From positions 43,652 through 107,651 of IMG/VR virus record IMGVR_UViG_3300013006_000023: DNA of 64,000 nucleotides; one strand, given 5' to 3'. The position numbers and the translations under genes are program-made. The notes under the pieces were generated by a model that had not been told where the DNA came from, did not search any database, and saw only the letters and a list, made by a program, of their open reading frames with translations. The DNA comes from a virus. Numbering within the stretch: the first letter of the stretch is position 1; each line of letters begins with the position of its first letter. Shown here in pieces: positions 1 through 64,000 of this stretch.

Positions 1-418
1 AGCCAAGCGCAATGAAAAAGAAGGTGAAGGAGATTCAATGGATGCAGACGATAAAAAGATTGCTGAAGCTAACAAATACTCAGGAACAACTCTTCGAGCT
101 CTAACTGTAAAAAATCGATTCATTCCTCCATTCCTTGAAGCAGAGATGTATCTTTCCTTCAAGACAGGTTTAAACAAATACAGTGGTCTACTTGCCATGG
201 CAGCTGCACGTGGCATTGTTGAGCAAGCTGGCGCCACATATTCTGTGGGCATCACATCAGGCAAGTACAAGAAGGGTGATAAGCTTGGTTATGCCAAGAC
301 TTTTGCCAAAGATCCTTTATTTTACGAAGAATTTATTATACCTGAATTAGACAAACGTCTTGTATTAGATTACCAGTATAACTCTAATGAAGCGCAAGCA
401 GAAGAGCCCATCCAGTAA
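1..418 (+). CDS. uvsX: UvsX/RecA-like recombinase, C-terminal part (5' truncated by window)
   Basis: Frame open from base 2; LRALTVKNRFIPPF..AEMYLSFKTGLNKYSGLL resembles the RecA/UvsX C-terminal KNR/K..PPF motif; T4-like replication context. Confidence 0.8.
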   Translation, partial: AKRNEKEGEGDSMDADDKKIAEANKYSGTTLRALTVKNRFIPPFLEAEMYLSFKTGLNKYSGLLAMAAARGIVEQAGATYSVGITSGKYKKGDKLGYAKTFAKDPLFYEEFIIPELDKRLVLDYQYNSNEAQAEEPIQ

Positions 419-1133
419 AGTCGTAGTGCCCGTCAGTGGTGGCATGGATAGCAGTGTTCTGTTGCATTTTGCTGCTAGCAAGTATGACAAAGTAATTGCA
501 GTTAATTATGACTACGGTCAAAAACACCGTGATAAGGAACTCAATTGTGCATCATTTCAAATTGAATCGGTTGACACACCGATTGATAGTCTACATTTAA
601 AATTACCGTTTTTTAAAGATATATGTCAAGTTTCTTCACTCCTTAATAATAAAGTTGCTGTTGCCAAGGCTAAAGATGTAATGGGTGATCCACAGACTGT
701 AAACTATGTTCCATACAGAAACTTAATGTTACTTAGCATTTCATTGGCCATTGCAGAAAATTATCAGGCCAGCACTGTTTTTCATGGTGCGGCTCAAGCC
801 GATAGTGTAGCGGGGTTTTGGGATGGCAGTGAAGAATTTTTGGAGCAAATTAATAATGTATCGGCTTTGAATCGTAGAAATAAAATTACAGTTGCAGCAC
901 CATTGATTGACAAATCAAAGCAAGAAATCATAAAGCTCGGTATGAAGCTTGGTGTCGATTTTAGTCAGACTTGGACCTGTTACGAGGGTGAAGAGCAAGC
1001 CTGTGGTGAATGTACTGCATGCTCATTGCGCATCAAGGGCTTCATGGATGCTGGGTACATAGACCCTGTTTCATATAAAATCTCATTACCCTGGAACAAA
1101 TACAACTGCAAACCTATCAGTCGCTGTAACTAA
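387..1133 (+). CDS. queC: 7-cyano-7-deazaguanine synthase QueC
   Basis: SGGMDS PP-loop, DYGQKH, YVPYRN, and TWTCY-x7-CGECTAC Zn motif. Confidence 0.92.
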   Translation: MKRKQKSPSSKVVVPVSGGMDSSVLLHFAASKYDKVIAVNYDYGQKHRDKELNCASFQIESVDTPIDSLHLKLPFFKDICQVSSLLNNKVAVAKAKDVMGDPQTVNYVPYRNLMLLSISLAIAENYQASTVFHGAAQADSVAGFWDGSEEFLEQINNVSALNRRNKITVAAPLIDKSKQEIIKLGMKLGVDFSQTWTCYEGEEQACGECTACSLRIKGFMDAGYIDPVSYKISLPWNKYNCKPISRCN

Positions 1134-2025
1134 AATTACCCCTATCAACTGGCGCCTGTCTTAATCCAAACTCTTGCTTGGCTGCTGTATATACATCATC
1201 GCCCTCTGGATATTCATCTACTGTTGGAGCTTCACCTGTACCCTCCCCTTCGCTTTGTTTGGTTTCACTTGCCGGCATGTAGCTATTCTTATATTTCAAT
1301 GAATCAATGAAGTCTCTTATAAATTCTTTATCTTTGGACTTGGTTACATCATAAGCACGTGTTGTAGCTTCAATAACCTCATTCTCAAGTTCAGGTGATT
1401 CATAAATATCTCCTTTGTCAATCTTGATTTCATCAGGCAGTTCAACAAAAATTGGCATAAATTCTCTAATAAACTTTGTTGCCATATTCTTAACATAAGT
1501 GTTGGATGTTGCAACTGCATCCAAAGGCGAACCTGCTGGATGTTCTGTGCCAGTAATCGGCTTATTAATCATTCCTGCATCAACAGCTTGTTTTACTTTT
1601 ACCATTGTTGTGTTAACACCGCCTTCCACATCAACCCTTACAACATTTAACAAATTATCGATCACCCGCGCTGTATATTTTGCATCTGTGCCACCCAACT
1701 TTAACTCTGTTTTGATTAAATTTTCTAAATCTGCGCGAAACTTCATCTTGCTACCAGGATAGAAAAGCTGATACTCTTTACCATCAATAATGTTTGAACC
1801 GGGCTTAAAGAGCTTTGATTTGATGGCAGTCAACAAGCTATTGGCAATGTCGGTCTTTGTCTTGCCTTCTCTGGCTGCAGCTTTGCCGACACCATAACCA
1901 CCACCTGGTGTTTTCTCAATGTCACCGGTGTATCCCATATCACCCATGCCATAGATCGGAGCTTCAGAAAGCACTTTCTTTCTTTTCAAATATGCTTCAA
2001 ATATAAGACTGCAATCACTATTCAT
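1117..2025 (-). CDS. Hypothetical late protein (possible internal head protein)
   Basis: 302-aa ORF; late motif 7 nt upstream; N-terminal LIFEA motif; acidic C-terminus. Confidence 0.7.
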   Translation of the reverse strand: MNSDCSLIFEAYLKRKKVLSEAPIYGMGDMGYTGDIEKTPGGGYGVGKAAAREGKTKTDIANSLLTAIKSKLFKPGSNIIDGKEYQLFYPGSKMKFRADLENLIKTELKLGGTDAKYTARVIDNLLNVVRVDVEGGVNTTMVKVKQAVDAGMINKPITGTEHPAGSPLDAVATSNTYVKNMATKFIREFMPIFVELPDEIKIDKGDIYESPELENEVIEATTRAYDVTKSKDKEFIRDFIDSLKYKNSYMPASETKQSEGEGTGEAPTVDEYPEGDDVYTAAKQEFGLRQAPVDRGNFSYSD

Positions 2026-2026
2026 C

Positions 2027-2065
2027 TTGAATTATTTAATCTTATACATATAATAATAAGGAGGT
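2027..2065 (+). promoter_or_regulatory. Sigma70-like promoter TTGAAT-N16-TATAAT followed by Shine-Dalgarno AAGGAGGT; overlaps the divergent late motif (2033-2038)
   Basis: TTGAAT 2027-2032, TATAAT 2049-2054, AAGGAGGT 2058-2065. Confidence 0.65.
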
Positions 2066-2074
2066 ATAAAATAT

Positions 2075-2755
2075 ATTTGTGGAATATTTGGAGCCAAAGA
2101 GTTTACAGAATACGTTAAACTCTATAATTTGAACAAGAACAGGGGCACCTTTTCTTATGGTGGGCTATTGATTGATAACAAGATGCATGCCATTATTAAG
2201 AGCGCTGGAAAAATGCAGCTTAGTAAGAAGCTTGATATTGAATATGGAAAGACAAGAAAACCCATAAATACTTTCAAATATTACCTTGGCCACACACAAG
2301 CACCAACATCCTCAGAGAGAAACTACACACCTAGGACGTCACATCCTTTCTCTTTCAAAGATTGGCATGTAGCTCACAACGGTGTGCTCACCAATTACAA
2401 GCAGCTTCGTGAACTACTACCCAAGAAATCCTATAATGCAGTTGATACATCCGTTATACCGCCTCTTCTTGACCAAGCATACAAACAAACAAAAGACGAG
2501 ATTACTGCTATCCGTCATGTGCTAGGCTCACTACAAGGCACATTTGGCCTATGGATTTATAATCATAAGACACACCACATATACATAGCGCGATCTGGTA
2601 GCACCATATATGCAGATTTCCTTACAAATAGTTTTTCTTCAATAAAACAAGATAATTTTCATGAACTTGAAGAGGGATTAATTTATCTCATAACACCAGA
2701 AGGTATAACATCTGTGGGTAAATTCATACCAAATTCACCTTTCTTCACTAAATGA
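2075..2755 (+). CDS. Class II (Ntn) glutamine amidotransferase, probable ATT start
   Basis: In-frame ATT-TGT-GGA-ATA-TTT-GGA gives M-C-G-I-F-G with the catalytic N-terminal Cys; GHTQAPT, SHPF, AHNG and DT motifs; the track start at 2129 lacks the Cys. Confidence 0.85.
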   Translation: MCGIFGAKEFTEYVKLYNLNKNRGTFSYGGLLIDNKMHAIIKSAGKMQLSKKLDIEYGKTRKPINTFKYYLGHTQAPTSSERNYTPRTSHPFSFKDWHVAHNGVLTNYKQLRELLPKKSYNAVDTSVIPPLLDQAYKQTKDEITAIRHVLGSLQGTFGLWIYNHKTHHIYIARSGSTIYADFLTNSFSSIKQDNFHELEEGLIYLITPEGITSVGKFIPNSPFFTK

Positions 2756-3426
2756 AAACTGCTTTTTATTTCTGTACCCGAAATACGCATGCTAAATCAA
2801 CACTGGCATTCAAATCTTTATTGCAAATAAATCAAAAATTAAATTTTGATATATTTTACAAATCAAACAACAAGGATGGCTTGTCAGTTAATTATAATTC
2901 CTTTCTTAAAGAAAAATCTGCTCAATATGATAACATTGTCTTCATGCATGATGATGTGTATGTAGACGATTTCAATATAATAGATAAACTTAAAAAAGCG
3001 CACGACAGTTTTGACATTGTTGGATTAGCAGGTGGGATAAACATGAAAATACAGAATCCTGCACTGTGGCATCTCATGTGCGGCGGCTTTCAAAGCAACA
3101 ACCTACGAGGTGCAGTTGCTCATTTTGTTTCTGAAAACATTATTAATATGACAAGCTTTGGCATAACACCATCACGAGTTGCTGTATTGGACGGCTTGTT
3201 CTTAAGCGTCAATTGCAAGGCAATAAATACCGCAGAATTTACTTTTAATGAAAATTACACCTTTCATCATTATGACATTTCAAGCTGTATAGATGCCAAT
3301 CAAAAGAAATTAAAATTGGGTGTGTATCCCATATGGGTTATTCACAAATCACCGGGGCTTTTAGACCCTAATAGTGCTCTGTATCTAGACAGCGAGCGCA
3401 AATTTCTCCAAGAATACCTTGATTGA
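2752..3426 (+). CDS. GT-A (GT2-like) glycosyltransferase
   Basis: FMHDDV DxD-type motif, GLAG, VLDGLFL, FHHYDI. Confidence 0.75.
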   Translation: MKTAFYFCTRNTHAKSTLAFKSLLQINQKLNFDIFYKSNNKDGLSVNYNSFLKEKSAQYDNIVFMHDDVYVDDFNIIDKLKKAHDSFDIVGLAGGINMKIQNPALWHLMCGGFQSNNLRGAVAHFVSENIINMTSFGITPSRVAVLDGLFLSVNCKAINTAEFTFNENYTFHHYDISSCIDANQKKLKLGVYPIWVIHKSPGLLDPNSALYLDSERKFLQEYLD

Positions 3427-3450
3427 AAATTCGTTTATTGATATTATAAT
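3423..3450 (+). promoter_or_regulatory. Sigma70-like promoter, leaderless
   Basis: TTGAAA-N16-TATAAT, 6 nt before ATG 3457. Confidence 0.65.
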
Positions 3451-3456
3451 ACAGTT

Positions 3457-4779
3457 ATGGCTCAGTTAGATTTAGACTTTTTTGAGACTATCATAGCATA
3501 CAAATGTCTTACAGATGAAATATATCTGGCTTCTGTTATTGACCATCTAAATCCTATCTTCTTTAAGAACAAAGACACCAAAGCTATTTTTGAGCTAATA
3601 AAAGGGTTTTATACCAAAAATAGTGCTTGCCCCACTATAACTGAAATAAAGGCCTACCTGACAACTGACGAGTTAAAGACGTCTTTAAAAAATGTGGTAT
3701 CACTATTCACCGGCATAGACAAAAATTTTAATAACGATGAGCTAACTACAAATACAGAGAAATTTTTGAAAGAAAAAGCCGTCTACCATACAATGATGAG
3801 TGTAGTGGATGACATATCTAAAAACGATGTTGATACATCAAAAATATTAGAAAAATTCGATAAAGCTTGTAATATTACACTCACTACTCAAATAGGTTTA
3901 GATTTATTCACCGACATTGATATGGTAATAAATGACCTCAACTCCACAGAGAAATACATTCCCTCCAAATGGAAATGGCTTGATGATAAGATCGGTGGCG
4001 GGTTTCTAGAGAATGGCAGGTCGCTCTATCTTTTTGCTGGCGAGACCAACATCGGCAAGTCTATATTCTTAGGCAATGTAGCAGTCAACATTGCACAACA
4101 GGGCAAAACAGTTCTTCTTGTGTCTCTTGAAATGCCTGAACTCATATATGCAAAAAGATTATGCAGCAGTGTTTCAAAAATACCGCTAGGTCAGCTCAAG
4201 GCTGAATGTGTAACACTCAAGAATCAAATTAGTGAATATTGTCTCGAAAACCCGCAATCAAAAATTCTTATCAAAGAGTTTCCGCCAGCAACCATAACTG
4301 CACATCAACTCAAATCGTTTATTCAAAAAATAATTCAAAAAGGTATTAACATTGATGCCATAGTACTAGATTATGTCAATCTTCTTAAACCAGCTTTTGG
4401 TGATTCAAGCTATGAGCGTATTAAGAACTGTACAGAACATCTTCGTGCTCTGTCATATCATTTTAATTGTCCAGTCATCTCTGCAACACAACTCAATAGA
4501 GAAGGGTATGAAATTACTGATCCTGGTCTCAAGACAATATCTGAAAGTATAGGCTTAGCCATGACAGGTGATGTTATTCTGAGTATTTGGCAAGAAGATA
4601 CAGATAAAGAATTAGGCGTTATCAAAATGGGCTTCATGAAAAACCGGTTCGGTCCAAACTTCGGACATTGTTCTATGAGAATTGATTACTCGACCTTAAC
4701 AATTACAGAAGATGAGCATGCTAATGATACTGAGGGCAGTTCTAGTACAATTTCTACTCTTTCCAAGCTATCGTTATAA
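3457..4779 (+). CDS. gp41: Replicative DnaB-like helicase
   Basis: Walker A GETNIGKS, SLEM, VLDYVNL, SATQLNR, KNRFG. Confidence 0.93.
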   Translation: MAQLDLDFFETIIAYKCLTDEIYLASVIDHLNPIFFKNKDTKAIFELIKGFYTKNSACPTITEIKAYLTTDELKTSLKNVVSLFTGIDKNFNNDELTTNTEKFLKEKAVYHTMMSVVDDISKNDVDTSKILEKFDKACNITLTTQIGLDLFTDIDMVINDLNSTEKYIPSKWKWLDDKIGGGFLENGRSLYLFAGETNIGKSIFLGNVAVNIAQQGKTVLLVSLEMPELIYAKRLCSSVSKIPLGQLKAECVTLKNQISEYCLENPQSKILIKEFPPATITAHQLKSFIQKIIQKGINIDAIVLDYVNLLKPAFGDSSYERIKNCTEHLRALSYHFNCPVISATQLNREGYEITDPGLKTISESIGLAMTGDVILSIWQEDTDKELGVIKMGFMKNRFGPNFGHCSMRIDYSTLTITEDEHANDTEGSSSTISTLSKLSL

Positions 4780-4820
4780 ACTGTTGATTTGCATTAAATA
4801 GTATATAATTAACAGTAACT

Positions 4821-5108
4821 GTGAATGGACTTAACCCCACTGAAAATTTGAGCTCGTATGAGTACACACATCTCTTTCTTTCCTTTTGTAGTTTTGTTAC
4901 ATTATTACATACTAAGAAATTAAACATGGCTAACGTCTTTATTATGCTATTGCAACGCGAGGATTTGAGAGATCTATTTAAAAAGTATTGCGACCTACAG
5001 AACAATTTTTCTGCAGTCACTTTTTTTCTTCAATTTGAGCCTGGACTTTATAAAAGTAAGTATATAATGAAGTATCTAAACAGTCATACCAACAATCTAC
5101 CATTATGA
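4821..5108 (+). CDS. Hypothetical protein
   Basis: 95-aa ORF in operon; stop overlaps the next start. Confidence 0.6.
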   Translation: MNGLNPTENLSSYEYTHLFLSFCSFVTLLHTKKLNMANVFIMLLQREDLRDLFKKYCDLQNNFSAVTFFLQFEPGLYKSKYIMKYLNSHTNNLPL

Positions 5109-5314
5109 ACCAACCAAATATAAATGCAGCAGTTATCTTAGATCCAAAAAAATGCACAGAGAAAATGTATTTTGATAAAATGTACACCAAGTTCAGCAGG
5201 CAAGTAATTACAAGCGGTGTTCTGGATGACCTTAGGTTAAGAAGACGGTTCTTAACACCATCCCAAAGAAAAAAACTCAAAGTTCAGCTTGCCAACAAGA
5301 GAAGATTTGCTTGA
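5105..5314 (+). CDS. rpsU: Phage-encoded ribosomal protein bS21-like
   Basis: 69 aa, basic; KFSRQV..SGVLDDLRLRRRFLTPSQRKKLK..LANKRR matches the bS21 F.R.V...G+L.+.+.R..+.KPS..++.K...A.KR pattern. Confidence 0.75.
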   Translation: MNQPNINAAVILDPKKCTEKMYFDKMYTKFSRQVITSGVLDDLRLRRRFLTPSQRKKLKVQLANKRRFA

Positions 5315-5952
5315 TTACAAATTTCGATAAACACATATACAATTCTTTTCTAAAAGCCTCACGCGCTTCAAAAAATCTGCCTTTCAACTATAGAAAGGAC
5401 TTTAACAAGCTTGATGACGTAAAATATGTATCTCTTAAAAGATTAAGCTCTTTTTTTAAAAGGTTTCCAAACATCTCAATGGACGATTTCTTTAGTGCGC
5501 CCTACACTCTCTATAAAGATGAGAATTTTTTCCCCATTGAATACTTTACAACATTAAAAGCTACAAAAGCCTATACGCTTTTTCAAAAAAATAAAATTAA
5601 TCAGGATCCCGATTCTGATGAACAGTTGAATAGCATCAAAAACTCTTTAATCTTTATTAAGAATTTTTGCAAAGAGAGTAACATAGACATAAAAAACTAC
5701 ATATGCAACAAAACCAACAATCAGCACTCATTTCTACTTCACCTGAGAGACCACAAGATAAACTTCTATACATTATTTGGCTTTTCAAATTTTGACACTG
5801 TGCTTAAGAGCATTAATCCTGATATTGTCAAATTTACTATTAACGAAGATCTTTACAATAAAGTCTCCTTCTTTAGAACCAAGCTGTATAATTCAAAAAA
5901 AGCCCTGAACCTTGTCACCCTGGGATTAGATAAAATTACGAAAAAGAGTTGA
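5311..5952 (+). CDS. Hypothetical protein, possibly gp59-like helicase loader
   Basis: 213 aa, basic and aromatic; immediately upstream of gp32 as gene 59 is in T4 (size and position only). Confidence 0.45.
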   Translation: MITNFDKHIYNSFLKASRASKNLPFNYRKDFNKLDDVKYVSLKRLSSFFKRFPNISMDDFFSAPYTLYKDENFFPIEYFTTLKATKAYTLFQKNKINQDPDSDEQLNSIKNSLIFIKNFCKESNIDIKNYICNKTNNQHSFLLHLRDHKINFYTLFGFSNFDTVLKSINPDIVKFTINEDLYNKVSFFRTKLYNSKKALNLVTLGLDKITKKS

Positions 5953-5976
5953 TTTATACATTATATCTGTTATTAT
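5949..5976 (+). promoter_or_regulatory. Sigma70-like promoter, leaderless
   Basis: TTGATT-N16-TATTAT, 6 nt before ATG 5983. Confidence 0.55.
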
Positions 5977-5982
5977 TAGTTT

Positions 5983-6846
5983 ATGAGTACATTTACAACA
6001 TCCATGTTTGAGAGCATCAAAGGTGCTCTTTCCAAAAATAACGAAAAATCATCAGGTGCAAAGGATTTTATCCGCACAGAAGTAGGCAATACATACACTG
6101 TAAGATTGCTTCCCAATTTAAAGGACCCTACCAAAACATTTTTACATTATTATTCCTATGGCTGGAATAGCTTCGCTACCGGTCAACTCATTACTGCAGT
6201 AAGTCCATCCACATGGAACCAGAGGGATCCCATTGCAGAAGAGCGATATAAAGTTCTAAGAACAGGTACTGAGAAGGAAAAAGAGAGAGCCAAGGCCATC
6301 AACCGCACTGAACGCTGGCTTGTAAATTGTTATGTTGTTAATGATCCAGTTAATGCTGAGAATAACAACAAGGTAAAGATTCTTCGCTTTGGCCGTCAAC
6401 TGCATAAAGTAATTATGGAAGCTATTGAGGGTGAAGAAGCATCAGAGCTTGGTCCAAGAATTTTTGATCTGTCTCCAAAAGGCTGCAATCTTCGCATTAA
6501 AGTGGAAAAGCAGGGTGACTATCCAACCTATGTTTCATCTAAGTTTACAACACCCAAAGAGCTTGAAAATGTTGATGAGGATAGTTATGATAAGGTTTAC
6601 AAGAGCTCTTTTGACCTAGAATCGTACGTAACTGCAAAGAGTTATGATGAGCTCAAGAGTCTCATGGATACACATTATTATGCAACAAAGGATGTCGACG
6701 ATGAGGGCACAAGCACACCAGTCGTTCATACTGAGGTTAAGGCTTCTGCTCCAGTTCCCAGTGTTGCACCAACTAAGAGCGTGAAGATCTCCTCTAATAA
6801 GACTTCTGAAGATGACTCTATCAATGAGTTGCTCAAAGACCTATAA
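5983..6846 (+). CDS. gp32: Single-stranded DNA-binding protein
   Basis: VRLLP, DPIAE, NCYVVNDP..ENN.KVKILRFG, IFDL..KGCNLRIK, YPTY.SSKF, acidic tail. Confidence 0.9.
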   Translation: MSTFTTSMFESIKGALSKNNEKSSGAKDFIRTEVGNTYTVRLLPNLKDPTKTFLHYYSYGWNSFATGQLITAVSPSTWNQRDPIAEERYKVLRTGTEKEKERAKAINRTERWLVNCYVVNDPVNAENNNKVKILRFGRQLHKVIMEAIEGEEASELGPRIFDLSPKGCNLRIKVEKQGDYPTYVSSKFTTPKELENVDEDSYDKVYKSSFDLESYVTAKSYDELKSLMDTHYYATKDVDDEGTSTPVVHTEVKASAPVPSVAPTKSVKISSNKTSEDDSINELLKDL

Positions 6847-6849
6847 TCA

Positions 6850-7260
6850 ATGGATACATTCCGAGAGCTAACACCTGAAGAAATAAAGTTAACAACTATT
6901 CAGTTCATGGGACAGCATCTCATGGGTGAAATGAAAGAGTTGGATAGAAACATTATTTCCAAGAGTAATAGTCTCCAGGGATTGACATTAAGACCAGAAC
7001 AGATTATAGAAAGTGTGGGTGTATCGCCGCAAATAGCTTCTCCTGTCAATACTGTTAACCCTGGCATTAACTTGCAGCCAGCTCTTGCTCAGCAGATGCA
7101 ATTGTCTATCAATAATACTGCAGCAAGCAATGGCACACCCAATGATCCAAACCAACTTGAGTTTGACTTTAATAACTGTAACTATGCAAAACTAATTTTT
7201 GATAAACTTGATTACCTTGATATCAAAATGGATCGACTAATTGAGCTACTTAAAAAGTAA
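6850..7260 (+). CDS. Hypothetical protein
   Basis: 136-aa ORF in operon. Confidence 0.65.
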   Translation: MDTFRELTPEEIKLTTIQFMGQHLMGEMKELDRNIISKSNSLQGLTLRPEQIIESVGVSPQIASPVNTVNPGINLQPALAQQMQLSINNTAASNGTPNDPNQLEFDFNNCNYAKLIFDKLDYLDIKMDRLIELLKK

Positions 7261-7289
7261 TTGATTTAGCTTCACTCTTACATTATAAT
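7261..7289 (+). promoter_or_regulatory. Sigma70-like promoter, leaderless
   Basis: TTGATT-N17-TATAAT, 5 nt before ATG 7295. Confidence 0.7.
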
Positions 7290-7294
7290 ATGTT

Positions 7295-8026
7295 ATGAAG
7301 CTTTTGATAAGTGATAAAGATAAATTTGTTAATAATTTCTTATCCCCTCTTAGCCGAGTAGTTGATAGTGCAGTTATTAATATCGACAAAGGAAAAATTT
7401 CAACGCTCATTGCAACTAGTGATAATACCGTTATTGTTAGCAGTGTCTTTAATGATGAAAATATAGACATTAAGAAAACCTTAAATGTACCGGATCTAAA
7501 AAAACTTAATCGTGTCATCTCATGCATTGAGCCGTCTGCTTTTGAATTAGATGTTTCATCTAATTTTATAGGTTATACGTCTAATACAATCAGGTTTAAA
7601 TACCATTTATATGATGATAATATCATCTCTTCACCAAAAGTGAACATTGATAAAATAAATGCATTGGAGTTTGACGGTAAATTTACACTGCTACAAAATA
7701 CAATTCTTAGTCTCATTAAAGGTAGTACGATTACCACTGAGTCAAATAAAATATATATTAGCGTTAAAAACAGTTCAGTTCTTGGTGAGCTCACAGATAA
7801 GACTCGCCCCAATATCGATTCCTATGGTATTGAGATCTCCAATAATTATGAAGGTACACAGTTTGCAGTACCTATACCGTTGAATTTTGAGATATTTAGA
7901 ATAATATCTTCTATGAAGTTCAAAGACATACAATTCAACCTTATAACAAAGATGGGGGTGGGTGTACTGGATTTAAATCAAGACAATACTTCGTTTAAAT
8001 TCATTATATCTGCTCTAACAAACTAA
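7295..8026 (+). CDS. gp45: DNA sliding clamp
   Basis: 243 aa; LNVPDLKKL..VIS and RFKYHLYD..II resemble the gp45 pattern; replication context. Confidence 0.7.
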   Translation: MKLLISDKDKFVNNFLSPLSRVVDSAVINIDKGKISTLIATSDNTVIVSSVFNDENIDIKKTLNVPDLKKLNRVISCIEPSAFELDVSSNFIGYTSNTIRFKYHLYDDNIISSPKVNIDKINALEFDGKFTLLQNTILSLIKGSTITTESNKIYISVKNSSVLGELTDKTRPNIDSYGIEISNNYEGTQFAVPIPLNFEIFRIISSMKFKDIQFNLITKMGVGVLDLNQDNTSFKFIISALTN

Positions 8027-8400
8027 TGAGCAAAAATAAATTAAGAACACCTAGTTATTTCATAAAACGTCTAAAAGACAATGGTTTTGTTGTTTTGAAA
8101 GTCTTCAATGTGTATGCTAAATCTGATCCTCGCCAGTGGACAATCATAGTTAATCCAACTGAAGCTTCAGTCTTTATAACTTGTTATTTTAACAAAAGTA
8201 ATATAAATGAAGTGCTATTTGAGATGAATGATGGCGGCAGACGCATTCAAAAGAATTTCTATATAGCAACTGATAGCATAGAAGTAATCATCAACTTTTT
8301 ATTAAAAAGCGGCGTATCCAATGGTGTCGATTACCCAGGACGCAATAGATATCTTCGTCAAAGAATAAATAAATATGATGAGCAAAAGCAATCCTCCTGA
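8026..8400 (+). CDS. Hypothetical protein
   Basis: Coupled 124-aa ORF. Confidence 0.65.
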   Translation: MSKNKLRTPSYFIKRLKDNGFVVLKVFNVYAKSDPRQWTIIVNPTEASVFITCYFNKSNINEVLFEMNDGGRRIQKNFYIATDSIEVIINFLLKSGVSNGVDYPGRNRYLRQRINKYDEQKQSS

Positions 8401-8707
8401 TAGCAATCTAAACAATTTTAACCCCAATGAGAACAAGGAGGTTAAAGAGCTCACTCATAAAGCATTAATTAACTTTTTAAAAGAAGAGATAACTAATAAG
8501 CATGCATTAAAGAAGGATCTAGATGCTCTCAATTCTACAATATCAGAATATTTAAATTGTTTTATTCTATTGGGATACAATTGTGATGGTGATCCTGTGC
8601 AAACTATTTTTGCACACAATCAGCAGGAAGCTGATTCTCTTGGCACACTGGTTAATAAGTTTATGTTCAGTACACGCGAAAAAGATGATGATCGTGGAGA
8701 TTTGTAA
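8378..8707 (+). CDS. Hypothetical protein
   Basis: TAAATA 8366-8371 lies 6 nt before ATG 8378 (alternative start 8375). Confidence 0.6.
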   Translation: MSKSNPPDSNLNNFNPNENKEVKELTHKALINFLKEEITNKHALKKDLDALNSTISEYLNCFILLGYNCDGDPVQTIFAHNQQEADSLGTLVNKFMFSTREKDDDRGDL

Positions 8708-8728
8708 AAACTAATATAAACTATATTA

Positions 8729-9613
8729 GTGAAAAACATAATAATTCTTGGCAAAGGCTTTGTCGGCAACCATATCTTCAATCATTTTAAAGAATGGTTC
8801 AACATGCATGCAGTTATAGTTGACAGGAAAGAAGTTGACTATTTCAATGAAATTGCATTGAAAAAATTTCTAAGGGAGCTTCATTGCTATCCAGAGAATG
8901 ACATTGTGTTTATTAATTGTTCTGGATACACAGGCAGACCCAATGTTGATGCATGTGAGTTGAACAAAGAAATTTGTGTGGAATACAATACTAAATTGCC
9001 CATTTTCTTGAGCAACTTCTGCCAAAAATATAAACACTATCTCATCAATGTGTCAAGCGGGTGTATTTACAGCGGTTATGAGAAAGACTACACAGAAGAT
9101 GACGTTCCGAATTTTGGAATGTATTCCAATGTTAGCAGTTTTTATTCTAAAACAAAACATCTAGCTGAACTGCTCTATACAAAGACACATTCATCAATCC
9201 TCAGAATACGTATGCCATTCTGCTCATATTCTTCTGAACGCAATATCATTAATAAAATTATAAACTATGATAATCTCATATCTTTCAAAAACAGTTTAAC
9301 CTCTCTTGATGATTTGTCAGTCTTTATTAACAAATTCATAGTTCACGAATTTTACAAGACTAAACCTGATATATACAATGTGGTCAACCCAGGTGGAATT
9401 GATGCAAAGGAGATAGTTCAGTTACTTTCAAAAAATAACATCATTAATAAGAATTGGAAGTTTGTAGATATTGAAAATTTGCAACTCAAAGCAAATCGTT
9501 CCAATTGTGTTTTGTCTACTGAAAAAATAGCTGATCTTGGATTAGACCTGCCCCCTGTGCATGAAACACTGCTGTCTAGTATTGAGAAACTCTCCCATGA
9601 AACAGCTGTTTAG
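8729..9613 (+). CDS. NDP-4-keto-6-deoxyglucose 3,5-epimerase/4-reductase (RmlD/NRS-ER-like; NDP-rhamnose synthesis)
   Basis: GKGFVG Rossmann motif, GYTGRPNVDACE, SSGCIY, FYSKTK (YxxxK), LRIRMP. Confidence 0.85.
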   Translation: MKNIIILGKGFVGNHIFNHFKEWFNMHAVIVDRKEVDYFNEIALKKFLRELHCYPENDIVFINCSGYTGRPNVDACELNKEICVEYNTKLPIFLSNFCQKYKHYLINVSSGCIYSGYEKDYTEDDVPNFGMYSNVSSFYSKTKHLAELLYTKTHSSILRIRMPFCSYSSERNIINKIINYDNLISFKNSLTSLDDLSVFINKFIVHEFYKTKPDIYNVVNPGGIDAKEIVQLLSKNNIINKNWKFVDIENLQLKANRSNCVLSTEKIADLGLDLPPVHETLLSSIEKLSHETAV

Positions 9614-9878
9614 TTTGTTCAGCAAACATCCTCGCGAGCGTCATGTATATGCTGTTTGTGGTGGTAAATACTTGGGTGAAATGTTTGTTTTTATGGAAAA
9701 ACGAGATGCAGAATACTATTTCCTATCATTACCAGACATGCAAATCAGACAGGTGCCTATTGAAAAATTCGATACAGGATTAAAGGAAAAGATACTGGAT
9801 GTTGTCAACAAGCTGCCTGTAGAGATCTATAGTATGTGTCAAAAACAGTATAAAACAAATAAGACTATTGATAAATAA
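9597..9878 (+). CDS. Hypothetical protein
   Basis: ORF in operon; likely start ATG 9597. Confidence 0.6.
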   Translation: MKQLFSLFSKHPRERHVYAVCGGKYLGEMFVFMEKRDAEYYFLSLPDMQIRQVPIEKFDTGLKEKILDVVNKLPVEIYSMCQKQYKTNKTIDK

Positions 9879-9887
9879 TTAGGGTGG

Positions 9888-9895
9888 TATAAATA
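9888..9895 (+). promoter_or_regulatory. T4-type late promoter TATAAATA
   Basis: Exact consensus 5 nt before ATG 9901. Confidence 0.7.
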
Positions 9896-9900
9896 GTTCT

Positions 9901-10110
9901 ATGAATTTAATTATTGAAACAACTTTTAGGTCTGAGAAAGATAAGAATAAGGACGTGGAATCATTTACAGTTCTTTGTGATATTGATGCTATTCAAAATA
10001 TTATTAATACCAAAGGCGTGGAGGCTGCAAATACTGCGCTGGATTCATATGTTGCAAAGTTCACAGAGGATTTCAAGAGAAAGCTTTCCACTGCCTTGAG
10101 AAAGGTCTGA
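9901..10110 (+). CDS. Small hypothetical protein
   Basis: 69 aa behind a late promoter. Confidence 0.65.
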   Translation: MNLIIETTFRSEKDKNKDVESFTVLCDIDAIQNIINTKGVEAANTALDSYVAKFTEDFKRKLSTALRKV

Positions 10111-10111
10111 T

Positions 10112-10297
10112 ATGGATCTTATTGACCCTCGTCCCATCACTTCCCCCATTAGTGGACAGCCTGTCAGACCAGTCTTAAAGACCTTTATTCGTGGTAACAA
10201 GGAAATAGTTGAAGCGCATTATATTGATCCTGCAAGTGGTGTTTTCATACGCAAAGGCCTGGTATCAGTAAAAGATATTGAACCTCCAAAGAAATAA
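10112..10297 (+). CDS. Small hypothetical protein
   Basis: 61 aa; SPISG and DPASG knuckle-like motifs. Confidence 0.6.
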   Translation: MDLIDPRPITSPISGQPVRPVLKTFIRGNKEIVEAHYIDPASGVFIRKGLVSVKDIEPPKK

Positions 10298-10305
10298 GTT
10301 ATAAT
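10278..10305 (+). promoter_or_regulatory. Sigma70-like promoter, leaderless
   Basis: TTGAAC-N16-TATAAT, 6 nt before GTG 10312. Confidence 0.6.
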
Positions 10306-10311
10306 ATTTTT

Positions 10312-11355
10312 GTGGTTATACCTCAAGAATATATTGTTCAGAAATTCTATCAGTATGCAGGTTACCCTAAGTTCAAGAAATTTAGCAACACATACATGGC
10401 CGGGTGTCCAATATGCAGAGAAGGAAAATCATGGAACAAAAAACGTAGATGCATTTATTTGGTAGATGATAATAAAATTTGCTGTCATAATTGTGGTTGG
10501 TATGGTGATACTGTCAAGTGGGTGCAAGAAGTCTCCGGACTTACTTTTGTGGAAATTATAAATGAATCGAAAAATTATGAGATTTTGCCTCTGGAAGCAT
10601 TAGCGGACGACCAGAGAAGCGACATTCAAAAACCCATCAAAGTTGAAAGACTGCCACTTGAATCAATTGATTTATTTGACAAGATGCAGATTAATTACTA
10701 TAACAACAATAGGACAGTTAATGATGCACTGCTCTTGTTAGAGAAGAGAAGAATGATTAACGCTATCAATAGACCCAAATCTTTGTTTCTATCATTGAAT
10801 GATAAAGTTCATAAGAACAGAATCATAATACCTTTCTATAACGAGGAAAATGAGGTCATCTTCTATCAATCAAGAATCATCTATGATAAAGATCTGAGGC
10901 TGTATCCCAAATACTTGAGCAAAATAAATGGTGAAAAATCTCTGTACAACATTAACAACATAAATGCAGATTTAGAATATATCTTTGTTTTTGAAGGCCC
11001 TATTGATGCATTTTTTGTGCGCAATGGCACAGCAATTTCAGGTATTCAAGAGAATAGCCACACCATGTTTTCTGCATTACAGGAGAATCAGCTGAATTCA
11101 TTTAAATTTCACAAACGCATTTGGGTGCTGGATAGTCAATATAATGATAGGGCCAGCAGAAACAAGACTGAGAAGCTCATACAAAATGGTGAAACTGTAT
11201 TCATATGGCCTGAAAATGACGGCAAAAAATACAAGGATATTAATGATCTGGTAATAGATAAAAAAATAGATTCAGTGGATCCAAGTTATTTTGTTGAAAA
11301 TTCCCACAGCGGAATCAAGGCAAAATTATTATTATCTGTCATTAGCAGAAATTAA
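10312..11355 (+). CDS. gp61: DNA primase
   Basis: CPIC...CHNCG Zn finger, RIIIPFY, TOPRIM FEGPIDA, KDIND. Confidence 0.92.
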   Translation: MVIPQEYIVQKFYQYAGYPKFKKFSNTYMAGCPICREGKSWNKKRRCIYLVDDNKICCHNCGWYGDTVKWVQEVSGLTFVEIINESKNYEILPLEALADDQRSDIQKPIKVERLPLESIDLFDKMQINYYNNNRTVNDALLLLEKRRMINAINRPKSLFLSLNDKVHKNRIIIPFYNEENEVIFYQSRIIYDKDLRLYPKYLSKINGEKSLYNINNINADLEYIFVFEGPIDAFFVRNGTAISGIQENSHTMFSALQENQLNSFKFHKRIWVLDSQYNDRASRNKTEKLIQNGETVFIWPENDGKKYKDINDLVIDKKIDSVDPSYFVENSHSGIKAKLLLSVISRN

Positions 11356-11739
11356 GTACCCCTTCATTGATTCACTCAATGAGCTTAATTCTGCGGCCAG
11401 CCTGGCAATCTTCTTTTTCTCACTTCTGGCCATGTCCTCAAATATTGAATCACAAGGAGCAGCATGCAGCTGCACTTGAATAGAATCAGAATCTGTGCCA
11501 TTTAAAAATTTAATAAACACATCAATTTGCTCAATCCATCCTCTTAATGACTGCAATTGATGTTGCTTGTTTTGATCAACAACTGTCTCTCTGCCTTTAA
11601 TATCATAGTCTTCAGGTGCTGTGGTTTTTAGAGTTTGCGCCATGGCATTTCTATCATTTTGTGGAGCTGCTACTGCAGTATCATCCATGTTCTCATCCGC
11701 TTCAAGCACTGTATCAAACACCTTATTAAAGAGACTCAT
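11332..11739 (-). CDS. Hypothetical late protein
   Basis: 135 aa; late motif 5 nt upstream (11745-11750). Confidence 0.7.
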   Translation of the reverse strand: MSLFNKVFDTVLEADENMDDTAVAAPQNDRNAMAQTLKTTAPEDYDIKGRETVVDQNKQHQLQSLRGWIEQIDVFIKFLNGTDSDSIQVQLHAAPCDSIFEDMARSEKKKIARLAAELSSLSESMKGYLISANDR

Positions 11740-11773
11740 AATATTATTTATTCCAAAAAGATTAAATAATTAT

Positions 11774-12136
11774 GTGAAACATACTCTTTTGTTTGATGAA
11801 GTGATGCAATATAACAAATGGGTAAGCGGCATTGCATCCAGAGATCTGTCAACTCAACGTGTCACTCTGAATGACATTTTTGACACCAACAAAAACCCGC
11901 AAATTCCAGGTGCCATCAAAGCTGGCAATGATCTGCCATACCCACTTAGAAACGTTATAAATCAGCTTGGTGATCTGTATGTAAACTCTTCTAATTCAGT
12001 GGAGCTCTTCAAGCAATCATTGAACAATCCAAATATTGAGTTCAATGATGATGCCAAGGCTTACATCATTTCTGCAATCAAGAAACTCACAGTCATACAA
12101 AACTTAATAAAAACTGTTATCAGTGGTAACAAATAG
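11774..12136 (+). CDS. Hypothetical late protein
   Basis: GTG 11774 lies 5 nt after TAAATA; the upstream part of the track ORF overlaps the divergent gene. Confidence 0.65.
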   Translation: MKHTLLFDEVMQYNKWVSGIASRDLSTQRVTLNDIFDTNKNPQIPGAIKAGNDLPYPLRNVINQLGDLYVNSSNSVELFKQSLNNPNIEFNDDAKAYIISAIKKLTVIQNLIKTVISGNK

Positions 12137-12137
12137 C

Positions 12138-12166
12138 TTGCTGATATTGGAATTGTAATATATAAT
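12138..12166 (+). promoter_or_regulatory. Sigma70-like promoter, leaderless
   Basis: TTGCTG-N17-TATAAT, 7 nt before ATG 12174. Confidence 0.55.
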
Positions 12167-12173
12167 ACTATAT

Positions 12174-12599
12174 ATGCTCAAAAAGCTATTGAATCAGCTA
12201 TTCACACTGTGCCTTGTGTCTTTGCTATTTGCCATTATTTTTTATCTGCTGAAGCTTAATTTTGTTGCAGGCATACTGACAGGTATCGTCTTTCAGTTTA
12301 CTGGTTTTTACTTGTATTCAACCTTTTTACGAATTTACACCGGTCTTCAAATAAAAAAAATCGAAAATGAAATGCTCAAGGAGCTGTCTTTTCAAGGTTT
12401 GGAAGTGGCATGCCCTTGCTACAAGAAGGTTGTGGAATTTGTACCCATTAGACTCAATGCAAAGAATTATTACAAATGCACGCAGTGCAACAAGAAAATA
12501 AGTGTAATAATTGACGCGGAAACGGCCATTGCAACAGAAGCCATTGAAAACCCATCAGCTGTTTTAAATAATCTAAGGATTCCAGATGCAAATTCCTAA
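12174..12599 (+). CDS. Membrane protein with putative Zn ribbon
   Basis: Two N-terminal hydrophobic helices, then CPC...CTQC. Confidence 0.65.
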   Translation: MLKKLLNQLFTLCLVSLLFAIIFYLLKLNFVAGILTGIVFQFTGFYLYSTFLRIYTGLQIKKIENEMLKELSFQGLEVACPCYKKVVEFVPIRLNAKNYYKCTQCNKKISVIIDAETAIATEAIENPSAVLNNLRIPDANS

Positions 12600-13035
12600 A
12601 AGCATTGAGAAATTGACAACCAGCATACCGCCCAATAGCATTGACCGTGCAGTTGAATCTGCAAGCTTGCTTCCAGATGACATTATACTTTTTTTTAAAA
12701 AGTATCTGACCATAGCTGACTACCAAAAATTTGAATATGGCTTTGTATCTCTTAAAAAAGTATCTGATGAAAGAGTTTTCTTCTCCGGTTTAAATAATCT
12801 CTTTTATGATGCGTTGAGTGCCTCTATCAAAAATAGCGATGTGTTGGAAGAACATAAAGAACAAATTACCAGATGCTGCCGCACATTCTTTGAAGCACAA
12901 AACACGTCTTTGAATGCATTTCTTGAAGTGATAACTTTTTTTAATAAAAATAAGAATCTTCTTGACGTAAAAGATCTTTCATATATTATTATTGGATATG
13001 CAATTAGTACCATCAAAAAACTCCATAACAGTTAA
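12586..13035 (+). CDS. Hypothetical protein
   Basis: Overlapping operon ORF. Confidence 0.6.
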   Translation: MQIPKSIEKLTTSIPPNSIDRAVESASLLPDDIILFFKKYLTIADYQKFEYGFVSLKKVSDERVFFSGLNNLFYDALSASIKNSDVLEEHKEQITRCCRTFFEAQNTSLNAFLEVITFFNKNKNLLDVKDLSYIIIGYAISTIKKLHNS

Positions 13036-13324
13036 GACCAATTCAAATAAAGTTCATGAACTTAAACTTCAAGAATATACCAGGTGGATATGCTTGGTTG
13101 AAGCCTTGGATTACATATCAAAAAAAGCAGGCAATTTCAAATGCAATTTGCAGGACAATGATGACTGGATCAAGCCCTTGGCTTTTCAAAAATATATTGC
13201 TGAGAGGTATGAATCCATGCTAGATGAAATTTCATTAAATGAATTCAATACAATGCACACTGTACCACCTAGTTTAAATGAGGAGAATGCATGCACTACA
13301 TCGTTGGAACCAGCTTCACTATAA
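12998..13324 (+). CDS. Hypothetical protein
   Basis: Overlapping operon ORF; ATG 12998. Confidence 0.6.
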   Translation: MQLVPSKNSITVKTNSNKVHELKLQEYTRWICLVEALDYISKKAGNFKCNLQDNDDWIKPLAFQKYIAERYESMLDEISLNEFNTMHTVPPSLNEENACTTSLEPASL

Positions 13325-13560
13325 TACACAACCCTTCATATCAATTGCTTGATAAAAGGTTCAAATACAATATAAAATATGTATTAACCAACATATCCAA
13401 GAAAGATAATAAATTTATCTATACATTTGCATGCATAGATGGTAAAGTGGCTGCTGAATTTAACAGCATACCAGATGCAGAAAAGTTCATTTCAAATTGC
13501 AGAAAAGAAAGAATACCTGTGTATTCTTATGATGAACCTCAACCGCCATATCCGCCATAA
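13291..13560 (+). CDS. Hypothetical protein
   Basis: AGGAG 5 nt upstream of ATG. Confidence 0.6.
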   Translation: MHYIVGTSFTIIHNPSYQLLDKRFKYNIKYVLTNISKKDNKFIYTFACIDGKVAAEFNSIPDAEKFISNCRKERIPVYSYDEPQPPYPP

Positions 13561-14273
13561 ACATCAGAGTAATTGGTTTGGCTGTAGTCAAACACGCTCT
13601 TGGATGCTTCATTGACACTGTAGTTGTAAGGCTTGACTGCACCTGATGCATAAGGGCTTTTTGTGTCGTCAAAAACCTGATCATTAACCACTTCACCGCC
13701 ACTGAGCCCAGGCTCAAATGAATATTCAAACCTCTTGGCTTTAACCAACCACACATAGTGTCCCATGAGAGGGTTTATTTGTGCAATATCTTGATCTAGT
13801 CGTTGTGTGATTTCATATATGTTGCCTTGTCTGCCACCAGGCCTATCATTGCCATATTCAACAAGCTTGAACAGATCACCAGACTTGGGCTCCTGGTTAT
13901 AACCAAATGCAGTGTAAAATGCGCTTATGTGAATGAATGCGGTGAGCTCATCATCTGATACCAATCCAAACTTGCTCAACATTAATGCATTTTCTTGCAA
14001 GTTTATTGCCACAGTAATCAATCTTGGTGTAGAATATTGTTGTATTGGATCTTCGCCATATAAATTATCTGCAGATAAAACGTTGTAATTGTGTGTATAA
14101 TACTCGACCTTCTGACCGTACAGATTAATCTGTTCCCTCCAATAATTAGAAACCGTCATTCGTTCAGCTGAATTGTTATCTTTATCTGTGTATCTAAAAC
14201 AGTCGTTATCCTTGAAGGCAAAAGGCTGTATGTTTATAGTGTTACTACCTGTATACTTGTCCTTAGTATTCAT
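13539..14273 (-). CDS. gp14: Neck protein
   Basis: INLYGQKVEYY, NLYGEDP, SKFGL..DE, PKSGDL, IYEI, FEYS. Confidence 0.75.
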   Translation of the reverse strand: MNTKDKYTGSNTINIQPFAFKDNDCFRYTDKDNNSAERMTVSNYWREQINLYGQKVEYYTHNYNVLSADNLYGEDPIQQYSTPRLITVAINLQENALMLSKFGLVSDDELTAFIHISAFYTAFGYNQEPKSGDLFKLVEYGNDRPGGRQGNIYEITQRLDQDIAQINPLMGHYVWLVKAKRFEYSFEPGLSGGEVVNDQVFDDTKSPYASGAVKPYNYSVNEASKSVFDYSQTNYSDVYGGYGG

Positions 14274-14593
14274 TTCTCTATTATGGCTTTCCTAAAAATT
14301 GGGTCAAATTTCAAAACAATGCCTGTATTGCCAAGCTTCTTTGGATTTTGCGGATCAAATTCCAAGTTGTATTCATTTTGTATTTGTTGTATATCCTGAA
14401 TATTAAGAATTTGTTTACCACTATCTTGATTCATCAAGGTCTGTACTTTTTGATTCTTAACTTTAGTTCTTACGTAATCAGGAACCGTTTTACCCGGGGT
14501 TTGTGGATGCGATATGGGATCAGGGATTACATCTTTCATGTGCCGATGCTCCACTCCATACTTTTCGAAAAATTTTAAAAAGGACTCAGCCAT
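14270..14593 (-). CDS. Hypothetical late protein
   Basis: Late motif 5 nt upstream; coupled to gp14. Confidence 0.65.
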   Translation of the reverse strand: MAESFLKFFEKYGVEHRHMKDVIPDPISHPQTPGKTVPDYVRTKVKNQKVQTLMNQDSGKQILNIQDIQQIQNEYNLEFDPQNPKKLGNTGIVLKFDPIFRKAIIEK

Positions 14594-14607
14594 GTAGATA
14601 TTTAAGC

Positions 14608-14644
14608 AAAAAAAAAGGCTTAATTTACATTAAGCCCTTTTTTT
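14608..14644. terminator. Intrinsic terminator, potentially bidirectional
   Basis: A-run, stem GGCTTAAT/ATTAAGCC with a 4-nt loop, T-run; downstream of the minus-strand gene ending at 14664. Confidence 0.85.
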
Positions 14645-14663
14645 ACTATTTTTGAATTTTTAG

Positions 14664-15284
14664 TTATTTTAAACCAGCAAGGTATGATCCGACTTTTGAT
14701 GTCTTTGAATCAACTTTGTTGCTTTTGCCTGTGAAAGCATTAGCACCTTTGACTCCAGCACCAACTAAAGCATGGCCTTTTTCACCATCATTGCCAACTT
14801 TATCAGTAACCTTGGCATCACCTGCACCACTTGAAGTTAGTGACTTTGTAACATCACCAACTTTGTTGTCTTTCTTCTGTAGTCCTTGACCAGCAGAAGC
14901 AGGAAGTTCCTTGAGCTCTGTAGCTTCCTTTGCAACACCTTCATTATCTTCATCTTCTTTATGCTCATCTTTCTTCATCTTTGCCTTTGCTTCGGCATCT
15001 TCTGAAGGAGCAAATTGTTCATCTTCACTTGCATCACCCTCTTCACCGCCCATTCCCTCTTCATCGCCAGCTTCCTCTTCAGTGTCAAGAACAGCTTTTA
15101 GTGCATCACACAATTTGTGTGCAATGTCACGAGGCAGTGTAAAACTTACTTCACCTTCTTCACCTGAATCATTACCTGAATCAACTGAAGGCAGGCCAAG
15201 GGCTGCAGCATCAACTGCTTCAGTGTCTTGGGCCTGATCGGACATTACATCCTCATACAATTTGTCAAAAATAGATTTGCTCAT
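14664..15284 (-). CDS. Candidate nested in-frame product (206 aa, MSKSIFDKLYE...)
   Basis: Internal late motif (TATTTA on + strand, 15290-15295) 5 nt before an in-frame ATG. Confidence 0.5.
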   Translation of the reverse strand: MSKSIFDKLYEDVMSDQAQDTEAVDAAALGLPSVDSGNDSGEEGEVSFTLPRDIAHKLCDALKAVLDTEEEAGDEEGMGGEEGDASEDEQFAPSEDAEAKAKMKKDEHKEDEDNEGVAKEATELKELPASAGQGLQKKDNKVGDVTKSLTSSGAGDAKVTDKVGNDGEKGHALVGAGVKGANAFTGKSNKVDSKTSKVGSYLAGLK

Positions 15285-15581
15285 AAAATTATTTATTGTT
15301 TTAACTTCAGTTTTTTCATAATTTTGTGAGAATTTTTCTGGTTGATAGAAATTTTCTTTTTTACTTGCTACCTTTGTATCAATTAAATTGTCTCTAAACC
15401 CGTCAGCATTCTCTGGACCAGTGTTCTTAACAAAAGCATTCTTGTCAGCTTCTGCCTCCGAGGGCTCTTTCTTATCCACCATCTTGAAAGTGCCCTTGGG
15501 TGGAAACATTGACTTCTTTTCTTCTATAATCTTATTTTCATAGAAGTTACCCATTTCTATTAGTGTTCTTGTCTGGTTCAT
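14664..15581 (-). CDS. Acidic low-complexity late protein (prohead core/scaffold-like)
   Basis: Glu/Asp-rich centre; late motif 6 nt upstream; next to terminase. Confidence 0.6.
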   Translation of the reverse strand: MNQTRTLIEMGNFYENKIIEEKKSMFPPKGTFKMVDKKEPSEAEADKNAFVKNTGPENADGFRDNLIDTKVASKKENFYQPEKFSQNYEKTEVKTINNFMSKSIFDKLYEDVMSDQAQDTEAVDAAALGLPSVDSGNDSGEEGEVSFTLPRDIAHKLCDALKAVLDTEEEAGDEEGMGGEEGDASEDEQFAPSEDAEAKAKMKKDEHKEDEDNEGVAKEATELKELPASAGQGLQKKDNKVGDVTKSLTSSGAGDAKVTDKVGNDGEKGHALVGAGVKGANAFTGKSNKVDSKTSKVGSYLAGLK

Positions 15582-15601
15582 ATTAAGTATTTAATGTATC
15601 T

Positions 15602-17308
15602 ATGCCAAAAAAACCAGATTCCAAGTTTTATTTAGGTAATCAAAATCTACCTACGTCTGAAACAGTATTTGATTATGAAGCACACCCTGAATGGGTGGAA
15701 GACATAGCCAAATCAAGAAAGAACATACTTTTCTTTGCAGAAAACTTTTTCTTCATTACCAACCTGGACGAGGGAAAGATGAAGATCAAGCTTCACAGCT
15801 ATCAAAGGCGAATCTTGAGAAGTCTAAGGGATAATAGATTTGTTTGTCTGTTGGCATCAAGACAAGTAGGAAAAACAACTCTCATGACCATATATGCTTT
15901 GTGGATTGCCTGCTTTTTTGAAGATCAACGTATTTTAGTGGTCGCCAACAAAGAGCAAACTGCAATTAACATTTTTAAGAGGATACGGTTAGCTTATGAA
16001 AAACTACCTAACTACCTCAAACCAGGCACTGTAGAATATGGGAAAACATCCATGTCACTGGGCAATGGCAGTAGCATAGGCATTTCCACAACCAGCAGTG
16101 ATGCAGGCAGAGGTGACAGTTGCAACGTTCTTATTTTGGACGAGCTAGCGTTTATTGACAATCATCTTGTGGAACAATTCTGGAGCTCAGTCTATCCAAT
16201 TATCTCATCATCTAAGAAGTCCAAAATATTTGTTGCTTCAACACCAAATGGTACAGGCAATCTCTTTCATGAATTATATACAGGAGCAATAGAACGTAAA
16301 AATGACTGGCATGCAGAAAAAGTCGATTGGTGGGAATTTCCGGGAAGAGATGAAGCATGGAAAGAAAATACAATACGCACCTTAGGTAGCAGGGATGTAT
16401 TTGATCAAGAGTTTGGAAATGTTTTCTTACAAACTGGTGAAAGTGCTCTGGACGAAAAACTTTTTGAAGAAATGAAAAGTGAATGCACTGAACCAAAATT
16501 TGTTTTTGAAGATGGAAAATATCAATTATGGGATGAACCTAACAAAGAAAAAATTTATGTCGTTGGCGTGGACATAAGTGAAGGTGTGGGTGAAGCTGCA
16601 AGTGTCATACAAATCTTGGACATTACTAACTTAAGACAGATTGAACAGGTAGCTGTGTATCACAATCGAACTATAAGCCCTTATAACTTCACAACAAAAT
16701 TATTTGAAATCCTACAACATTGGGGCTCACCGCTTGCCATGATTGAAAGAAACAATTGTGGCGCACAAGTAGTTGATCAACTTAAAAATACGCACCTATA
16801 TGAGAATATTGTTTCATATGGTCCCAAGATTGGTGGCACTAGTTTTAATAAACCAGGTGTACTGGCTCATACTAATTCAAAGTATAAAGGTGTAATGAAC
16901 ATGAGGTATTGGATTAATGAATTAAAATCTGTAAAAATTAAAGATGTAAAAACACTAAAAGAATTAAAAGCTTTTATTCGGTATCCTAATGGTACGTGGA
17001 GTGCTAAACCTGGAATGGATAATTGGGATGATCGTGTAATGAGCTTAATATGGGCATTAATGATCTTAGAAAATGATTTGGTTGAAAAATTTTTTGATGT
17101 TAGTGAATTTGATTCAAATAAAAAACCACTAACAATTAAATCGCTTGACTACGGAATAAAATATTTTATTAATCCAACTTCAATATACAGTAATGAAAAG
17201 GATGCATCCATGGGCTCCACAACACCTATTGTGTTTTCACAAGCTGATCAAGAAGAGCTTGAAGGCTTAAAAGAATTGGAGTCACAGGGGTGGTCTAGAT
17301 TAAGTTAA
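15602..17308 (+). CDS. gp17: Terminase large subunit
   Basis: SRQVGKT Walker A, LILDELAF Walker B, STPNG, nuclease VGVDISEG and DDRVMSL. Confidence 0.96.
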   Translation: MPKKPDSKFYLGNQNLPTSETVFDYEAHPEWVEDIAKSRKNILFFAENFFFITNLDEGKMKIKLHSYQRRILRSLRDNRFVCLLASRQVGKTTLMTIYALWIACFFEDQRILVVANKEQTAINIFKRIRLAYEKLPNYLKPGTVEYGKTSMSLGNGSSIGISTTSSDAGRGDSCNVLILDELAFIDNHLVEQFWSSVYPIISSSKKSKIFVASTPNGTGNLFHELYTGAIERKNDWHAEKVDWWEFPGRDEAWKENTIRTLGSRDVFDQEFGNVFLQTGESALDEKLFEEMKSECTEPKFVFEDGKYQLWDEPNKEKIYVVGVDISEGVGEAASVIQILDITNLRQIEQVAVYHNRTISPYNFTTKLFEILQHWGSPLAMIERNNCGAQVVDQLKNTHLYENIVSYGPKIGGTSFNKPGVLAHTNSKYKGVMNMRYWINELKSVKIKDVKTLKELKAFIRYPNGTWSAKPGMDNWDDRVMSLIWALMILENDLVEKFFDVSEFDSNKKPLTIKSLDYGIKYFINPTSIYSNEKDASMGSTTPIVFSQADQEELEGLKELESQGWSRLS

Positions 17309-17311
17309 TAT

Positions 17312-17914
17312 ATGGCAAACCTAGTTCCATATTCACAAAGTATTTTTAATAAAAGCAGAAAAGATAAATTTTTGCTCATATTGAACCTGCCCAAAGGATT
17401 AAAAGGCATTGATCGAAAAATTAATCGCAGTGATGCAACTATCAAAGAAGACTCTCTTCAATTTTCAGTCTATGGCAGCATTGTGCCCAACATTGAAATA
17501 CCTGCAATACCCTTAAAGTATGCAGGCCAAACCTTACACACATCTTCTCTGACCAGACCGCCCTATCCACCTCTTACTATAAACTTTACCGTTGACAACA
17601 GGTTCAACAATTATTGGGTAATTTACAAGTGGCTAAACATATTGAATGACAGTAAAACAGGCATATATGATGGTACCGATATCATGGCAAATAACAATAA
17701 ATCCATTAATCTTGAATATGCATCTAACTTGTCAATCTTCTCTTTGGATGAATATGACAAAAGAGTTATTGAGTTTGTATACACAAACGCGTTTCCAACC
17801 AGCTTAGCAGGCATTGATTACAACAATAGAGATGCAGGCGAAATAGAAACATCAGCTACATTCAATTATTCACAATTTCATGCTACTTTGGTGGAGAGTG
17901 TAGATAGTTTGTAA
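17312..17914 (+). CDS. gp3: Tail tube terminator / tail completion protein
   Basis: Tube-like pattern PLTINFTVD.RFNNYWVIYKWL and FPTSL.GIDY. Confidence 0.65.
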   Translation: MANLVPYSQSIFNKSRKDKFLLILNLPKGLKGIDRKINRSDATIKEDSLQFSVYGSIVPNIEIPAIPLKYAGQTLHTSSLTRPPYPPLTINFTVDNRFNNYWVIYKWLNILNDSKTGIYDGTDIMANNNKSINLEYASNLSIFSLDEYDKRVIEFVYTNAFPTSLAGIDYNNRDAGEIETSATFNYSQFHATLVESVDSL

Positions 17915-17943
17915 AAAACTAAAAAGTTTTATCCAAAAAACAA

Positions 17944-17949
17944 TAAATA
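17944..17949 (+). promoter_or_regulatory. Late promoter core TAAATA (representative of about 20 copies)
   Basis: 6 nt before sheath ATG; same spacing at 20254, 20830, 21747, 23373, 26732, 33025, 38838, 53268, 55816, 60990, 62157, 62472 and on the minus strand. Confidence 0.75.
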
Positions 17950-17955
17950 ATTTAT

Positions 17956-20253
17956 ATGGCACGCACAATTCAAAGTCCCGGTGTACAGATAACTGAGCAA
18001 GATTTTACAATAAGAAACGTTGGCGCACAACCCACAGTGGTATTTATTCCAGGGTTTGCAGCTAAAGGTCCTTCTTCAGAACCCATCAGTGTAACATCTG
18101 TTTCTGAGTTTGAGCAGATATACGGCCAACCCAGCAATGCTGCAGAGAGATATTTCTACCACACAACAAAAGCTATATTACAGTCACCGGCAAGCGTAAT
18201 TGTTTATAGATTACCATATGGTAATGGTGCAGGTTTTGATGTGAGTACAGAATATAGTGCTCTTGTTTATCCAGTGGTCTCATATGTGGATGGAGTATCT
18301 TCAACTGCAATTGATCGCAATGATTCAGTATATTTCTTTGGCAAGCCAACCCATCTCAAACTCTCTCAACCTGAGTATCTTTCCATTTTAAGAGGAGATG
18401 GGTTCACATGGTCAAACAATACCAGTGGAGCAACCGCCTTCAGCAATGTTGCATCTCTCAAAGATGCGGGTCTTATACTTCTCAATAAAGCACAAACCAC
18501 AATCAACACCCGTTATGAGGGAACATATGTGGGTATTATTGATAATACCAATCTCAATCCCGCCACCCCATATAATGACATAAATTCAGTTTTATCCATT
18601 AACAGCGATGCACAAGCAATAGGTGGTGGCGATTATGTAAATGTACCCTCAACTCGTTTGAACTTTGGTTTGAGCGCTGCTGCTGGCACTGGGGGCGGCA
18701 ATAACTTAACAATTTCAGAAATTTTAGAAAACATACCCTCATATGACATTTCATCAAGTAAATTTGATGATACAGTTTCAGTGGGTGTCTTCAAACTTGT
18801 ACAATCATCCAGCTCACCTGATGTAATTGCTCTTGATTATATTCTCAAGGATGGCTTCACAGCTTCATTTGATTATAACCGTCAAATCGCTTCACAAAAT
18901 GGTGGGCCTGCAATAAGCAATTTCCTTGAGCAAGTAGATAACAATTCTACAAACATTATCTCAATAGTTAACCCATTCATTTCTAATAAAAACAAGCCCA
19001 CATGGCTTGATTCTACCGGTTTACCAACAAAGAAAGTTCGTTTTCTCAGTCAAGGCATGTCGGAATATTTGAATGGCGAATCATCTCAGGACTACATCAA
19101 CAGAATTGGCGCGCCAATTGGACAAGTTCGCGGGTTTCTAAATCTGTTAGGTGAGACCAACAATTTGGTTGCCCTGGGTGATTATGATAACCAGGATTTA
19201 ACCACAAAGCTTATTGGCAATGTGCCAACCAAGCTTGATTATGCTTTTGATAAAATCAACAATGTTGATCTTTATCCTGTCAATCTCACAACAGAAGCTG
19301 GCTTAGGCACAGTGTACCTCAACTCCTTTAACCCTGCAACTTCAGGATACTTTGATGACACAGTCCCATATGATAGCGCAGTGCAGTCGCTAACAGCACA
19401 AACAGGACCAGCACCTTTTGCGACTTCAAGATACATGGAAGTTGCAACATCATTTTTAAACTTTACTAATGTGCGCAAGGATCATCTGTTCATTGCTGAT
19501 CCCATTACAAACATATTTGTGCAAGGTTCAAACATCAAAACCCTTGATCTTGCAACCAACTCATTCAATAACAACATCTACTGGCCATTAAAGAATCAAT
19601 TTGCTGGTATTAATACAAGTTATGCATGCACATTCGCCAATTGCGCACGTGTTTCAGATGTTACAACAAATCAAGATGTGTGGGTTCCATTCTCTGGCTT
19701 TGCTGCAGCTGCAATGGCAAATACTGACTCTAACTTCCAACCATGGTTTGCACCAGCAGGATTTAAACGCGGTGTACTAACAGGTGTTGTTGATATTGCT
19801 CTCTATCCTAAGCAGAAACAACGCGACTTACTATATCGTATTAGCTTGAACCCAGTAACCTTCTTCCCTGCAGAAGGATACGTTATATTTGGTCAAAAGA
19901 CACTTCAGAAAATACCAAGTGCATTTGATAGAATTAATGTTCGTAGGTTGTTCTTGAGTCTGGAGACTGCAACTCGCGATACAGTAAAATACTTCGTATT
20001 CGAGCCTAATACACTCTTTACAAGAACACAAATATTAAATTCAATTTCACCTATTTTTGATAACGCAAAAAATACACAAGGTGTTTACGATTATTTGATA
20101 ATCTGCGACGAACGAAACAATACAACCAATGTTATTGATGACAATACAATTGTAATTGATATCTATATTAAACCAGTACGAAGTGCAGAGTACATTCTTT
20201 GCAATTTTTACGCAACCAGAACAGGAACCAGCTTCCAAGAGATAGTTTCCTAA
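17956..20253 (+). CDS. gp18: Tail sheath protein
   Basis: SPGVQITE, WFAPAGFKRG, FGQKTL, SAFDRINVRRLFL, FEPN, IKPVRSAEYI. Confidence 0.96.
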   Translation: MARTIQSPGVQITEQDFTIRNVGAQPTVVFIPGFAAKGPSSEPISVTSVSEFEQIYGQPSNAAERYFYHTTKAILQSPASVIVYRLPYGNGAGFDVSTEYSALVYPVVSYVDGVSSTAIDRNDSVYFFGKPTHLKLSQPEYLSILRGDGFTWSNNTSGATAFSNVASLKDAGLILLNKAQTTINTRYEGTYVGIIDNTNLNPATPYNDINSVLSINSDAQAIGGGDYVNVPSTRLNFGLSAAAGTGGGNNLTISEILENIPSYDISSSKFDDTVSVGVFKLVQSSSSPDVIALDYILKDGFTASFDYNRQIASQNGGPAISNFLEQVDNNSTNIISIVNPFISNKNKPTWLDSTGLPTKKVRFLSQGMSEYLNGESSQDYINRIGAPIGQVRGFLNLLGETNNLVALGDYDNQDLTTKLIGNVPTKLDYAFDKINNVDLYPVNLTTEAGLGTVYLNSFNPATSGYFDDTVPYDSAVQSLTAQTGPAPFATSRYMEVATSFLNFTNVRKDHLFIADPITNIFVQGSNIKTLDLATNSFNNNIYWPLKNQFAGINTSYACTFANCARVSDVTTNQDVWVPFSGFAAAAMANTDSNFQPWFAPAGFKRGVLTGVVDIALYPKQKQRDLLYRISLNPVTFFPAEGYVIFGQKTLQKIPSAFDRINVRRLFLSLETATRDTVKYFVFEPNTLFTRTQILNSISPIFDNAKNTQGVYDYLIICDERNNTTNVIDDNTIVIDIYIKPVRSAEYILCNFYATRTGTSFQEIVS

Positions 20254-20265
20254 TAAATATTTTAT

Positions 20266-20814
20266 ATGGCAGACGTAAATCAACTCATTACTGACTTCTA
20301 CAGAATAGCAACATCACGCGAATTTGCACGTGATTTTAACTTCAGAGTGCTCTCAATTAACACAGGTGGAGCCAGTACAGTAACATTTGATGACAGTGAT
20401 TTAGTATATGTCAAGACAGCATCATTACCCGGTCGCGAGATAACAAACATTCCAATTCCTTACATGGGATTAAATTTTAATATCCCAGGAAATGCTGTGT
20501 ATCCTGAATCTAATGCATACAGTCTTACTTTCTATGCTGATTCAAAATCACAGATAAGACAAAAATTCGAACAATGGTCAACAGATATTTTTGATGATAG
20601 CAATTCAACTGGTAATTATTTTGCACCAAAACAGACAGCTATCATAGATTTACTTCAGCTTGATAATCAAATGAACAAAGTGGCACAATATCAATTGGTT
20701 GGTGTTTCAGTAAGAAGCGTTGGCCCTTTAACATATAATATTGCTACTGGTACTGGCGAAACAATCGAATTCACAGCAACTGTTTCCTACCATTACTGGA
20801 GAAAACTCAGCTAA
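20266..20814 (+). CDS. gp19: Tail tube protein
   Basis: Follows sheath; ASLPG, LTFY.D....IRQKFEQW, EFTATVSYHYW. Confidence 0.9.
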   Translation: MADVNQLITDFYRIATSREFARDFNFRVLSINTGGASTVTFDDSDLVYVKTASLPGREITNIPIPYMGLNFNIPGNAVYPESNAYSLTFYADSKSQIRQKFEQWSTDIFDDSNSTGNYFAPKQTAIIDLLQLDNQMNKVAQYQLVGVSVRSVGPLTYNIATGTGETIEFTATVSYHYWRKLS

Positions 20815-20840
20815 CTTTAATTTTTTTCTTAAATATTTAA

Positions 20841-21749
20841 GTGAATAATCCATTCACTGATGCTTTAAATGGACTAGGTCAGAATTTCTCTGGCTTAGCA
20901 ACAGGTCAAAACCCATTATTTGCTCCACAAGTTACCAATTTATTCGGTTTTAATATACCTGGCGTACCCATTGTTAGTGTAAGAGATTATTTCTTATTTC
21001 AAATGGAATCGTGGTTCACTTCCATTCCAAATTCCTCTCAATGGTGCGTAGTAATCGATAATTATCCACAAGGTTTAAGAACTAACTTAATACAAGGATT
21101 GGAACGCACAGATGGCAGTAAAAAAGGTTTTGACATTGATACTGCAAAAACAATTCTTGCGAGCTACCCATTGCAAAAAGTAATTGGGTGCTTATTTGCC
21201 CACGCCATAACCATACCCACTGAGCAATTTGATGTGCTAACTACTTCTGTACAGAACAACAGAGGTTTTTTGCCTGGTGTTTTGGGTGGTGGCAGATCAA
21301 CTGAAGCACCAACACTAGTCATTAACTTCAGAGAAACAAACACATCATTCATAGATTTTGTTATCAGACCATGGGTCATACTGGCATCACATTATGGTTT
21401 GGCAGCACGACCAGGTGATACCGGAGTTAGAAAGGATCTTAGAAACATGAAAGTTAATATGACATTGCTTGAATACACTCGAACTTATCATAGCATTTCC
21501 ATGATCCCTAGAAAAGTGTTTCACTTCTATAATTGTGTGCCATATCAAATATCTGAACAAGACTTAGACTACGAAAATGACAAATTAACAACATATTCCA
21601 CAAGGTGGACATATTCAAATTATACAGTGGAGAACAATTTGTATCTGCCTATTGCTGACATAGTAAACAGAATTTCAAACGGCGAAATTCCAAGAATTAG
21701 CAGCTTTCAAAATGGCATTGGTAGTATTAATCCGCTAGGGTTCTTGTAA
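20841..21749 (+). CDS. Baseplate tail-tube initiator (gp54-like, tube fold)
   Basis: Tube-fold motifs (L.INFRET, FYNCVP, WTYSNY); synteny. Confidence 0.6.
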   Translation: MNNPFTDALNGLGQNFSGLATGQNPLFAPQVTNLFGFNIPGVPIVSVRDYFLFQMESWFTSIPNSSQWCVVIDNYPQGLRTNLIQGLERTDGSKKGFDIDTAKTILASYPLQKVIGCLFAHAITIPTEQFDVLTTSVQNNRGFLPGVLGGGRSTEAPTLVINFRETNTSFIDFVIRPWVILASHYGLAARPGDTGVRKDLRNMKVNMTLLEYTRTYHSISMIPRKVFHFYNCVPYQISEQDLDYENDKLTTYSTRWTYSNYTVENNLYLPIADIVNRISNGEIPRISSFQNGIGSINPLGFL

Positions 21750-21757
21750 ATAATTTA

Positions 21758-22591
21758 GTGAATTTTTTATACTCTTGTTACCTACCATTTGCAAAGAAAA
21801 ATACTCTAATAAAAGAGCTTTCTTTTAATTCATATAAAAATTTAGTAAAAAATATTACCAACAACAACAACAAATCAATTGATATATTACTAGAAGATAT
21901 CTTAAAAACACATGTAGTTGATTTACCTTCATGCAATTTCCTAGAAAAAATTATAATTCTACTCACAATTAGAGCAGTGTGTGTATCTGATAAGCTAGAA
22001 CTCTCATTAGGTAGCAAAAACTTCAAACAAGATATTAATATTATAGATTTTATCAAAAAGATTGAAGATATTAATCTTGATAATTTTTATAACAAAAAGA
22101 TATCTTTAAATGATAACATAGATGTCACATTAAAAATACCCAATCAACTCTACTATGAAGATGAATATATTAGCTTCATAGAGACTGTATTGTTAAATGG
22201 TAGTGAATATCCGGTTACAGAGGAAATCTTAAACAATTTACCAGCAAATGTTTTTTTAGAAATAAATGAATTTAAAAGAGATCTTGAAGCTCAACTTTCT
22301 AAAGTTTGTTTGTTTAAGATTAAAAACCCTGCCGATTTGTCTGAAAATATAGAAATATTTCTTTCTGCCAATGTGCAGAGTATTTTTGACTTTCTTAAAT
22401 TTATTTTTAAGAGAGATTTACTTTCATTCTATGAAATTGAATTCTTTCTGTTTTCAAAGATGAACATGTCGTTAGAGGATTTAGACAGAATAACGCCTGC
22501 TGAAATCGATATTTATATAAACTTGTTTAAGAAAGACTTAGAAGATAGGAATAAGCAGACTAAATCTCCTGTGGATATACCTAACTCTTAA
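21758..22591 (+). CDS. Baseplate hub assembly protein, gp26-like with gp51-like C-terminus
   Basis: LEKIIILLTIRAVCVS (gp26-like); C-terminal FYEIEFFL.SKMNMSLEDLDRITPAEIDIYI (gp51-like). Confidence 0.6.
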   Translation: MNFLYSCYLPFAKKNTLIKELSFNSYKNLVKNITNNNNKSIDILLEDILKTHVVDLPSCNFLEKIIILLTIRAVCVSDKLELSLGSKNFKQDINIIDFIKKIEDINLDNFYNKKISLNDNIDVTLKIPNQLYYEDEYISFIETVLLNGSEYPVTEEILNNLPANVFLEINEFKRDLEAQLSKVCLFKIKNPADLSENIEIFLSANVQSIFDFLKFIFKRDLLSFYEIEFFLFSKMNMSLEDLDRITPAEIDIYINLFKKDLEDRNKQTKSPVDIPNS

Positions 22592-22605
22592 ACTAATTAT
22601 TATAA

Positions 22606-23361
22606 ATGAGTAATACCTCAGAAATCATATCGCAATTAGATATTCTAAACAGAGACAATTTTATACCCATTTACGTACCGTCTCTTAAAAAAGAAATACG
22701 CTTCAAAGCATTAAATTTAAAGCAGCAAAAAAATCTTTTAAAATCGTCCATAGATGAAACACTCACAAAACTTTCTTTTATTATAAACTTTCATGGCATA
22801 TTGAGCGAAAATGTTCTTGACAGCATTGATATTAATGATCTCTATACATTTGATAGGCAAGCCATAGCAATCGCATTAAGAGCTAAATGCTTAGATGCAA
22901 CATATAAATTTGAAGACCGCGATCTCAATTTAAATACTCTTATCTCTACATTTCCACAAGCTACTTATGATTTCGCGTTTGATAAAGATATTGTTTTCAG
23001 CAATTTTTGTGTGTCGCTTCAAGCCCCGAAATTAGGTTTTGAAAAAGAAATGAGCCAATTTAGCCTTCATAAATTACGTACCACTGCCGATAAAGACTTT
23101 AAGAGTGTCATTGGTGAGCTATTTGTTTACGAATTAATAAAATTTGTAAAAACCATTAAAATTACTAAAGAAGATAAAACCTTTGAGTATAATACGCAAA
23201 ACCAGAAAATAGATGATATTGTTCAGATTGTTGAAAAACTACCCTCACAAATTAATAATCAAATTCTGGATTTTATTAAGTCTTACAGAGATATTGAAAA
23301 ATATTATGCTTTTCTGGATAATGTTGCCATAGAAGTTGACGGTGCATTCTTTACTATCTAA
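22606..23361 (+). CDS. Baseplate hub assembly protein, gp26-like
   Basis: VPSLKKEIRFKALNLKQQKNLL, LYTFDR.AIAIALRAK. Confidence 0.7.
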   Translation: MSNTSEIISQLDILNRDNFIPIYVPSLKKEIRFKALNLKQQKNLLKSSIDETLTKLSFIINFHGILSENVLDSIDINDLYTFDRQAIAIALRAKCLDATYKFEDRDLNLNTLISTFPQATYDFAFDKDIVFSNFCVSLQAPKLGFEKEMSQFSLHKLRTTADKDFKSVIGELFVYELIKFVKTIKITKEDKTFEYNTQNQKIDDIVQIVEKLPSQINNQILDFIKSYRDIEKYYAFLDNVAIEVDGAFFTI

Positions 23362-23384
23362 GTATTTTTTCATAAATATTTAGT

Positions 23385-25424
23385 ATGGATGGTATTACCT
23401 TTGAACAGATGTCCTCTATTATGGGATCTGGCTTTACTTCTATAGAGCAAAGTAATAAGAGAGTATCAGATACTTTAGAAAAAATACAAATTACATTAGG
23501 TAAGAAATTTGATAAAATAGGCGAGTTTTTCACTGTGTATCAGACTGAAGAACAGAAAAAAGCCAAAAGAGATAAGGAGCCAAAAGAAGTAAGATTCACA
23601 AAAGATACTAAACAGTTAATAGGTAAATTAGATCAGTCTAAAACTAACGAAGCTATTTTAAAGGAATTTAGAGGATTACGTCAAAAAGATAAAGGGTTTA
23701 TTTCTGGCATTCTAGGACCCATAGGATTACTTTTAGGTGGAGTAGCAACTCTTGCTTTCGGGTTAACTAAATTTCCTGCATTTAAAAAGATGTTCGAAGA
23801 ATTTAAACAAGGCAAAATTCTATCCAGTGTAACAAGTTTACTGCAGAAATTTGCAGGTAAAGACAAGAGCTTAAAAGAAATGATACGATCCATACCGCTT
23901 GTAGGCAGACTCATAGATGCTTATGAAGGGTTCACTAGTATCTTCCAAGGCGATTTTACAAAAGGAATTAAGCAATTGGCTTTTGCTATTCCTGGTGCAG
24001 AATTTATTGCAGACTTTTTCGGTACATCAAAAGCCAGATTAATAGCTGGTGATCTCACCGGTGATAAGAGCAAACAGTTCAGTATTTTTGGAAAACAATT
24101 TACTTTTGAAGATATTTTTAAAAAAATTACTGAGTTCCCAGCTCCGTTTTTCAGTCAAATAGGCGATTTTTTCAATAATATATCTAAATCTTTTGTTGAT
24201 CTATATTCCTTAGTTACCATGGGCGGCAGTGCCAGATATGACGACATTGTTAAAGTTCTTGATAATATTGGTAACTATTTTCCTGCTGTGCGAGGTGTTA
24301 CTAATTTCATGAAAATGTTAACAGGAAAAGCTTTTGGATTCGCAGAAAATAAAATGATTGCGTCAGGTAAAAGTATAACCCCAGGAGCACCTGAAATAAA
24401 TATAGGCGACGTCTTTAATGAAATAGTAAAATCTATAAGTGAAAAAATAAACGCCGCATTAAAGACGGTATTTAATATTTTTGAAGCTATTATGAATGTT
24501 TTTAGTGATGACGAATCTAAAATATTTAAGGGTCTTGCTGTTTTAGAAAAATATGCTCCGGGTCTTGCACAAGGTCTTAGAGTTGTTAGAAGTCTTATAG
24601 ATCAATTCAAGGATGCACCACAAGGTGGCAATATTTTTGATAAATTTAAGTTTTTTAATAAACTGGATTTTTCAGGAAAACAATTTAGCCCTGAAAGAGT
24701 TTATGATTTAAATGCTAAAGGTCTCCCAAATCTTACTGTTGATAAGAGAGAAAAAGACGAAAAAGAATTACAAGAAAGACAAAGCTACCTTGATGATGTT
24801 AAAAATCCAAAATTAAGAGAGGCGAAAACAGGATTAACAGCAGCGGCACTTGCCGGTACAGCTGCAGCTGGAGCATCCTATCTGAAGTCACTTGCAACAG
24901 GAAATTTATTAAATGCAAAAGAAAGAGCTCTTACAGCAAGTTTATTAGCTGGCAGTACGGGTTATGCTGTAGGAGCAGGCACCGCTAAGCTAACCCAGCC
25001 TTCAGATAAAGAGATTGAAGCGGAACAAAAAAGACTCGATGCGTTAAAAGACCAAATGAAAATAGAGAGACAAAACGCTCTTAAAGACGCAGAAAATGAA
25101 ATATTTAAAGATAGCCCATACAATCGATTAAAAACACAAGAACCTACTGCTCCTAAGCCTGCAGCATCCAAAGAAGTAAAACTACCTTTTGTAGCTAAGG
25201 ATGAAGTTGAGAAAAATATCAAAACAAGTGCCATTAATTCTACAAAGGAAATTTCATTACAAGAACAGGTGGTACAATTATTGACCGTAATTGCAAATCT
25301 ACCGGGTTTAGCTAAACCCGGGTTAATTAGTGTTATGAATCAATCTGCAAATGTGAATTTTGGTGGTACAAATTCTTCAAGTTTAGATACCAGATCAAGA
25401 TTTGCGGGGAGCTTAAATTCATGA
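23385..25424 (+). CDS. Probable tape measure protein (gp29-like)
   Basis: 679 aa, helical with hydrophobic Gly/Ala segments; lies after the hub chaperones. Confidence 0.6.
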   Translation: MDGITFEQMSSIMGSGFTSIEQSNKRVSDTLEKIQITLGKKFDKIGEFFTVYQTEEQKKAKRDKEPKEVRFTKDTKQLIGKLDQSKTNEAILKEFRGLRQKDKGFISGILGPIGLLLGGVATLAFGLTKFPAFKKMFEEFKQGKILSSVTSLLQKFAGKDKSLKEMIRSIPLVGRLIDAYEGFTSIFQGDFTKGIKQLAFAIPGAEFIADFFGTSKARLIAGDLTGDKSKQFSIFGKQFTFEDIFKKITEFPAPFFSQIGDFFNNISKSFVDLYSLVTMGGSARYDDIVKVLDNIGNYFPAVRGVTNFMKMLTGKAFGFAENKMIASGKSITPGAPEINIGDVFNEIVKSISEKINAALKTVFNIFEAIMNVFSDDESKIFKGLAVLEKYAPGLAQGLRVVRSLIDQFKDAPQGGNIFDKFKFFNKLDFSGKQFSPERVYDLNAKGLPNLTVDKREKDEKELQERQSYLDDVKNPKLREAKTGLTAAALAGTAAAGASYLKSLATGNLLNAKERALTASLLAGSTGYAVGAGTAKLTQPSDKEIEAEQKRLDALKDQMKIERQNALKDAENEIFKDSPYNRLKTQEPTAPKPAASKEVKLPFVAKDEVEKNIKTSAINSTKEISLQEQVVQLLTVIANLPGLAKPGLISVMNQSANVNFGGTNSSSLDTRSRFAGSLNS

Positions 25425-26725
25425 GCTTATTTTCCATATCTATTGATAGAAATGAATCGGAGTTAAACTTTGATAGTGATACTAACCCGCCACAATTGGT
25501 ATCCACAAACAATACACCTATTGGTGGTGGGTTAATAGCTGCATCCTCAGACAGTCCGCAAGGCAGTGTAGTTGATGTGGTTAAAAATTTTTATTGGACT
25601 TATTCTAAATTAACTGATTCAAGACAAGAAGTACCAAGAATCATATTAAGAGAACTCAGACTCAAAACTAATGCTTTAGTAGCACAACTCAAATACACAT
25701 ACGGTGTTGCATCGCAAAATGTAAGAGAAGGGCTAACGAACCTTGAAAATAATGAAACATTAAGAAATGTATTAAATTTTGCTACTAACAATAATTCTCA
25801 GAATATAAATAATAGTGTTGGACAAGTTGCTGAGTTTACAGATAAAAGCATCAAAGCTGCCTTAGATACAATACCGGGTGCTAGAGATGAAAATACCACA
25901 CTAAATGCCAGCAAAAGTAACTACTTGTTTCCATACAAAAACCTGTACATCACCAAGCCAACCGGTTGGGTGTTTAATTTGCCTTATTTTGATAACTACA
26001 GTGGCTCAACTAATAGTAGCTTCTCTAATGATGCATCAAACCCTTTTCTAGGTCTTTTGAAGAGTGGAGGTGATCTTGTAAGAGGCATTCAAGAAGCTAC
26101 CTCCGTAATCAATGCTCCAACAAAGATTTCATTTGTGGAACAGGCTAAATTCTTCAATTACTCTTCTGAAGGAGAAGAAATAAGTTTTAACTTTCCCTTA
26201 ATCAACACTGGATCCGCAACATTTAATGATGTGGTAAACAATTGGCAGTTGTTGTTTTTGTTAATGTACAACAACAAGCCTGCAAGAAAAAATAGCTCCA
26301 TTGTTGAACCTCCAGTAATTTATGAAATTAGAATACCAGGTGTTAAGTTCATGCCTTATGCTTACATATCTTCCATCAGTGTTGAATTTCAGGGTTCCAG
26401 AAGAGAATTAAATTTTAACTTGGCAACTACAGGCAGCTTGAGAGTTGATGAACCTCAAAACCCTGCATTTGTGGGCCCTGCTGCACCATCCCTTGTCACT
26501 TCTCAAAACAAATTTATACCTGTCAGAGCCATAGTTCCTGATGCTTATGTAGTCAGAATATCAGTAAAAGGTTTAATTGCCGATACAAAGAACACTATGT
26601 ATAATGTTCTAGATGAATCAAGTATAGTAACAACAAGGACATTGCTACGAGATGAGACTAACCCTGCATTTAACACAGCACTTGAAGGCATACTTGATAG
26701 AGCACAATCACTTACTAATCAATAA
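25421..26725 (+). CDS. Baseplate tail-tube cap-like protein (gp48-like)
   Basis: SFNFPL, PPVIYEI.IPG...AYISSISVEF; upstream of gp53. Confidence 0.55.
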   Translation: MSLFSISIDRNESELNFDSDTNPPQLVSTNNTPIGGGLIAASSDSPQGSVVDVVKNFYWTYSKLTDSRQEVPRIILRELRLKTNALVAQLKYTYGVASQNVREGLTNLENNETLRNVLNFATNNNSQNINNSVGQVAEFTDKSIKAALDTIPGARDENTTLNASKSNYLFPYKNLYITKPTGWVFNLPYFDNYSGSTNSSFSNDASNPFLGLLKSGGDLVRGIQEATSVINAPTKISFVEQAKFFNYSSEGEEISFNFPLINTGSATFNDVVNNWQLLFLLMYNNKPARKNSSIVEPPVIYEIRIPGVKFMPYAYISSISVEFQGSRRELNFNLATTGSLRVDEPQNPAFVGPAAPSLVTSQNKFIPVRAIVPDAYVVRISVKGLIADTKNTMYNVLDESSIVTTRTLLRDETNPAFNTALEGILDRAQSLTNQ

Positions 26726-26742
26726 CTTAAATAAATATACAT

Positions 26743-27114
26743 ATGGATGGCAAACATCAAAACAACATACCCTTTTTGCCCAGTTTAGACAGCATTAGGT
26801 ATGAGAACATATTTAAACTGTATGAGCACAAAGAAAAACGTAGCTATGTTTACAACTTAATTCAGAGCATAAGCTTTCCAGATGATATAGATAAAAATGC
26901 TTTAGTGTATATAACTATTACCGATAAGATGCCTTGGACAACCGTTAGTTACAATGCTTACAAAACTATTCATTTATGGTGGTTAATATGCATGCTTAAT
27001 AAAATAAGAAACCCTGTAAAATTTCCTGAAAGAGGAATGGTTGTAAAAATAATAAAGCCTGATTATGTAAATTTGGTTTTAAGAGAAATACAGAATTCAA
27101 TTAAAAGGTTATGA
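26743..27114 (+). CDS. gp53: Baseplate wedge protein (LysM-like)
   Basis: WTTVSYNAYKTIHLWWLICMLNKIRNP...GMVVKI. Confidence 0.8.
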   Translation: MDGKHQNNIPFLPSLDSIRYENIFKLYEHKEKRSYVYNLIQSISFPDDIDKNALVYITITDKMPWTTVSYNAYKTIHLWWLICMLNKIRNPVKFPERGMVVKIIKPDYVNLVLREIQNSIKRL

Positions 27115-28697
27115 GTATCTACCAACAAAATGCTGTTGATGCCAATACTGTCATAGATAGAAGTCCTTATTATTTTCAGATACAAATCATAACTGCTGAT
27201 GGTAGGAGACAAGAGGTAAAGATAGGAGCAATAGAAACATTAGTTCTTCAAGATAATATAGACAACATTGGACACTCTGGTTATTTAGTTTTAAATAATT
27301 ACTTGGATTCTTTAGAAAGAGTAGCCGATATTAATCAACAGAATAAATCTGCCAGTAATTTAACTGGCGATTATTTCAATGAAACAAAAAGTAGTGATCG
27401 CGGGTTCATCTTAAGAGGTGATTCAAGAGATTTTGTTTACATTGATATAATACCCAAGCTAGAGGATTCATCTTTCAAAAAAGATTTTGATAATGCTAAA
27501 CAAAGCAACGTATTCAGAATACGATTGAACATGGCCATATACAATACAGAAGAAATATTAGGTGATATGCCTGGCAAAAAATATAAAAAACTGTATTTGA
27601 GAGATCTACATACCGATATATTGGAATATAAAAATACGTATTTTAATACAGCAAGCTTATTGGAAACTGATGACTTGATTCAAGATCTTTCTAATCAAGA
27701 AAGAAGTGTTTTCACTGGTGATGCCATAAAATCTTTCATTTCAACATTTTTTAATGATACAAATCTGCCTGTAACATTTAGTAATAATTTTGAAACTGGC
27801 AGTACAAAAATATTTTTCTCGTCTCCAGTTAATTACAAGGGCATTGATTGTTTAAACTACTTAATGAGCAGACATGTGTCATCAAAAGATAATAATTATG
27901 ATAGGTGCATACTTCAATGCGATAGATATACCAGCGAATTTTCGTTAATAAGTCTTTCAGATTATTTTAAAAACGCAGTAAAACAAAGCAGCTTCACAAA
28001 TGAAAACAGTGGTGATTTGTATCTCGAAACGTTTAAGCTAGGTAATTATTCTGACTCTTACAACACATACAACATAAAAAAAGTTTCAGAACGTGTTCCT
28101 AGTGAATCATTGTTCTTTAAATCTTTTGGCACTATTAATAATTTTTCTTATGATCCGATGCCTGGTATTCTCACACAAAAGCACATTGCTTCACAAATAG
28201 TTCACAGCCATGACGGCGATTCTAAGACATTTAATATTGAATTTTCAAATAATAGCATACAAAAAGTCATGGAGGCATATGAAAATAATTATGTAAAGCC
28301 GTTCAAAGGGGTGAGCAGAACCAGCCCATACAAAAACTTTGTACCCGGCAGTATAAGAACTACACAGAAAAATATTAATAACATTTTTTCAGTTTTCAGT
28401 GATAACCCCGAGCAGCGTTTGAACATGGGTAGAAACGAAGCATTATTTGATACAATTTTTTTAAATAATATAGTATATTTTAAAGTACCAGGCTCAACAC
28501 ACAGACAAGCTGGGACATTTATAGGCATAGATAGGGACGGTGGCACTTCTGACAGCGATTTTGATACTAAAATACTAGGCGTATATTTTGTTATTGAAGT
28601 AAAGCATATTTTTGAAAAAAACGAATACATAAACGAGTTAAGATGTGTAAAGACATACAATTCAAGCAACGTATTCTTACAGGAGAATAGCATATAA
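27111..28697 (+). CDS. Baseplate hub protein (gp27-like)
   Basis: C-terminal VPGSTHRQAG.FI..., GVYFVIEVKHIF; synteny. Confidence 0.65.
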   Translation: MSIYQQNAVDANTVIDRSPYYFQIQIITADGRRQEVKIGAIETLVLQDNIDNIGHSGYLVLNNYLDSLERVADINQQNKSASNLTGDYFNETKSSDRGFILRGDSRDFVYIDIIPKLEDSSFKKDFDNAKQSNVFRIRLNMAIYNTEEILGDMPGKKYKKLYLRDLHTDILEYKNTYFNTASLLETDDLIQDLSNQERSVFTGDAIKSFISTFFNDTNLPVTFSNNFETGSTKIFFSSPVNYKGIDCLNYLMSRHVSSKDNNYDRCILQCDRYTSEFSLISLSDYFKNAVKQSSFTNENSGDLYLETFKLGNYSDSYNTYNIKKVSERVPSESLFFKSFGTINNFSYDPMPGILTQKHIASQIVHSHDGDSKTFNIEFSNNSIQKVMEAYENNYVKPFKGVSRTSPYKNFVPGSIRTTQKNINNIFSVFSDNPEQRLNMGRNEALFDTIFLNNIVYFKVPGSTHRQAGTFIGIDRDGGTSDSDFDTKILGVYFVIEVKHIFEKNEYINELRCVKTYNSSNVFLQENSI

Positions 28698-30415
28698 TGA
28701 CACCGCTCAACAACAGATTCAACGTTAAGACCTTATTTCCTGAACTGGTAGACTGTAACATTACAAATTCAAGACAGTTCTTAGAAGAATATACCGATTT
28801 TATTAAACAAATAGGATTTAAAGCCGGTGAAAATTACATGGGCAATTCCATAGACATAGCCATTGACTATAGAAATGCATTAAAGAGTTCCAACCCTATT
28901 CAAAATTTAATTGATTTCTTTGTGGAGTTAAACACAAAACTAAAAACTCAGCAGAATGATTTCAAAGTTTACTGGATTAAAAAATTTAATAGTTCAGTGG
29001 ATGAAGTTAAAAATGTAGTGCTTGAAAAACTTACTGATAAACAGAATTTTTTTGCCCCTACAAGTGATAGTATTGGCTCATTATACAACCTTACTACTGC
29101 TAGTGATGATTCCACTTTACTTGTAAGTGATTTAAATTCTGATAAGGGATTCTCTAGTACGCTACCTTCATCTTTGTTAAATAAAATTAGTAAAGCTGTT
29201 CTAGAGAATAGTGCGGAATTAAGTATTTTTACAAATAGAGTTTTTAGAAATAACTTAGTTCAAGTCCAAAAGAGCACATATAATGGCAATTTATATGTGG
29301 ATTCTAGCGTCGCACATGGTCAGAACCTTGTGAACGACATGGTATTTTTCAATAATTTTAAGAGAAATATAACAAATTATGTTTCAGAATTAAATACATA
29401 CTTTGGTGATCGTTATGAATACATTCGATACTGCTCAAATATAAACGATAAACCCGGTTTAAATTTAAGAAATTATGATAGTTTTAATCTACAAAAAACT
29501 CCTGATTTTTCTTATACTATCAATATTGAAGGCAGAGATCAAATTGTTGATATATTGCAAAACAAATACAGAGAGAGCACATCAAATGCTACTATTGGAA
29601 AATCACTAGGGGTAGTCAGACTAACAAATAGCAATCAACCAGTCGACACTCAATCCATAAACAATACCTTCTTAAATCAAACCAGCCAACAGCAATTACC
29701 AGAATTTGTTTCAAGAGATACAAAAAACAAATCTATTAAACAACAAGAATTAACTGAAAGCACACTTGGATTGAATGATAAACTATCATTTGTTAGCTCA
29801 CTTACAGACAAGCTAGGCACAGGTGGTGCATTGCAGTTATCCCAACCGTTTATTGGCGAATCTGTAGAATTTTTATCTAATACGTTCAATGAAGCAGTAG
29901 CTCCTGTTAACTCCATATTCGGCGAACTGGGCGGATTTGTACAAAATGTATCAAACACGTCAAATATTAATGCCATAAGTTTTGCAAATCCATTGCAAGC
30001 TGTACAATCCATAGAAAGCATGGCTACAAATTTAACCAACACATTAAATTCAATTCCATTCATAGATCTGTCTCTACCATCAATAGATTTAGGATCGTTC
30101 CCACAACTGGCTGCAATTGCTACCAATACCAATTTCAAAGATCTGGCAAGCAACCCATTAGGTGTACTAGAATTAGCTCAACAAGCAAAAGATTTGATAT
30201 GCAATTTCCAATTACCTATTATAGGTGATTTGGACTTCTCAGCATTATTAACATTTGATTTCGATGGAATTGAAGATATGCTCAAGAAAATAGGTAACAA
30301 ATTTGAAAAACTATGGAATGATATTGAGAAGTTCTTTACTAATCTATTTGACTTTAATAAGCTATTTAAGAACTTTTCTGGTAAGTTCCTTGAATGCGAT
30401 AAAGACAAGAATTAA
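28697..30415 (+). CDS. Hypothetical baseplate-associated protein
   Basis: Coupled to hub gene; amphipathic C-terminus. Confidence 0.6.
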   Translation: MTPLNNRFNVKTLFPELVDCNITNSRQFLEEYTDFIKQIGFKAGENYMGNSIDIAIDYRNALKSSNPIQNLIDFFVELNTKLKTQQNDFKVYWIKKFNSSVDEVKNVVLEKLTDKQNFFAPTSDSIGSLYNLTTASDDSTLLVSDLNSDKGFSSTLPSSLLNKISKAVLENSAELSIFTNRVFRNNLVQVQKSTYNGNLYVDSSVAHGQNLVNDMVFFNNFKRNITNYVSELNTYFGDRYEYIRYCSNINDKPGLNLRNYDSFNLQKTPDFSYTINIEGRDQIVDILQNKYRESTSNATIGKSLGVVRLTNSNQPVDTQSINNTFLNQTSQQQLPEFVSRDTKNKSIKQQELTESTLGLNDKLSFVSSLTDKLGTGGALQLSQPFIGESVEFLSNTFNEAVAPVNSIFGELGGFVQNVSNTSNINAISFANPLQAVQSIESMATNLTNTLNSIPFIDLSLPSIDLGSFPQLAAIATNTNFKDLASNPLGVLELAQQAKDLICNFQLPIIGDLDFSALLTFDFDGIEDMLKKIGNKFEKLWNDIEKFFTNLFDFNKLFKNFSGKFLECDKDKN

Positions 30416-30900
30416 TCTTGTTTTTTCTTATTTTCAAGTTCTATAATTTCAGTGTCAATTATTTTTGCACTCTTATTAGCGCTCTCTATGAGCATCTTAA
30501 AGACCTGTTCTCTTGTGGCTAATAATCTGTTATTATTATCAACTTCTCTTATTTCTTTCTTGCTCTTAATGTCCATGTCTTTAACTTGTACTAATGTTTC
30601 ATTTCTCTTGTCACTTATTATAATCTTATTTAAAGTCTCTAGTGCAGTGGATGTGGCAGCTATAAGTTCCGACATGGAACCCACGTCCTTACTCTCTGGT
30701 GCCGAACTTATGTAATCCTTAACATTAATAACTATATCCATGCTCTCTGATACTAACCTGCCAGCATTTTCAATTACAAATTTCTCTAAATTCTCTTTAG
30801 TTAAAACGTCTCTTGTCTTTTCGCTCTTTTCAGCTTCCTTTTTTACCTCTTTAAGTTGAGATAGCAAATCCCCTACCATTTCATTAAGCTCTTCACTCAT
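30412..30900 (-). CDS. Probable terminase small subunit (gp16-like)
   Basis: 162 aa helical; ...SELIAA...LNK...NNNRLLATREQVFKML parallels the gp16 C-terminal NN..F.GST.EL.KML; late motif 5 nt upstream. Confidence 0.55.
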   Translation of the reverse strand: MSEELNEMVGDLLSQLKEVKKEAEKSEKTRDVLTKENLEKFVIENAGRLVSESMDIVINVKDYISSAPESKDVGSMSELIAATSTALETLNKIIISDKRNETLVQVKDMDIKSKKEIREVDNNNRLLATREQVFKMLIESANKSAKIIDTEIIELENKKKQD

Positions 30901-30917
30901 AATAGTATTTATACATA

Positions 30918-30945
30918 TTGATTTCTATTGAAACGATATTACTAT
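30918..30945 (+). promoter_or_regulatory. Sigma70-like promoter, leaderless
   Basis: TTGATT-N16-TACTAT, 6 nt before ATG 30952. Confidence 0.55.
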
Positions 30946-30951
30946 AGTATG

Positions 30952-31431
30952 ATGTATAGTAAAGATAACTCTAATAGCCGTGATGTGGATCCAAATATTC
31001 AGTTTTTGCCTGTGTTAAAGTTTGAAAAAACCCATGAACTGGCAAAATTACCGGTAAAAAACCATGATAATGATACAGGTTATGATGTTTTTTCAGTTGA
31101 AGAATCAATAATACCTGCCAAAGGCAGTGCAGTAATTAAGGTCGGATTCAAGTTTGCAGCAATACCGGAAGGATACTGGATAAAGGTTGAGTCGCGTAGC
31201 GGACTTGGCTTCAAACATAGTATTATGGCTCATCCAGGCATTATTGACTGTGGATACAGAGGAGATGCTGGTGTTAAGCTGTACAATCTTTCGGATGTTG
31301 ACTATAAAATTAATGTGGGTGACAGGATAGCTCAGTTTGTTGTGTACATAAACTTCTCAATGCCCATGGAATGGGGAGAAGTTGAAGAATCTCAAAGAGG
31401 AGACAAAGGATTTGGCTCTTCCGGAAAATAG
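30952..31431 (+). CDS. dut: Trimeric dUTPase
   Basis: GYDV, SRSGLG, GIIDCGYRG, GDRIAQ, RGDKGFGSSG. Confidence 0.95.
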   Translation: MYSKDNSNSRDVDPNIQFLPVLKFEKTHELAKLPVKNHDNDTGYDVFSVEESIIPAKGSAVIKVGFKFAAIPEGYWIKVESRSGLGFKHSIMAHPGIIDCGYRGDAGVKLYNLSDVDYKINVGDRIAQFVVYINFSMPMEWGEVEESQRGDKGFGSSGK

Positions 31432-31434
31432 TAA

Positions 31435-32373
31435 ATGTTAACATTTAATAGCTTGTGGGTGGAAAAATATAGGCCTAAAAACTTAGAAGACTTTATTTGT
31501 AATGATAAAATTAAATTGTTCATCCAAACAATACAAACCCAGAAAACCATACCTAACTTGTTGTTTGTTGGCACCCCAGGCATTGGTAAAACATCGCTTG
31601 CTAAAATAATTGTCAATGACATCTTAAAATCGCAATATCTTTACATCAATGCTAGCGATGAAAATGGTATTGATACTATCAGAAGCAAGGTCACCAGCTT
31701 TGCACAATCAAAAAGTCTCTATGGTGATATTAAAGTAATTATTTTAGACGAGACTGACGGTCTATCCATAGATGCACAACGCGCTTTACGCAATACTATG
31801 GAGGAGTATTCATCTATTACACGATTCATTCTTACTGCCAACTACAAATACAGAATTATTAATGCCCTACAAAGCAGGTGTCAAAGTTTTGACCTCACAC
31901 CTCCTGTGGAAGGTTCAGTAAAAAGATGTGTACATATTCTTAAAAATGAAAAGATCGAAATACCAGCTGATCAAAAGCAACACTTGTTGTCTTTTATTAA
32001 ATCTAACTATCCAGATCTCAGAAAAACGATCAATGAACTTCAAAAATACTCAGTTAATCAGGTATTAAGCCTTGATATATCTGATAGCGATCAAACCCTT
32101 CAGTTGTTGTTCAATGAAATTAAAAGTAAAAATGTTACTACTCTCAGAAAAGTGCTTATTGAAAACGAATCTGCCTTCAATAATGATTATGTTTCGCTTC
32201 TGAGAGGACTATTTAACTATGTGGACAAGAATGAAGATGATATCAATGTTAGGAAGCAATACCTTCTGACCATATCAGAATATTTGTACAGGAGTTCATT
32301 TGTGATTGATCAGGAGATAAATTTTTACACGTGCTTGATAGCACTCTCAGAACTCAAATCAGCTCTTAGGTAA
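31435..32373 (+). CDS. gp44: Clamp loader AAA+ subunit
   Basis: LWVEKYRP, GTPGIGKT, NASDENGID, ILDE, SRC. Confidence 0.93.
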   Translation: MLTFNSLWVEKYRPKNLEDFICNDKIKLFIQTIQTQKTIPNLLFVGTPGIGKTSLAKIIVNDILKSQYLYINASDENGIDTIRSKVTSFAQSKSLYGDIKVIILDETDGLSIDAQRALRNTMEEYSSITRFILTANYKYRIINALQSRCQSFDLTPPVEGSVKRCVHILKNEKIEIPADQKQHLLSFIKSNYPDLRKTINELQKYSVNQVLSLDISDSDQTLQLLFNEIKSKNVTTLRKVLIENESAFNNDYVSLLRGLFNYVDKNEDDINVRKQYLLTISEYLYRSSFVIDQEINFYTCLIALSELKSALR

Positions 32374-32967
32374 ATAATTGTAAGTGTAGCTAGCTGGATC
32401 TTTATGTGATGCTACTGGTACTGAAGGTATCTTAATATTCTTGTTTAGCAATTCTCTATCACCCTTGGATAGCTTTTTATTGCCTATGTCGGAAAGCCTT
32501 GTTTGTTGCGGTGTATAGAAAGGAACTTCTTGATTTTCATCTTTAACTCGCTTGGGCTTGATATTGACTCTCTTAGCAGGATCACCTTTCTTAAAAATCT
32601 CTGGAACATCAGGTAAATTGGGGTAACTGCTTCTCACATCTAAAAGTCTGCTTGGCACAGTAACAAAATCCATGTATCTGCCTGGTGCAATTTCTGCTAC
32701 AATATCAACATCTGATTCTGACCCAATGAAACTTGTGTCACCTGCTGCACCCACTGCAGGGTATTTGTTCTTAACTGCAGAGACTCTCAAATTTAGACCG
32801 CCTGTGGCCATCTGTCTGAGTTTTTCTTGTGTATTTGTGCCAGCGTTCATGTACCACTCGTCTTTAAACGCTTTATCTTTGAAAACAACCAAATCACCAG
32901 CTAAAAATCCTGTATTTGAATACCTCTGTAATGCTGATTCAAATAGCTTAGTGAACTTGAGATTCAT
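32359..32967 (-). CDS. Hypothetical late protein
   Basis: Late motif 6 nt upstream; N-terminal FTKLFES. Confidence 0.7.
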   Translation of the reverse strand: MNLKFTKLFESALQRYSNTGFLAGDLVVFKDKAFKDEWYMNAGTNTQEKLRQMATGGLNLRVSAVKNKYPAVGAAGDTSFIGSESDVDIVAEIAPGRYMDFVTVPSRLLDVRSSYPNLPDVPEIFKKGDPAKRVNIKPKRVKDENQEVPFYTPQQTRLSDIGNKKLSKGDRELLNKNIKIPSVPVASHKDPASYTYNYLPKS

Positions 32968-33035
32968 TAAAATTATTTATTCTTCTGCGTGCGAGAAATA
33001 GGCTTATAATCGATAAAAACCACATAAATATATGT

Positions 33036-33518
33036 GTGGCAACTATAAAAATTAATTCCATTAAAGAGGTTAAGCCAGCACATGAAGAGTATCTTTACTC
33101 GGATCTTACTTTGGACATGGAATTTGGATACACAAAAAGTAATGAACTCCTTAAACTCAATGAAGTTAAAGATTTAAAGCTGAGCTATAATTATAATGCC
33201 ATTAAAAATTCTATATTCAATTTATTCAACACATCCAAAGGTCAGAAACCGCTCAATCCCGAATTCGGTCTAAATATAGACAGGTATCTGTTCAATGGGT
33301 TGAGTGAATCAATAGGATATGTAATAGGAAATGATATATTGGACAATATAACCAGATTTGAACCGCGAATCAATGTTATAAATGTGGATGTTGCTGTGGA
33401 TGAGCCAAATTTTCAATATATTATAACCTTGGTAGTGGTAGTACCGAATATTAAGAAGGATAACAGGATTAAATTAGTGGGGACACTAAGTAATTCAGGA
33501 TTTAACTTCACAAATTAA
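33036..33518 (+). CDS. gp25: Baseplate wedge subunit
   Basis: AIKNSIFNLFNTSKGQKPLNPEFG, ITRFEPRI. Confidence 0.9.
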   Translation: MATIKINSIKEVKPAHEEYLYSDLTLDMEFGYTKSNELLKLNEVKDLKLSYNYNAIKNSIFNLFNTSKGQKPLNPEFGLNIDRYLFNGLSESIGYVIGNDILDNITRFEPRINVINVDVAVDEPNFQYIITLVVVVPNIKKDNRIKLVGTLSNSGFNFTN

Positions 33519-33519
33519 T

Positions 33520-35373
33520 ATGGCAACATTCGAACAATTTCCTTTGCTTAAAAACGAGTATGTAGCTTTTGATGCTACTAGCTTGAAGTCATTAATCACT
33601 ACCAGATTAAACAGCAAGCAGATATTCACAGATCAAAATTTCGAGGGCAGCAATATTTCCTCTGTAATTGACATTGTTGCGTATGCATACAATGTTTTAA
33701 TCTTTTATCTCAATCAAACTGCCTCAGAAAGTACTTTTACCACTGCAGAATTGTACGAAAATATTAATAAAATTGTAAAACTACTAAGCTACAAACCAAT
33801 AGGATCACAAACACCCATATTGCCTTTTCTAGCCACTGGTCAGCCAGCATTGCTTGCAAATATCTATACAATTCCAAGATACAGTTATTTCACTATCAAT
33901 GGCTACAATTATTCATTCAATAACGACATATCTTTCTTCAAGACTACAAATGCTTCAGAAGTATTAACTGATTTACAAGATAATAACTTACTTTATCAAG
34001 GAACGTTCACTGAATACCCCATTTATACTGCAACTGGTGAGCCTTACGAGGTATTAACCATCTCCATAGTAGATAATGATAATAACAATGCTATTATTGA
34101 TCATTTTAATGTGGATGTGTATGTGAAAGATAATGCCACTCCCAATGCTAAATGGGAAAAATGGGCACCAGTGCAGTCGTTGTTCTTGCAACGCTCCAAT
34201 TCCACGTCATATGAAATTAGATTGAATGAAAACGAAAGATACGAGATAAAGTTTGGCAACAACGTCACTGGTAAAAAATTAAATGCTGGTGATCAAGTTG
34301 CCATTTATTATCTAAAGAGTGATGGCAGTAAAGGCGAAGTAGGACCTGGGCTATTAAACAATAACAAATTGTTTTTCTTCAACACGCCAAATTTTGCACA
34401 AGTAAAAATTGATACAACTCCGGAGAATCTTAACATCATAACTGCTCAACAAGCTGCGCTTATTAATTTTACAAATATTGACGGCTCAACCACATACATA
34501 GAAAGAGAGAGTGTGAGCCGCATAAAAGAAAATTCCATCAATACATTCAGAAGTCAATATAGACTCATAACCAGTGATGATTTTATTAGCTATGTTTCTA
34601 AAAATTACAGTAATATTATTTCATCTGTGTATGCAGTCAATAATTGGGACTATATATCTGGTCATTTAAAGTATTACTTTGATTTAGGCATAACTAATCC
34701 AAACAATACAAGTAGAGTATTCTTTAACCAAGTAAAATTTGCTGATTCATGTAATTTTAACAACGTCTACATTTATGCTGTACCCAAATTAGAAAAGTTA
34801 ACATCACTTACATCAAGATCCAATTATTTAAACGCCTCACAGAAGCAGCTATTGTTAAATGACCTGCAGCAAGTCAAACTTACAACATCAGAAGTAATAA
34901 TTAATGACCCTGTGTATGTAGCTGTTGATGTAGGCACTAGCTTCAATAATGAAACCCTTTCACCCGCCATTGCAGACACATCTTTTATTGAAATCTCAAG
35001 AGACATTACTTCAAAAAGAAATCCAGAAGCACTTAAAAAGCTTATAACTAAAATATTTACTGATTATTTTTCTACTCTTAACAATAACTTAGGTGCCACC
35101 ATAAGTCTTACTAACATATCCAATCAAATAAGAGCTCTTGAAGGTGTAACTGATGTGAAGACCAAAAGAATCCAAGGTGAAAATACTATAGAAGTAAATG
35201 GCATTAATTTATTGGTCTATAACCCCGTCTACCCATTCAAAGACATATCAATTATAGCACAAGATACAAAATTACCTTATTTTAAATATCCATACTTAAA
35301 CAACGTCCTTGATTTTGGCAATAAGATAAGAATTGTTACTCCTTCTATACAAACTATAACTAAGGAGTATTAA
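33520..35373 (+). CDS. gp6: Baseplate wedge subunit
   Basis: FTDQNFEGSNIS, YEIKFGNNVTGKKL, RLITSDDF. Confidence 0.9.
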   Translation: MATFEQFPLLKNEYVAFDATSLKSLITTRLNSKQIFTDQNFEGSNISSVIDIVAYAYNVLIFYLNQTASESTFTTAELYENINKIVKLLSYKPIGSQTPILPFLATGQPALLANIYTIPRYSYFTINGYNYSFNNDISFFKTTNASEVLTDLQDNNLLYQGTFTEYPIYTATGEPYEVLTISIVDNDNNNAIIDHFNVDVYVKDNATPNAKWEKWAPVQSLFLQRSNSTSYEIRLNENERYEIKFGNNVTGKKLNAGDQVAIYYLKSDGSKGEVGPGLLNNNKLFFFNTPNFAQVKIDTTPENLNIITAQQAALINFTNIDGSTTYIERESVSRIKENSINTFRSQYRLITSDDFISYVSKNYSNIISSVYAVNNWDYISGHLKYYFDLGITNPNNTSRVFFNQVKFADSCNFNNVYIYAVPKLEKLTSLTSRSNYLNASQKQLLLNDLQQVKLTTSEVIINDPVYVAVDVGTSFNNETLSPAIADTSFIEISRDITSKRNPEALKKLITKIFTDYFSTLNNNLGATISLTNISNQIRALEGVTDVKTKRIQGENTIEVNGINLLVYNPVYPFKDISIIAQDTKLPYFKYPYLNNVLDFGNKIRIVTPSIQTITKEY

Positions 35374-38300
35374 TGGCTAATACTACCCCGCAGTTCATAA
35401 ATTATTCATATATATATTTTGATGTAAAGGATTATTCAAACAACAGAACATTATCATCCTACACACTTGAAAATACACCACTTGTCTTTATACCCAATTT
35501 AACCTCTTCTGCCTTACTTACTGCATCAGACGCCATATCAAACAAGTACGTGCAATGGAATTTCGGTGATGGAACGTTTTCAAACGATTTAACTGCAACT
35601 CATAGATACAAATGGCCAGGGATATACAAACCTATACTGACTGTTTATAACAGGCAAGGTGTACCATATGATTCAAGCTATCAACCCCTCATTGAAATCA
35701 AAGATTTTGTACCTGATGCACTTATTTTTAGAGACAGCGATAAATTCTTTCTGAATACTCTTGCTGGTAAGCTTACTGAACCTATTGATCTGTATAGATA
35801 TAATAGTTGGCAGTCATATCCTGCATTGAGCTCTGAGGGATACACCATTAATTTGTATGCTTCAGGTGCACTTGGTGAATATCTTGATTTAGATAGATAT
35901 AATAATGATAAATGGGGCCATTTAAGAAAAACTAGCAGATTTTATATTAAAAATGAATACAACGGCAATGAAGAATATACAGTTGTTGACAGTTTGTGTA
36001 CTAATAGCGTGGAGATATACACAGTCGTTGATGGTGGTATCTTAACAATATGCAGCATGGACACACCCAACAGTGTTTTTGCAGGCACTTCTGGGCAAAA
36101 GTCAATTTACTATGCAGACGATTATGTAAAAAATTTCTCAACAAGAAACGCTCCTATCTTCATATTCGCAAATTTTGATAGTTCCAAATTTAGTGACAGC
36201 TTTACTATTAAAAATGATGCTTATCGTAGCATAAGGTACATGCCTATTGGATATCAAAATCTTAAACCAGCCATATTTCCATTTACTAAAATAAGATTTA
36301 ATCCAGCTGATAAACTATCAATTTCAACAACAGGCATAGACGGGGAAGGTACACTGTCTACAACAGTATTTGATATTCCAAAATTGAGCTGGTCGAAAAC
36401 CCAAATTCCATTTGTTATAAAACTTAAAGACAATGAAAATTTTACTACCAAAACATACCAAGAGCTAGATTCGTCCACTATTCATCCAAATCTTTCCAAT
36501 GTTCAATACTTTAACCTGCAGCTTGCGTTACTGGAGCAAACTGACAACGGGGTTCGCCCCATAACTGCAGTTAAATTTTATGACGACTTTGGTTCTGATA
36601 TTCCTAAATCTATAGGCGGGTTTTATAAAGGGTATTTTGTGGCTGATACCACAAGTAACAATTGCTTTCTGAGTGCATCAATGGTTATTAGAGATGTTCC
36701 AAACATGTTTCTTGATACCATATTTGGATGGATTGCGTTGCCACAATTCAACAAATTGCAAAGGTACTTCAAACAAGAAATATATAGCTATTGCACCGGT
36801 CTATTAACATTAAATTTATCTGCGGAATCCATCAAGTACGACAGCAGGAGCAATAGAAATGTCTACTCCATACAAGTAATACCTTCAGGCTCTGACTATA
36901 CAAAAGATTTTCAAACTTGGTTTGCTGATGGCTCCAGAGATACACTATTTAAATTTGATGTGAATGGCAATATGTTATCTTCATTTAGCCTTTCCTCTTA
37001 CCCACTATCTACTACCTCTGGAATTACTTATATAGATCTAAGATCGCCACAAATAAGTAGTGCTGCCCCTGGAAGTTTGGCATTAGACGCAAGAAATGAT
37101 CTTTGGATGACACTTTTTGATAGTGTATCAGTATTAAAATTAGATTGCAATACAGGTGTTATTAAATCTGTAGCTTATCCTGCAAACAGTAACATTGTAT
37201 ATCTATTGAGCTCCGACTACAACTTGCCACAATTAAGTGGTTTTGCAGGTGAGAATTTATTCTTACCCTCCAGCGTGGATACTGACGTAGATAATAACAT
37301 TTGGGTAACATACACCCATCCAGCTTCCAACTTCCTCATAAAGTACGATACATATGGCCAGCTATTAACTACAATTCTATTTCCAAAAGTAATAAGCCCT
37401 GTGGAGGTGGTTATTGACAGAGATAATAATGCATGGTTGACTGCTTATAATTTAATTAGTGGATACAGGTTAGATCAAAGAGATGATTTTCTCTATAAAT
37501 TCAATAACAAAGGCGAATTGCTCTCAGGCTATCCAATCAAAGGGTTTAAGAATATTGGAAATCTCACAATTGATACGCTACAGAATGCCATTGTGTTTGA
37601 AAACCAACAAACCGTTACAAAAATAAACAAGAACACTTTACAAAAAACATATTTTAAAGCAGGTAGTGCCAATCAAACCACATACATAGGCAGCGCTGGG
37701 GGCATTGCATGTGACACAGGGGATTTTGTCTGGGTAATTAATAACTTTGATAAGAGATTATATTTTATTGATTCATACCAAGAGCCTGCTGATGCTTATA
37801 ATAATATGTCTTGGGTGACGCTTGAATACCCACCTGAAAGTGTGGAGAATGTATTAAGCTCTTTTCAAATGAAACAATTTCAAGCTTATGGTGATTGGTT
37901 GGGTCAAAGATGGTCAAACAAATATGCTGTAAAATCATCTCTTGAAAGAGCCATTACAGGCAGCAGTAATTCTTTTAAAATATTGCCTTATACTGGTGAG
38001 TATAATGTGTATAAAGTTAATGAAGATTTTAATGCTGAAGGGTTCTATTATTCATTAGCTTATAATGATCTGTTAAGTGAATGTAATAAATTTTTTAAAT
38101 CATTCTTGGGCACAATAGTTGGTGGTGTGACTGCTCAGCCCTATGAACTTGGAAAAACAATTTACGAAAAAATTGCTAATTTTGTTAGCAATAAAAGCGA
38201 CATTGATCTTGTCAATCTTGACTCTCTCTTGAGCATGTGCAATGAATTGTCTGTACAATTTGAACAATATAATTATCCATTTCCTCCTCAGATTGAAAGG

Positions 38301-38840
38301 CTAGTCAACTTATTATCCATTAAGCATAAAAAGCTATGGGGAGATAAAAATAAATATGACTTAAACTTTGATAATAAATTAGGTTCATATCCCATCTCCA
38401 AAGCCACCAATTTAGGCGATGAATTATCTGTACTTACAAGTGTAGTTACTGCTTATACTCCGGTAGTAGCATATGAAATATTCTCAAATACCTACACAGT
38501 TGTGAACAGAACACTCATTCCTGGTCTTAATATCAACGAGACTGCACCTCTATCAACATTTAACTACAATTGGGCATGGGGGCTGGTCTTGCCAGCAGCA
38601 GTATCTGGTGTGAAGATTAAAGATTATTATAAATTTTACAAGTATGTTGAAAAATATAATGATGGTGTGTATGATAATATCATAGATTGGAATAACCCAC
38701 ATACAACTTTAAGCTATTCTAACAGCAGCTTTAATGAATGGTCCAAGATCAATGGCATAATGGAAAATGTATTAAGCTATGAACTAACAAAAGGGCTTAG
38801 ATTGATATTAAGCGCTAGCGACCTGGTATATAACAATTAA
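35373..38840 (+). CDS. Large baseplate protein (gp7-like position) with PKD domain and beta-propeller
   Basis: WNFGDG..ATHRYKWPGIY (PKD); repeated (L/V)xxDxxNxxW propeller blades; coupled to gp6 with SD AAGGAG. Confidence 0.6.
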   Translation: MANTTPQFINYSYIYFDVKDYSNNRTLSSYTLENTPLVFIPNLTSSALLTASDAISNKYVQWNFGDGTFSNDLTATHRYKWPGIYKPILTVYNRQGVPYDSSYQPLIEIKDFVPDALIFRDSDKFFLNTLAGKLTEPIDLYRYNSWQSYPALSSEGYTINLYASGALGEYLDLDRYNNDKWGHLRKTSRFYIKNEYNGNEEYTVVDSLCTNSVEIYTVVDGGILTICSMDTPNSVFAGTSGQKSIYYADDYVKNFSTRNAPIFIFANFDSSKFSDSFTIKNDAYRSIRYMPIGYQNLKPAIFPFTKIRFNPADKLSISTTGIDGEGTLSTTVFDIPKLSWSKTQIPFVIKLKDNENFTTKTYQELDSSTIHPNLSNVQYFNLQLALLEQTDNGVRPITAVKFYDDFGSDIPKSIGGFYKGYFVADTTSNNCFLSASMVIRDVPNMFLDTIFGWIALPQFNKLQRYFKQEIYSYCTGLLTLNLSAESIKYDSRSNRNVYSIQVIPSGSDYTKDFQTWFADGSRDTLFKFDVNGNMLSSFSLSSYPLSTTSGITYIDLRSPQISSAAPGSLALDARNDLWMTLFDSVSVLKLDCNTGVIKSVAYPANSNIVYLLSSDYNLPQLSGFAGENLFLPSSVDTDVDNNIWVTYTHPASNFLIKYDTYGQLLTTILFPKVISPVEVVIDRDNNAWLTAYNLISGYRLDQRDDFLYKFNNKGELLSGYPIKGFKNIGNLTIDTLQNAIVFENQQTVTKINKNTLQKTYFKAGSANQTTYIGSAGGIACDTGDFVWVINNFDKRLYFIDSYQEPADAYNNMSWVTLEYPPESVENVLSSFQMKQFQAYGDWLGQRWSNKYAVKSSLERAITGSSNSFKILPYTGEYNVYKVNEDFNAEGFYYSLAYNDLLSECNKFFKSFLGTIVGGVTAQPYELGKTIYEKIANFVSNKSDIDLVNLDSLLSMCNELSVQFEQYNYPFPPQIERLVNLLSIKHKKLWGDKNKYDLNFDNKLGSYPISKATNLGDELSVLTSVVTAYTPVVAYEIFSNTYTVVNRTLIPGLNINETAPLSTFNYNWAWGLVLPAAVSGVKIKDYYKFYKYVEKYNDGVYDNIIDWNNPHTTLSYSNSSFNEWSKINGIMENVLSYELTKGLRLILSASDLVYNN

Positions 38841-38848
38841 ATAATTAG

Positions 38849-41800
38849 ATGCCCGATAATTTTAATTATTTTGACGAAAAAATAAAAGATGTATCGATAA
38901 CGTCGACTAATCCAGTAGATAATCCTGTGGATTCAGGTGCACCCCTCACTTTTAATGAATGGTTACAGTACAATAGCAGCTTATATACAAATGCCGAAGA
39001 ATTTCTATCACGATACCAGTCTTATCTCAACAATTGGTACCAAAAAAAGAATTTATCAGTAGAAGAGCAAACCATCTCATCCAGAGATCTATACACGCAA
39101 CTCATCAGTGAAATAGTTATTAACTACAGCTCTTCAGAAGAAAAGAGATTCTTAAAGAACATTGATATTAATAATAATAGAGATTTAGCCATAGCTATCC
39201 CCTTCTTTTCAACAAAAATTAAAGAAATATGCTTATATTACAGTACTTTACGCGATGAAGTAAATTCAGCCAACATTAAATTCAATTTGAGAGGATCAGA
39301 TCTTGGATTAGAGAAATTAATTTACAATGAAGTGTCAAAAAGTCTTGAAAATGAAGACTTGGTTGACCTCATATCCACTCTTGGTTTATCATTAAGTGAG
39401 GTAAGAAACAATCTTGTGGTAGAAGTTGGTGATTTGTACGACACATACAGCAATTATCTTGATGTGAGTCCTGACAAACAGCCATCTGATTACAATTTAA
39501 CGCCAGAAGACGACAGAAGTAAATATTTTTCTTTAAACCAATATGATATTAATAGCGATGTTTTCATTAACCTAAACTCTGCAATAGTAACAGCCATCAC
39601 AGGCTATCCTTTTTATCTAATAGAGTTGGGTACTAATAATTTCTCCATCACTCCTAATGTATCACCACAAGATCTAATTTACTTGAAAGATAGTGATTTC
39701 ATTAACACTATCAATACAAATAACAAAGACAATTTAAATCTAAATCTCGATAAACTACTCACACCCAAGTTCATGGGCACAAGTTATTATTTTCTTTCAA
39801 CAGGAACAACACAAACAAATTATGTCACTGGTTTACTTTTTGATGCAAAGAACAAATTTGCAAATTATTTGAACAAAAGATATCCAACAGTTGCAGCAGT
39901 GGCAAGTGACAGCTTTTTAAAAACCGGCAAAGAAATTGGTTTGTTTTTTAAACCTGATAAACTAGGGTTAACCACTTTTGTTTCCAAAGATTTTAATGCT
40001 CAAGTAAATGCAGCTGCGTTAAGTGCCAATACACTTTATGTTTTTCCAGACCCTAGTGAATACGGCAATGTAAGCGGTCTAACAAAAGAAAATTTTAGTT
40101 CACCTTTAATCTTTAATGAAAACAACTATGATTTAAAAATTGATTTCTCCAATCAATACAGATTTGGTGAAGCTGACAGCAATCCATACTATCAAACGTT
40201 CAGAGGGTACCAAAGCAGAGAGCAAAGCCTGCAAGATGCACCTCAAGGCATATCAAGATATGTGGACAGTCAAGAGTTCTTTGCCGGTGATCTCAAGAAA
40301 GTCTGGGCAAACAAAGATACCTTCCCCTTGTTTCCTATTACCCGATACCCTCTTGATGAAAGGATAGATGCGTTAGTCTCTATCAATAAAACTTTGGTCA
40401 ACTATAAGAGCGATATATTTGGCAACGAGTATAGTGTATACAAAAATTCTCATCCAAGCAGGCTCATAGACGATTTGGTGAAGTATCTTTTGAATAGAGT
40501 TAAAGAACGCATTTATTATTGCTTGCTTGTAAATGGGCATTTTTATTATGACAGTGTTTCCGGCTTCAATTTTAACTATGCAGTACAAGATGTTGCAAAA
40601 GGATACTCTGGCATAATCTTAAAAACCACAACCAACATTCCTCCTGGTTCAGGATACTGGCTTCAAGGTGGTACATTTGCAACATCCACCTCTGCCTACA
40701 ATCAAGGGCCTCCACAGTTTTATCTCTCAGGCGCACCTACTCCATTGGCATCATACAGGTTTTTACCAGAAAAGTTTTGCCCCAGCTACATAGAAAAAGA
40801 CTTTGAATGCTTCATAGCTGATGGTGTAACATTTACTGGAAAAAATGGTGAAATATTTGATGATTATTCTTCAGACAGATCCAGCTTCAATGAAGACTCT
40901 AATGTGTATTACAATACATTGTATGATGCAGGCATGAACCCTGCAGGCCCTAGAGGCAGAGCTAATACTGTGAATCCTGGCATCTTCAACTACAACCCAC
41001 CACAATCTGCGTATTCCACTCTGGATAATTATCTGTATCTGTACAGAGGCATACCCATTTGTTCCACAGTATTTCAACTGCCTTCTTATACTGAAAATAA
41101 TAATTTCTTAAATTACAAATTACCCAATCGAGACACCAAAGCACTTACAGAAGCTTTTTCCATGAAAAAGAGAAGAAGCGTGTATGAGCTCAAGTATGTG
41201 GACTTAGGTGAAATATATTTCAGAAGCTCCAATTCTGATACTATTGCTCCTGCTTCAGCAGCATTGAGCAGCGTATTTATAAAATATGACACCTTCATTC
41301 AGAACGAAATATACAATAACTCTGTTGGATTGGATGTTTATTATGATGTGCTGCAGATTGACACAGTAAACTACACAATTTTTGATAAGCTTAAATTTAA
41401 TTATGAAACTAATCAAATAATAGGATCCACAAGAAGCGATGTATACTTTAAGGCTGGAGACAGCAATTTGGAAAAGATATCAACTGTGTGGTTCAATGAA
41501 GTGGAGAATGCATTAATAATTTGCAAGACTGTTCTGTTTCCCGAATTAAGTGCCACAAACAGCAAGATTTTATATCCAGAAATCTATAGTATTGATCTGC
41601 GCACTCTCAACTTCACCCAATTGTATCCATTTGCCAAGAGAGACAATTTAACAATGAATGATGTGGCTAGCTTCACTCTGTCCTCATTGAATGTTAACAT
41701 AGTTTCCATAGACAAACCTCTGTTAAGTTACAGCAGTGAGACTGAAACGTACAGCATTACGTATTTGGGCAGAGACATGTCAGGTGTGATGTATATTTTT

Positions 41801-41977
41801 AAAACGTATTTCAGATACATAAATGGCAAAATAGCAAACATATATTCTGGTGTTTACGATTTGAGAACCAATGCATCCAGCATTAATATAGGCGATGAGC
41901 TCACTGGTTACAGTACAGACAACATACTTGGCACAGGCAATATAAATTATGCTGATGATGCATTAATAATGGGATAA
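38849..41977 (+). CDS. Large putative structural (baseplate/fibre) protein
   Basis: 1042 aa; late motif; structural cluster. Confidence 0.6.
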   Translation: MPDNFNYFDEKIKDVSITSTNPVDNPVDSGAPLTFNEWLQYNSSLYTNAEEFLSRYQSYLNNWYQKKNLSVEEQTISSRDLYTQLISEIVINYSSSEEKRFLKNIDINNNRDLAIAIPFFSTKIKEICLYYSTLRDEVNSANIKFNLRGSDLGLEKLIYNEVSKSLENEDLVDLISTLGLSLSEVRNNLVVEVGDLYDTYSNYLDVSPDKQPSDYNLTPEDDRSKYFSLNQYDINSDVFINLNSAIVTAITGYPFYLIELGTNNFSITPNVSPQDLIYLKDSDFINTINTNNKDNLNLNLDKLLTPKFMGTSYYFLSTGTTQTNYVTGLLFDAKNKFANYLNKRYPTVAAVASDSFLKTGKEIGLFFKPDKLGLTTFVSKDFNAQVNAAALSANTLYVFPDPSEYGNVSGLTKENFSSPLIFNENNYDLKIDFSNQYRFGEADSNPYYQTFRGYQSREQSLQDAPQGISRYVDSQEFFAGDLKKVWANKDTFPLFPITRYPLDERIDALVSINKTLVNYKSDIFGNEYSVYKNSHPSRLIDDLVKYLLNRVKERIYYCLLVNGHFYYDSVSGFNFNYAVQDVAKGYSGIILKTTTNIPPGSGYWLQGGTFATSTSAYNQGPPQFYLSGAPTPLASYRFLPEKFCPSYIEKDFECFIADGVTFTGKNGEIFDDYSSDRSSFNEDSNVYYNTLYDAGMNPAGPRGRANTVNPGIFNYNPPQSAYSTLDNYLYLYRGIPICSTVFQLPSYTENNNFLNYKLPNRDTKALTEAFSMKKRRSVYELKYVDLGEIYFRSSNSDTIAPASAALSSVFIKYDTFIQNEIYNNSVGLDVYYDVLQIDTVNYTIFDKLKFNYETNQIIGSTRSDVYFKAGDSNLEKISTVWFNEVENALIICKTVLFPELSATNSKILYPEIYSIDLRTLNFTQLYPFAKRDNLTMNDVASFTLSSLNVNIVSIDKPLLSYSSETETYSITYLGRDMSGVMYIFKTYFRYINGKIANIYSGVYDLRTNASSINIGDELTGYSTDNILGTGNINYADDALIMG

Positions 41978-41981
41978 CAAC

Positions 41982-44900
41982 ATGAATGTACTTCCAGAAA
42001 AAATTCGTCTCAATGTAGGCCATCCTGCAAATGTATTAGCAGATTTGACTTACAATTATTCGCTTTGCGCGCCCATCTTAAGTTCAATCACTAATGTGCC
42101 GCTCCCAGGTTACATTGGCTATTATTTTAATGACGGTAATACTACGAGAAGATATGCTGCACTAATATATACTACTCAAGATCAATATATATATTCACCG
42201 ACCAGACAATTAAGCGCAAACAGATGGAATCTAATTTATGGTTTTACATCACCTATTAATAATGTTTACGATACCCACACACATACTGATCCTCAACCTA
42301 TTAATACATCTAGCCCAATTAATAATTATGTAACATTGACTGGTTGGGGATTCACAAGAAATATAACCACACTTTCAGGCAGGAAAATACACATAACTTA
42401 CAATGATTTCAATTGGTATGATATTAATACTGTGCTGGTACAGAATATCACAGGTAATTTTACACAATTCAACGGTGTTTACACATATGCGCCGGGTTCA
42501 CTATCAGGTGTATATGTAAAAGAACTTTATTTGGATCAGTATGGTGTACCATATTATGCAGCATTGACATATGTAAAAGATTTTTACTATGGAAATAATC
42601 TATGGGCTTTCGGTGAAGGGTATTTAGGTTCCTATAGTTATATATTTTCAGCTGCAAATGTTTTTCCAATATTGTCTTCATCTGCAATAGTGCCCACAAC
42701 AGGTTACAGTTATTTTTCATTTCATGGCTTAGATGTAAATCAAAGTCGATATGCTTCTTTTGCATATGATCGCATTCAGCCTACACCCACACCCACACCC
42801 ACTCAAACACCTACACAGACACCCACCAACACACAAACTCCTTCACAGACACCCACGCGTACACAGACACCTACACAGACACCCACCAACACACAAACTC
42901 CTTCACAGACACCTACCAATACGCAGACACCTTCCAATACCCCCACACAGACACCCACTCCCACCATCACCAATGTAGGTGTGCAATCTCTTTCATCACT
43001 GCCTACAACAGATCCTTCATCAAAAACATCTACTGTAGCTTTGTCAAGTTTTGTTATCAATCCAACTGATGATGACATATTTTCATTTCAATGCGCACAT
43101 TATGGCCCCACATTGAGTGGGTGTGAAGGGTTTTCACTATTTTTCATAGATACAACTCTACCACCACAACAAAGATATGATGGTGCACCATTGAGAGGCT
43201 TGGGGTACAGCAGTCTCATACTCAGAGACGCTGGATTCATAAAAGTTTATTTGGGAGTGGAGAATGGTGTGTTTGGAATTGGTTTTGATTCTTCTGGCAA
43301 TTTTGGCTTGAGTTCAGCTGGTGTATTAGGTTATGGCAAACCCATACCCAACAGTGTCACACTCAGATCATCAATAAACAATAAATTTGTTCCATTATAC
43401 AGAACAGAAGACTTATCTAATGAATATTTAGATGAACCCTTCTCCATGTATCAACAGCTAACTGGCAGCCCGCAATTCACAGATTACAGAATACGATTCT
43501 CAAATTTTGGTAAAACAATCTTTTTAGATTTTAAAAACAGAGAAATATTTAGAAACATCTTAAAATATGATTTTGCAACTGCTCTGCCTTCCATCATGCC
43601 ATCAATAGGATTCTCTGCTCTGTCTGGTTCTAAATTGGCTGTCAGAGGATTCAATTATAACGGCAATCTCATTCCATTAACACCCACACCCACCCCTTCT
43701 ATAACACCTTCACGGACACCCACTCAAACTCCAACAACTACCAGAACACCCACACCTACTAGAACACTTACACCTACACCTTCCATGACACCTTCCATAA
43801 CACCTACACCTTCCATAACACCTTCACGGACACCCACTCAAACACCCACACCCACTAGAACACCCACCCCCACTGTAACACCCACACTTCCTGACAACCG
43901 AGTATTTTATGCTGATTTTGCCAACACTTTAAGCTATCCAGGCACTGGTACCCTTGTTCAGAATTTGAAGAGTTTGTCCAATTATGCAACCTTGACTAAT
44001 GGATTTTATCCCATTACCAGTTATGGAGGTGGCATACATGTTATTTCTTCAAATGGTTTTACATTTGATTACCCGGGTTTCACTTGGAATCAATTGGGAT
44101 TGAACAACAACTTCACTGTTAACATGTGGCTGCAATTGAGCAGTTATCCACAAGAATATTTCCGATCATTGTTCAGCAGTGAAAGCTACCAGTTGAGTGG
44201 GTTCAGATGCTTTCTAGGAGGCTCTGGCTCTGGTAGCTTGCAAGGTAGACTAGTCTTTGGTAATGGTGAAAGTTTATCTTCTACAGATTCTCCAGCATTC
44301 GCTGTGCAACCGGCAACTGTGGTGCCTCTCAACACACCAGTCAATCTCACATTCACAGTGGCTCCATGTGGTGGACCTCTTGGAGTAGTGGCCAGTGTGT
44401 ACATGAATGGCATGATGGCAGCATCTGCCTCTGGCAATTTCCGATCACCATGGAACACCACAATCAGACTATTCAGCATTGGTGGCTGGAAACCAGCAGA
44501 GTGTGATTTCTTTTTAGCAGAGTATGCCACAGGAGCACAGCCTTCATGGCAAGTTAAGGACAGATACAACCAATATGCACCTCGCTTTAGACCTGCTGTT
44601 TATAATTATATTACATTTACAGGTGAAATTATTCCAATAGTAGCACCACAAACCCCTAACTATTTAATTGTATCAACAGATGTACAAACATTCAGCGCTA
44701 CTTTCGATTCACAAATACTAGGCATATCAAATAATTTCGATACTAACAATTTTACCAACTGTAACCTTACTTTTAATTACAGCGCCGGTCTATCGGCTAA
44801 TAAACAGGTTGTATATACTACACAAAACGCTACAATTTCTAGTAATTTAGGCAATTTATATACTTTGTATTACACAAATACCGGTTCAATTATATTAGGT

Positions 44901-46550
44901 TTTGCTGTCAGCAATTTAAATGTCCCGCCTATAACAAGCTACCCACCCCCTTCTCCAACCCCCACCCAGACACCTACTCAAACACCCACCCCCACCCAGA
45001 CACCTACTCAAACACCCACACCCACACCTACTCCTACAATAACACCCACTCCTTCTACCACACCGTCTTTGGCTAATAACATATGTGTGTCAGGAGCTGG
45101 AACTGAAGAGGCAAATGGAACTTATGCATATGACCCCAACTTCAATGCCAATCCCGGAAAGAAGGTTTGGTTAAGATTTCAGCCTTTAGGACCCCCCTAC
45201 AGTTACGGTGTGACTTATGACGAGGCCCAGGGTCGGTGGGTTTTAGGTGTTTACTTTGTTTTATCTTTGCAAACTACTCTTTACTCCAACTCTGCTCCCA
45301 ATTCAGTAAACCCACCGCAATCTGGATGGGTTGTTGACTCTGGGACTGTGCCTGCACCCACCATCGCTCATGCAGCATGTCCTACACCCACACCTACAGT
45401 TACACCTACAGTTACACCTACAGTTACACCAACTGTCACACCAACTCTCATACCGCCGCCCCCATCTTACCAATACTATGGCACAGGATCCAATCTCTAT
45501 GGACAATTAGGATTGGGCGACACAACTCAATTTAACACATTCACTGCATTGACTGGCAATTGGTCACAAGTTGCATGTGGTGGCAATCATACCATGGCAT
45601 TGTCAGCAGGTACTAATAACCAATGGTTTGCCGCAGGGTACAATCAATATGGTCAATTGGGATTGGGCAACAGTGGTGCAGGTACCAACAGAAACACCTT
45701 CACTGCATTGACTGGCAATTGGGCACAGATTGCATGTGGTACCTATCACACCATGGCATTAAGTGCTGGCACTAATGCATTGTTTGGCACAGGATTCAAT
45801 GTCAGTGGTCAATTGGGATTGAGCGACACAGTGCAAAGAACCACATTCACACAATTGACTGGCAATTGGTCACAGGTGGCATGTGGTAGCCAGCACACCA
45901 TGGCATTGTCAGCAGGTACTAATAACCAATGGTTTGCCGCAGGATTAAATAATGATGGTCAATTGGGATTGGGCAACAGTGGTGTAGGTACCAACAGAAC
46001 CACATTCACACAATTGACAGGCAATTGGTCGCAAATCATATGTGCTAATGGTGGCGAACACACCATGGCATTGTCAGCAGGTACTAATAACCAATGGTTT
46101 GCCGCAGGATTCAATGGCTCTGGTCAATTGGGATTGGGCAACAACACACTGAGAAACACATTCACTGCATTGACTGGCAATTGGTCACAAGTTGCATGTG
46201 GTGCCTATCACACCATGGCATTGAGTGCTGGCACTAATGCATTATTTGCCACAGGATCCAATCTCTATGGACAATTAGGATTGGGCAACAGTGGTGCAGG
46301 TACCAACAGAAACACCTTCACTGCATTGACTGGCAATTGGTCACAGATTGCATGTGGTACCTATCACACCATGGCGTTGAGTGCTGGTACTACACAGTGG
46401 TTTGCCACAGGGTACAATCTATATGGTCAATTGGGATTGGGCAACAGTGGTGCAGGTACCAACAGAACCACATTCACACAATTGACTGGTAATTGGTCAC
46501 AGGTGGCATGTGGTAGCCAGCACACCATGGCATTGAGTAGTACACTATAA
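41982..46550 (+). CDS. Multidomain putative adhesin/receptor-binding protein: four Thr/Pro linkers, L-type lectin-like, LamG-like, 7x RCC1 repeats
   Basis: TPTPT tracts; EGFSLFF..GLGY..GIGFD (lectin-like); FTVNMW..VYMNG (LamG-like); seven GQLG..ACG..HT repeats. Confidence 0.8.
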   Translation: MNVLPEKIRLNVGHPANVLADLTYNYSLCAPILSSITNVPLPGYIGYYFNDGNTTRRYAALIYTTQDQYIYSPTRQLSANRWNLIYGFTSPINNVYDTHTHTDPQPINTSSPINNYVTLTGWGFTRNITTLSGRKIHITYNDFNWYDINTVLVQNITGNFTQFNGVYTYAPGSLSGVYVKELYLDQYGVPYYAALTYVKDFYYGNNLWAFGEGYLGSYSYIFSAANVFPILSSSAIVPTTGYSYFSFHGLDVNQSRYASFAYDRIQPTPTPTPTQTPTQTPTNTQTPSQTPTRTQTPTQTPTNTQTPSQTPTNTQTPSNTPTQTPTPTITNVGVQSLSSLPTTDPSSKTSTVALSSFVINPTDDDIFSFQCAHYGPTLSGCEGFSLFFIDTTLPPQQRYDGAPLRGLGYSSLILRDAGFIKVYLGVENGVFGIGFDSSGNFGLSSAGVLGYGKPIPNSVTLRSSINNKFVPLYRTEDLSNEYLDEPFSMYQQLTGSPQFTDYRIRFSNFGKTIFLDFKNREIFRNILKYDFATALPSIMPSIGFSALSGSKLAVRGFNYNGNLIPLTPTPTPSITPSRTPTQTPTTTRTPTPTRTLTPTPSMTPSITPTPSITPSRTPTQTPTPTRTPTPTVTPTLPDNRVFYADFANTLSYPGTGTLVQNLKSLSNYATLTNGFYPITSYGGGIHVISSNGFTFDYPGFTWNQLGLNNNFTVNMWLQLSSYPQEYFRSLFSSESYQLSGFRCFLGGSGSGSLQGRLVFGNGESLSSTDSPAFAVQPATVVPLNTPVNLTFTVAPCGGPLGVVASVYMNGMMAASASGNFRSPWNTTIRLFSIGGWKPAECDFFLAEYATGAQPSWQVKDRYNQYAPRFRPAVYNYITFTGEIIPIVAPQTPNYLIVSTDVQTFSATFDSQILGISNNFDTNNFTNCNLTFNYSAGLSANKQVVYTTQNATISSNLGNLYTLYYTNTGSIILGFAVSNLNVPPITSYPPPSPTPTQTPTQTPTPTQTPTQTPTPTPTPTITPTPSTTPSLANNICVSGAGTEEANGTYAYDPNFNANPGKKVWLRFQPLGPPYSYGVTYDEAQGRWVLGVYFVLSLQTTLYSNSAPNSVNPPQSGWVVDSGTVPAPTIAHAACPTPTPTVTPTVTPTVTPTVTPTLIPPPPSYQYYGTGSNLYGQLGLGDTTQFNTFTALTGNWSQVACGGNHTMALSAGTNNQWFAAGYNQYGQLGLGNSGAGTNRNTFTALTGNWAQIACGTYHTMALSAGTNALFGTGFNVSGQLGLSDTVQRTTFTQLTGNWSQVACGSQHTMALSAGTNNQWFAAGLNNDGQLGLGNSGVGTNRTTFTQLTGNWSQIICANGGEHTMALSAGTNNQWFAAGFNGSGQLGLGNNTLRNTFTALTGNWSQVACGAYHTMALSAGTNALFATGSNLYGQLGLGNSGAGTNRNTFTALTGNWSQIACGTYHTMALSAGTTQWFATGYNLYGQLGLGNSGAGTNRTTFTQLTGNWSQVACGSQHTMALSSTL
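42780..42970 (+). repeat. Thr/Pro/Gln coding repeat (mucin-like linker)
   Basis: ACACCC/ACACAG tandem codons encoding [14 protein letters not shown]. Confidence 0.9.
43680..43890 (+). repeat. Thr/Pro coding repeat
   Basis: [16 protein letters not shown]. Confidence 0.9.
44945..45068 (+). repeat. Thr/Pro coding repeat
   Basis: [15 protein letters not shown]. Confidence 0.9.
45478..46540 (+). repeat. Seven near-identical ~150-bp RCC1-type coding repeats
   Basis: Recurrent GGTCAATTGGGATTG, ACTGGCAATTGGTCACA and CACACCATGGCATTG blocks. Confidence 0.92.
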
Positions 46551-46558
46551 CTCTATTC

Positions 46559-46586
46559 TTGATTTAAGACTATTTTATATTAAAAT
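46559..46586 (+). promoter_or_regulatory. Sigma70-like promoter, leaderless
   Basis: TTGATT-N16-TAAAAT, 6 nt before GTG 46593. Confidence 0.6.
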
Positions 46587-46592
46587 ATTCTT

Positions 46593-47864
46593 GTGAAAAA
46601 ACAGCTCAACGAAAAGATATTTATTTCCATTGCTTCATACAGAGACCCACAATTGTTGCCAACCTTAAGAGATTGTATTGCCAATGCTAAGCATCCCGAA
46701 AATTTAGTTTTTGGCATAGCTTGGCAAAGAGATGACAAGGAATCGTTGGAAGAATTTGCCAAAGACAAGAGATTCAGAGTGCTGGACATACCTTACAAAG
46801 AAAGCAAAGGCACTTGTTGGGCCAGAAGCAGCATACAAGGATTGTATAAAAACGAAAAGTATCACCTACAGCTTGACAGTCATCATCGGTTTGTCAAGGA
46901 CTGGGATGAAAAATGCATTGCCATGATCAAAGCTTTGCAAGACAAAGGCCATGAAAAGCCTTTGCTAACAGGTTATATATCCAGTTTTGATCCAGATAAT
47001 GATCCACAAGCACGCATCAATATTCCATGGAAAATGAATTTTGATAGGTTTATTCCAGAGGGTGCAGTGTTCTTTCTGCCTGCTTCAATTGATGAATACA
47101 AATCTCTCACACTGCCAGTACCAGGTCGCTTTGTATCAGCTCATTTCATCTTCACCCTGGGCCAGTGGATCAAAGAAGTGCCATATGATCCATTCTATTA
47201 CTTCCATGGTGAAGAGATAAACCTGGCTGTGAGGTCATACACCCATGGGTATGACATATTTCATCCTCATATTGTTGTGGCTTGGCATGAGTATACACGC
47301 AAAGGCAGGACCAAGCATTGGGATGATATCACTGATTGGGGTCAAATGAACACTTCATCTCATGCACGCAACCGCAAGTTGTTTGAAATGGATGGTGAAA
47401 AGAAGGACATCGATTTTGGCATATACGATTTTGGCAAGACAAGATCATTAGCAGATTATGAGAAGTATTCTGGTCTTTGCTTTAAAAAGCGTGCAGTGCA
47501 ACGTCACACTCTTGACAATCTGTATGCACCCAACCCCAATTCCACATTAACACCAGAAGAATATGACAAGTCTTTCTTAAGAATCTTCAAACATTGCATT
47601 GATGTTGGTTATGACAAAGTGCCAGAAAAAGATTATGATTTTTGGTGTGTGGCATTCAAAGATAAATCAGGCAAAGATGTGTACCGCAAAGATGCCGATC
47701 CAGAAGAAATTAAGAGAATGCTCAATGATCCCGACAAATATTGCAAAGTGTGGAGAGAGTTCAATGCAGAAGAAACACCACACAGTTGGATTGTGTGGCC
47801 ACATAGCTTATCAAAAGGCTGGGCTGAACCCATAGTAGGCTACCTGGGCAATGCTGTAAGCTAG
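46593..47864 (+). CDS. GT60-like UDP-GlcNAc:polypeptide (Thr/hydroxyproline) GlcNAc-transferase
   Basis: IFISIASYRDPQL..T, SKGTCWAR, LQLDSHHRF..DWD (DxH), VPYDP..YFHGEE, YTHGYD. Confidence 0.8.
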   Translation: MKKQLNEKIFISIASYRDPQLLPTLRDCIANAKHPENLVFGIAWQRDDKESLEEFAKDKRFRVLDIPYKESKGTCWARSSIQGLYKNEKYHLQLDSHHRFVKDWDEKCIAMIKALQDKGHEKPLLTGYISSFDPDNDPQARINIPWKMNFDRFIPEGAVFFLPASIDEYKSLTLPVPGRFVSAHFIFTLGQWIKEVPYDPFYYFHGEEINLAVRSYTHGYDIFHPHIVVAWHEYTRKGRTKHWDDITDWGQMNTSSHARNRKLFEMDGEKKDIDFGIYDFGKTRSLADYEKYSGLCFKKRAVQRHTLDNLYAPNPNSTLTPEEYDKSFLRIFKHCIDVGYDKVPEKDYDFWCVAFKDKSGKDVYRKDADPEEIKRMLNDPDKYCKVWREFNAEETPHSWIVWPHSLSKGWAEPIVGYLGNAVS

Positions 47865-47879
47865 TATAAATAAGTACTA

Positions 47880-48662
47880 ATGAACAAGTTTTGTTTTGCT
47901 ACAGAAGCAACATACCCCAATTACACAAAACGCATAAAAGAAAACATTCTGGGCGATTATTTGCATCTGGAGTTGGATAAAAAAAATGTGCCTTTCATAG
48001 TATCCACCAACAGGCCTGAAGATTTTGGAGAATTCAAAGATCACCCCACCATAAAAGTCTTTCATATTGACGATTTACGCAAAGATGCACCTGAATCTCT
48101 TGAATATGAATTGCTCCCTGAGAATCCTGCAGGCATTTATCCAAGCAGATACCCTTTCAACACAAGAAGATTCACATTAAAAAAAGCTGTTGAATTAGGA
48201 TGCAATTCTTGTTATTATTTTGAAGCTGATATCAAGGTTAACCGTGGATTGAATTTTACAAGTGATAGTTTTTTTAATTTCTTAAATGATATATATGCAC
48301 CCAACACTCTAACCACCAACACAACAATTTTTAGATACAAAAACTTAAAACCCGATGATGTATTTAATTTTCACGGTCAATACATTGAAAAATTTGGATA
48401 CAATTTTAAACCTGATCAATATGACACTGTTGACGGCACACTTCAATTTTACATGGGTGAAACATGTGACTCTCTATTAAACTTTTATAACACATGGAAT
48501 GACTTGGCATTATTTGGATACAGAAATGCTGTAAACGGAGGCTATGGCTACAAGAACAATGCACATGGCGTTCTTTCATTTGCCATACCAGCATCAAACT
48601 TTACCTTGAGGGAATATGGTCTCCCATTTTATGCTGATCACCATCCAGATGAAAGATACTAG
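47880..48662 (+). CDS. Putative GT-A fold glycosyltransferase
   Basis: IVSTN.P, YPFNTRRF, YYFEADI (DxD-like); cluster context. Confidence 0.5.
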   Translation: MNKFCFATEATYPNYTKRIKENILGDYLHLELDKKNVPFIVSTNRPEDFGEFKDHPTIKVFHIDDLRKDAPESLEYELLPENPAGIYPSRYPFNTRRFTLKKAVELGCNSCYYFEADIKVNRGLNFTSDSFFNFLNDIYAPNTLTTNTTIFRYKNLKPDDVFNFHGQYIEKFGYNFKPDQYDTVDGTLQFYMGETCDSLLNFYNTWNDLALFGYRNAVNGGYGYKNNAHGVLSFAIPASNFTLREYGLPFYADHHPDERY

Positions 48663-49318
48663 TGAAACTTTTAAGGAAAATTGTAGATAAAATTTCATTG
48701 CATAATGATTTTACCTTAGTAAGTGTGGGTGCCAACAACGGGCTATTTGTTGAAGAATTGGTTTATTTTGACATTCTTAAAAAAGATTGGAATTGCTTGT
48801 TCATAGAACCTGTGAAAGAATCTTTTGATAAATTAATTGAAAATTATAATGAACACTACCCTTTGAATAACTTTAAATATGAAAATAGTGCCATTTTTAT
48901 TGAAGATGGTACAGGAGAGCTAATTACTCATAAGAATGATGATTCGTTTGGCATGTGCTCTTTTTTTCGTCATAAAAATACTAATTCGGTGAGCATACCT
49001 GTTAATTTAAAAACATTTAAAACAATCTTAGATAAACATGAAATAAAACATGTGGATTTTTTAAAGGTTGATTGCGAGGGTTTTGATTATGAAGTTATCC
49101 TGCAACTGCTGGACATGCAAATACTTCCAAAGCTTATTTTATTTGAGGATATTATGCTTGGTGCAACTCCAAATGATGTAATTAAAGGTGTCAGAGGTAA
49201 ATCTGAATGCTTGACTGTGTTGAGGGCATTAAGATACAAAATTATTACTGATGTACCTGAAGTGGAATTTGAATCATCCAATATGTTTGCAGTGAGAAAT
49301 GATATAAATATTGAGTAA
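48662..49318 (+). CDS. FkbM-family methyltransferase
   Basis: VGANNG, FIEP, VDFLKVDCEGFDYEVI. Confidence 0.88.
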   Translation: MKLLRKIVDKISLHNDFTLVSVGANNGLFVEELVYFDILKKDWNCLFIEPVKESFDKLIENYNEHYPLNNFKYENSAIFIEDGTGELITHKNDDSFGMCSFFRHKNTNSVSIPVNLKTFKTILDKHEIKHVDFLKVDCEGFDYEVILQLLDMQILPKLILFEDIMLGATPNDVIKGVRGKSECLTVLRALRYKIITDVPEVEFESSNMFAVRNDINIE

Positions 49319-49320
49319 CC

Positions 49321-50865
49321 ATGAGCAACAAACTGGAATGTGCAGATTTATTTTCCATATGCAATGTTAGTTTTGCAGATACAGGATTTTACGTAAATCT
49401 ATGCGAATCCACAGAAAGAAAAGCTAATGTTGATGAGCAAATTAAAAAATTTCAAATAACTGGTTTAAATAGATTTGAAGCATTAAAAGATGAATTGCGT
49501 CAAAGTTCTGCAACAAAAAGCCAAAGAGCGGTTTTTGAACAAGCAATTAAAAACGGTAATGATGTTGTCTTTGTGGCAGAAGATGATTTTCACATATTGG
49601 ACACAATAACTCCTCATAATAAACCACGTATTCCCATTGAGGAACATTTATGCATGTTAAAACAAGAGTTGGATACTCTGGATTGGGATGTGTTTTTGTT
49701 TGGTTGTTGCCCGCGATCACATTTAATACCATACACACAAAATATAAGTCTTGTGCACAAAAGCACAGGAGCATGGGCTTACTTAATAAAGAACAAAGCC
49801 ATGCAATATATTTTGGATAATTTCCATTACACAAGAGATTATTTGGCCATTGATGACATTCTACCGTTGCTCAATTTCAGAGGATTCAAAACGTTTTGCG
49901 CTTCACCCATAACAATACATCATGAAGTGGGGTTTGTGTCCACACTCAATCCTCAAGGCCCTGTAAACTATGATAACATGATAAATGGATGCTATGCAAA
50001 ATACCAGAGTTACAGTGATGATAATTATTTGACAGATTATGATTTTGCACGCAACACAACCATAGTAATTGCTGGTCACTTTGCAGATAATTTTTTATTT
50101 TACTTGAGATACTTGCTTCACAGTCTGCCTGAAGCACTTAAGAAATGTAAATTTTTAATTTATTATGATCATGATCCTAGGGTTGATAACCCAGTACTCT
50201 CGTTAATACATTACTTCTACAACCGAAATGACTATCTAACACACAACATTAAGTTTGTTAAATATGGATTAATTGACATATTTAAAACAGCATTGGATGA
50301 TATAACCACACCATATTTTATTTTCTTAGAACATGATTGGGTTTTTCTTGATAAAAATAAAATTAACTTCAATTCACTGGTGAGTGCATTCAATAACAAC
50401 AATTTTGTGCATTCAGTTTATTTTAACAAGGACGATAATAACATGCGCGGTTTTGATATATGCAAAGATGCTTGTGGTGACACAACACCATTTGAGAGAG
50501 ACATCAGAGTCAGTGAGACTGATCTTGTAACAACTTGCCGCTGGTCCAACAACCCTGCAATGCATAGAACAAGCAAATTTAAAGAATGGTATGATGTGCA
50601 TTTGGCTCATGTGCATGGCAACACAGGTCATGGTCAGCATGATGTGGAAGAGAATATGATACCCATATACAGAAAAGCAATTGAAACGTCCAAATGGACA
50701 GACATCAGGGACAATTGGGGAACATTTTTATATGGTAATATTGGTGATGGTCCCTATGTTGGTCATACAGATGGCACCAGAAGATACACTACCACTGCAC
50801 GATCACAGCCAGAAATTAATGGTGATGCATATATTGAAAACAATCCTTTACCGCAGCAAGACTAA
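49321..50865 (+). CDS. Two-domain glycosyltransferase (GT25-like + GT2-like)
   Basis: FYVNL..ERK, RFEA, FVAEDD, GAWAY; then YFIFLEHDW, WSNNP. Confidence 0.75.
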   Translation: MSNKLECADLFSICNVSFADTGFYVNLCESTERKANVDEQIKKFQITGLNRFEALKDELRQSSATKSQRAVFEQAIKNGNDVVFVAEDDFHILDTITPHNKPRIPIEEHLCMLKQELDTLDWDVFLFGCCPRSHLIPYTQNISLVHKSTGAWAYLIKNKAMQYILDNFHYTRDYLAIDDILPLLNFRGFKTFCASPITIHHEVGFVSTLNPQGPVNYDNMINGCYAKYQSYSDDNYLTDYDFARNTTIVIAGHFADNFLFYLRYLLHSLPEALKKCKFLIYYDHDPRVDNPVLSLIHYFYNRNDYLTHNIKFVKYGLIDIFKTALDDITTPYFIFLEHDWVFLDKNKINFNSLVSAFNNNNFVHSVYFNKDDNNMRGFDICKDACGDTTPFERDIRVSETDLVTTCRWSNNPAMHRTSKFKEWYDVHLAHVHGNTGHGQHDVEENMIPIYRKAIETSKWTDIRDNWGTFLYGNIGDGPYVGHTDGTRRYTTTARSQPEINGDAYIENNPLPQQD

Positions 50866-50868
50866 TAG

Positions 50869-50896
50869 TTGATATTGAAATAAAAATATATAAAAT
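50869..50896 (+). promoter_or_regulatory. Sigma70-like promoter, leaderless
   Basis: TTGATA-N16-TAAAAT, 5 nt before ATG 50902. Confidence 0.6.
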
Positions 50897-50901
50897 ATTT
50901 T

Positions 50902-53244
50902 ATGTCCTTTTGCACAGCGGATAGGCTTTTATCAAGACCCAACAAGAGCGTTGATGCCAGCATCATTTCACACGAACAGATCAAGCACCTCATTACATTT
51001 CTTGAACAAGCGGTTACAGAGAACATAGAAGGTGATGTGGTTGAATTTGGTTGTTATGTGGGCGAATCATCCAAATATCTGAGAATGATGCTTGATGAGC
51101 TCAAGAGCAATAAAGAATTGCATGTGTATGATTCTTTTGAAGGATTGCCTCAATTGAGTGAACATGAAAAAAACACTGCATGGAGACCAGGCACTCTCAA
51201 ATCAACTGTTGAAATTCTGGAACAAAATTTTGAACAAAACGGTCTCAAGAAACCTGTTATCACAAAAGGGTGGTTTAAAGATGTTGCAGATGCTGACATC
51301 CCATCCAAAATATCATTTGCATTTCTTGATGGTGATTTTTATGAATCAATATATGATTCTCTTCAAAAAATTTATGACAGAGTTAGCGATGGCGGTTTCA
51401 TTGTATTTCATGATTACAAAAGACCTGACCTGCCTGGAGTAGAAAAAGCTGCATGGGATTTCTTTTATACCAAAAATGTATTTCCTAACATAACTGTTGT
51501 ATGTGAGCAGCTTGGTGTGTATCGCAAGAATGCCACAGTGAAAGTCATCACTGAAACTCCCAAATATGAAAATCCAATCACACTGGTCACAGGCATCTGG
51601 GATCTGGGCAGAGGGCAACTCACTGAAGGATGGTCTCGTAATTATTCGCACTACCTAGATAATTTCAACAAACTACTCCAAGTTGAAAACAATTTAATTA
51701 TTTTTGGTGACAAAGAACTCAGAGATATAGTTTACAAAGTTAGAAGCGATAAAAATACACAATTCATTGAGAGACCCTTGGAATGGTTTAAGGATAACCA
51801 ATATTATCCGTTGATACAGAAGCTCAGAACCGATCCAAATTGGTTCAATCTGGCAGGCTGGCTCACGGAATCAACACAGGCAAAGCTGGACATGTACAAT
51901 CCCTTGGTAATGTCCAAGATGTTCATGCTTAATGATGCTAAAATCATGGACAAGTTTGATTCTAAGTTCTTATTCTGGCTGGATGGTGGCATAACCAACA
52001 CTGTGCATCCTGGATACTTCACTCATGACAAGGTGTTCAATAACCTGGAGAAGTACATCACCAAATTTTCTTTCATCTGTTTTCCGTATGAGGCCAATAA
52101 TGAGATTCATGGCTTCAAGTTTGATGAAATCAATAAACTAGCAGGCACCACAGTGAAGAAAGTTGCAAGGGGTGGATTGTTTGGTGGACCCAAGGACAGC
52201 ATTTCTGATATTAACACAATATATTACAATCTTCTCATGGGCACTCTTGACTCAGGTCTAATGGGCACAGAAGAATCCATATTTAGCATCATAACATACA
52301 AATATGGAGACAAGGTTAACTATTTTGAGATTAATTCAGATGGTTTGTTAGGTACATTTTTTGAAAACTTAAAAAATAATAACATAACAGTGCTAAGTGA
52401 GAGCAACAATGCAACGTCCTCCATTGTGCTGAATACAAACAACACAGGCTTGTATGTCATAACGTTCAATTCGCCCAACCAGTTCAAAACATTAATACAT
52501 AGCATGAATTTATATGACAAAGAGTTCATACTCAAACCTAAAAAATATTTGCTTGATAATTCTACTGATGCCTCAACATTTGATCAGTATAAAAAGCTAT
52601 GTGAAGAACATAATTTTACGCACATTAAAAAAGACAACCTGGGCATATGTGGCGGTCGACAGTTCATTGCTGAACATGCTGAGTCTGAAAACTTAGATTT
52701 TTACTTCTTCTTTGAGGATGATATGTTTTTTTACCTTGGCCAAGAAAACACATGCAAGAACGGATTCAACAGACGAGTTGAGAACCTATACGCAAATTCA
52801 CTAAAAATTATTAATGAAAATAACTTTGATTTCCTTAAGCTATCTTTCACAGAGTTTTATGGTGATAATAAAACACAATGGTCATGGTACAATGTGCCAC
52901 AAGCCAAACGTGATGAATATTGGCCAGATTACAACAAGCTGCCACAAATGGGCCTGGATCCCAATGCTCCCAAGACTGTATACCACCACATTGGTTGTGC
53001 CAACAACATACCTTTTGCAAGTGGTGAAGTGTATTACTGCAATTGGCCACAAGTTGTTTCTCGTTCTGGCAATAGAAAGATGTTCATTGACGTGAAATGG
53101 GCCAACCCGTATGAGCAAACCTGGATGTCATACATGTATCAACTCACAAAAGAAAAGGATTTGAACTCAGGCATTTTGCTCATATCGCCCATTGAACACA
53201 ACAGATTTGAATACTATGAAGGTTCACTGCGCAGAGAGAATTAA
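50902..53244 (+). CDS. Tri-domain protein: TylF/MycF O-methyltransferase + HtrL/YibB-like + GT-A glycosyltransferase
   Basis: GDVVEFG..GES, YDSFEGLP, KGWF, LDGDFYES, HDY; ITLVTGIWDLGR, FWLDGG, MGTEE; NLGICGGR, FFEDDM. Confidence 0.8.
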   Translation: MSFCTADRLLSRPNKSVDASIISHEQIKHLITFLEQAVTENIEGDVVEFGCYVGESSKYLRMMLDELKSNKELHVYDSFEGLPQLSEHEKNTAWRPGTLKSTVEILEQNFEQNGLKKPVITKGWFKDVADADIPSKISFAFLDGDFYESIYDSLQKIYDRVSDGGFIVFHDYKRPDLPGVEKAAWDFFYTKNVFPNITVVCEQLGVYRKNATVKVITETPKYENPITLVTGIWDLGRGQLTEGWSRNYSHYLDNFNKLLQVENNLIIFGDKELRDIVYKVRSDKNTQFIERPLEWFKDNQYYPLIQKLRTDPNWFNLAGWLTESTQAKLDMYNPLVMSKMFMLNDAKIMDKFDSKFLFWLDGGITNTVHPGYFTHDKVFNNLEKYITKFSFICFPYEANNEIHGFKFDEINKLAGTTVKKVARGGLFGGPKDSISDINTIYYNLLMGTLDSGLMGTEESIFSIITYKYGDKVNYFEINSDGLLGTFFENLKNNNITVLSESNNATSSIVLNTNNTGLYVITFNSPNQFKTLIHSMNLYDKEFILKPKKYLLDNSTDASTFDQYKKLCEEHNFTHIKKDNLGICGGRQFIAEHAESENLDFYFFFEDDMFFYLGQENTCKNGFNRRVENLYANSLKIINENNFDFLKLSFTEFYGDNKTQWSWYNVPQAKRDEYWPDYNKLPQMGLDPNAPKTVYHHIGCANNIPFASGEVYYCNWPQVVSRSGNRKMFIDVKWANPYEQTWMSYMYQLTKEKDLNSGILLISPIEHNRFEYYEGSLRREN

Positions 53245-53278
53245 TTAGTTTATACAGAGTATTATAGTAAATAATAAT

Positions 53279-54433
53279 GTGAATTATGTAAATGCCTATC
53301 TTTCAAGTGGTCCATTGAACCTTGAGAGACCATCACTGGTAAATCACTACTTCTTCTTAGATCCTGTTTTCGGCGAATCATTTACATATGCAAACACAGC
53401 AGATGGTAGTCTGTTCACCAATTCAAGCTTCATAGACACAGTGGACAGCAAGTTATTCTCCCCTTGGGATTACCCTGTCCAAACCTATACGTACAACATC
53501 AATCTTTGCACATTTAATGGTGACACAACTATTAATTTCATCACTTCAGCCCTATATAATGCGTCATATACCACGCTTAAAATAATGTACAATAGCGGAT
53601 TAGGTGATGATATTAAAGTTTTTGAAAAAAAGATCATTGACTCGGAGACTTTAACTTTTCTATTTGACGAAAATTCATTGATTGACACTGACATAAGTTT
53701 TGCATATTCACCCCAATCACAAAATATTACAACATATTATCCAAGTGTTTCCATTTTGAATGGTAATTTGTCATTCACTGTTTATAACTTTGTAATTAAT
53801 TTGCTGCCTGAGTCGTTCTTAAATTTAGTTGACATGAGAATCATCAATTCAACTCAGCTGACAAAAACTGTGGGTGCATTGTCCAAGACTCTGGAAGTGG
53901 TGGAGTTGACCAACAACAGTACAGATGATCAATCCACGTTTTTAACCAATTTTGTGTTGATAAGTGCACAGCCTACTCCCACACCAACTCAAACTGTGAC
54001 TCCCACCATCACCCTGACCCCTTCCAATACACCTTCTAACACACCCACACCATCCATCACACCTTCACGCAGCACACCCACGCCCACACCCACTGTAACA
54101 AACACACGTACACCTACACCTTTTCTCACTCGCACGCCTACACCTACTAATACGCTCACACCCACCAACTCACCCACCCCATCCAACACACCCACCCCCA
54201 CGCAAACACCTTCCAATACACCAACCAACACACAGACACCCACTGTGACACGCACACCATTTGCATCACCAACACCATCTCTGACTGTGTCACCAACGGT
54301 CACATTAACTCCATCACCCACACCTGTCACCCGACAGTCGAATTTGAACGTATTCGGTATAAATTCTTCTGGAGAATTAGGCATAGGCAGCTTCTATGAT
54401 ACCAATGAGAACGACAACCCAGATATATTATAA
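53279..54433 (+). CDS. Putative virion protein with a long Thr/Pro linker
   Basis: Late motif; ~120-residue T/P/S tract; ends in an RCC1-like half-repeat VFGINSSGELGIG. Confidence 0.75.
   Translation: MNYVNAYLSSGPLNLERPSLVNHYFFLDPVFGESFTYANTADGSLFTNSSFIDTVDSKLFSPWDYPVQTYTYNINLCTFNGDTTINFITSALYNASYTTLKIMYNSGLGDDIKVFEKKIIDSETLTFLFDENSLIDTDISFAYSPQSQNITTYYPSVSILNGNLSFTVYNFVINLLPESFLNLVDMRIINSTQLTKTVGALSKTLEVVELTNNSTDDQSTFLTNFVLISAQPTPTPTQTVTPTITLTPSNTPSNTPTPSITPSRSTPTPTPTVTNTRTPTPFLTRTPTPTNTLTPTNSPTPSNTPTPTQTPSNTPTNTQTPTVTRTPFASPTPSLTVSPTVTLTPSPTPVTRQSNLNVFGINSSGELGIGSFYDTNENDNPDIL
53970..54330 (+). repeat. Thr/Pro coding repeat
   Basis: TPTPTQTVTPTITLTPSNTPS... Confidence 0.9.
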
Positions 54434-54436
54434 CAC

Positions 54437-55810
54437 ATGAATGCATCTTTTTATTATAGTGACAATTATGTTACCCTGGATCCAGGGTTTTCAGGCATTG
54501 CTTCTCAAGAAGGATTTGTATTTAGTGATATATTTGGCAGTGCCAACATGACATTTGCTTTGTCTGCCAATCCTGCAGGTAAAAAAGCATACGCCTGTGG
54601 ATACAACACCTTACCCACCACCCCTGCCAATATGGTTAGCTACTTGGGCATAGGCGCAACAAATAGACAAACGTATACTCAAATTTATTTTACTCCCATC
54701 TTGTCTGCATACAATGGATCGTCCATCTTTTCACCAGTTTTTACAAAAATCTCTCCCACGTTTCAAGGGGCATTGGGGCAAATAGGCACAGCTCTTTATG
54801 CCACAGGTGATGATGCTGCTGGTTATAATCTAGGCAAGGGCAACCAAAATACAATTTTCACCAGGGTGATGGCAGGTCCCATTGCAGACTTTGAAGCCGG
54901 GTTTTATGGCTCTTTTGTGCTTGACAATTCAACCCCGCCTGTTGTTTATTATTCAGGCTATGGTGATGCTGGTGGATGGAATCCGGCAGGTCAAGGTACT
55001 GGAGCCAATGCCAGTTATCAAACATTCACAGCTTTGGGTCAGTATTTACCAGGATATACCTACGTGAAAGGTGATTCAGCAATGCCCACAGTGCCAGGCA
55101 CTGGCCCACTTTCAACCTTTTTGCCTTACAACAACAATCGTAGCATAGCAGCTAAACCTGCAAAATCTCTTAATCTTGCATCCTGGATGCTAGCTACCCC
55201 ACAGGGCAATATACCTGCTGGGTATGCACCAGGCAAATACCTCATGTATGTAACAGGAAACAATTTTTATGGCCAACTGGGCATAGGGTACAAATATGCT
55301 TCTAGACCTCTGTGGACATGTGTGCTGGGGGTATGTGCCACTAATCAAGATGTGCAACGTGCAGATGTAAATGCAATTTTTCCTGCCTGGTTTACCAAGC
55401 TTTATGATAGCTCCAGTGATCCCAATGCAAGTAGGTGTTTTGCAAGAGGATTTGATACTGATGGAGGCAATAGGTGGTATGTGGCAGGCGATGTTTCAGG
55501 TGGCAAGGGTGGCGTCACTGTAACTGCTTCCGGAAATGTAAGAAAAGCTAATCAACCTTTACACTGGACACCAATTGAATCTGCAAATACAAATCCTGGT
55601 GTTCTTTTTAGCCCTGATTTCGATTCTGTACACATTGCACCTAAATTCACTGCAGCCAGACTGGCCAGAGCCATATACATCACAGGCCAATTCTCTGGAT
55701 TTGGTCTGCCACAAGCTAATTACACCCAATTCACAAGACTCACATCATTAGATTATGATTTCAATATATCTACTACCAGCTTGGGTGTACTTGTTCTTAG
55801 ATCCAGTTAA
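54437..55810 (+). CDS. Divergent RCC1-like beta-propeller protein
   Basis: YACGYN..YLGIG, YATGD..NLGKG, YVTGNNFYGQLGIG. Confidence 0.65.
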   Translation: MNASFYYSDNYVTLDPGFSGIASQEGFVFSDIFGSANMTFALSANPAGKKAYACGYNTLPTTPANMVSYLGIGATNRQTYTQIYFTPILSAYNGSSIFSPVFTKISPTFQGALGQIGTALYATGDDAAGYNLGKGNQNTIFTRVMAGPIADFEAGFYGSFVLDNSTPPVVYYSGYGDAGGWNPAGQGTGANASYQTFTALGQYLPGYTYVKGDSAMPTVPGTGPLSTFLPYNNNRSIAAKPAKSLNLASWMLATPQGNIPAGYAPGKYLMYVTGNNFYGQLGIGYKYASRPLWTCVLGVCATNQDVQRADVNAIFPAWFTKLYDSSSDPNASRCFARGFDTDGGNRWYVAGDVSGGKGGVTVTASGNVRKANQPLHWTPIESANTNPGVLFSPDFDSVHIAPKFTAARLARAIYITGQFSGFGLPQANYTQFTRLTSLDYDFNISTTSLGVLVLRSS

Positions 55811-55827
55811 CTATATAAATAATACAT

Positions 55828-58800
55828 ATGGAGGTATTTAAATTAGATTCGACTAATTTTATTGGGTTGTCCTCCAGATACCCATATGATGACAAACTGC
55901 AGTTCAATGAGAACATCACGTTCACAAAAGAATACATACAAATACCTAAGAATCAGTTGTTTAAAGATTTTAATGACAACAGTATTAACAATTTTTCCAA
56001 TTTAACTCTCACCAACAGCATTCATTTATCTGGTGCAGTGAATATTGAAAAACTTGATTCAATACCAGATCAAAATTTTACTACATACTTTGCAACAGAA
56101 GCTGTAGGATCCATAACACCCAATTCAAAATTTTGGGTTGTGCAAGAACCACCAATTGATGTGCCAGTGGCCAATGTGGCATTAACAGGCAGCTACAGTC
56201 TTTTCAATAACAAATATCTGTTTCAATTTGAGTACTTGAGTGATAAACTTTGCAAAATTTCACATGAAAACAACAATGTAATCCGCTACTTGACTGTGGA
56301 TTACAGTGAAAATCTGTACTTCACTCCAAATACAAATCAAGACAGCTTCTTAGAGTACAGTCCTCAAGTATTTTTATATGTGTATGACAGAGAAAATAAT
56401 TTTATTTTGCTCATAAAAAATATAGATGATAATTTAAAATATGTTTCCTTTTCTGCAGCAACTCAAGGATTATTCTTAAAAGAAGCATTAACAGGTGGTG
56501 ATGCTTCGTTCTCAACGCAATCAGTTTTCAGGGTAATATCCAAAAGCTCCACATCCAACACAACAAAATTCTTTGACCCTTGGGTTAGTTACAATAAAAA
56601 TTTTAAAACAAACACTCAAGACATAAATGCCATCAATAGTTTTGATAACATTAGAACCAATTTGTTGGTAAATTCTGAATATACCAACATTTCATCCAAC
56701 CACATAGATTTTAATATTTTGTCTCTTAAAAATACTAACACCCCAGAAAACCATCAATCCAGAAACAATCCATTCTTCAATGAAGATGAAATTTTCATGA
56801 GAGATTACAAAACTCTCTTCACTGGATCCAATCAAGAGTTAGGCAATGACAACATATCTGTGGGATATGAGAGTTACACAAATAAAATTCTATTAGAAAA
56901 AGACAAAGTAACATATTTTCATGTACCACAAGTGTTTTATCCATTTGAGAGGTTGAATGTTGCTGATTCTGGTTTAATAGAAGCAGGTGCACTTGCAGGT
57001 GATCACCCACTCAAATCTGATAAAATTTTTAAGAAAAAAGCTGATTACAAATACACATCCCACTTTGGTGACACAATTGATGAAAACACCGGTACATTTT
57101 TATGTTCTTGGTTATCTGGCAATACAAATGTGCAAGACAAACCCATCTGGGTGGATAGATACTACAATCCAAAACGCACATCCTTTGTTGCAGCTCTCAC
57201 ATCCAGGGAACCTAAAGTCATAAGATACATCTCCATATTTGAATGCTTAACTGATAAAGCCAAAGAGTTACTTGATGATGTGGATGTGTTTGATAAGCCA
57301 TCAGACTTGATATTTGAAAAAGGCACATACTATGCCTACCACCATTATGGGCCAGAAGATTCCAAGCGCTTCATAGAAATCTTTAATTCCAGTCTGGTCG
57401 CCAACAGGCTTGCCACTTACAAATTTGTTAATGGCTCTGATGTGTATGCAAATGACCCAGTAAATCCTGAATACCCTTTTTACAGTGATAGATATGGCAT
57501 AACCGAATCGCTATCGGCCATACAAAACACCAATCAATTCACATTAATTTTTGATGCATATAGCTCTGATTGGTCCAAACCATTGGGGTATCAATTGATA
57601 GGCAATTATGACTCTGATGGCTTTGGACTTTTCAATACAAACATAGTTACACCCACTCTGTTCTTCTTTACACCCAGCGCCATAAAAATTACTAATGTAA
57701 ACAGTGACATTTTAAACAATGTGGAAATTAATGCACAACCCATTGGTGCCATAAGACAACAGGGGCTCAATGACTATTTTGTTGTGTTCTCTGATAATAC
57801 TATTCGAAAATTTAATATTTCCAATACAGAGATAAGAAAAACAACAAATGATGAAAATTTTCAAATTAAAAATCTGCTTAGTTATGATTATGATGAAGAA
57901 AATGTTTACTTGCTTATAAACAATGCCACACCACCTTCAGTGCAGAATAAAATTTTGAAATATAACATATATGATAATACAGTAATCGATATTACTAGCA
58001 ACATTGAACGCAAAGGCATTGTAACCAACAACTTAAATTTGCTCAAAACCATTAATCTGTACACAGAGAATGGTGTGGATAAGGTGTATCTCACACCAGG
58101 CATAAAGTCTGAAAGAACAGGAACAAATCTTTTCTTTCTGTCCAATTACAATGAGATCTACAGGTGGTCAAAATTTAATACTGCCACCTCCACTCTCTGC
58201 AGCTCGTTTTTTTCAAACACTAAGATAGAAGATTTTAATATCGACTTCGATAACAACATTTGGGTATTATATAATAACAACCAATACGCAAAATTTACAA
58301 CGGATAGACAGTTCATACTTTCCGGTATAATTGCAAATACTGATTATTTAAATTATAAGGTAAAGTTTGGAGCAGATTTTTCAGATAAGAATTATAATAA
58401 ATTCACATTTTTCATAGGTCGCAGCAAAACAAATGCTAACAAATTATTTTTCTATAAAATAGATTCCAAAGGCGATGTAATTCGTGATACAACTAAAACA
58501 TTTGAACCCACATTCATGAATTTTCATGCCATATCTGCCATAGCTGGTAACAAATTCACTGCATCACCCACTTTATCCTCACTATATTCTTCTGGTATAG
58601 CAGTAGGTAATAATATTGCTGCTGCATCTTATGCAAATATTATTAAATTTAATTCAGATTTCTCTAAATGCTTCAATCCAGCCGAAGATGTTTGCATGAA
58701 TATATCTAATGACAGCTTTTTACGTTCCTACATAAATGAAAAATACAGTGAAAATACAATTAATGCCAAAGTAAAATTAATAAACCCCACAAATAGAAAT

Positions 58801-59382
58801 GACGTCATCACAGAAGAAGTGATATACCCACTATCAGGGCTGGACAGAGGGTTCCATAATTTTGCCATAAGATTTGATAGTTATCAAGGCTATTTAGGAC
58901 TGTTCGTTGACGGCCAGCCAGCAGGCTACACATTGTTCACTCCAAGAAAGTATAAATTTAGTGATATGTTTAGCAAGCCCATAATAGTTGGCAGTTCCAG
59001 CTATTCCTTTGGCATACCACTCTTCAGTTACTTGAAATACGATTCATTTCTTGCCAACGATTTTATTGTTAAGAATTTTTATCTGTACAACAAACCACTG
59101 CTTGACTATGATATTATAATTCATACAAGACAAAGCATGAATATAAGGGATATTAATTTTGATATAGCTTGTGGTAGACGCAATTACATTGAAGAGATAG
59201 AAAGATATTTCAAGGTTTCAACTCCTGGTTCAAAGAGTACTGTGTTTGATTTAAATCTAAGAAGCAGCGGCATTAAAGACAAGAACTTGCAAATAGAGCT
59301 GGAAAAGAGAATAGTTAATCTTATCGGTAAATCTGTGCCTGCATATTCAAAATTAAGAAACATTAAATGGAGCAATTCATGA
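55828..59382 (+). CDS. Large putative structural protein with propeller and LamG-like segments
   Basis: TATAAATA upstream; FHNFAIRFD..GLFVDG..IIVG..FYLYNKPL. Confidence 0.65.
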   Translation: MEVFKLDSTNFIGLSSRYPYDDKLQFNENITFTKEYIQIPKNQLFKDFNDNSINNFSNLTLTNSIHLSGAVNIEKLDSIPDQNFTTYFATEAVGSITPNSKFWVVQEPPIDVPVANVALTGSYSLFNNKYLFQFEYLSDKLCKISHENNNVIRYLTVDYSENLYFTPNTNQDSFLEYSPQVFLYVYDRENNFILLIKNIDDNLKYVSFSAATQGLFLKEALTGGDASFSTQSVFRVISKSSTSNTTKFFDPWVSYNKNFKTNTQDINAINSFDNIRTNLLVNSEYTNISSNHIDFNILSLKNTNTPENHQSRNNPFFNEDEIFMRDYKTLFTGSNQELGNDNISVGYESYTNKILLEKDKVTYFHVPQVFYPFERLNVADSGLIEAGALAGDHPLKSDKIFKKKADYKYTSHFGDTIDENTGTFLCSWLSGNTNVQDKPIWVDRYYNPKRTSFVAALTSREPKVIRYISIFECLTDKAKELLDDVDVFDKPSDLIFEKGTYYAYHHYGPEDSKRFIEIFNSSLVANRLATYKFVNGSDVYANDPVNPEYPFYSDRYGITESLSAIQNTNQFTLIFDAYSSDWSKPLGYQLIGNYDSDGFGLFNTNIVTPTLFFFTPSAIKITNVNSDILNNVEINAQPIGAIRQQGLNDYFVVFSDNTIRKFNISNTEIRKTTNDENFQIKNLLSYDYDEENVYLLINNATPPSVQNKILKYNIYDNTVIDITSNIERKGIVTNNLNLLKTINLYTENGVDKVYLTPGIKSERTGTNLFFLSNYNEIYRWSKFNTATSTLCSSFFSNTKIEDFNIDFDNNIWVLYNNNQYAKFTTDRQFILSGIIANTDYLNYKVKFGADFSDKNYNKFTFFIGRSKTNANKLFFYKIDSKGDVIRDTTKTFEPTFMNFHAISAIAGNKFTASPTLSSLYSSGIAVGNNIAAASYANIIKFNSDFSKCFNPAEDVCMNISNDSFLRSYINEKYSENTINAKVKLINPTNRNDVITEEVIYPLSGLDRGFHNFAIRFDSYQGYLGLFVDGQPAGYTLFTPRKYKFSDMFSKPIIVGSSSYSFGIPLFSYLKYDSFLANDFIVKNFYLYNKPLLDYDIIIHTRQSMNIRDINFDIACGRRNYIEEIERYFKVSTPGSKSTVFDLNLRSSGIKDKNLQIELEKRIVNLIGKSVPAYSKLRNIKWSNS

Positions 59383-60992
59383 AAATAAAAGATATAGTGG
59401 CACAATCAGGATTATTATATGATAGAGTTCTCATACAGAATCTAACTCTTCCACATAACATGGACACAATAAAGATTCAACCCAATGACACATCATCTGG
59501 CACTTTGATAAATCAAAAGCTTGAATATCTGTATAATAATTTTCTTTATTTGTATAAAAATACACAAGTGCTTTCTAACATTATTCCTGTTTCATCATAT
59601 TTTACCTCCATCATAGGTGTGACTGCCAATTCAAATGTGCTCAACGTGTACAAACAAAAAACTACATCACAATTTACATATCTCTCCGCTGACAGTTTGT
59701 ATGTTAATATGGACTTAACAAAATCCATTTTGTTTGTTTCCAACAATGATAATAACAATGATTATATTTTCTGTGGATACAGAGGAAATATTAATGCCTT
59801 TAACATCAATGAAGATGCATCTGTCATAAGGAATGTGTTCAGTACCAATCAAATTGAAACCCCGTACAATGTTTATTTTTTAAATATTAAATCCATTGTT
59901 AAGTATAATAATAATATCTTTGTTTTGGATAATTTGAATAATATTTTAGTAAAATATGATGCATCTGGGTTTACAACTGACAATAACATAACAAAAGAAA
60001 GACTAATATATCTCAACACCATTGGAGGTCTTGGCACTGTAACTACCAAAACTGAATTTAATAATCCTCAAAGCATGGCATGTTATAACAATTCAATTTA
60101 TGTGCTTGATTCAGGAAACAGCTGCATAAAGCAGTTTGATGTGAATTTAAATTGGAAACAAACTTTTAGATTAACAAGAGATTTTCTTAAACACTATCCA
60201 ATTGACATTAAAATTGATAATTTTGGTGCAGCTTATGTATTAACAAACAACGATACAATTCTGAAGTACGATATTAATTTTCAAAACTATGAAATCCTTG
60301 ATTTGAAAAACATAAAAACAGGTGACGAGAGTTTTGTTCAACTGTGTTTTTCTGAATATGACAGCAACATATTTTATGTAATTTCAAATAAAAATGTGTA
60401 TAAAAAGTTAGTCAATAATCCCACACAGCTAGTGGGTAAATATCTGTTTTATTTGTACAATTACAACACAGCAGAGAATATCACTTGTTTCAGTTCAGCA
60501 TCTGGCATTGATGGAGACAAAAATATTCTTTTTTCTACTAACAATTCCAAAGGTAAAATTGGCTATTTTTATGACAATTTAAATCTATTTGATATCTTGT
60601 CAATTAATAATTTTGATGTGTACACTTTGCAGGATGTTCTTTTATCAGAACAAGAGTATATACAAAACTGGGTTTTCAATAAGTCGATTTCCAAATTGCT
60701 GGTAAATTTAATTAGACTCAAGGATCAAATAGTTGGCAAATTTCTAGCACAAAGAGACAGCTTTGGCAATATTGCGTTTGATGGAACACGCTACTTAACA
60801 CCCAATGAACTGGAAAGTGTTACTATAAAACAAGATATAAGTTATTTTATAGGTTGCAATGAACCTGTAAGCAATGCAATTGTAAATAGAGTGCTGGAAA
60901 ACATATATCATATTCAACTTGATCTATCAAAAATTCTCAATGCAGATATAACTAATATACCTGCTCTTGATAAAACATTGATATTAAATTAA
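59379..60992 (+). CDS. NHL-type beta-propeller structural protein
   Basis: ATGA coupling; GGLG...[23 protein letters not shown]. Confidence 0.7.
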
Positions 60993-61000
60993 ATACTTCC

Positions 61001-62140
61001 GTGGCTAACCAGTTTTTATTCAAAATTAACAACAGTGCAGGGCTGGAGCCACTTGTAACACAAGAGCCTTCACGCACACCCACACCCACCAGAACCCCCA
61101 CCCCCACCCCCACTCCGTCCAATACTCCCACACCTACCCAGACTCCTACCCAGACCCCTTCACAAACACCTACAATTTCCATAACACCCACGCAAACATT
61201 AACTCCTACACAGACACCCACAAAGACTCCCACGCCCACACAAACGCCTTCCACAACTCCTACACAGACACCCACCCCCACACAAACACCTTCACAAACT
61301 GCCACACCCACACAAACACCTTCCACAACACCCACCATGTCGCCCACCATGTCACAGACACCCACACAAACACCCACCAGCACGCAAACCCCCACGCAAA
61401 CACCCACACCTACTCAAACGCCTACACGCACACCTACGCAAACACCTACGCAAACGCCCACATCCACACAGACTCCCACTCCCACACGCACACCCACACA
61501 AACACCTTCACCTACACAAACGCCTTCCACAACCCCCACCATGACACCTACACCCACACAGACACCTACCAATACTTCCACACCCACACGCACACCCACG
61601 CAAACACCTTCCAACACATGCACACCCACAAAGACCCCTACACCCACTCAAACTCCTTCCAACACACCCACAGTCACCATAAGCAATTCACCCACACCCA
61701 CCAAAACACCTTCCAACACACCCACACCCAGCATCACACCTTCCAACACACCCACACCCAGCATCACACCTTCTAAAACACCCACACCCACTGCAACCAA
61801 TGTGGCTTTTGAGAATTCATGGTTTGCAGGCCCAGGGGAAGGCGGTATATCCAACAGCCCAATTGACGACATGGCTGCATCTGCTGAACAAGATAATGTA
61901 TGGAAAATTTACTACAGTGGCGCATACTACATTGGCAGTACTGAACTAATGTCATTCTCACTTAATGGTGTTGGCGTTATTGGCTTGACTTACCAATCTG
62001 AACGAGCATCTGGCCCAGGTAAAACCATTGCCATAGAGCACAATGTGCCTGGTGGCAGAAAATATTCTTACACTTTGTTAACTGTCTCGCCTGGAGATAT
62101 TGCACTTGGCAGTGCACTAGCACCAGCAACACCCCAATAA
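61001..62140 (+). CDS. Mucin-like Thr/Pro-rich protein with small C-terminal domain
   Basis: About 240 of 379 residues form a T/P/S/Q repeat; late motif 5 nt upstream. Confidence 0.8.
61065..61795 (+). repeat. Long Thr/Pro/Gln coding repeat
   Basis: A/C-rich ACACCC tandem codons. Confidence 0.92.
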
Positions 62141-62168
62141 TGCATCAAGCTGAACATAAATAATATAA

Positions 62169-62474
62169 ATGAACACATATGCATATTCAGTCACAGGCCC
62201 CACAGATGGGTTGGGCACAGTTGGAGGCAAACAAGATGTGGCAGTCACCACGCATTATGATGCATCACAACCTGGAGCATTGGCCACTTTTTATTGGAAC
62301 GGCGAATACATCAATGGCAGTCCATGTGCAATGTACATAAAAGTCAGTCAATTGGCCCCATGGTACATATTGAAAGTGGAATTCAACAGTTCCAGATTGG
62401 GTCAACCTTGGAAATATGCAGTGGATGATAAGATTTTTGAAGGTAAATTCGTAGATTCAACAATAGATTATTAA
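62169..62474 (+). CDS. Small late protein (stand-alone domain)
   Basis: Late motif 6 nt upstream; resembles the C-terminal domains of its neighbours. Confidence 0.7.
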   Translation: MNTYAYSVTGPTDGLGTVGGKQDVAVTTHYDASQPGALATFYWNGEYINGSPCAMYIKVSQLAPWYILKVEFNSSRLGQPWKYAVDDKIFEGKFVDSTIDY

Positions 62475-62484
62475 ATAATATCAT

Positions 62485-62988
62485 ATGGCACAGCCTCCCA
62501 ATTACAGTGATTTGTCCAGAATAGTGGCATCCAAAGCCATGGATTTTAGTACTTTTGAAAACACCTTGAAGCGTGGGGTGGGGCAAAACATAGGCAGAGG
62601 CAACATACCTTATCCACCTCCCACACCCACACCTTCTGGCACACCCCCTCCACCCCCTTCCAGCACACCCACCCCCACCCCCACACCATCTCCAACAGGT
62701 GCATGGTCCATGCTGCTTACCCCTTTTTCTTTCAACAATGGCATCAGTTTGCAAGGATCTTTTGCCAATCAAGCATTTTATTACACAGGTGACTCATTTG
62801 ATGGATTTCCTTACACCACCACCATATTCTTAAATGATGCATACCAATGTGATGTCACATGGCTTGATGACAGAATTGCCAACAATCTGGCTGATTTTGC
62901 ATTTGCTGAAACCAGTGCCAGTCCAAAGTATTATGGCACGCTAGTGGCTGATGTTACTGGTCAAATTGTATATTTCAATCGCTACTAA
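62485..62988 (+). CDS. Late protein with short Pro/Thr linker
   Basis: Late motif 7 nt upstream; PPPTPTPSGTPPPP. Confidence 0.72.
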   Translation: MAQPPNYSDLSRIVASKAMDFSTFENTLKRGVGQNIGRGNIPYPPPTPTPSGTPPPPPSSTPTPTPTPSPTGAWSMLLTPFSFNNGISLQGSFANQAFYYTGDSFDGFPYTTTIFLNDAYQCDVTWLDDRIANNLADFAFAETSASPKYYGTLVADVTGQIVYFNRY

Positions 62989-63016
62989 TAATCTCAAAAT
63001 CCAATAAGTAATTGTT

Positions 63017-64000
63017 ATGGGACCGTTAAACTACCCTGTAATGAAGGTGTATTCACCTAGTTGCTACATTGGATACACTGGCACAATATCATTACCTTTT
63101 AGTTCTGTAAGTAATTTTGTTACTACAATTATAACACCCCGGCCAGACACTCGTTTAACCTATTTAGTGTATAGGCCAGGTGTTTTTATTCCTGGTTCCA
63201 CATTTACACATTTCCAGCCTGGATCCACATATGAAATTTCATCTTCTTTACCACCATTTGGCAGCTTCACCATACCAGTGTGTGGTAGCAGATTTGAATT
63301 TCCTCAAGTCATTGATTTGTTTTCCGGAAGTACCAACAAAATTGGTACAAATTTCATCACTTACAGTCCCTTTGCAGCTGCTTTTCCGCTGTCCACATTT
63401 GACAGTTTTATTAACTTAGTCTACATAGTCAATCCTGTGGGCAACAGTTCTTACATAGTGTATAGACCTGATAGTGTGATAAAAAACCCTCTTCTCACAC
63501 ATTTTCAACCAGGCAGCAGTTACAATGTGCAAGTGAAACAATCCACAATCTTGTTGCCCACGCCCACACCCACACCTACCAAGACCCCCACATGTACACC
63601 AACAAAGACACCCACCATGACACCCACAAACACACAGACGCCCACTAATACAAGAACACCTTCTCAAACACCTACATCTTCTCAGACACCTTCACAAACA
63701 CCCTCCACGTCACCCACCCCCACCCAGACACCCACTAATACAAGAACACCCTCACAAACACCTACAATTACTCCTACTCAGACTTCTACATCAGCCACTG
63801 TTTCATTGTGTGCCACAGTGTGTGTCACTGGTGCAGGTGAAGATCTTGTGAACACTTTTTATTCCAGAAATGCTGGTATTAACAATGGCAGATATTATGT
63901 AGGCTATCCTAAGTTTGCCGGTTTTGTACCGTACCTGGTGTATTCCAACAGCATATACACCGTAAATGAAGCTGGGTGGGTGATACAAGATGTGACTGGA
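63017..64000 (+). CDS. Thr/Pro-linker protein, 3' truncated by window (absent from ORF track)
   Basis: Hand translation open from ATG 63017 ([14 protein letters not shown]...) to the end; TAAGTA 6 nt upstream; T/P tract about 63556-63795. Confidence 0.8.

Follow-up and report, generated by a model that had tools for sequence, protein, structure and literature searches.

The window analyzed here is a 64,000-nucleotide stretch from an uncultured phage (IMGVR_UViG_3300013006_000023). It is the 3' part of a 107.6-kb contig, which represents ~51% of the genome, and it ends at the contig end. We identified a terminase, a tail sheath, and a baseplate wedge, bearing out the claim that the phage is T4-like. 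Inside a baseplate/fiber block, five co-oriented genes (46593-53244, with gaps of 0-42 bp) lie between genes that encode long Thr/Pro/Ser tracts, an arrangement described in the original prediction and present as described:

41982..46550, + strand: tract gene, 1522 aa, fiber-like, globular domains joined by five tracts (224 aa), C-terminal RCC1 beta-propeller; proposed substrate 1
46593..47864, + strand: 423 aa, soluble, GT60/PF11397 polypeptide HexNAc-transferase-like, C-terminal beta-rich domain; proposed initiator
47880..48662, + strand: 260 aa, candidate GT-A nucleotide-sugar transferase, a lead only
48662..49318, + strand: FkbM-family SAM methyltransferase (PF05050, TIGR01444)
49321..50865, + strand: 514 aa, N-terminal half GT25-like, below threshold
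50902..53244, + strand: 780 aa, TylF-type sugar O-methyltransferase (1-211), HtrL_YibB (~222-500), and GT-A (~504-780) domains
53279..54433, + strand: tract gene, 384 aa, 124-aa Thr/Pro tract; proposed substrate 2
54437..60992, + strand: three genes without tracts (457, 1184, and 541 aa), kept with the block in relatives
61001..62140, + strand: tract gene, 379 aa, with a 16-aa head, a 253-aa Thr/Pro tract, and a ~110-aa C-terminal domain; proposed substrate 3
62485..62988, + strand: tract gene, 167 aa, 40-aa Pro/Thr/Ser tract; proposed substrate 4
63017..64000, + strand: tract gene, at least 328 aa, 77 aa of Thr/Pro tract, runs past the contig end; proposed substrate 5

All five tract genes are long plus-strand ORFs whose tracts pass a criterion of at least 70% T+P+S in a 20-aa window. 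Together, the tracts amount to 718 residues (38% Thr, 27% Pro, and 9% Ser, i.e., 276 Thr and 63 Ser). The remaining 85 kb of the contig has no real gene with a tract, the single extra match being an antisense ORF. A TPTPTP-coding pattern was counted 10 times on the coding strand versus once in the reversed control. The original prediction had also given these proteins lectin/RCC1 heads. The RCC1 half of this claim stood, with repeats at the C terminus of 41982 matching PF25390 (E 3e-55) and PF00415 (E 3e-42), but no family search supported a lectin. In every syntenic relative, T/P tracts are present both in the gene that precedes GT60 and in the gene that follows the cassette: the middle domain of 41982 (residues 359-561) is kept directly upstream of GT60, always with tracts, and the 53279 counterpart comes directly after the cassette. 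Homologs of g55828 and g59367 also come after the cassette in relatives. The three products of 54437..60992 have weak family matches to RCC1-like and NHL proteins and no PHROG function, and are presumed to be tail or baseplate-distal structural proteins. Because none of the T/P proteins matched a known tail-fiber family, their putative location in the virion is proposed from gene position.

Cassette and tract genes have a TAAATA box in common, 11-16 nt upstream: it lies 13 nt before 47880 and 16 nt before 49321 in the cassette, and 11, 11, and 13 nt before the T/P genes 53279, 61001, and 62485, respectively. TATAAATA is not enriched across the window (8 occurrences versus 7.2 expected), and it is informative only by its placement before start codons. 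Scans of the window for sigma-70 promoters and terminators returned matches at or below shuffle expectation.

Enzymes of the cassette

The assignment of 46593 to GT60 was confirmed by profile, motif, and fold. In the HMM search against PF11397 that the original prediction had suggested, it scored 237.2 bits (cut-off 21; E 4.9e-70) over profile positions 2-44 and 95-350 of 352, and it is a true member of PF11397/GT60. It also matched phrog_24687 (E 4e-167). The DxH motif (D95-S96-H97) is invariant among 14 phage homologs, down to 39% identity, as is H232. DxH instead of DxD is specific to GT27 and GT60, the two families that O-glycosylate Ser/Thr of polypeptides (PMC7185993). The AF2 model of 46593 (pLDDT 88) has a ppGalNAc-T-like fold, aligning with 29 ppGalNAc-T entries at Z 19.4-22.1 (rmsd 3.4-3.9; 263-296 residues), versus a Z of 16.6 or less for other GT-A families among the matches listed. 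Neither Gnt1 nor any other solved GT60 chain was among the fold matches listed, and sequence and profile searches against solved structures gave no usable match.

The last gene of the cassette, 50902, encodes a three-domain enzyme whose HtrL and GT-A domains form the conserved partner of GT60. Its methyltransferase domain matched PF05711 (TylF; E 5.5e-30) and, among PDB sequences, SpnH, NovP, and MycF (E 1e-17 to 1e-12). By fold, it aligned with the same group at Z 25.4, 25.2, and 24.6 over ~201-205 residues, SpnH giving 25.4. This TylF-type domain, together with the FkbM methyltransferase encoded by 48662 (PF05050, 53.9 bits against a cut-off of 22.7, E 3e-14; TIGR01444, 66 bits against 37.7, E 5e-18), supports the earlier idea that the glycans are methyl-capped. 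Matches in the whole-protein fold search were dominated by the methyltransferase domain and not the HtrL domain, and Foldseek matches include double GT-A enzymes. In the GT-A domain, EDDM (605-608) is invariant, and residues 504-780 align with B4GALNT1, POMGNT1, and GnT-I at Z 15-16.

The two remaining middle genes are less well defined. For 49321, the N-terminal half scored 18.2 bits against the GT25 family PF01755, under the cut-off of 24 (E 0.0023), and a search against solved structures gave no match; its feature neighbors in the atlas carry PF01755, and we treat the GT25 identity as a lead. The product of 47880 matched nothing in Pfam, NCBIfam, or PHROG. Its structural neighbors in the atlas are GT8/GT77-like (TM 0.6-0.68), by which it is possibly a GT-A nucleotide-sugar transferase, and homologs occupy the same position in three other loci (L004, L008, and L019). 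Overall, the glycan-building nature of the genes near GT60 is supported.

Such enzymes might make or alter a non-protein glycan, i.e., host lipopolysaccharide, capsule, or another envelope polymer. HtrL/YibB is a gene of the E. coli LPS core region; LPS and glycolipid clusters often contain GT25, FkbM, and TylF-type enzymes; and the TylF domain of 50902 matches the Mycobacterium avium glycopeptidolipid gene mtfC. We nevertheless regard this reading as very unlikely. The HtrL domain of 50902 passes the Pfam cut-off (PF09612; 50.9-55.3 bits against 24.1) but falls far below the NCBIfam YibB equivalog thresholds (67.6 versus 264.9 and 43.4 versus 342 bits), so it is a family member and not a YibB ortholog. 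Moreover, none of the five cassette proteins has a membrane segment, the cassette has no initiating phosphoglycosyltransferase, flippase, polymerase, or ABC exporter, and the nearest folds to 46593 are, by a clear margin, polypeptide transferases.

A T4-like phage might also use such a cassette to glycosylate its own DNA against restriction, as T-even phages do with hypermodified bases. The third domain of 50902 is weakly similar to a beta-glucosyl-HMC alpha-glucosyltransferase family (phrog_842; E 1e-5, residues 556-631 only) and to TAGT (PF20691; 20.6 bits, under the cut-off of 27.5, E 5e-4). However, neither the contig nor five other GT60-positive records (one of which is 98% complete) contained a PF00303 thymidylate-synthase-family hydroxymethylase, and a search of the same records for TET/JBP, run without a positive control, gave no match. 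The cassette sits among late tail genes and not replication genes, and the same gene pair occurs in bacterial chromosomes beside exported T/P proteins (see below). We rejected DNA modification, which we hold to be highly improbable, because of the missing hydroxymethylase and the bacterial context of the pair.

Co-occurrence of GT60 and Thr/Pro tracts in phages and bacteria

The GT60 and HtrL/GT-A genes are paired in 34 of 39 viral loci. These two ends of the cassette are constant across phages and bacteria, and other tailoring enzymes take the place of the middle genes: carbamoyltransferases, GT10, a rhamnosyl O-methyltransferase, GT34, and FkbM are found there in relatives. Different phages should therefore display different glycans.

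The original prediction had proposed examining whether GT60 and T/P-tract genes occur together. The association is strong in the direction from GT60 to T/P tracts, and it holds for phages and, independently, for bacteria. All of the well-sampled whole records with GT60 that were tested are T/P-positive, G022 and G044 included. By the TPTPTP pattern, G044 had appeared to be a GT60-positive, tract-free complete phage; this was ruled out by T/P(S) tracts in five of its genes, so the DNA pattern under-detects tracts. GT60 is missing from all 17 related records that have no tracts, of which one is 88% complete. GT60 was found in 7 of 26 arbitrary T/P-positive viral records versus 4 of 50,697 cultured phage records.

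In the other direction, tracts do occur without GT60, which was absent from all six T/P-positive records that are at least 90% complete and from G011 (129 kb, 61% complete). The existence of complete T/P-positive genomes without GT60 means that T/P linkers do not need this enzyme. The original prediction had named tracts kept without the cluster in related phages as evidence against it. Such phages exist at a distance; among close relatives, we found no sufficiently complete genome with tracts and without the cassette.

The tracts might be plain flexible linkers, unmodified by the cassette, with both traits traveling together in a mobile, fast-evolving tail-fiber region or by shared ancestry. 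Consistent with this, T/P tracts are common in viral contigs (among the matches listed in a collection-wide scan), and the traits are phylogenetically clumped. On the g38849 tree, which covers the phage clade of the window, GT60 and tracts change together only ~4-5 times, and an independent-pairs test has too few contrasts for significance; with so few joint changes and a test without power, shared ancestry explains much of the within-clade association. (Relatives for this tree were gathered by alignment; a single-sequence search gave one near-identical contig only.) We still find unmodified linkers quite unlikely, given three observations. First, in G001 and G008 the GT60 gene lies ~30 kb from the fiber genes and both traits are still kept. 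Second, the pairing recurs in the Xanthomonas jumbo phage XacN1, where GT60 has a different origin. Third, it recurs, tightly clustered, in the chromosomes of many bacterial phyla, to which tail-fiber hitch-hiking does not apply.

In XacN1, a GT60 + HtrL/GT-A pair lies beside baseplate genes, and TPTPTP sites number 29 versus 0 in the control. Its GT60 clusters with betaproteobacterial genes and outside the clade of the window, and the sequence grouping indicates that phage cassette genes were exchanged with bacteria several times. Bacteria of at least eight phyla carry the pair. T/P-tract genes there have a 7-8 times higher density within 3 kb of it than at 3-8 kb (27 versus 4, p 5e-6), and a twin-arginine motif precedes the tract in 16 of 34 bacterial T/P ORFs versus 104 of 1865 other ORFs.

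These bacterial neighborhoods also raise the possibility that the phage cassette targets host proteins, either glycosylating Tat-exported Thr/Pro surface proteins or altering their glycan, e.g., to block superinfection or change the cell surface, with the phage tracts as bystanders or mimics. Since bacteria carry the same pair beside Tat-leader T/P proteins, a host substrate plausibly exists, and the repeated exchange of genes with bacteria fits such a role. Against it, the phage has 718 tract residues of its own in five genes flanking the cassette, and GT60-positive phages always bring their own tracts. In addition, the cassette lies in the late structural block and has boxes in common with the T/P genes, which is late for reshaping the host surface. 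Taken together, we consider host targeting unlikely.

A proposed O-glycosylation pathway and its relatives

A GT60-type enzyme together with extending and methylating enzymes, set amid five tract proteins, suggests that the phage probably sugar-coats its own appendages. We think it probable that the 46593-53244 cassette carries out cytoplasmic, late O-glycosylation of the phage's own T/P linkers, and this is our best reading. The analysis itself shows to which families the enzymes belong, their fold and motif, the order of the genes, the co-occurrence with tracts, and the common late-promoter-like boxes. The enzymes, soluble and expressed late, would probably act in the host cytoplasm before or during tail-appendage assembly. 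The order of steps that we infer is as follows. First, 46593, a GT-A enzyme with a DxH metal site and predicted to be retaining, would add an alpha-linked HexNAc, expected to be GlcNAc by analogy, to Thr (and Ser) of the tracts. Second, the glycan would be extended by 50902 (through its HtrL and GT-A domains) together with the GT25-like 49321 and perhaps 47880. Third, the TylF-type and FkbM methyltransferases would methylate its sugars. Such a coat might affect the stiffness, protease resistance, and recognition of the tract proteins.

Several known systems resemble parts of this scheme. The GT60/PF11397 enzymes of protists include Gnt1 of Dictyostelium and Toxoplasma, which acts on Skp1 hydroxyproline, and the pp-alpha-GlcNAc-transferases of the Dictyostelium Golgi and of Trypanosoma cruzi mucins. 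With these, 46593 shares the profile match (E 5e-70) and DxH motif, solubility (like Gnt1), and a Thr/Pro-rich context (like T. cruzi mucins). Unlike them, it is phage-encoded, would be active in the bacterial cytoplasm, has an extra C-terminal beta-rich domain, and has as its constant partner an HtrL + GT-A protein absent from protist pathways. A hydroxyproline-acceptor variant was not adopted, as no prolyl hydroxylase, i.e., 2OG oxygenase/prolyl 4-hydroxylase (PF13640), was found in the 107.6-kb contig (~51% of the genome), whereas control genomes matched. The polypeptide GalNAc-transferases of GT27 (animal and apicomplexan) are the closest solved folds among the matches listed (Z 19-22) and likewise combine DxH with dense Ser/Thr/Pro acceptor tracts. 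They are anchored in the Golgi as type II membrane proteins and carry a ricin-type lectin domain, whereas 46593 is only 12-18% identical to them, belongs to another CAZy family, is soluble, and has its own C-terminal domain.

Among phages, the closest parallel is ORF334-ORF330 of XacN1 (also Xoo-sp13, Stenotrophomonas CM1, and RAS14), where GT60 (48% identical) and HtrL/GT-A (41% identical) are ~4 kb apart and lie next to genes for the baseplate wedge and for a giant protein containing a P/T tract. XacN1 is a jumbo Rak2-like phage and not T4-like; its GT60 has a separate bacterial affinity, its middle genes differ (carbamoyltransferase), and its tracts are distributed as short linkers over at least 12 genes. 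Its virions contain periodic-acid-Schiff-stained glycoproteins, the stained proteins and the enzyme not being specified (PMC5852040). In mycobacteriophages, as Freeman et al. 2023 are cited in PMC12619734, phage glycosyltransferases decorate the phages' own structural proteins in the host cytoplasm, as we propose here from the genes. According to that citing account, those glycans sit on the C termini of capsid and tail-tube subunits, unlike the internal Thr/Pro linkers of fiber-like proteins and the GT60 initiator proposed here. In the chlorovirus PBCV-1, A064R and A111/114R are soluble multidomain glycan-building proteins, and two GT domains and a capping sugar methyltransferase are combined in a three-domain enzyme (PMC7826918). 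The same three-domain logic is seen in 50902, but with the methyltransferase first (the order reversed) and other families, and PBCV-1 is a eukaryotic virus whose glycans are N-linked to its capsid protein.

For the bacterial relatives of the cassette, a possible analog is the serine-rich repeat adhesin system of Gram-positive bacteria, in which GtfA/GtfB and extension transferases carry out cytoplasmic, stepwise, O-GlcNAc-initiated glycosylation of extended, repetitive Ser/Thr tracts, followed by export through the dedicated accessory Sec system. By analogy, Tat would replace accessory Sec. The initiator there is a GT-B (GT4) heterodimer, the repeats are Ser-rich and not Thr/Pro, and there is no homology to the genes described here.

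The interpretation offered in the original prediction is partly supported. Its novelty claim stands in that the pairing of mucin-like linkers with GT60 is absent from the searched literature, in which O-glycosylation of phage T/P linkers by such a cassette is not described. It needs qualifying in that a role of the XacN1 GT60 homolog in making virion glycoproteins had been suggested earlier in the paper on that phage, which drew no link to T/P tracts (PMC5852040).

A broader reading, on which we are evenly divided, is that GT60 + HtrL/GT-A forms the core of a widespread, undescribed prokaryotic system of mucin-type O-glycosylation. Bacteria from many phyla would glycosylate Thr/Pro-repeat proteins in the cytoplasm and then export them by Tat via a composite twin-arginine/W-x-KP leader. 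Phages would have captured the module at least twice, and Thr/Pro stalks on their tail appendages would receive a coat of phage-specific glycans, methylated or carbamoylated, as a viral glycocalyx. To our knowledge, glycosylated phage virions come from very few systems, and we know of no pathway, in phages or in bacteria, in which a GT60/ppGalNAc-T-like polypeptide transferase takes the first step on mucin-like Thr/Pro tracts. If this reading is true, mucin-type O-glycosylation, a chemistry thought to be eukaryotic, would occur widely among bacteria and the viruses that infect them, and Tat would be implicated in exporting proteins that are glycosylated in the cytoplasm. Thr/Pro linkers, which are very common in environmental phage fibers, would be explained as carriers of glycans. 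With its swappable middle, the cassette would then provide a second, enzymatic layer of phage surface diversity, with possible effects on adsorption, protease resistance, and recognition.

Thr/Pro tracts and a predicted glycosyltransferase cassette in a late gene block

The contig, of which the window forms the last 64 kb, is 107,651 bp long, has a G+C content of ~35%, and is estimated to be ~51% complete. Its genes include those for a large terminase, a tail sheath, and a gp6-like baseplate wedge, whose best relatives lie among T4-like cyanophages and enterobacterial T4-like phages at 33–38% identity; hence, the source is an uncultured, distantly T4-like myovirus. From gene 33520 (genes are named by start coordinate) to the window end, the genes share a single orientation and are tightly packed.

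We scanned the contig for tracts using a 20-residue window with at least 70% T+P+S and at least 25% P. Within the window, tracts occur in exactly the five long ORFs that the original prediction had named around the glyco cluster, i.e., 41982, 53279, 61001, 62485, and 63017 (224, 124, 253, 40, and 77 residues, respectively), and sum to 718 residues, including 276 Thr and 63 Ser. By the same criterion, tracts are absent from every real gene in the contig's remaining 85 kb. A DNA pattern coding for TPTPTP occurs 10 times on the coding strand, versus once for the reversed control. The tracts keep globular parts apart, and the final part of 41982 is an RCC1 propeller. A lectin-like domain proposed between the third and fourth tracts of 41982 (residues ~641–978; window 44000–44950) found no Pfam match at E up to 0.1.

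The cassette comprises five genes: 46593, 47880, 48662, 49321, and 50902 (46593–53244). Of the block's 17 starts, 8 are preceded at 11–16 nt by TAAATA, the T4 late promoter core; the overall density is 0.75 boxes per kb.

TAAATA boxes in the window
38838-38843, TAAATA box
47867-47872, TAAATA box
49305-49310, TAAATA box
53268-53273, TAAATA box
55816-55821, TAAATA box
60990-60995, TAAATA box
62157-62162, TAAATA box
62472-62477, TAAATA box

Starts preceded by a box include those of cassette genes 47880 and 49321 and of tract genes 53279, 61001, and 62485, a placement that supports a predicted co-expression of the cassette with the late structural genes. The spacing leaves hardly any leader, a feature common to cassette and tract genes. 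A cassette acting on Thr/Pro proteins of the host is rather unlikely, being a poorer fit with this late structural position and with the phage's own 718 tract residues.

Predicted enzymes of the cassette

A profile search bore out the proposed assignment of 46593 to GT60 (PF11397, E 4.9e-70); the protein also matches an existing phage family, phrog_24687 (E 4e-167). Across 14 aligned phage homologues, some as low as 39% identical, D95-S96-H97 and H232 never vary, and a survey of GT-A enzymes describes the replacement of DxD by DxH as particular to GT27 and GT60 (PMC7185993). Sequence profiles of 46593 reached none of the solved structures searched. For its AlphaFold2 model (pLDDT 88), the best 29 structure entries are all polypeptide GalNAc-transferases (ppGalNAc-T; GT27), with Z of 19.4–22.1 over 263–296 residues and rmsd of 3.4–3.9, against Z of at most 16.6 for generic GT-A enzymes. 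By family 46593 is a GT60 enzyme, and by modeled fold it is nearest to GT27. Beyond the catalytic domain, a conserved beta-rich C-terminal domain (residues ~330–423; window 47580–47864) occupies the place of the ppGalNAc-T lectin domain; homologues from phages and bacteria share it, except for the most distant ones (loci L040–L042).

By profile match, 48662 is an FkbM methyltransferase. Residues 1–211 of 50902 form a TylF-type sugar O-methyltransferase (fold Z 25.4 to SpnH, a rhamnosyl 4'-O-methyltransferase, 25.2 to NovP, and 24.6 to MycF), residues ~222–500 match HtrL_YibB, and residues 504–780 make up a GT-A domain whose EDDM motif is invariant. Foldseek aligned the last two domains to double GT-A enzymes, among them LH3, COLGALT1, K4CP, LARGE1, and Mimivirus R699, with poor superposition. 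The remaining proteins gave fainter signals: 49321 is GT25-like below threshold only, and 47880 gave only atlas leads to GT8/GT77-like transferases.

These assignments bear on two other possible products. An envelope glycan is very unlikely to be what the cassette builds, given that it contains neither membrane nor flippase nor initiating components; all five proteins lack a membrane segment. Glycosylation of phage DNA is extremely improbable: its sole hint is that the last GT-A domain of 50902 weakly resembles phage DNA glucosyltransferases, below threshold, while neither a hydroxymethylase nor a TET gene was found in the contig and five other GT60-positive records (the TET search having no positive control), and the bacterial context of the GT60 and HtrL/GT-A genes speaks against it.

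Co-occurrence of GT60 and Thr/Pro tracts in viruses

Of 39 viral loci retrieved with the GT60 protein, 34 contain both GT60 and the HtrL/GT-A protein (the last two domains of 50902), and the pair is also present in four cultured jumbo phages. In one of these, XacN1, the pair (ORF334 and ORF330) directly follows baseplate wedge genes and a 3313-aa P/T-tract protein. The middle genes of relatives vary: they encode NodU/CmcH-type carbamoyltransferases, a GT10-like protein, a rhamnosyl O-methyltransferase, GT34/GT77-like transferases, FkbM methyltransferases, or extra HtrL copies. With a constant pair and swapped middle genes, the locus acts as a glycan island whose ends are fixed. In one sub-clade, GT60 lies ~30 kb from the tail-fibre block, near the contig start (G001:C1:2159-3028 and G008:C1:2053-2934), with the T/P fibre genes in place; the cassette is therefore mobile within these genomes.

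In every syntenic relative, tracts are found in the gene just upstream of GT60 and in the gene just after the cassette. We sampled the clade as 79 loci aligned through the structural neighbor g38849, and whole records were tested for PF11397 and TPTPTP. All GT60-positive records of this clade are tract-positive, including G022, whose fetched locus alone seemed tract-free, and all 17 pattern-free records lack GT60, one of them being 193 kb long and 88% complete. Ten records (8–61% complete) have tracts and no GT60 in the sequence examined; among tract-bearing records lacking GT60 at the locus, the three with enough sequence have it elsewhere on the contig. On the g38849 tree, the traits are clumped, with ~4–5 changes, and an independent-pairs test had no power; the association inside the clade is largely shared history. 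G025, near-identical to G024 and G026 by g38849, differs from them in tract content (38 TPTPTP sites beyond the fetched locus, versus none in the 116-kb G026). Even among very close relatives, then, tract genes can be gained or lost.

Outside the clade, XacN1 has 29 TPTPTP sites in at least a dozen genes, versus 0 in the control; its tract genes include ORF325, ORF232–237, ORF372, and ORF384. Other unrelated GT60-positive records also have such sites. The one apparent exception, G044 (98% complete), carries in five genes T/P(S) tracts that had escaped the DNA pattern. Conversely, PF11397 was present in 7 of 26 arbitrarily sampled tract-positive viral records, and in only 4 of 50,697 cultured phage records. 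The co-occurrence expected in the original prediction therefore held in one direction: every GT60-positive record tested bears tracts, whereas none of the six sampled tract-bearing records at 90% completeness or above has GT60. The presence of GT60 thus predicts tracts, but not the reverse.

Bacterial counterparts and the proposed role

An alignment search of bacterial genomes gave 578 relatives, with an adjacent HtrL/GT-A gene in 41 of the 80 loci kept. One carrier in culture is Jiulongibacter sediminis JN14-9 (locus L153), where a T/P protein is encoded next to GT60. Genes with tracts of at least 40 residues number 27 in 433 kb within 3 kb of the pair, versus 4 in 490 kb at 3–8 kb (binomial p 5e-6). 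The lineages include Saprospiraceae, Cytophagales, Gemmatimonadaceae, Vicinamibacterales, Bryobacteraceae, Halieaceae, Alphaproteobacteria, Acidimicrobiaceae, and Verrucomicrobia. Twin-arginine motifs lie ahead of the tract in 16 of 34 bacterial T/P ORFs, versus 104 of 1865 other ORFs with the motif, and several small T/P proteins share a W-x-KP-x-I segment.

Small bacterial T/P proteins beside the pair
L136:6513-7694(-), small T/P protein
L175:6648-7628(-), small T/P protein
L183:4757-5482(+), small T/P protein
L192:4801-5463(+), small T/P protein
L162:2162-3076(+), small T/P protein
L165:2497-3021(+), small T/P protein
L177:9494-10129(+), small T/P protein
L181:9488-10249(+), small T/P protein

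In each of the eight, a twin-arginine leader is joined to a long Thr/Pro tract and then to a short tail. The tail resembles a T9SS CTD in L136, and in L183 and L192 it is a hydrophobic-plus-basic anchor; in four of the proteins, W-x-KP-x-I follows the RR motif. This architecture is consistent with cytoplasmic modification and subsequent Tat export, and looks like a so far undescribed bacterial system that would glycosylate and export in that order.

In the GT60 tree, phage and bacterial copies are interleaved, and the supported branches require at least six switches; the window's clade adjoins Bacteroidota, and the XacN1 copy falls with betaproteobacteria. The gene was thus taken up by phages more than once. 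Seven short, low-G+C contigs (L131–L134, L146, L160, and L169) in MAGs of Proteobacteria, Melainabacteria, Gemmatimonadota, and others are nested inside the phage GT60 clade, and L160 additionally carries genes homologous to the phage structural genes g55828 and g59367; these contigs probably come from phages and were wrongly binned with bacteria.

That the linkers stay unmodified, GT60 merely hitch-hiking in the same region, is quite unlikely: hitch-hiking with tail fibres cannot explain the bacterial clustering of tract genes at the pair, and recurrence in lineages with separately acquired GT60 also contradicts it. A hydroxyproline route found no support in the 107,651-bp contig (about half of the genome).

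The closest published system is XacN1, whose authors reported Schiff-positive virion proteins and proposed ORF328 and ORF334 as responsible (PMC5852040); that paper does not mention T/P tracts. Virion glycosylation by phage enzymes is established in mycobacteriophages, according to work cited in PMC12619734, as are multidomain GT-GT-methyltransferase enzymes in chlorovirus PBCV-1 (PMC7826918). In the literature searched on GT60 or PF11397 with phage or bacteria, a pairing with T/P tracts is not described, in agreement with the claimed novelty of a GT60 and mucin-linker pairing in a T4-like phage. We suggest that the cassette probably glycosylates the phage's own Thr/Pro tracts. The virus would then add sugars to its own structural proteins by means of enzymes that it encodes, using a mucin-type GT60 as initiator and Thr/Pro tracts as acceptors, a reading well supported by comparative genomics.
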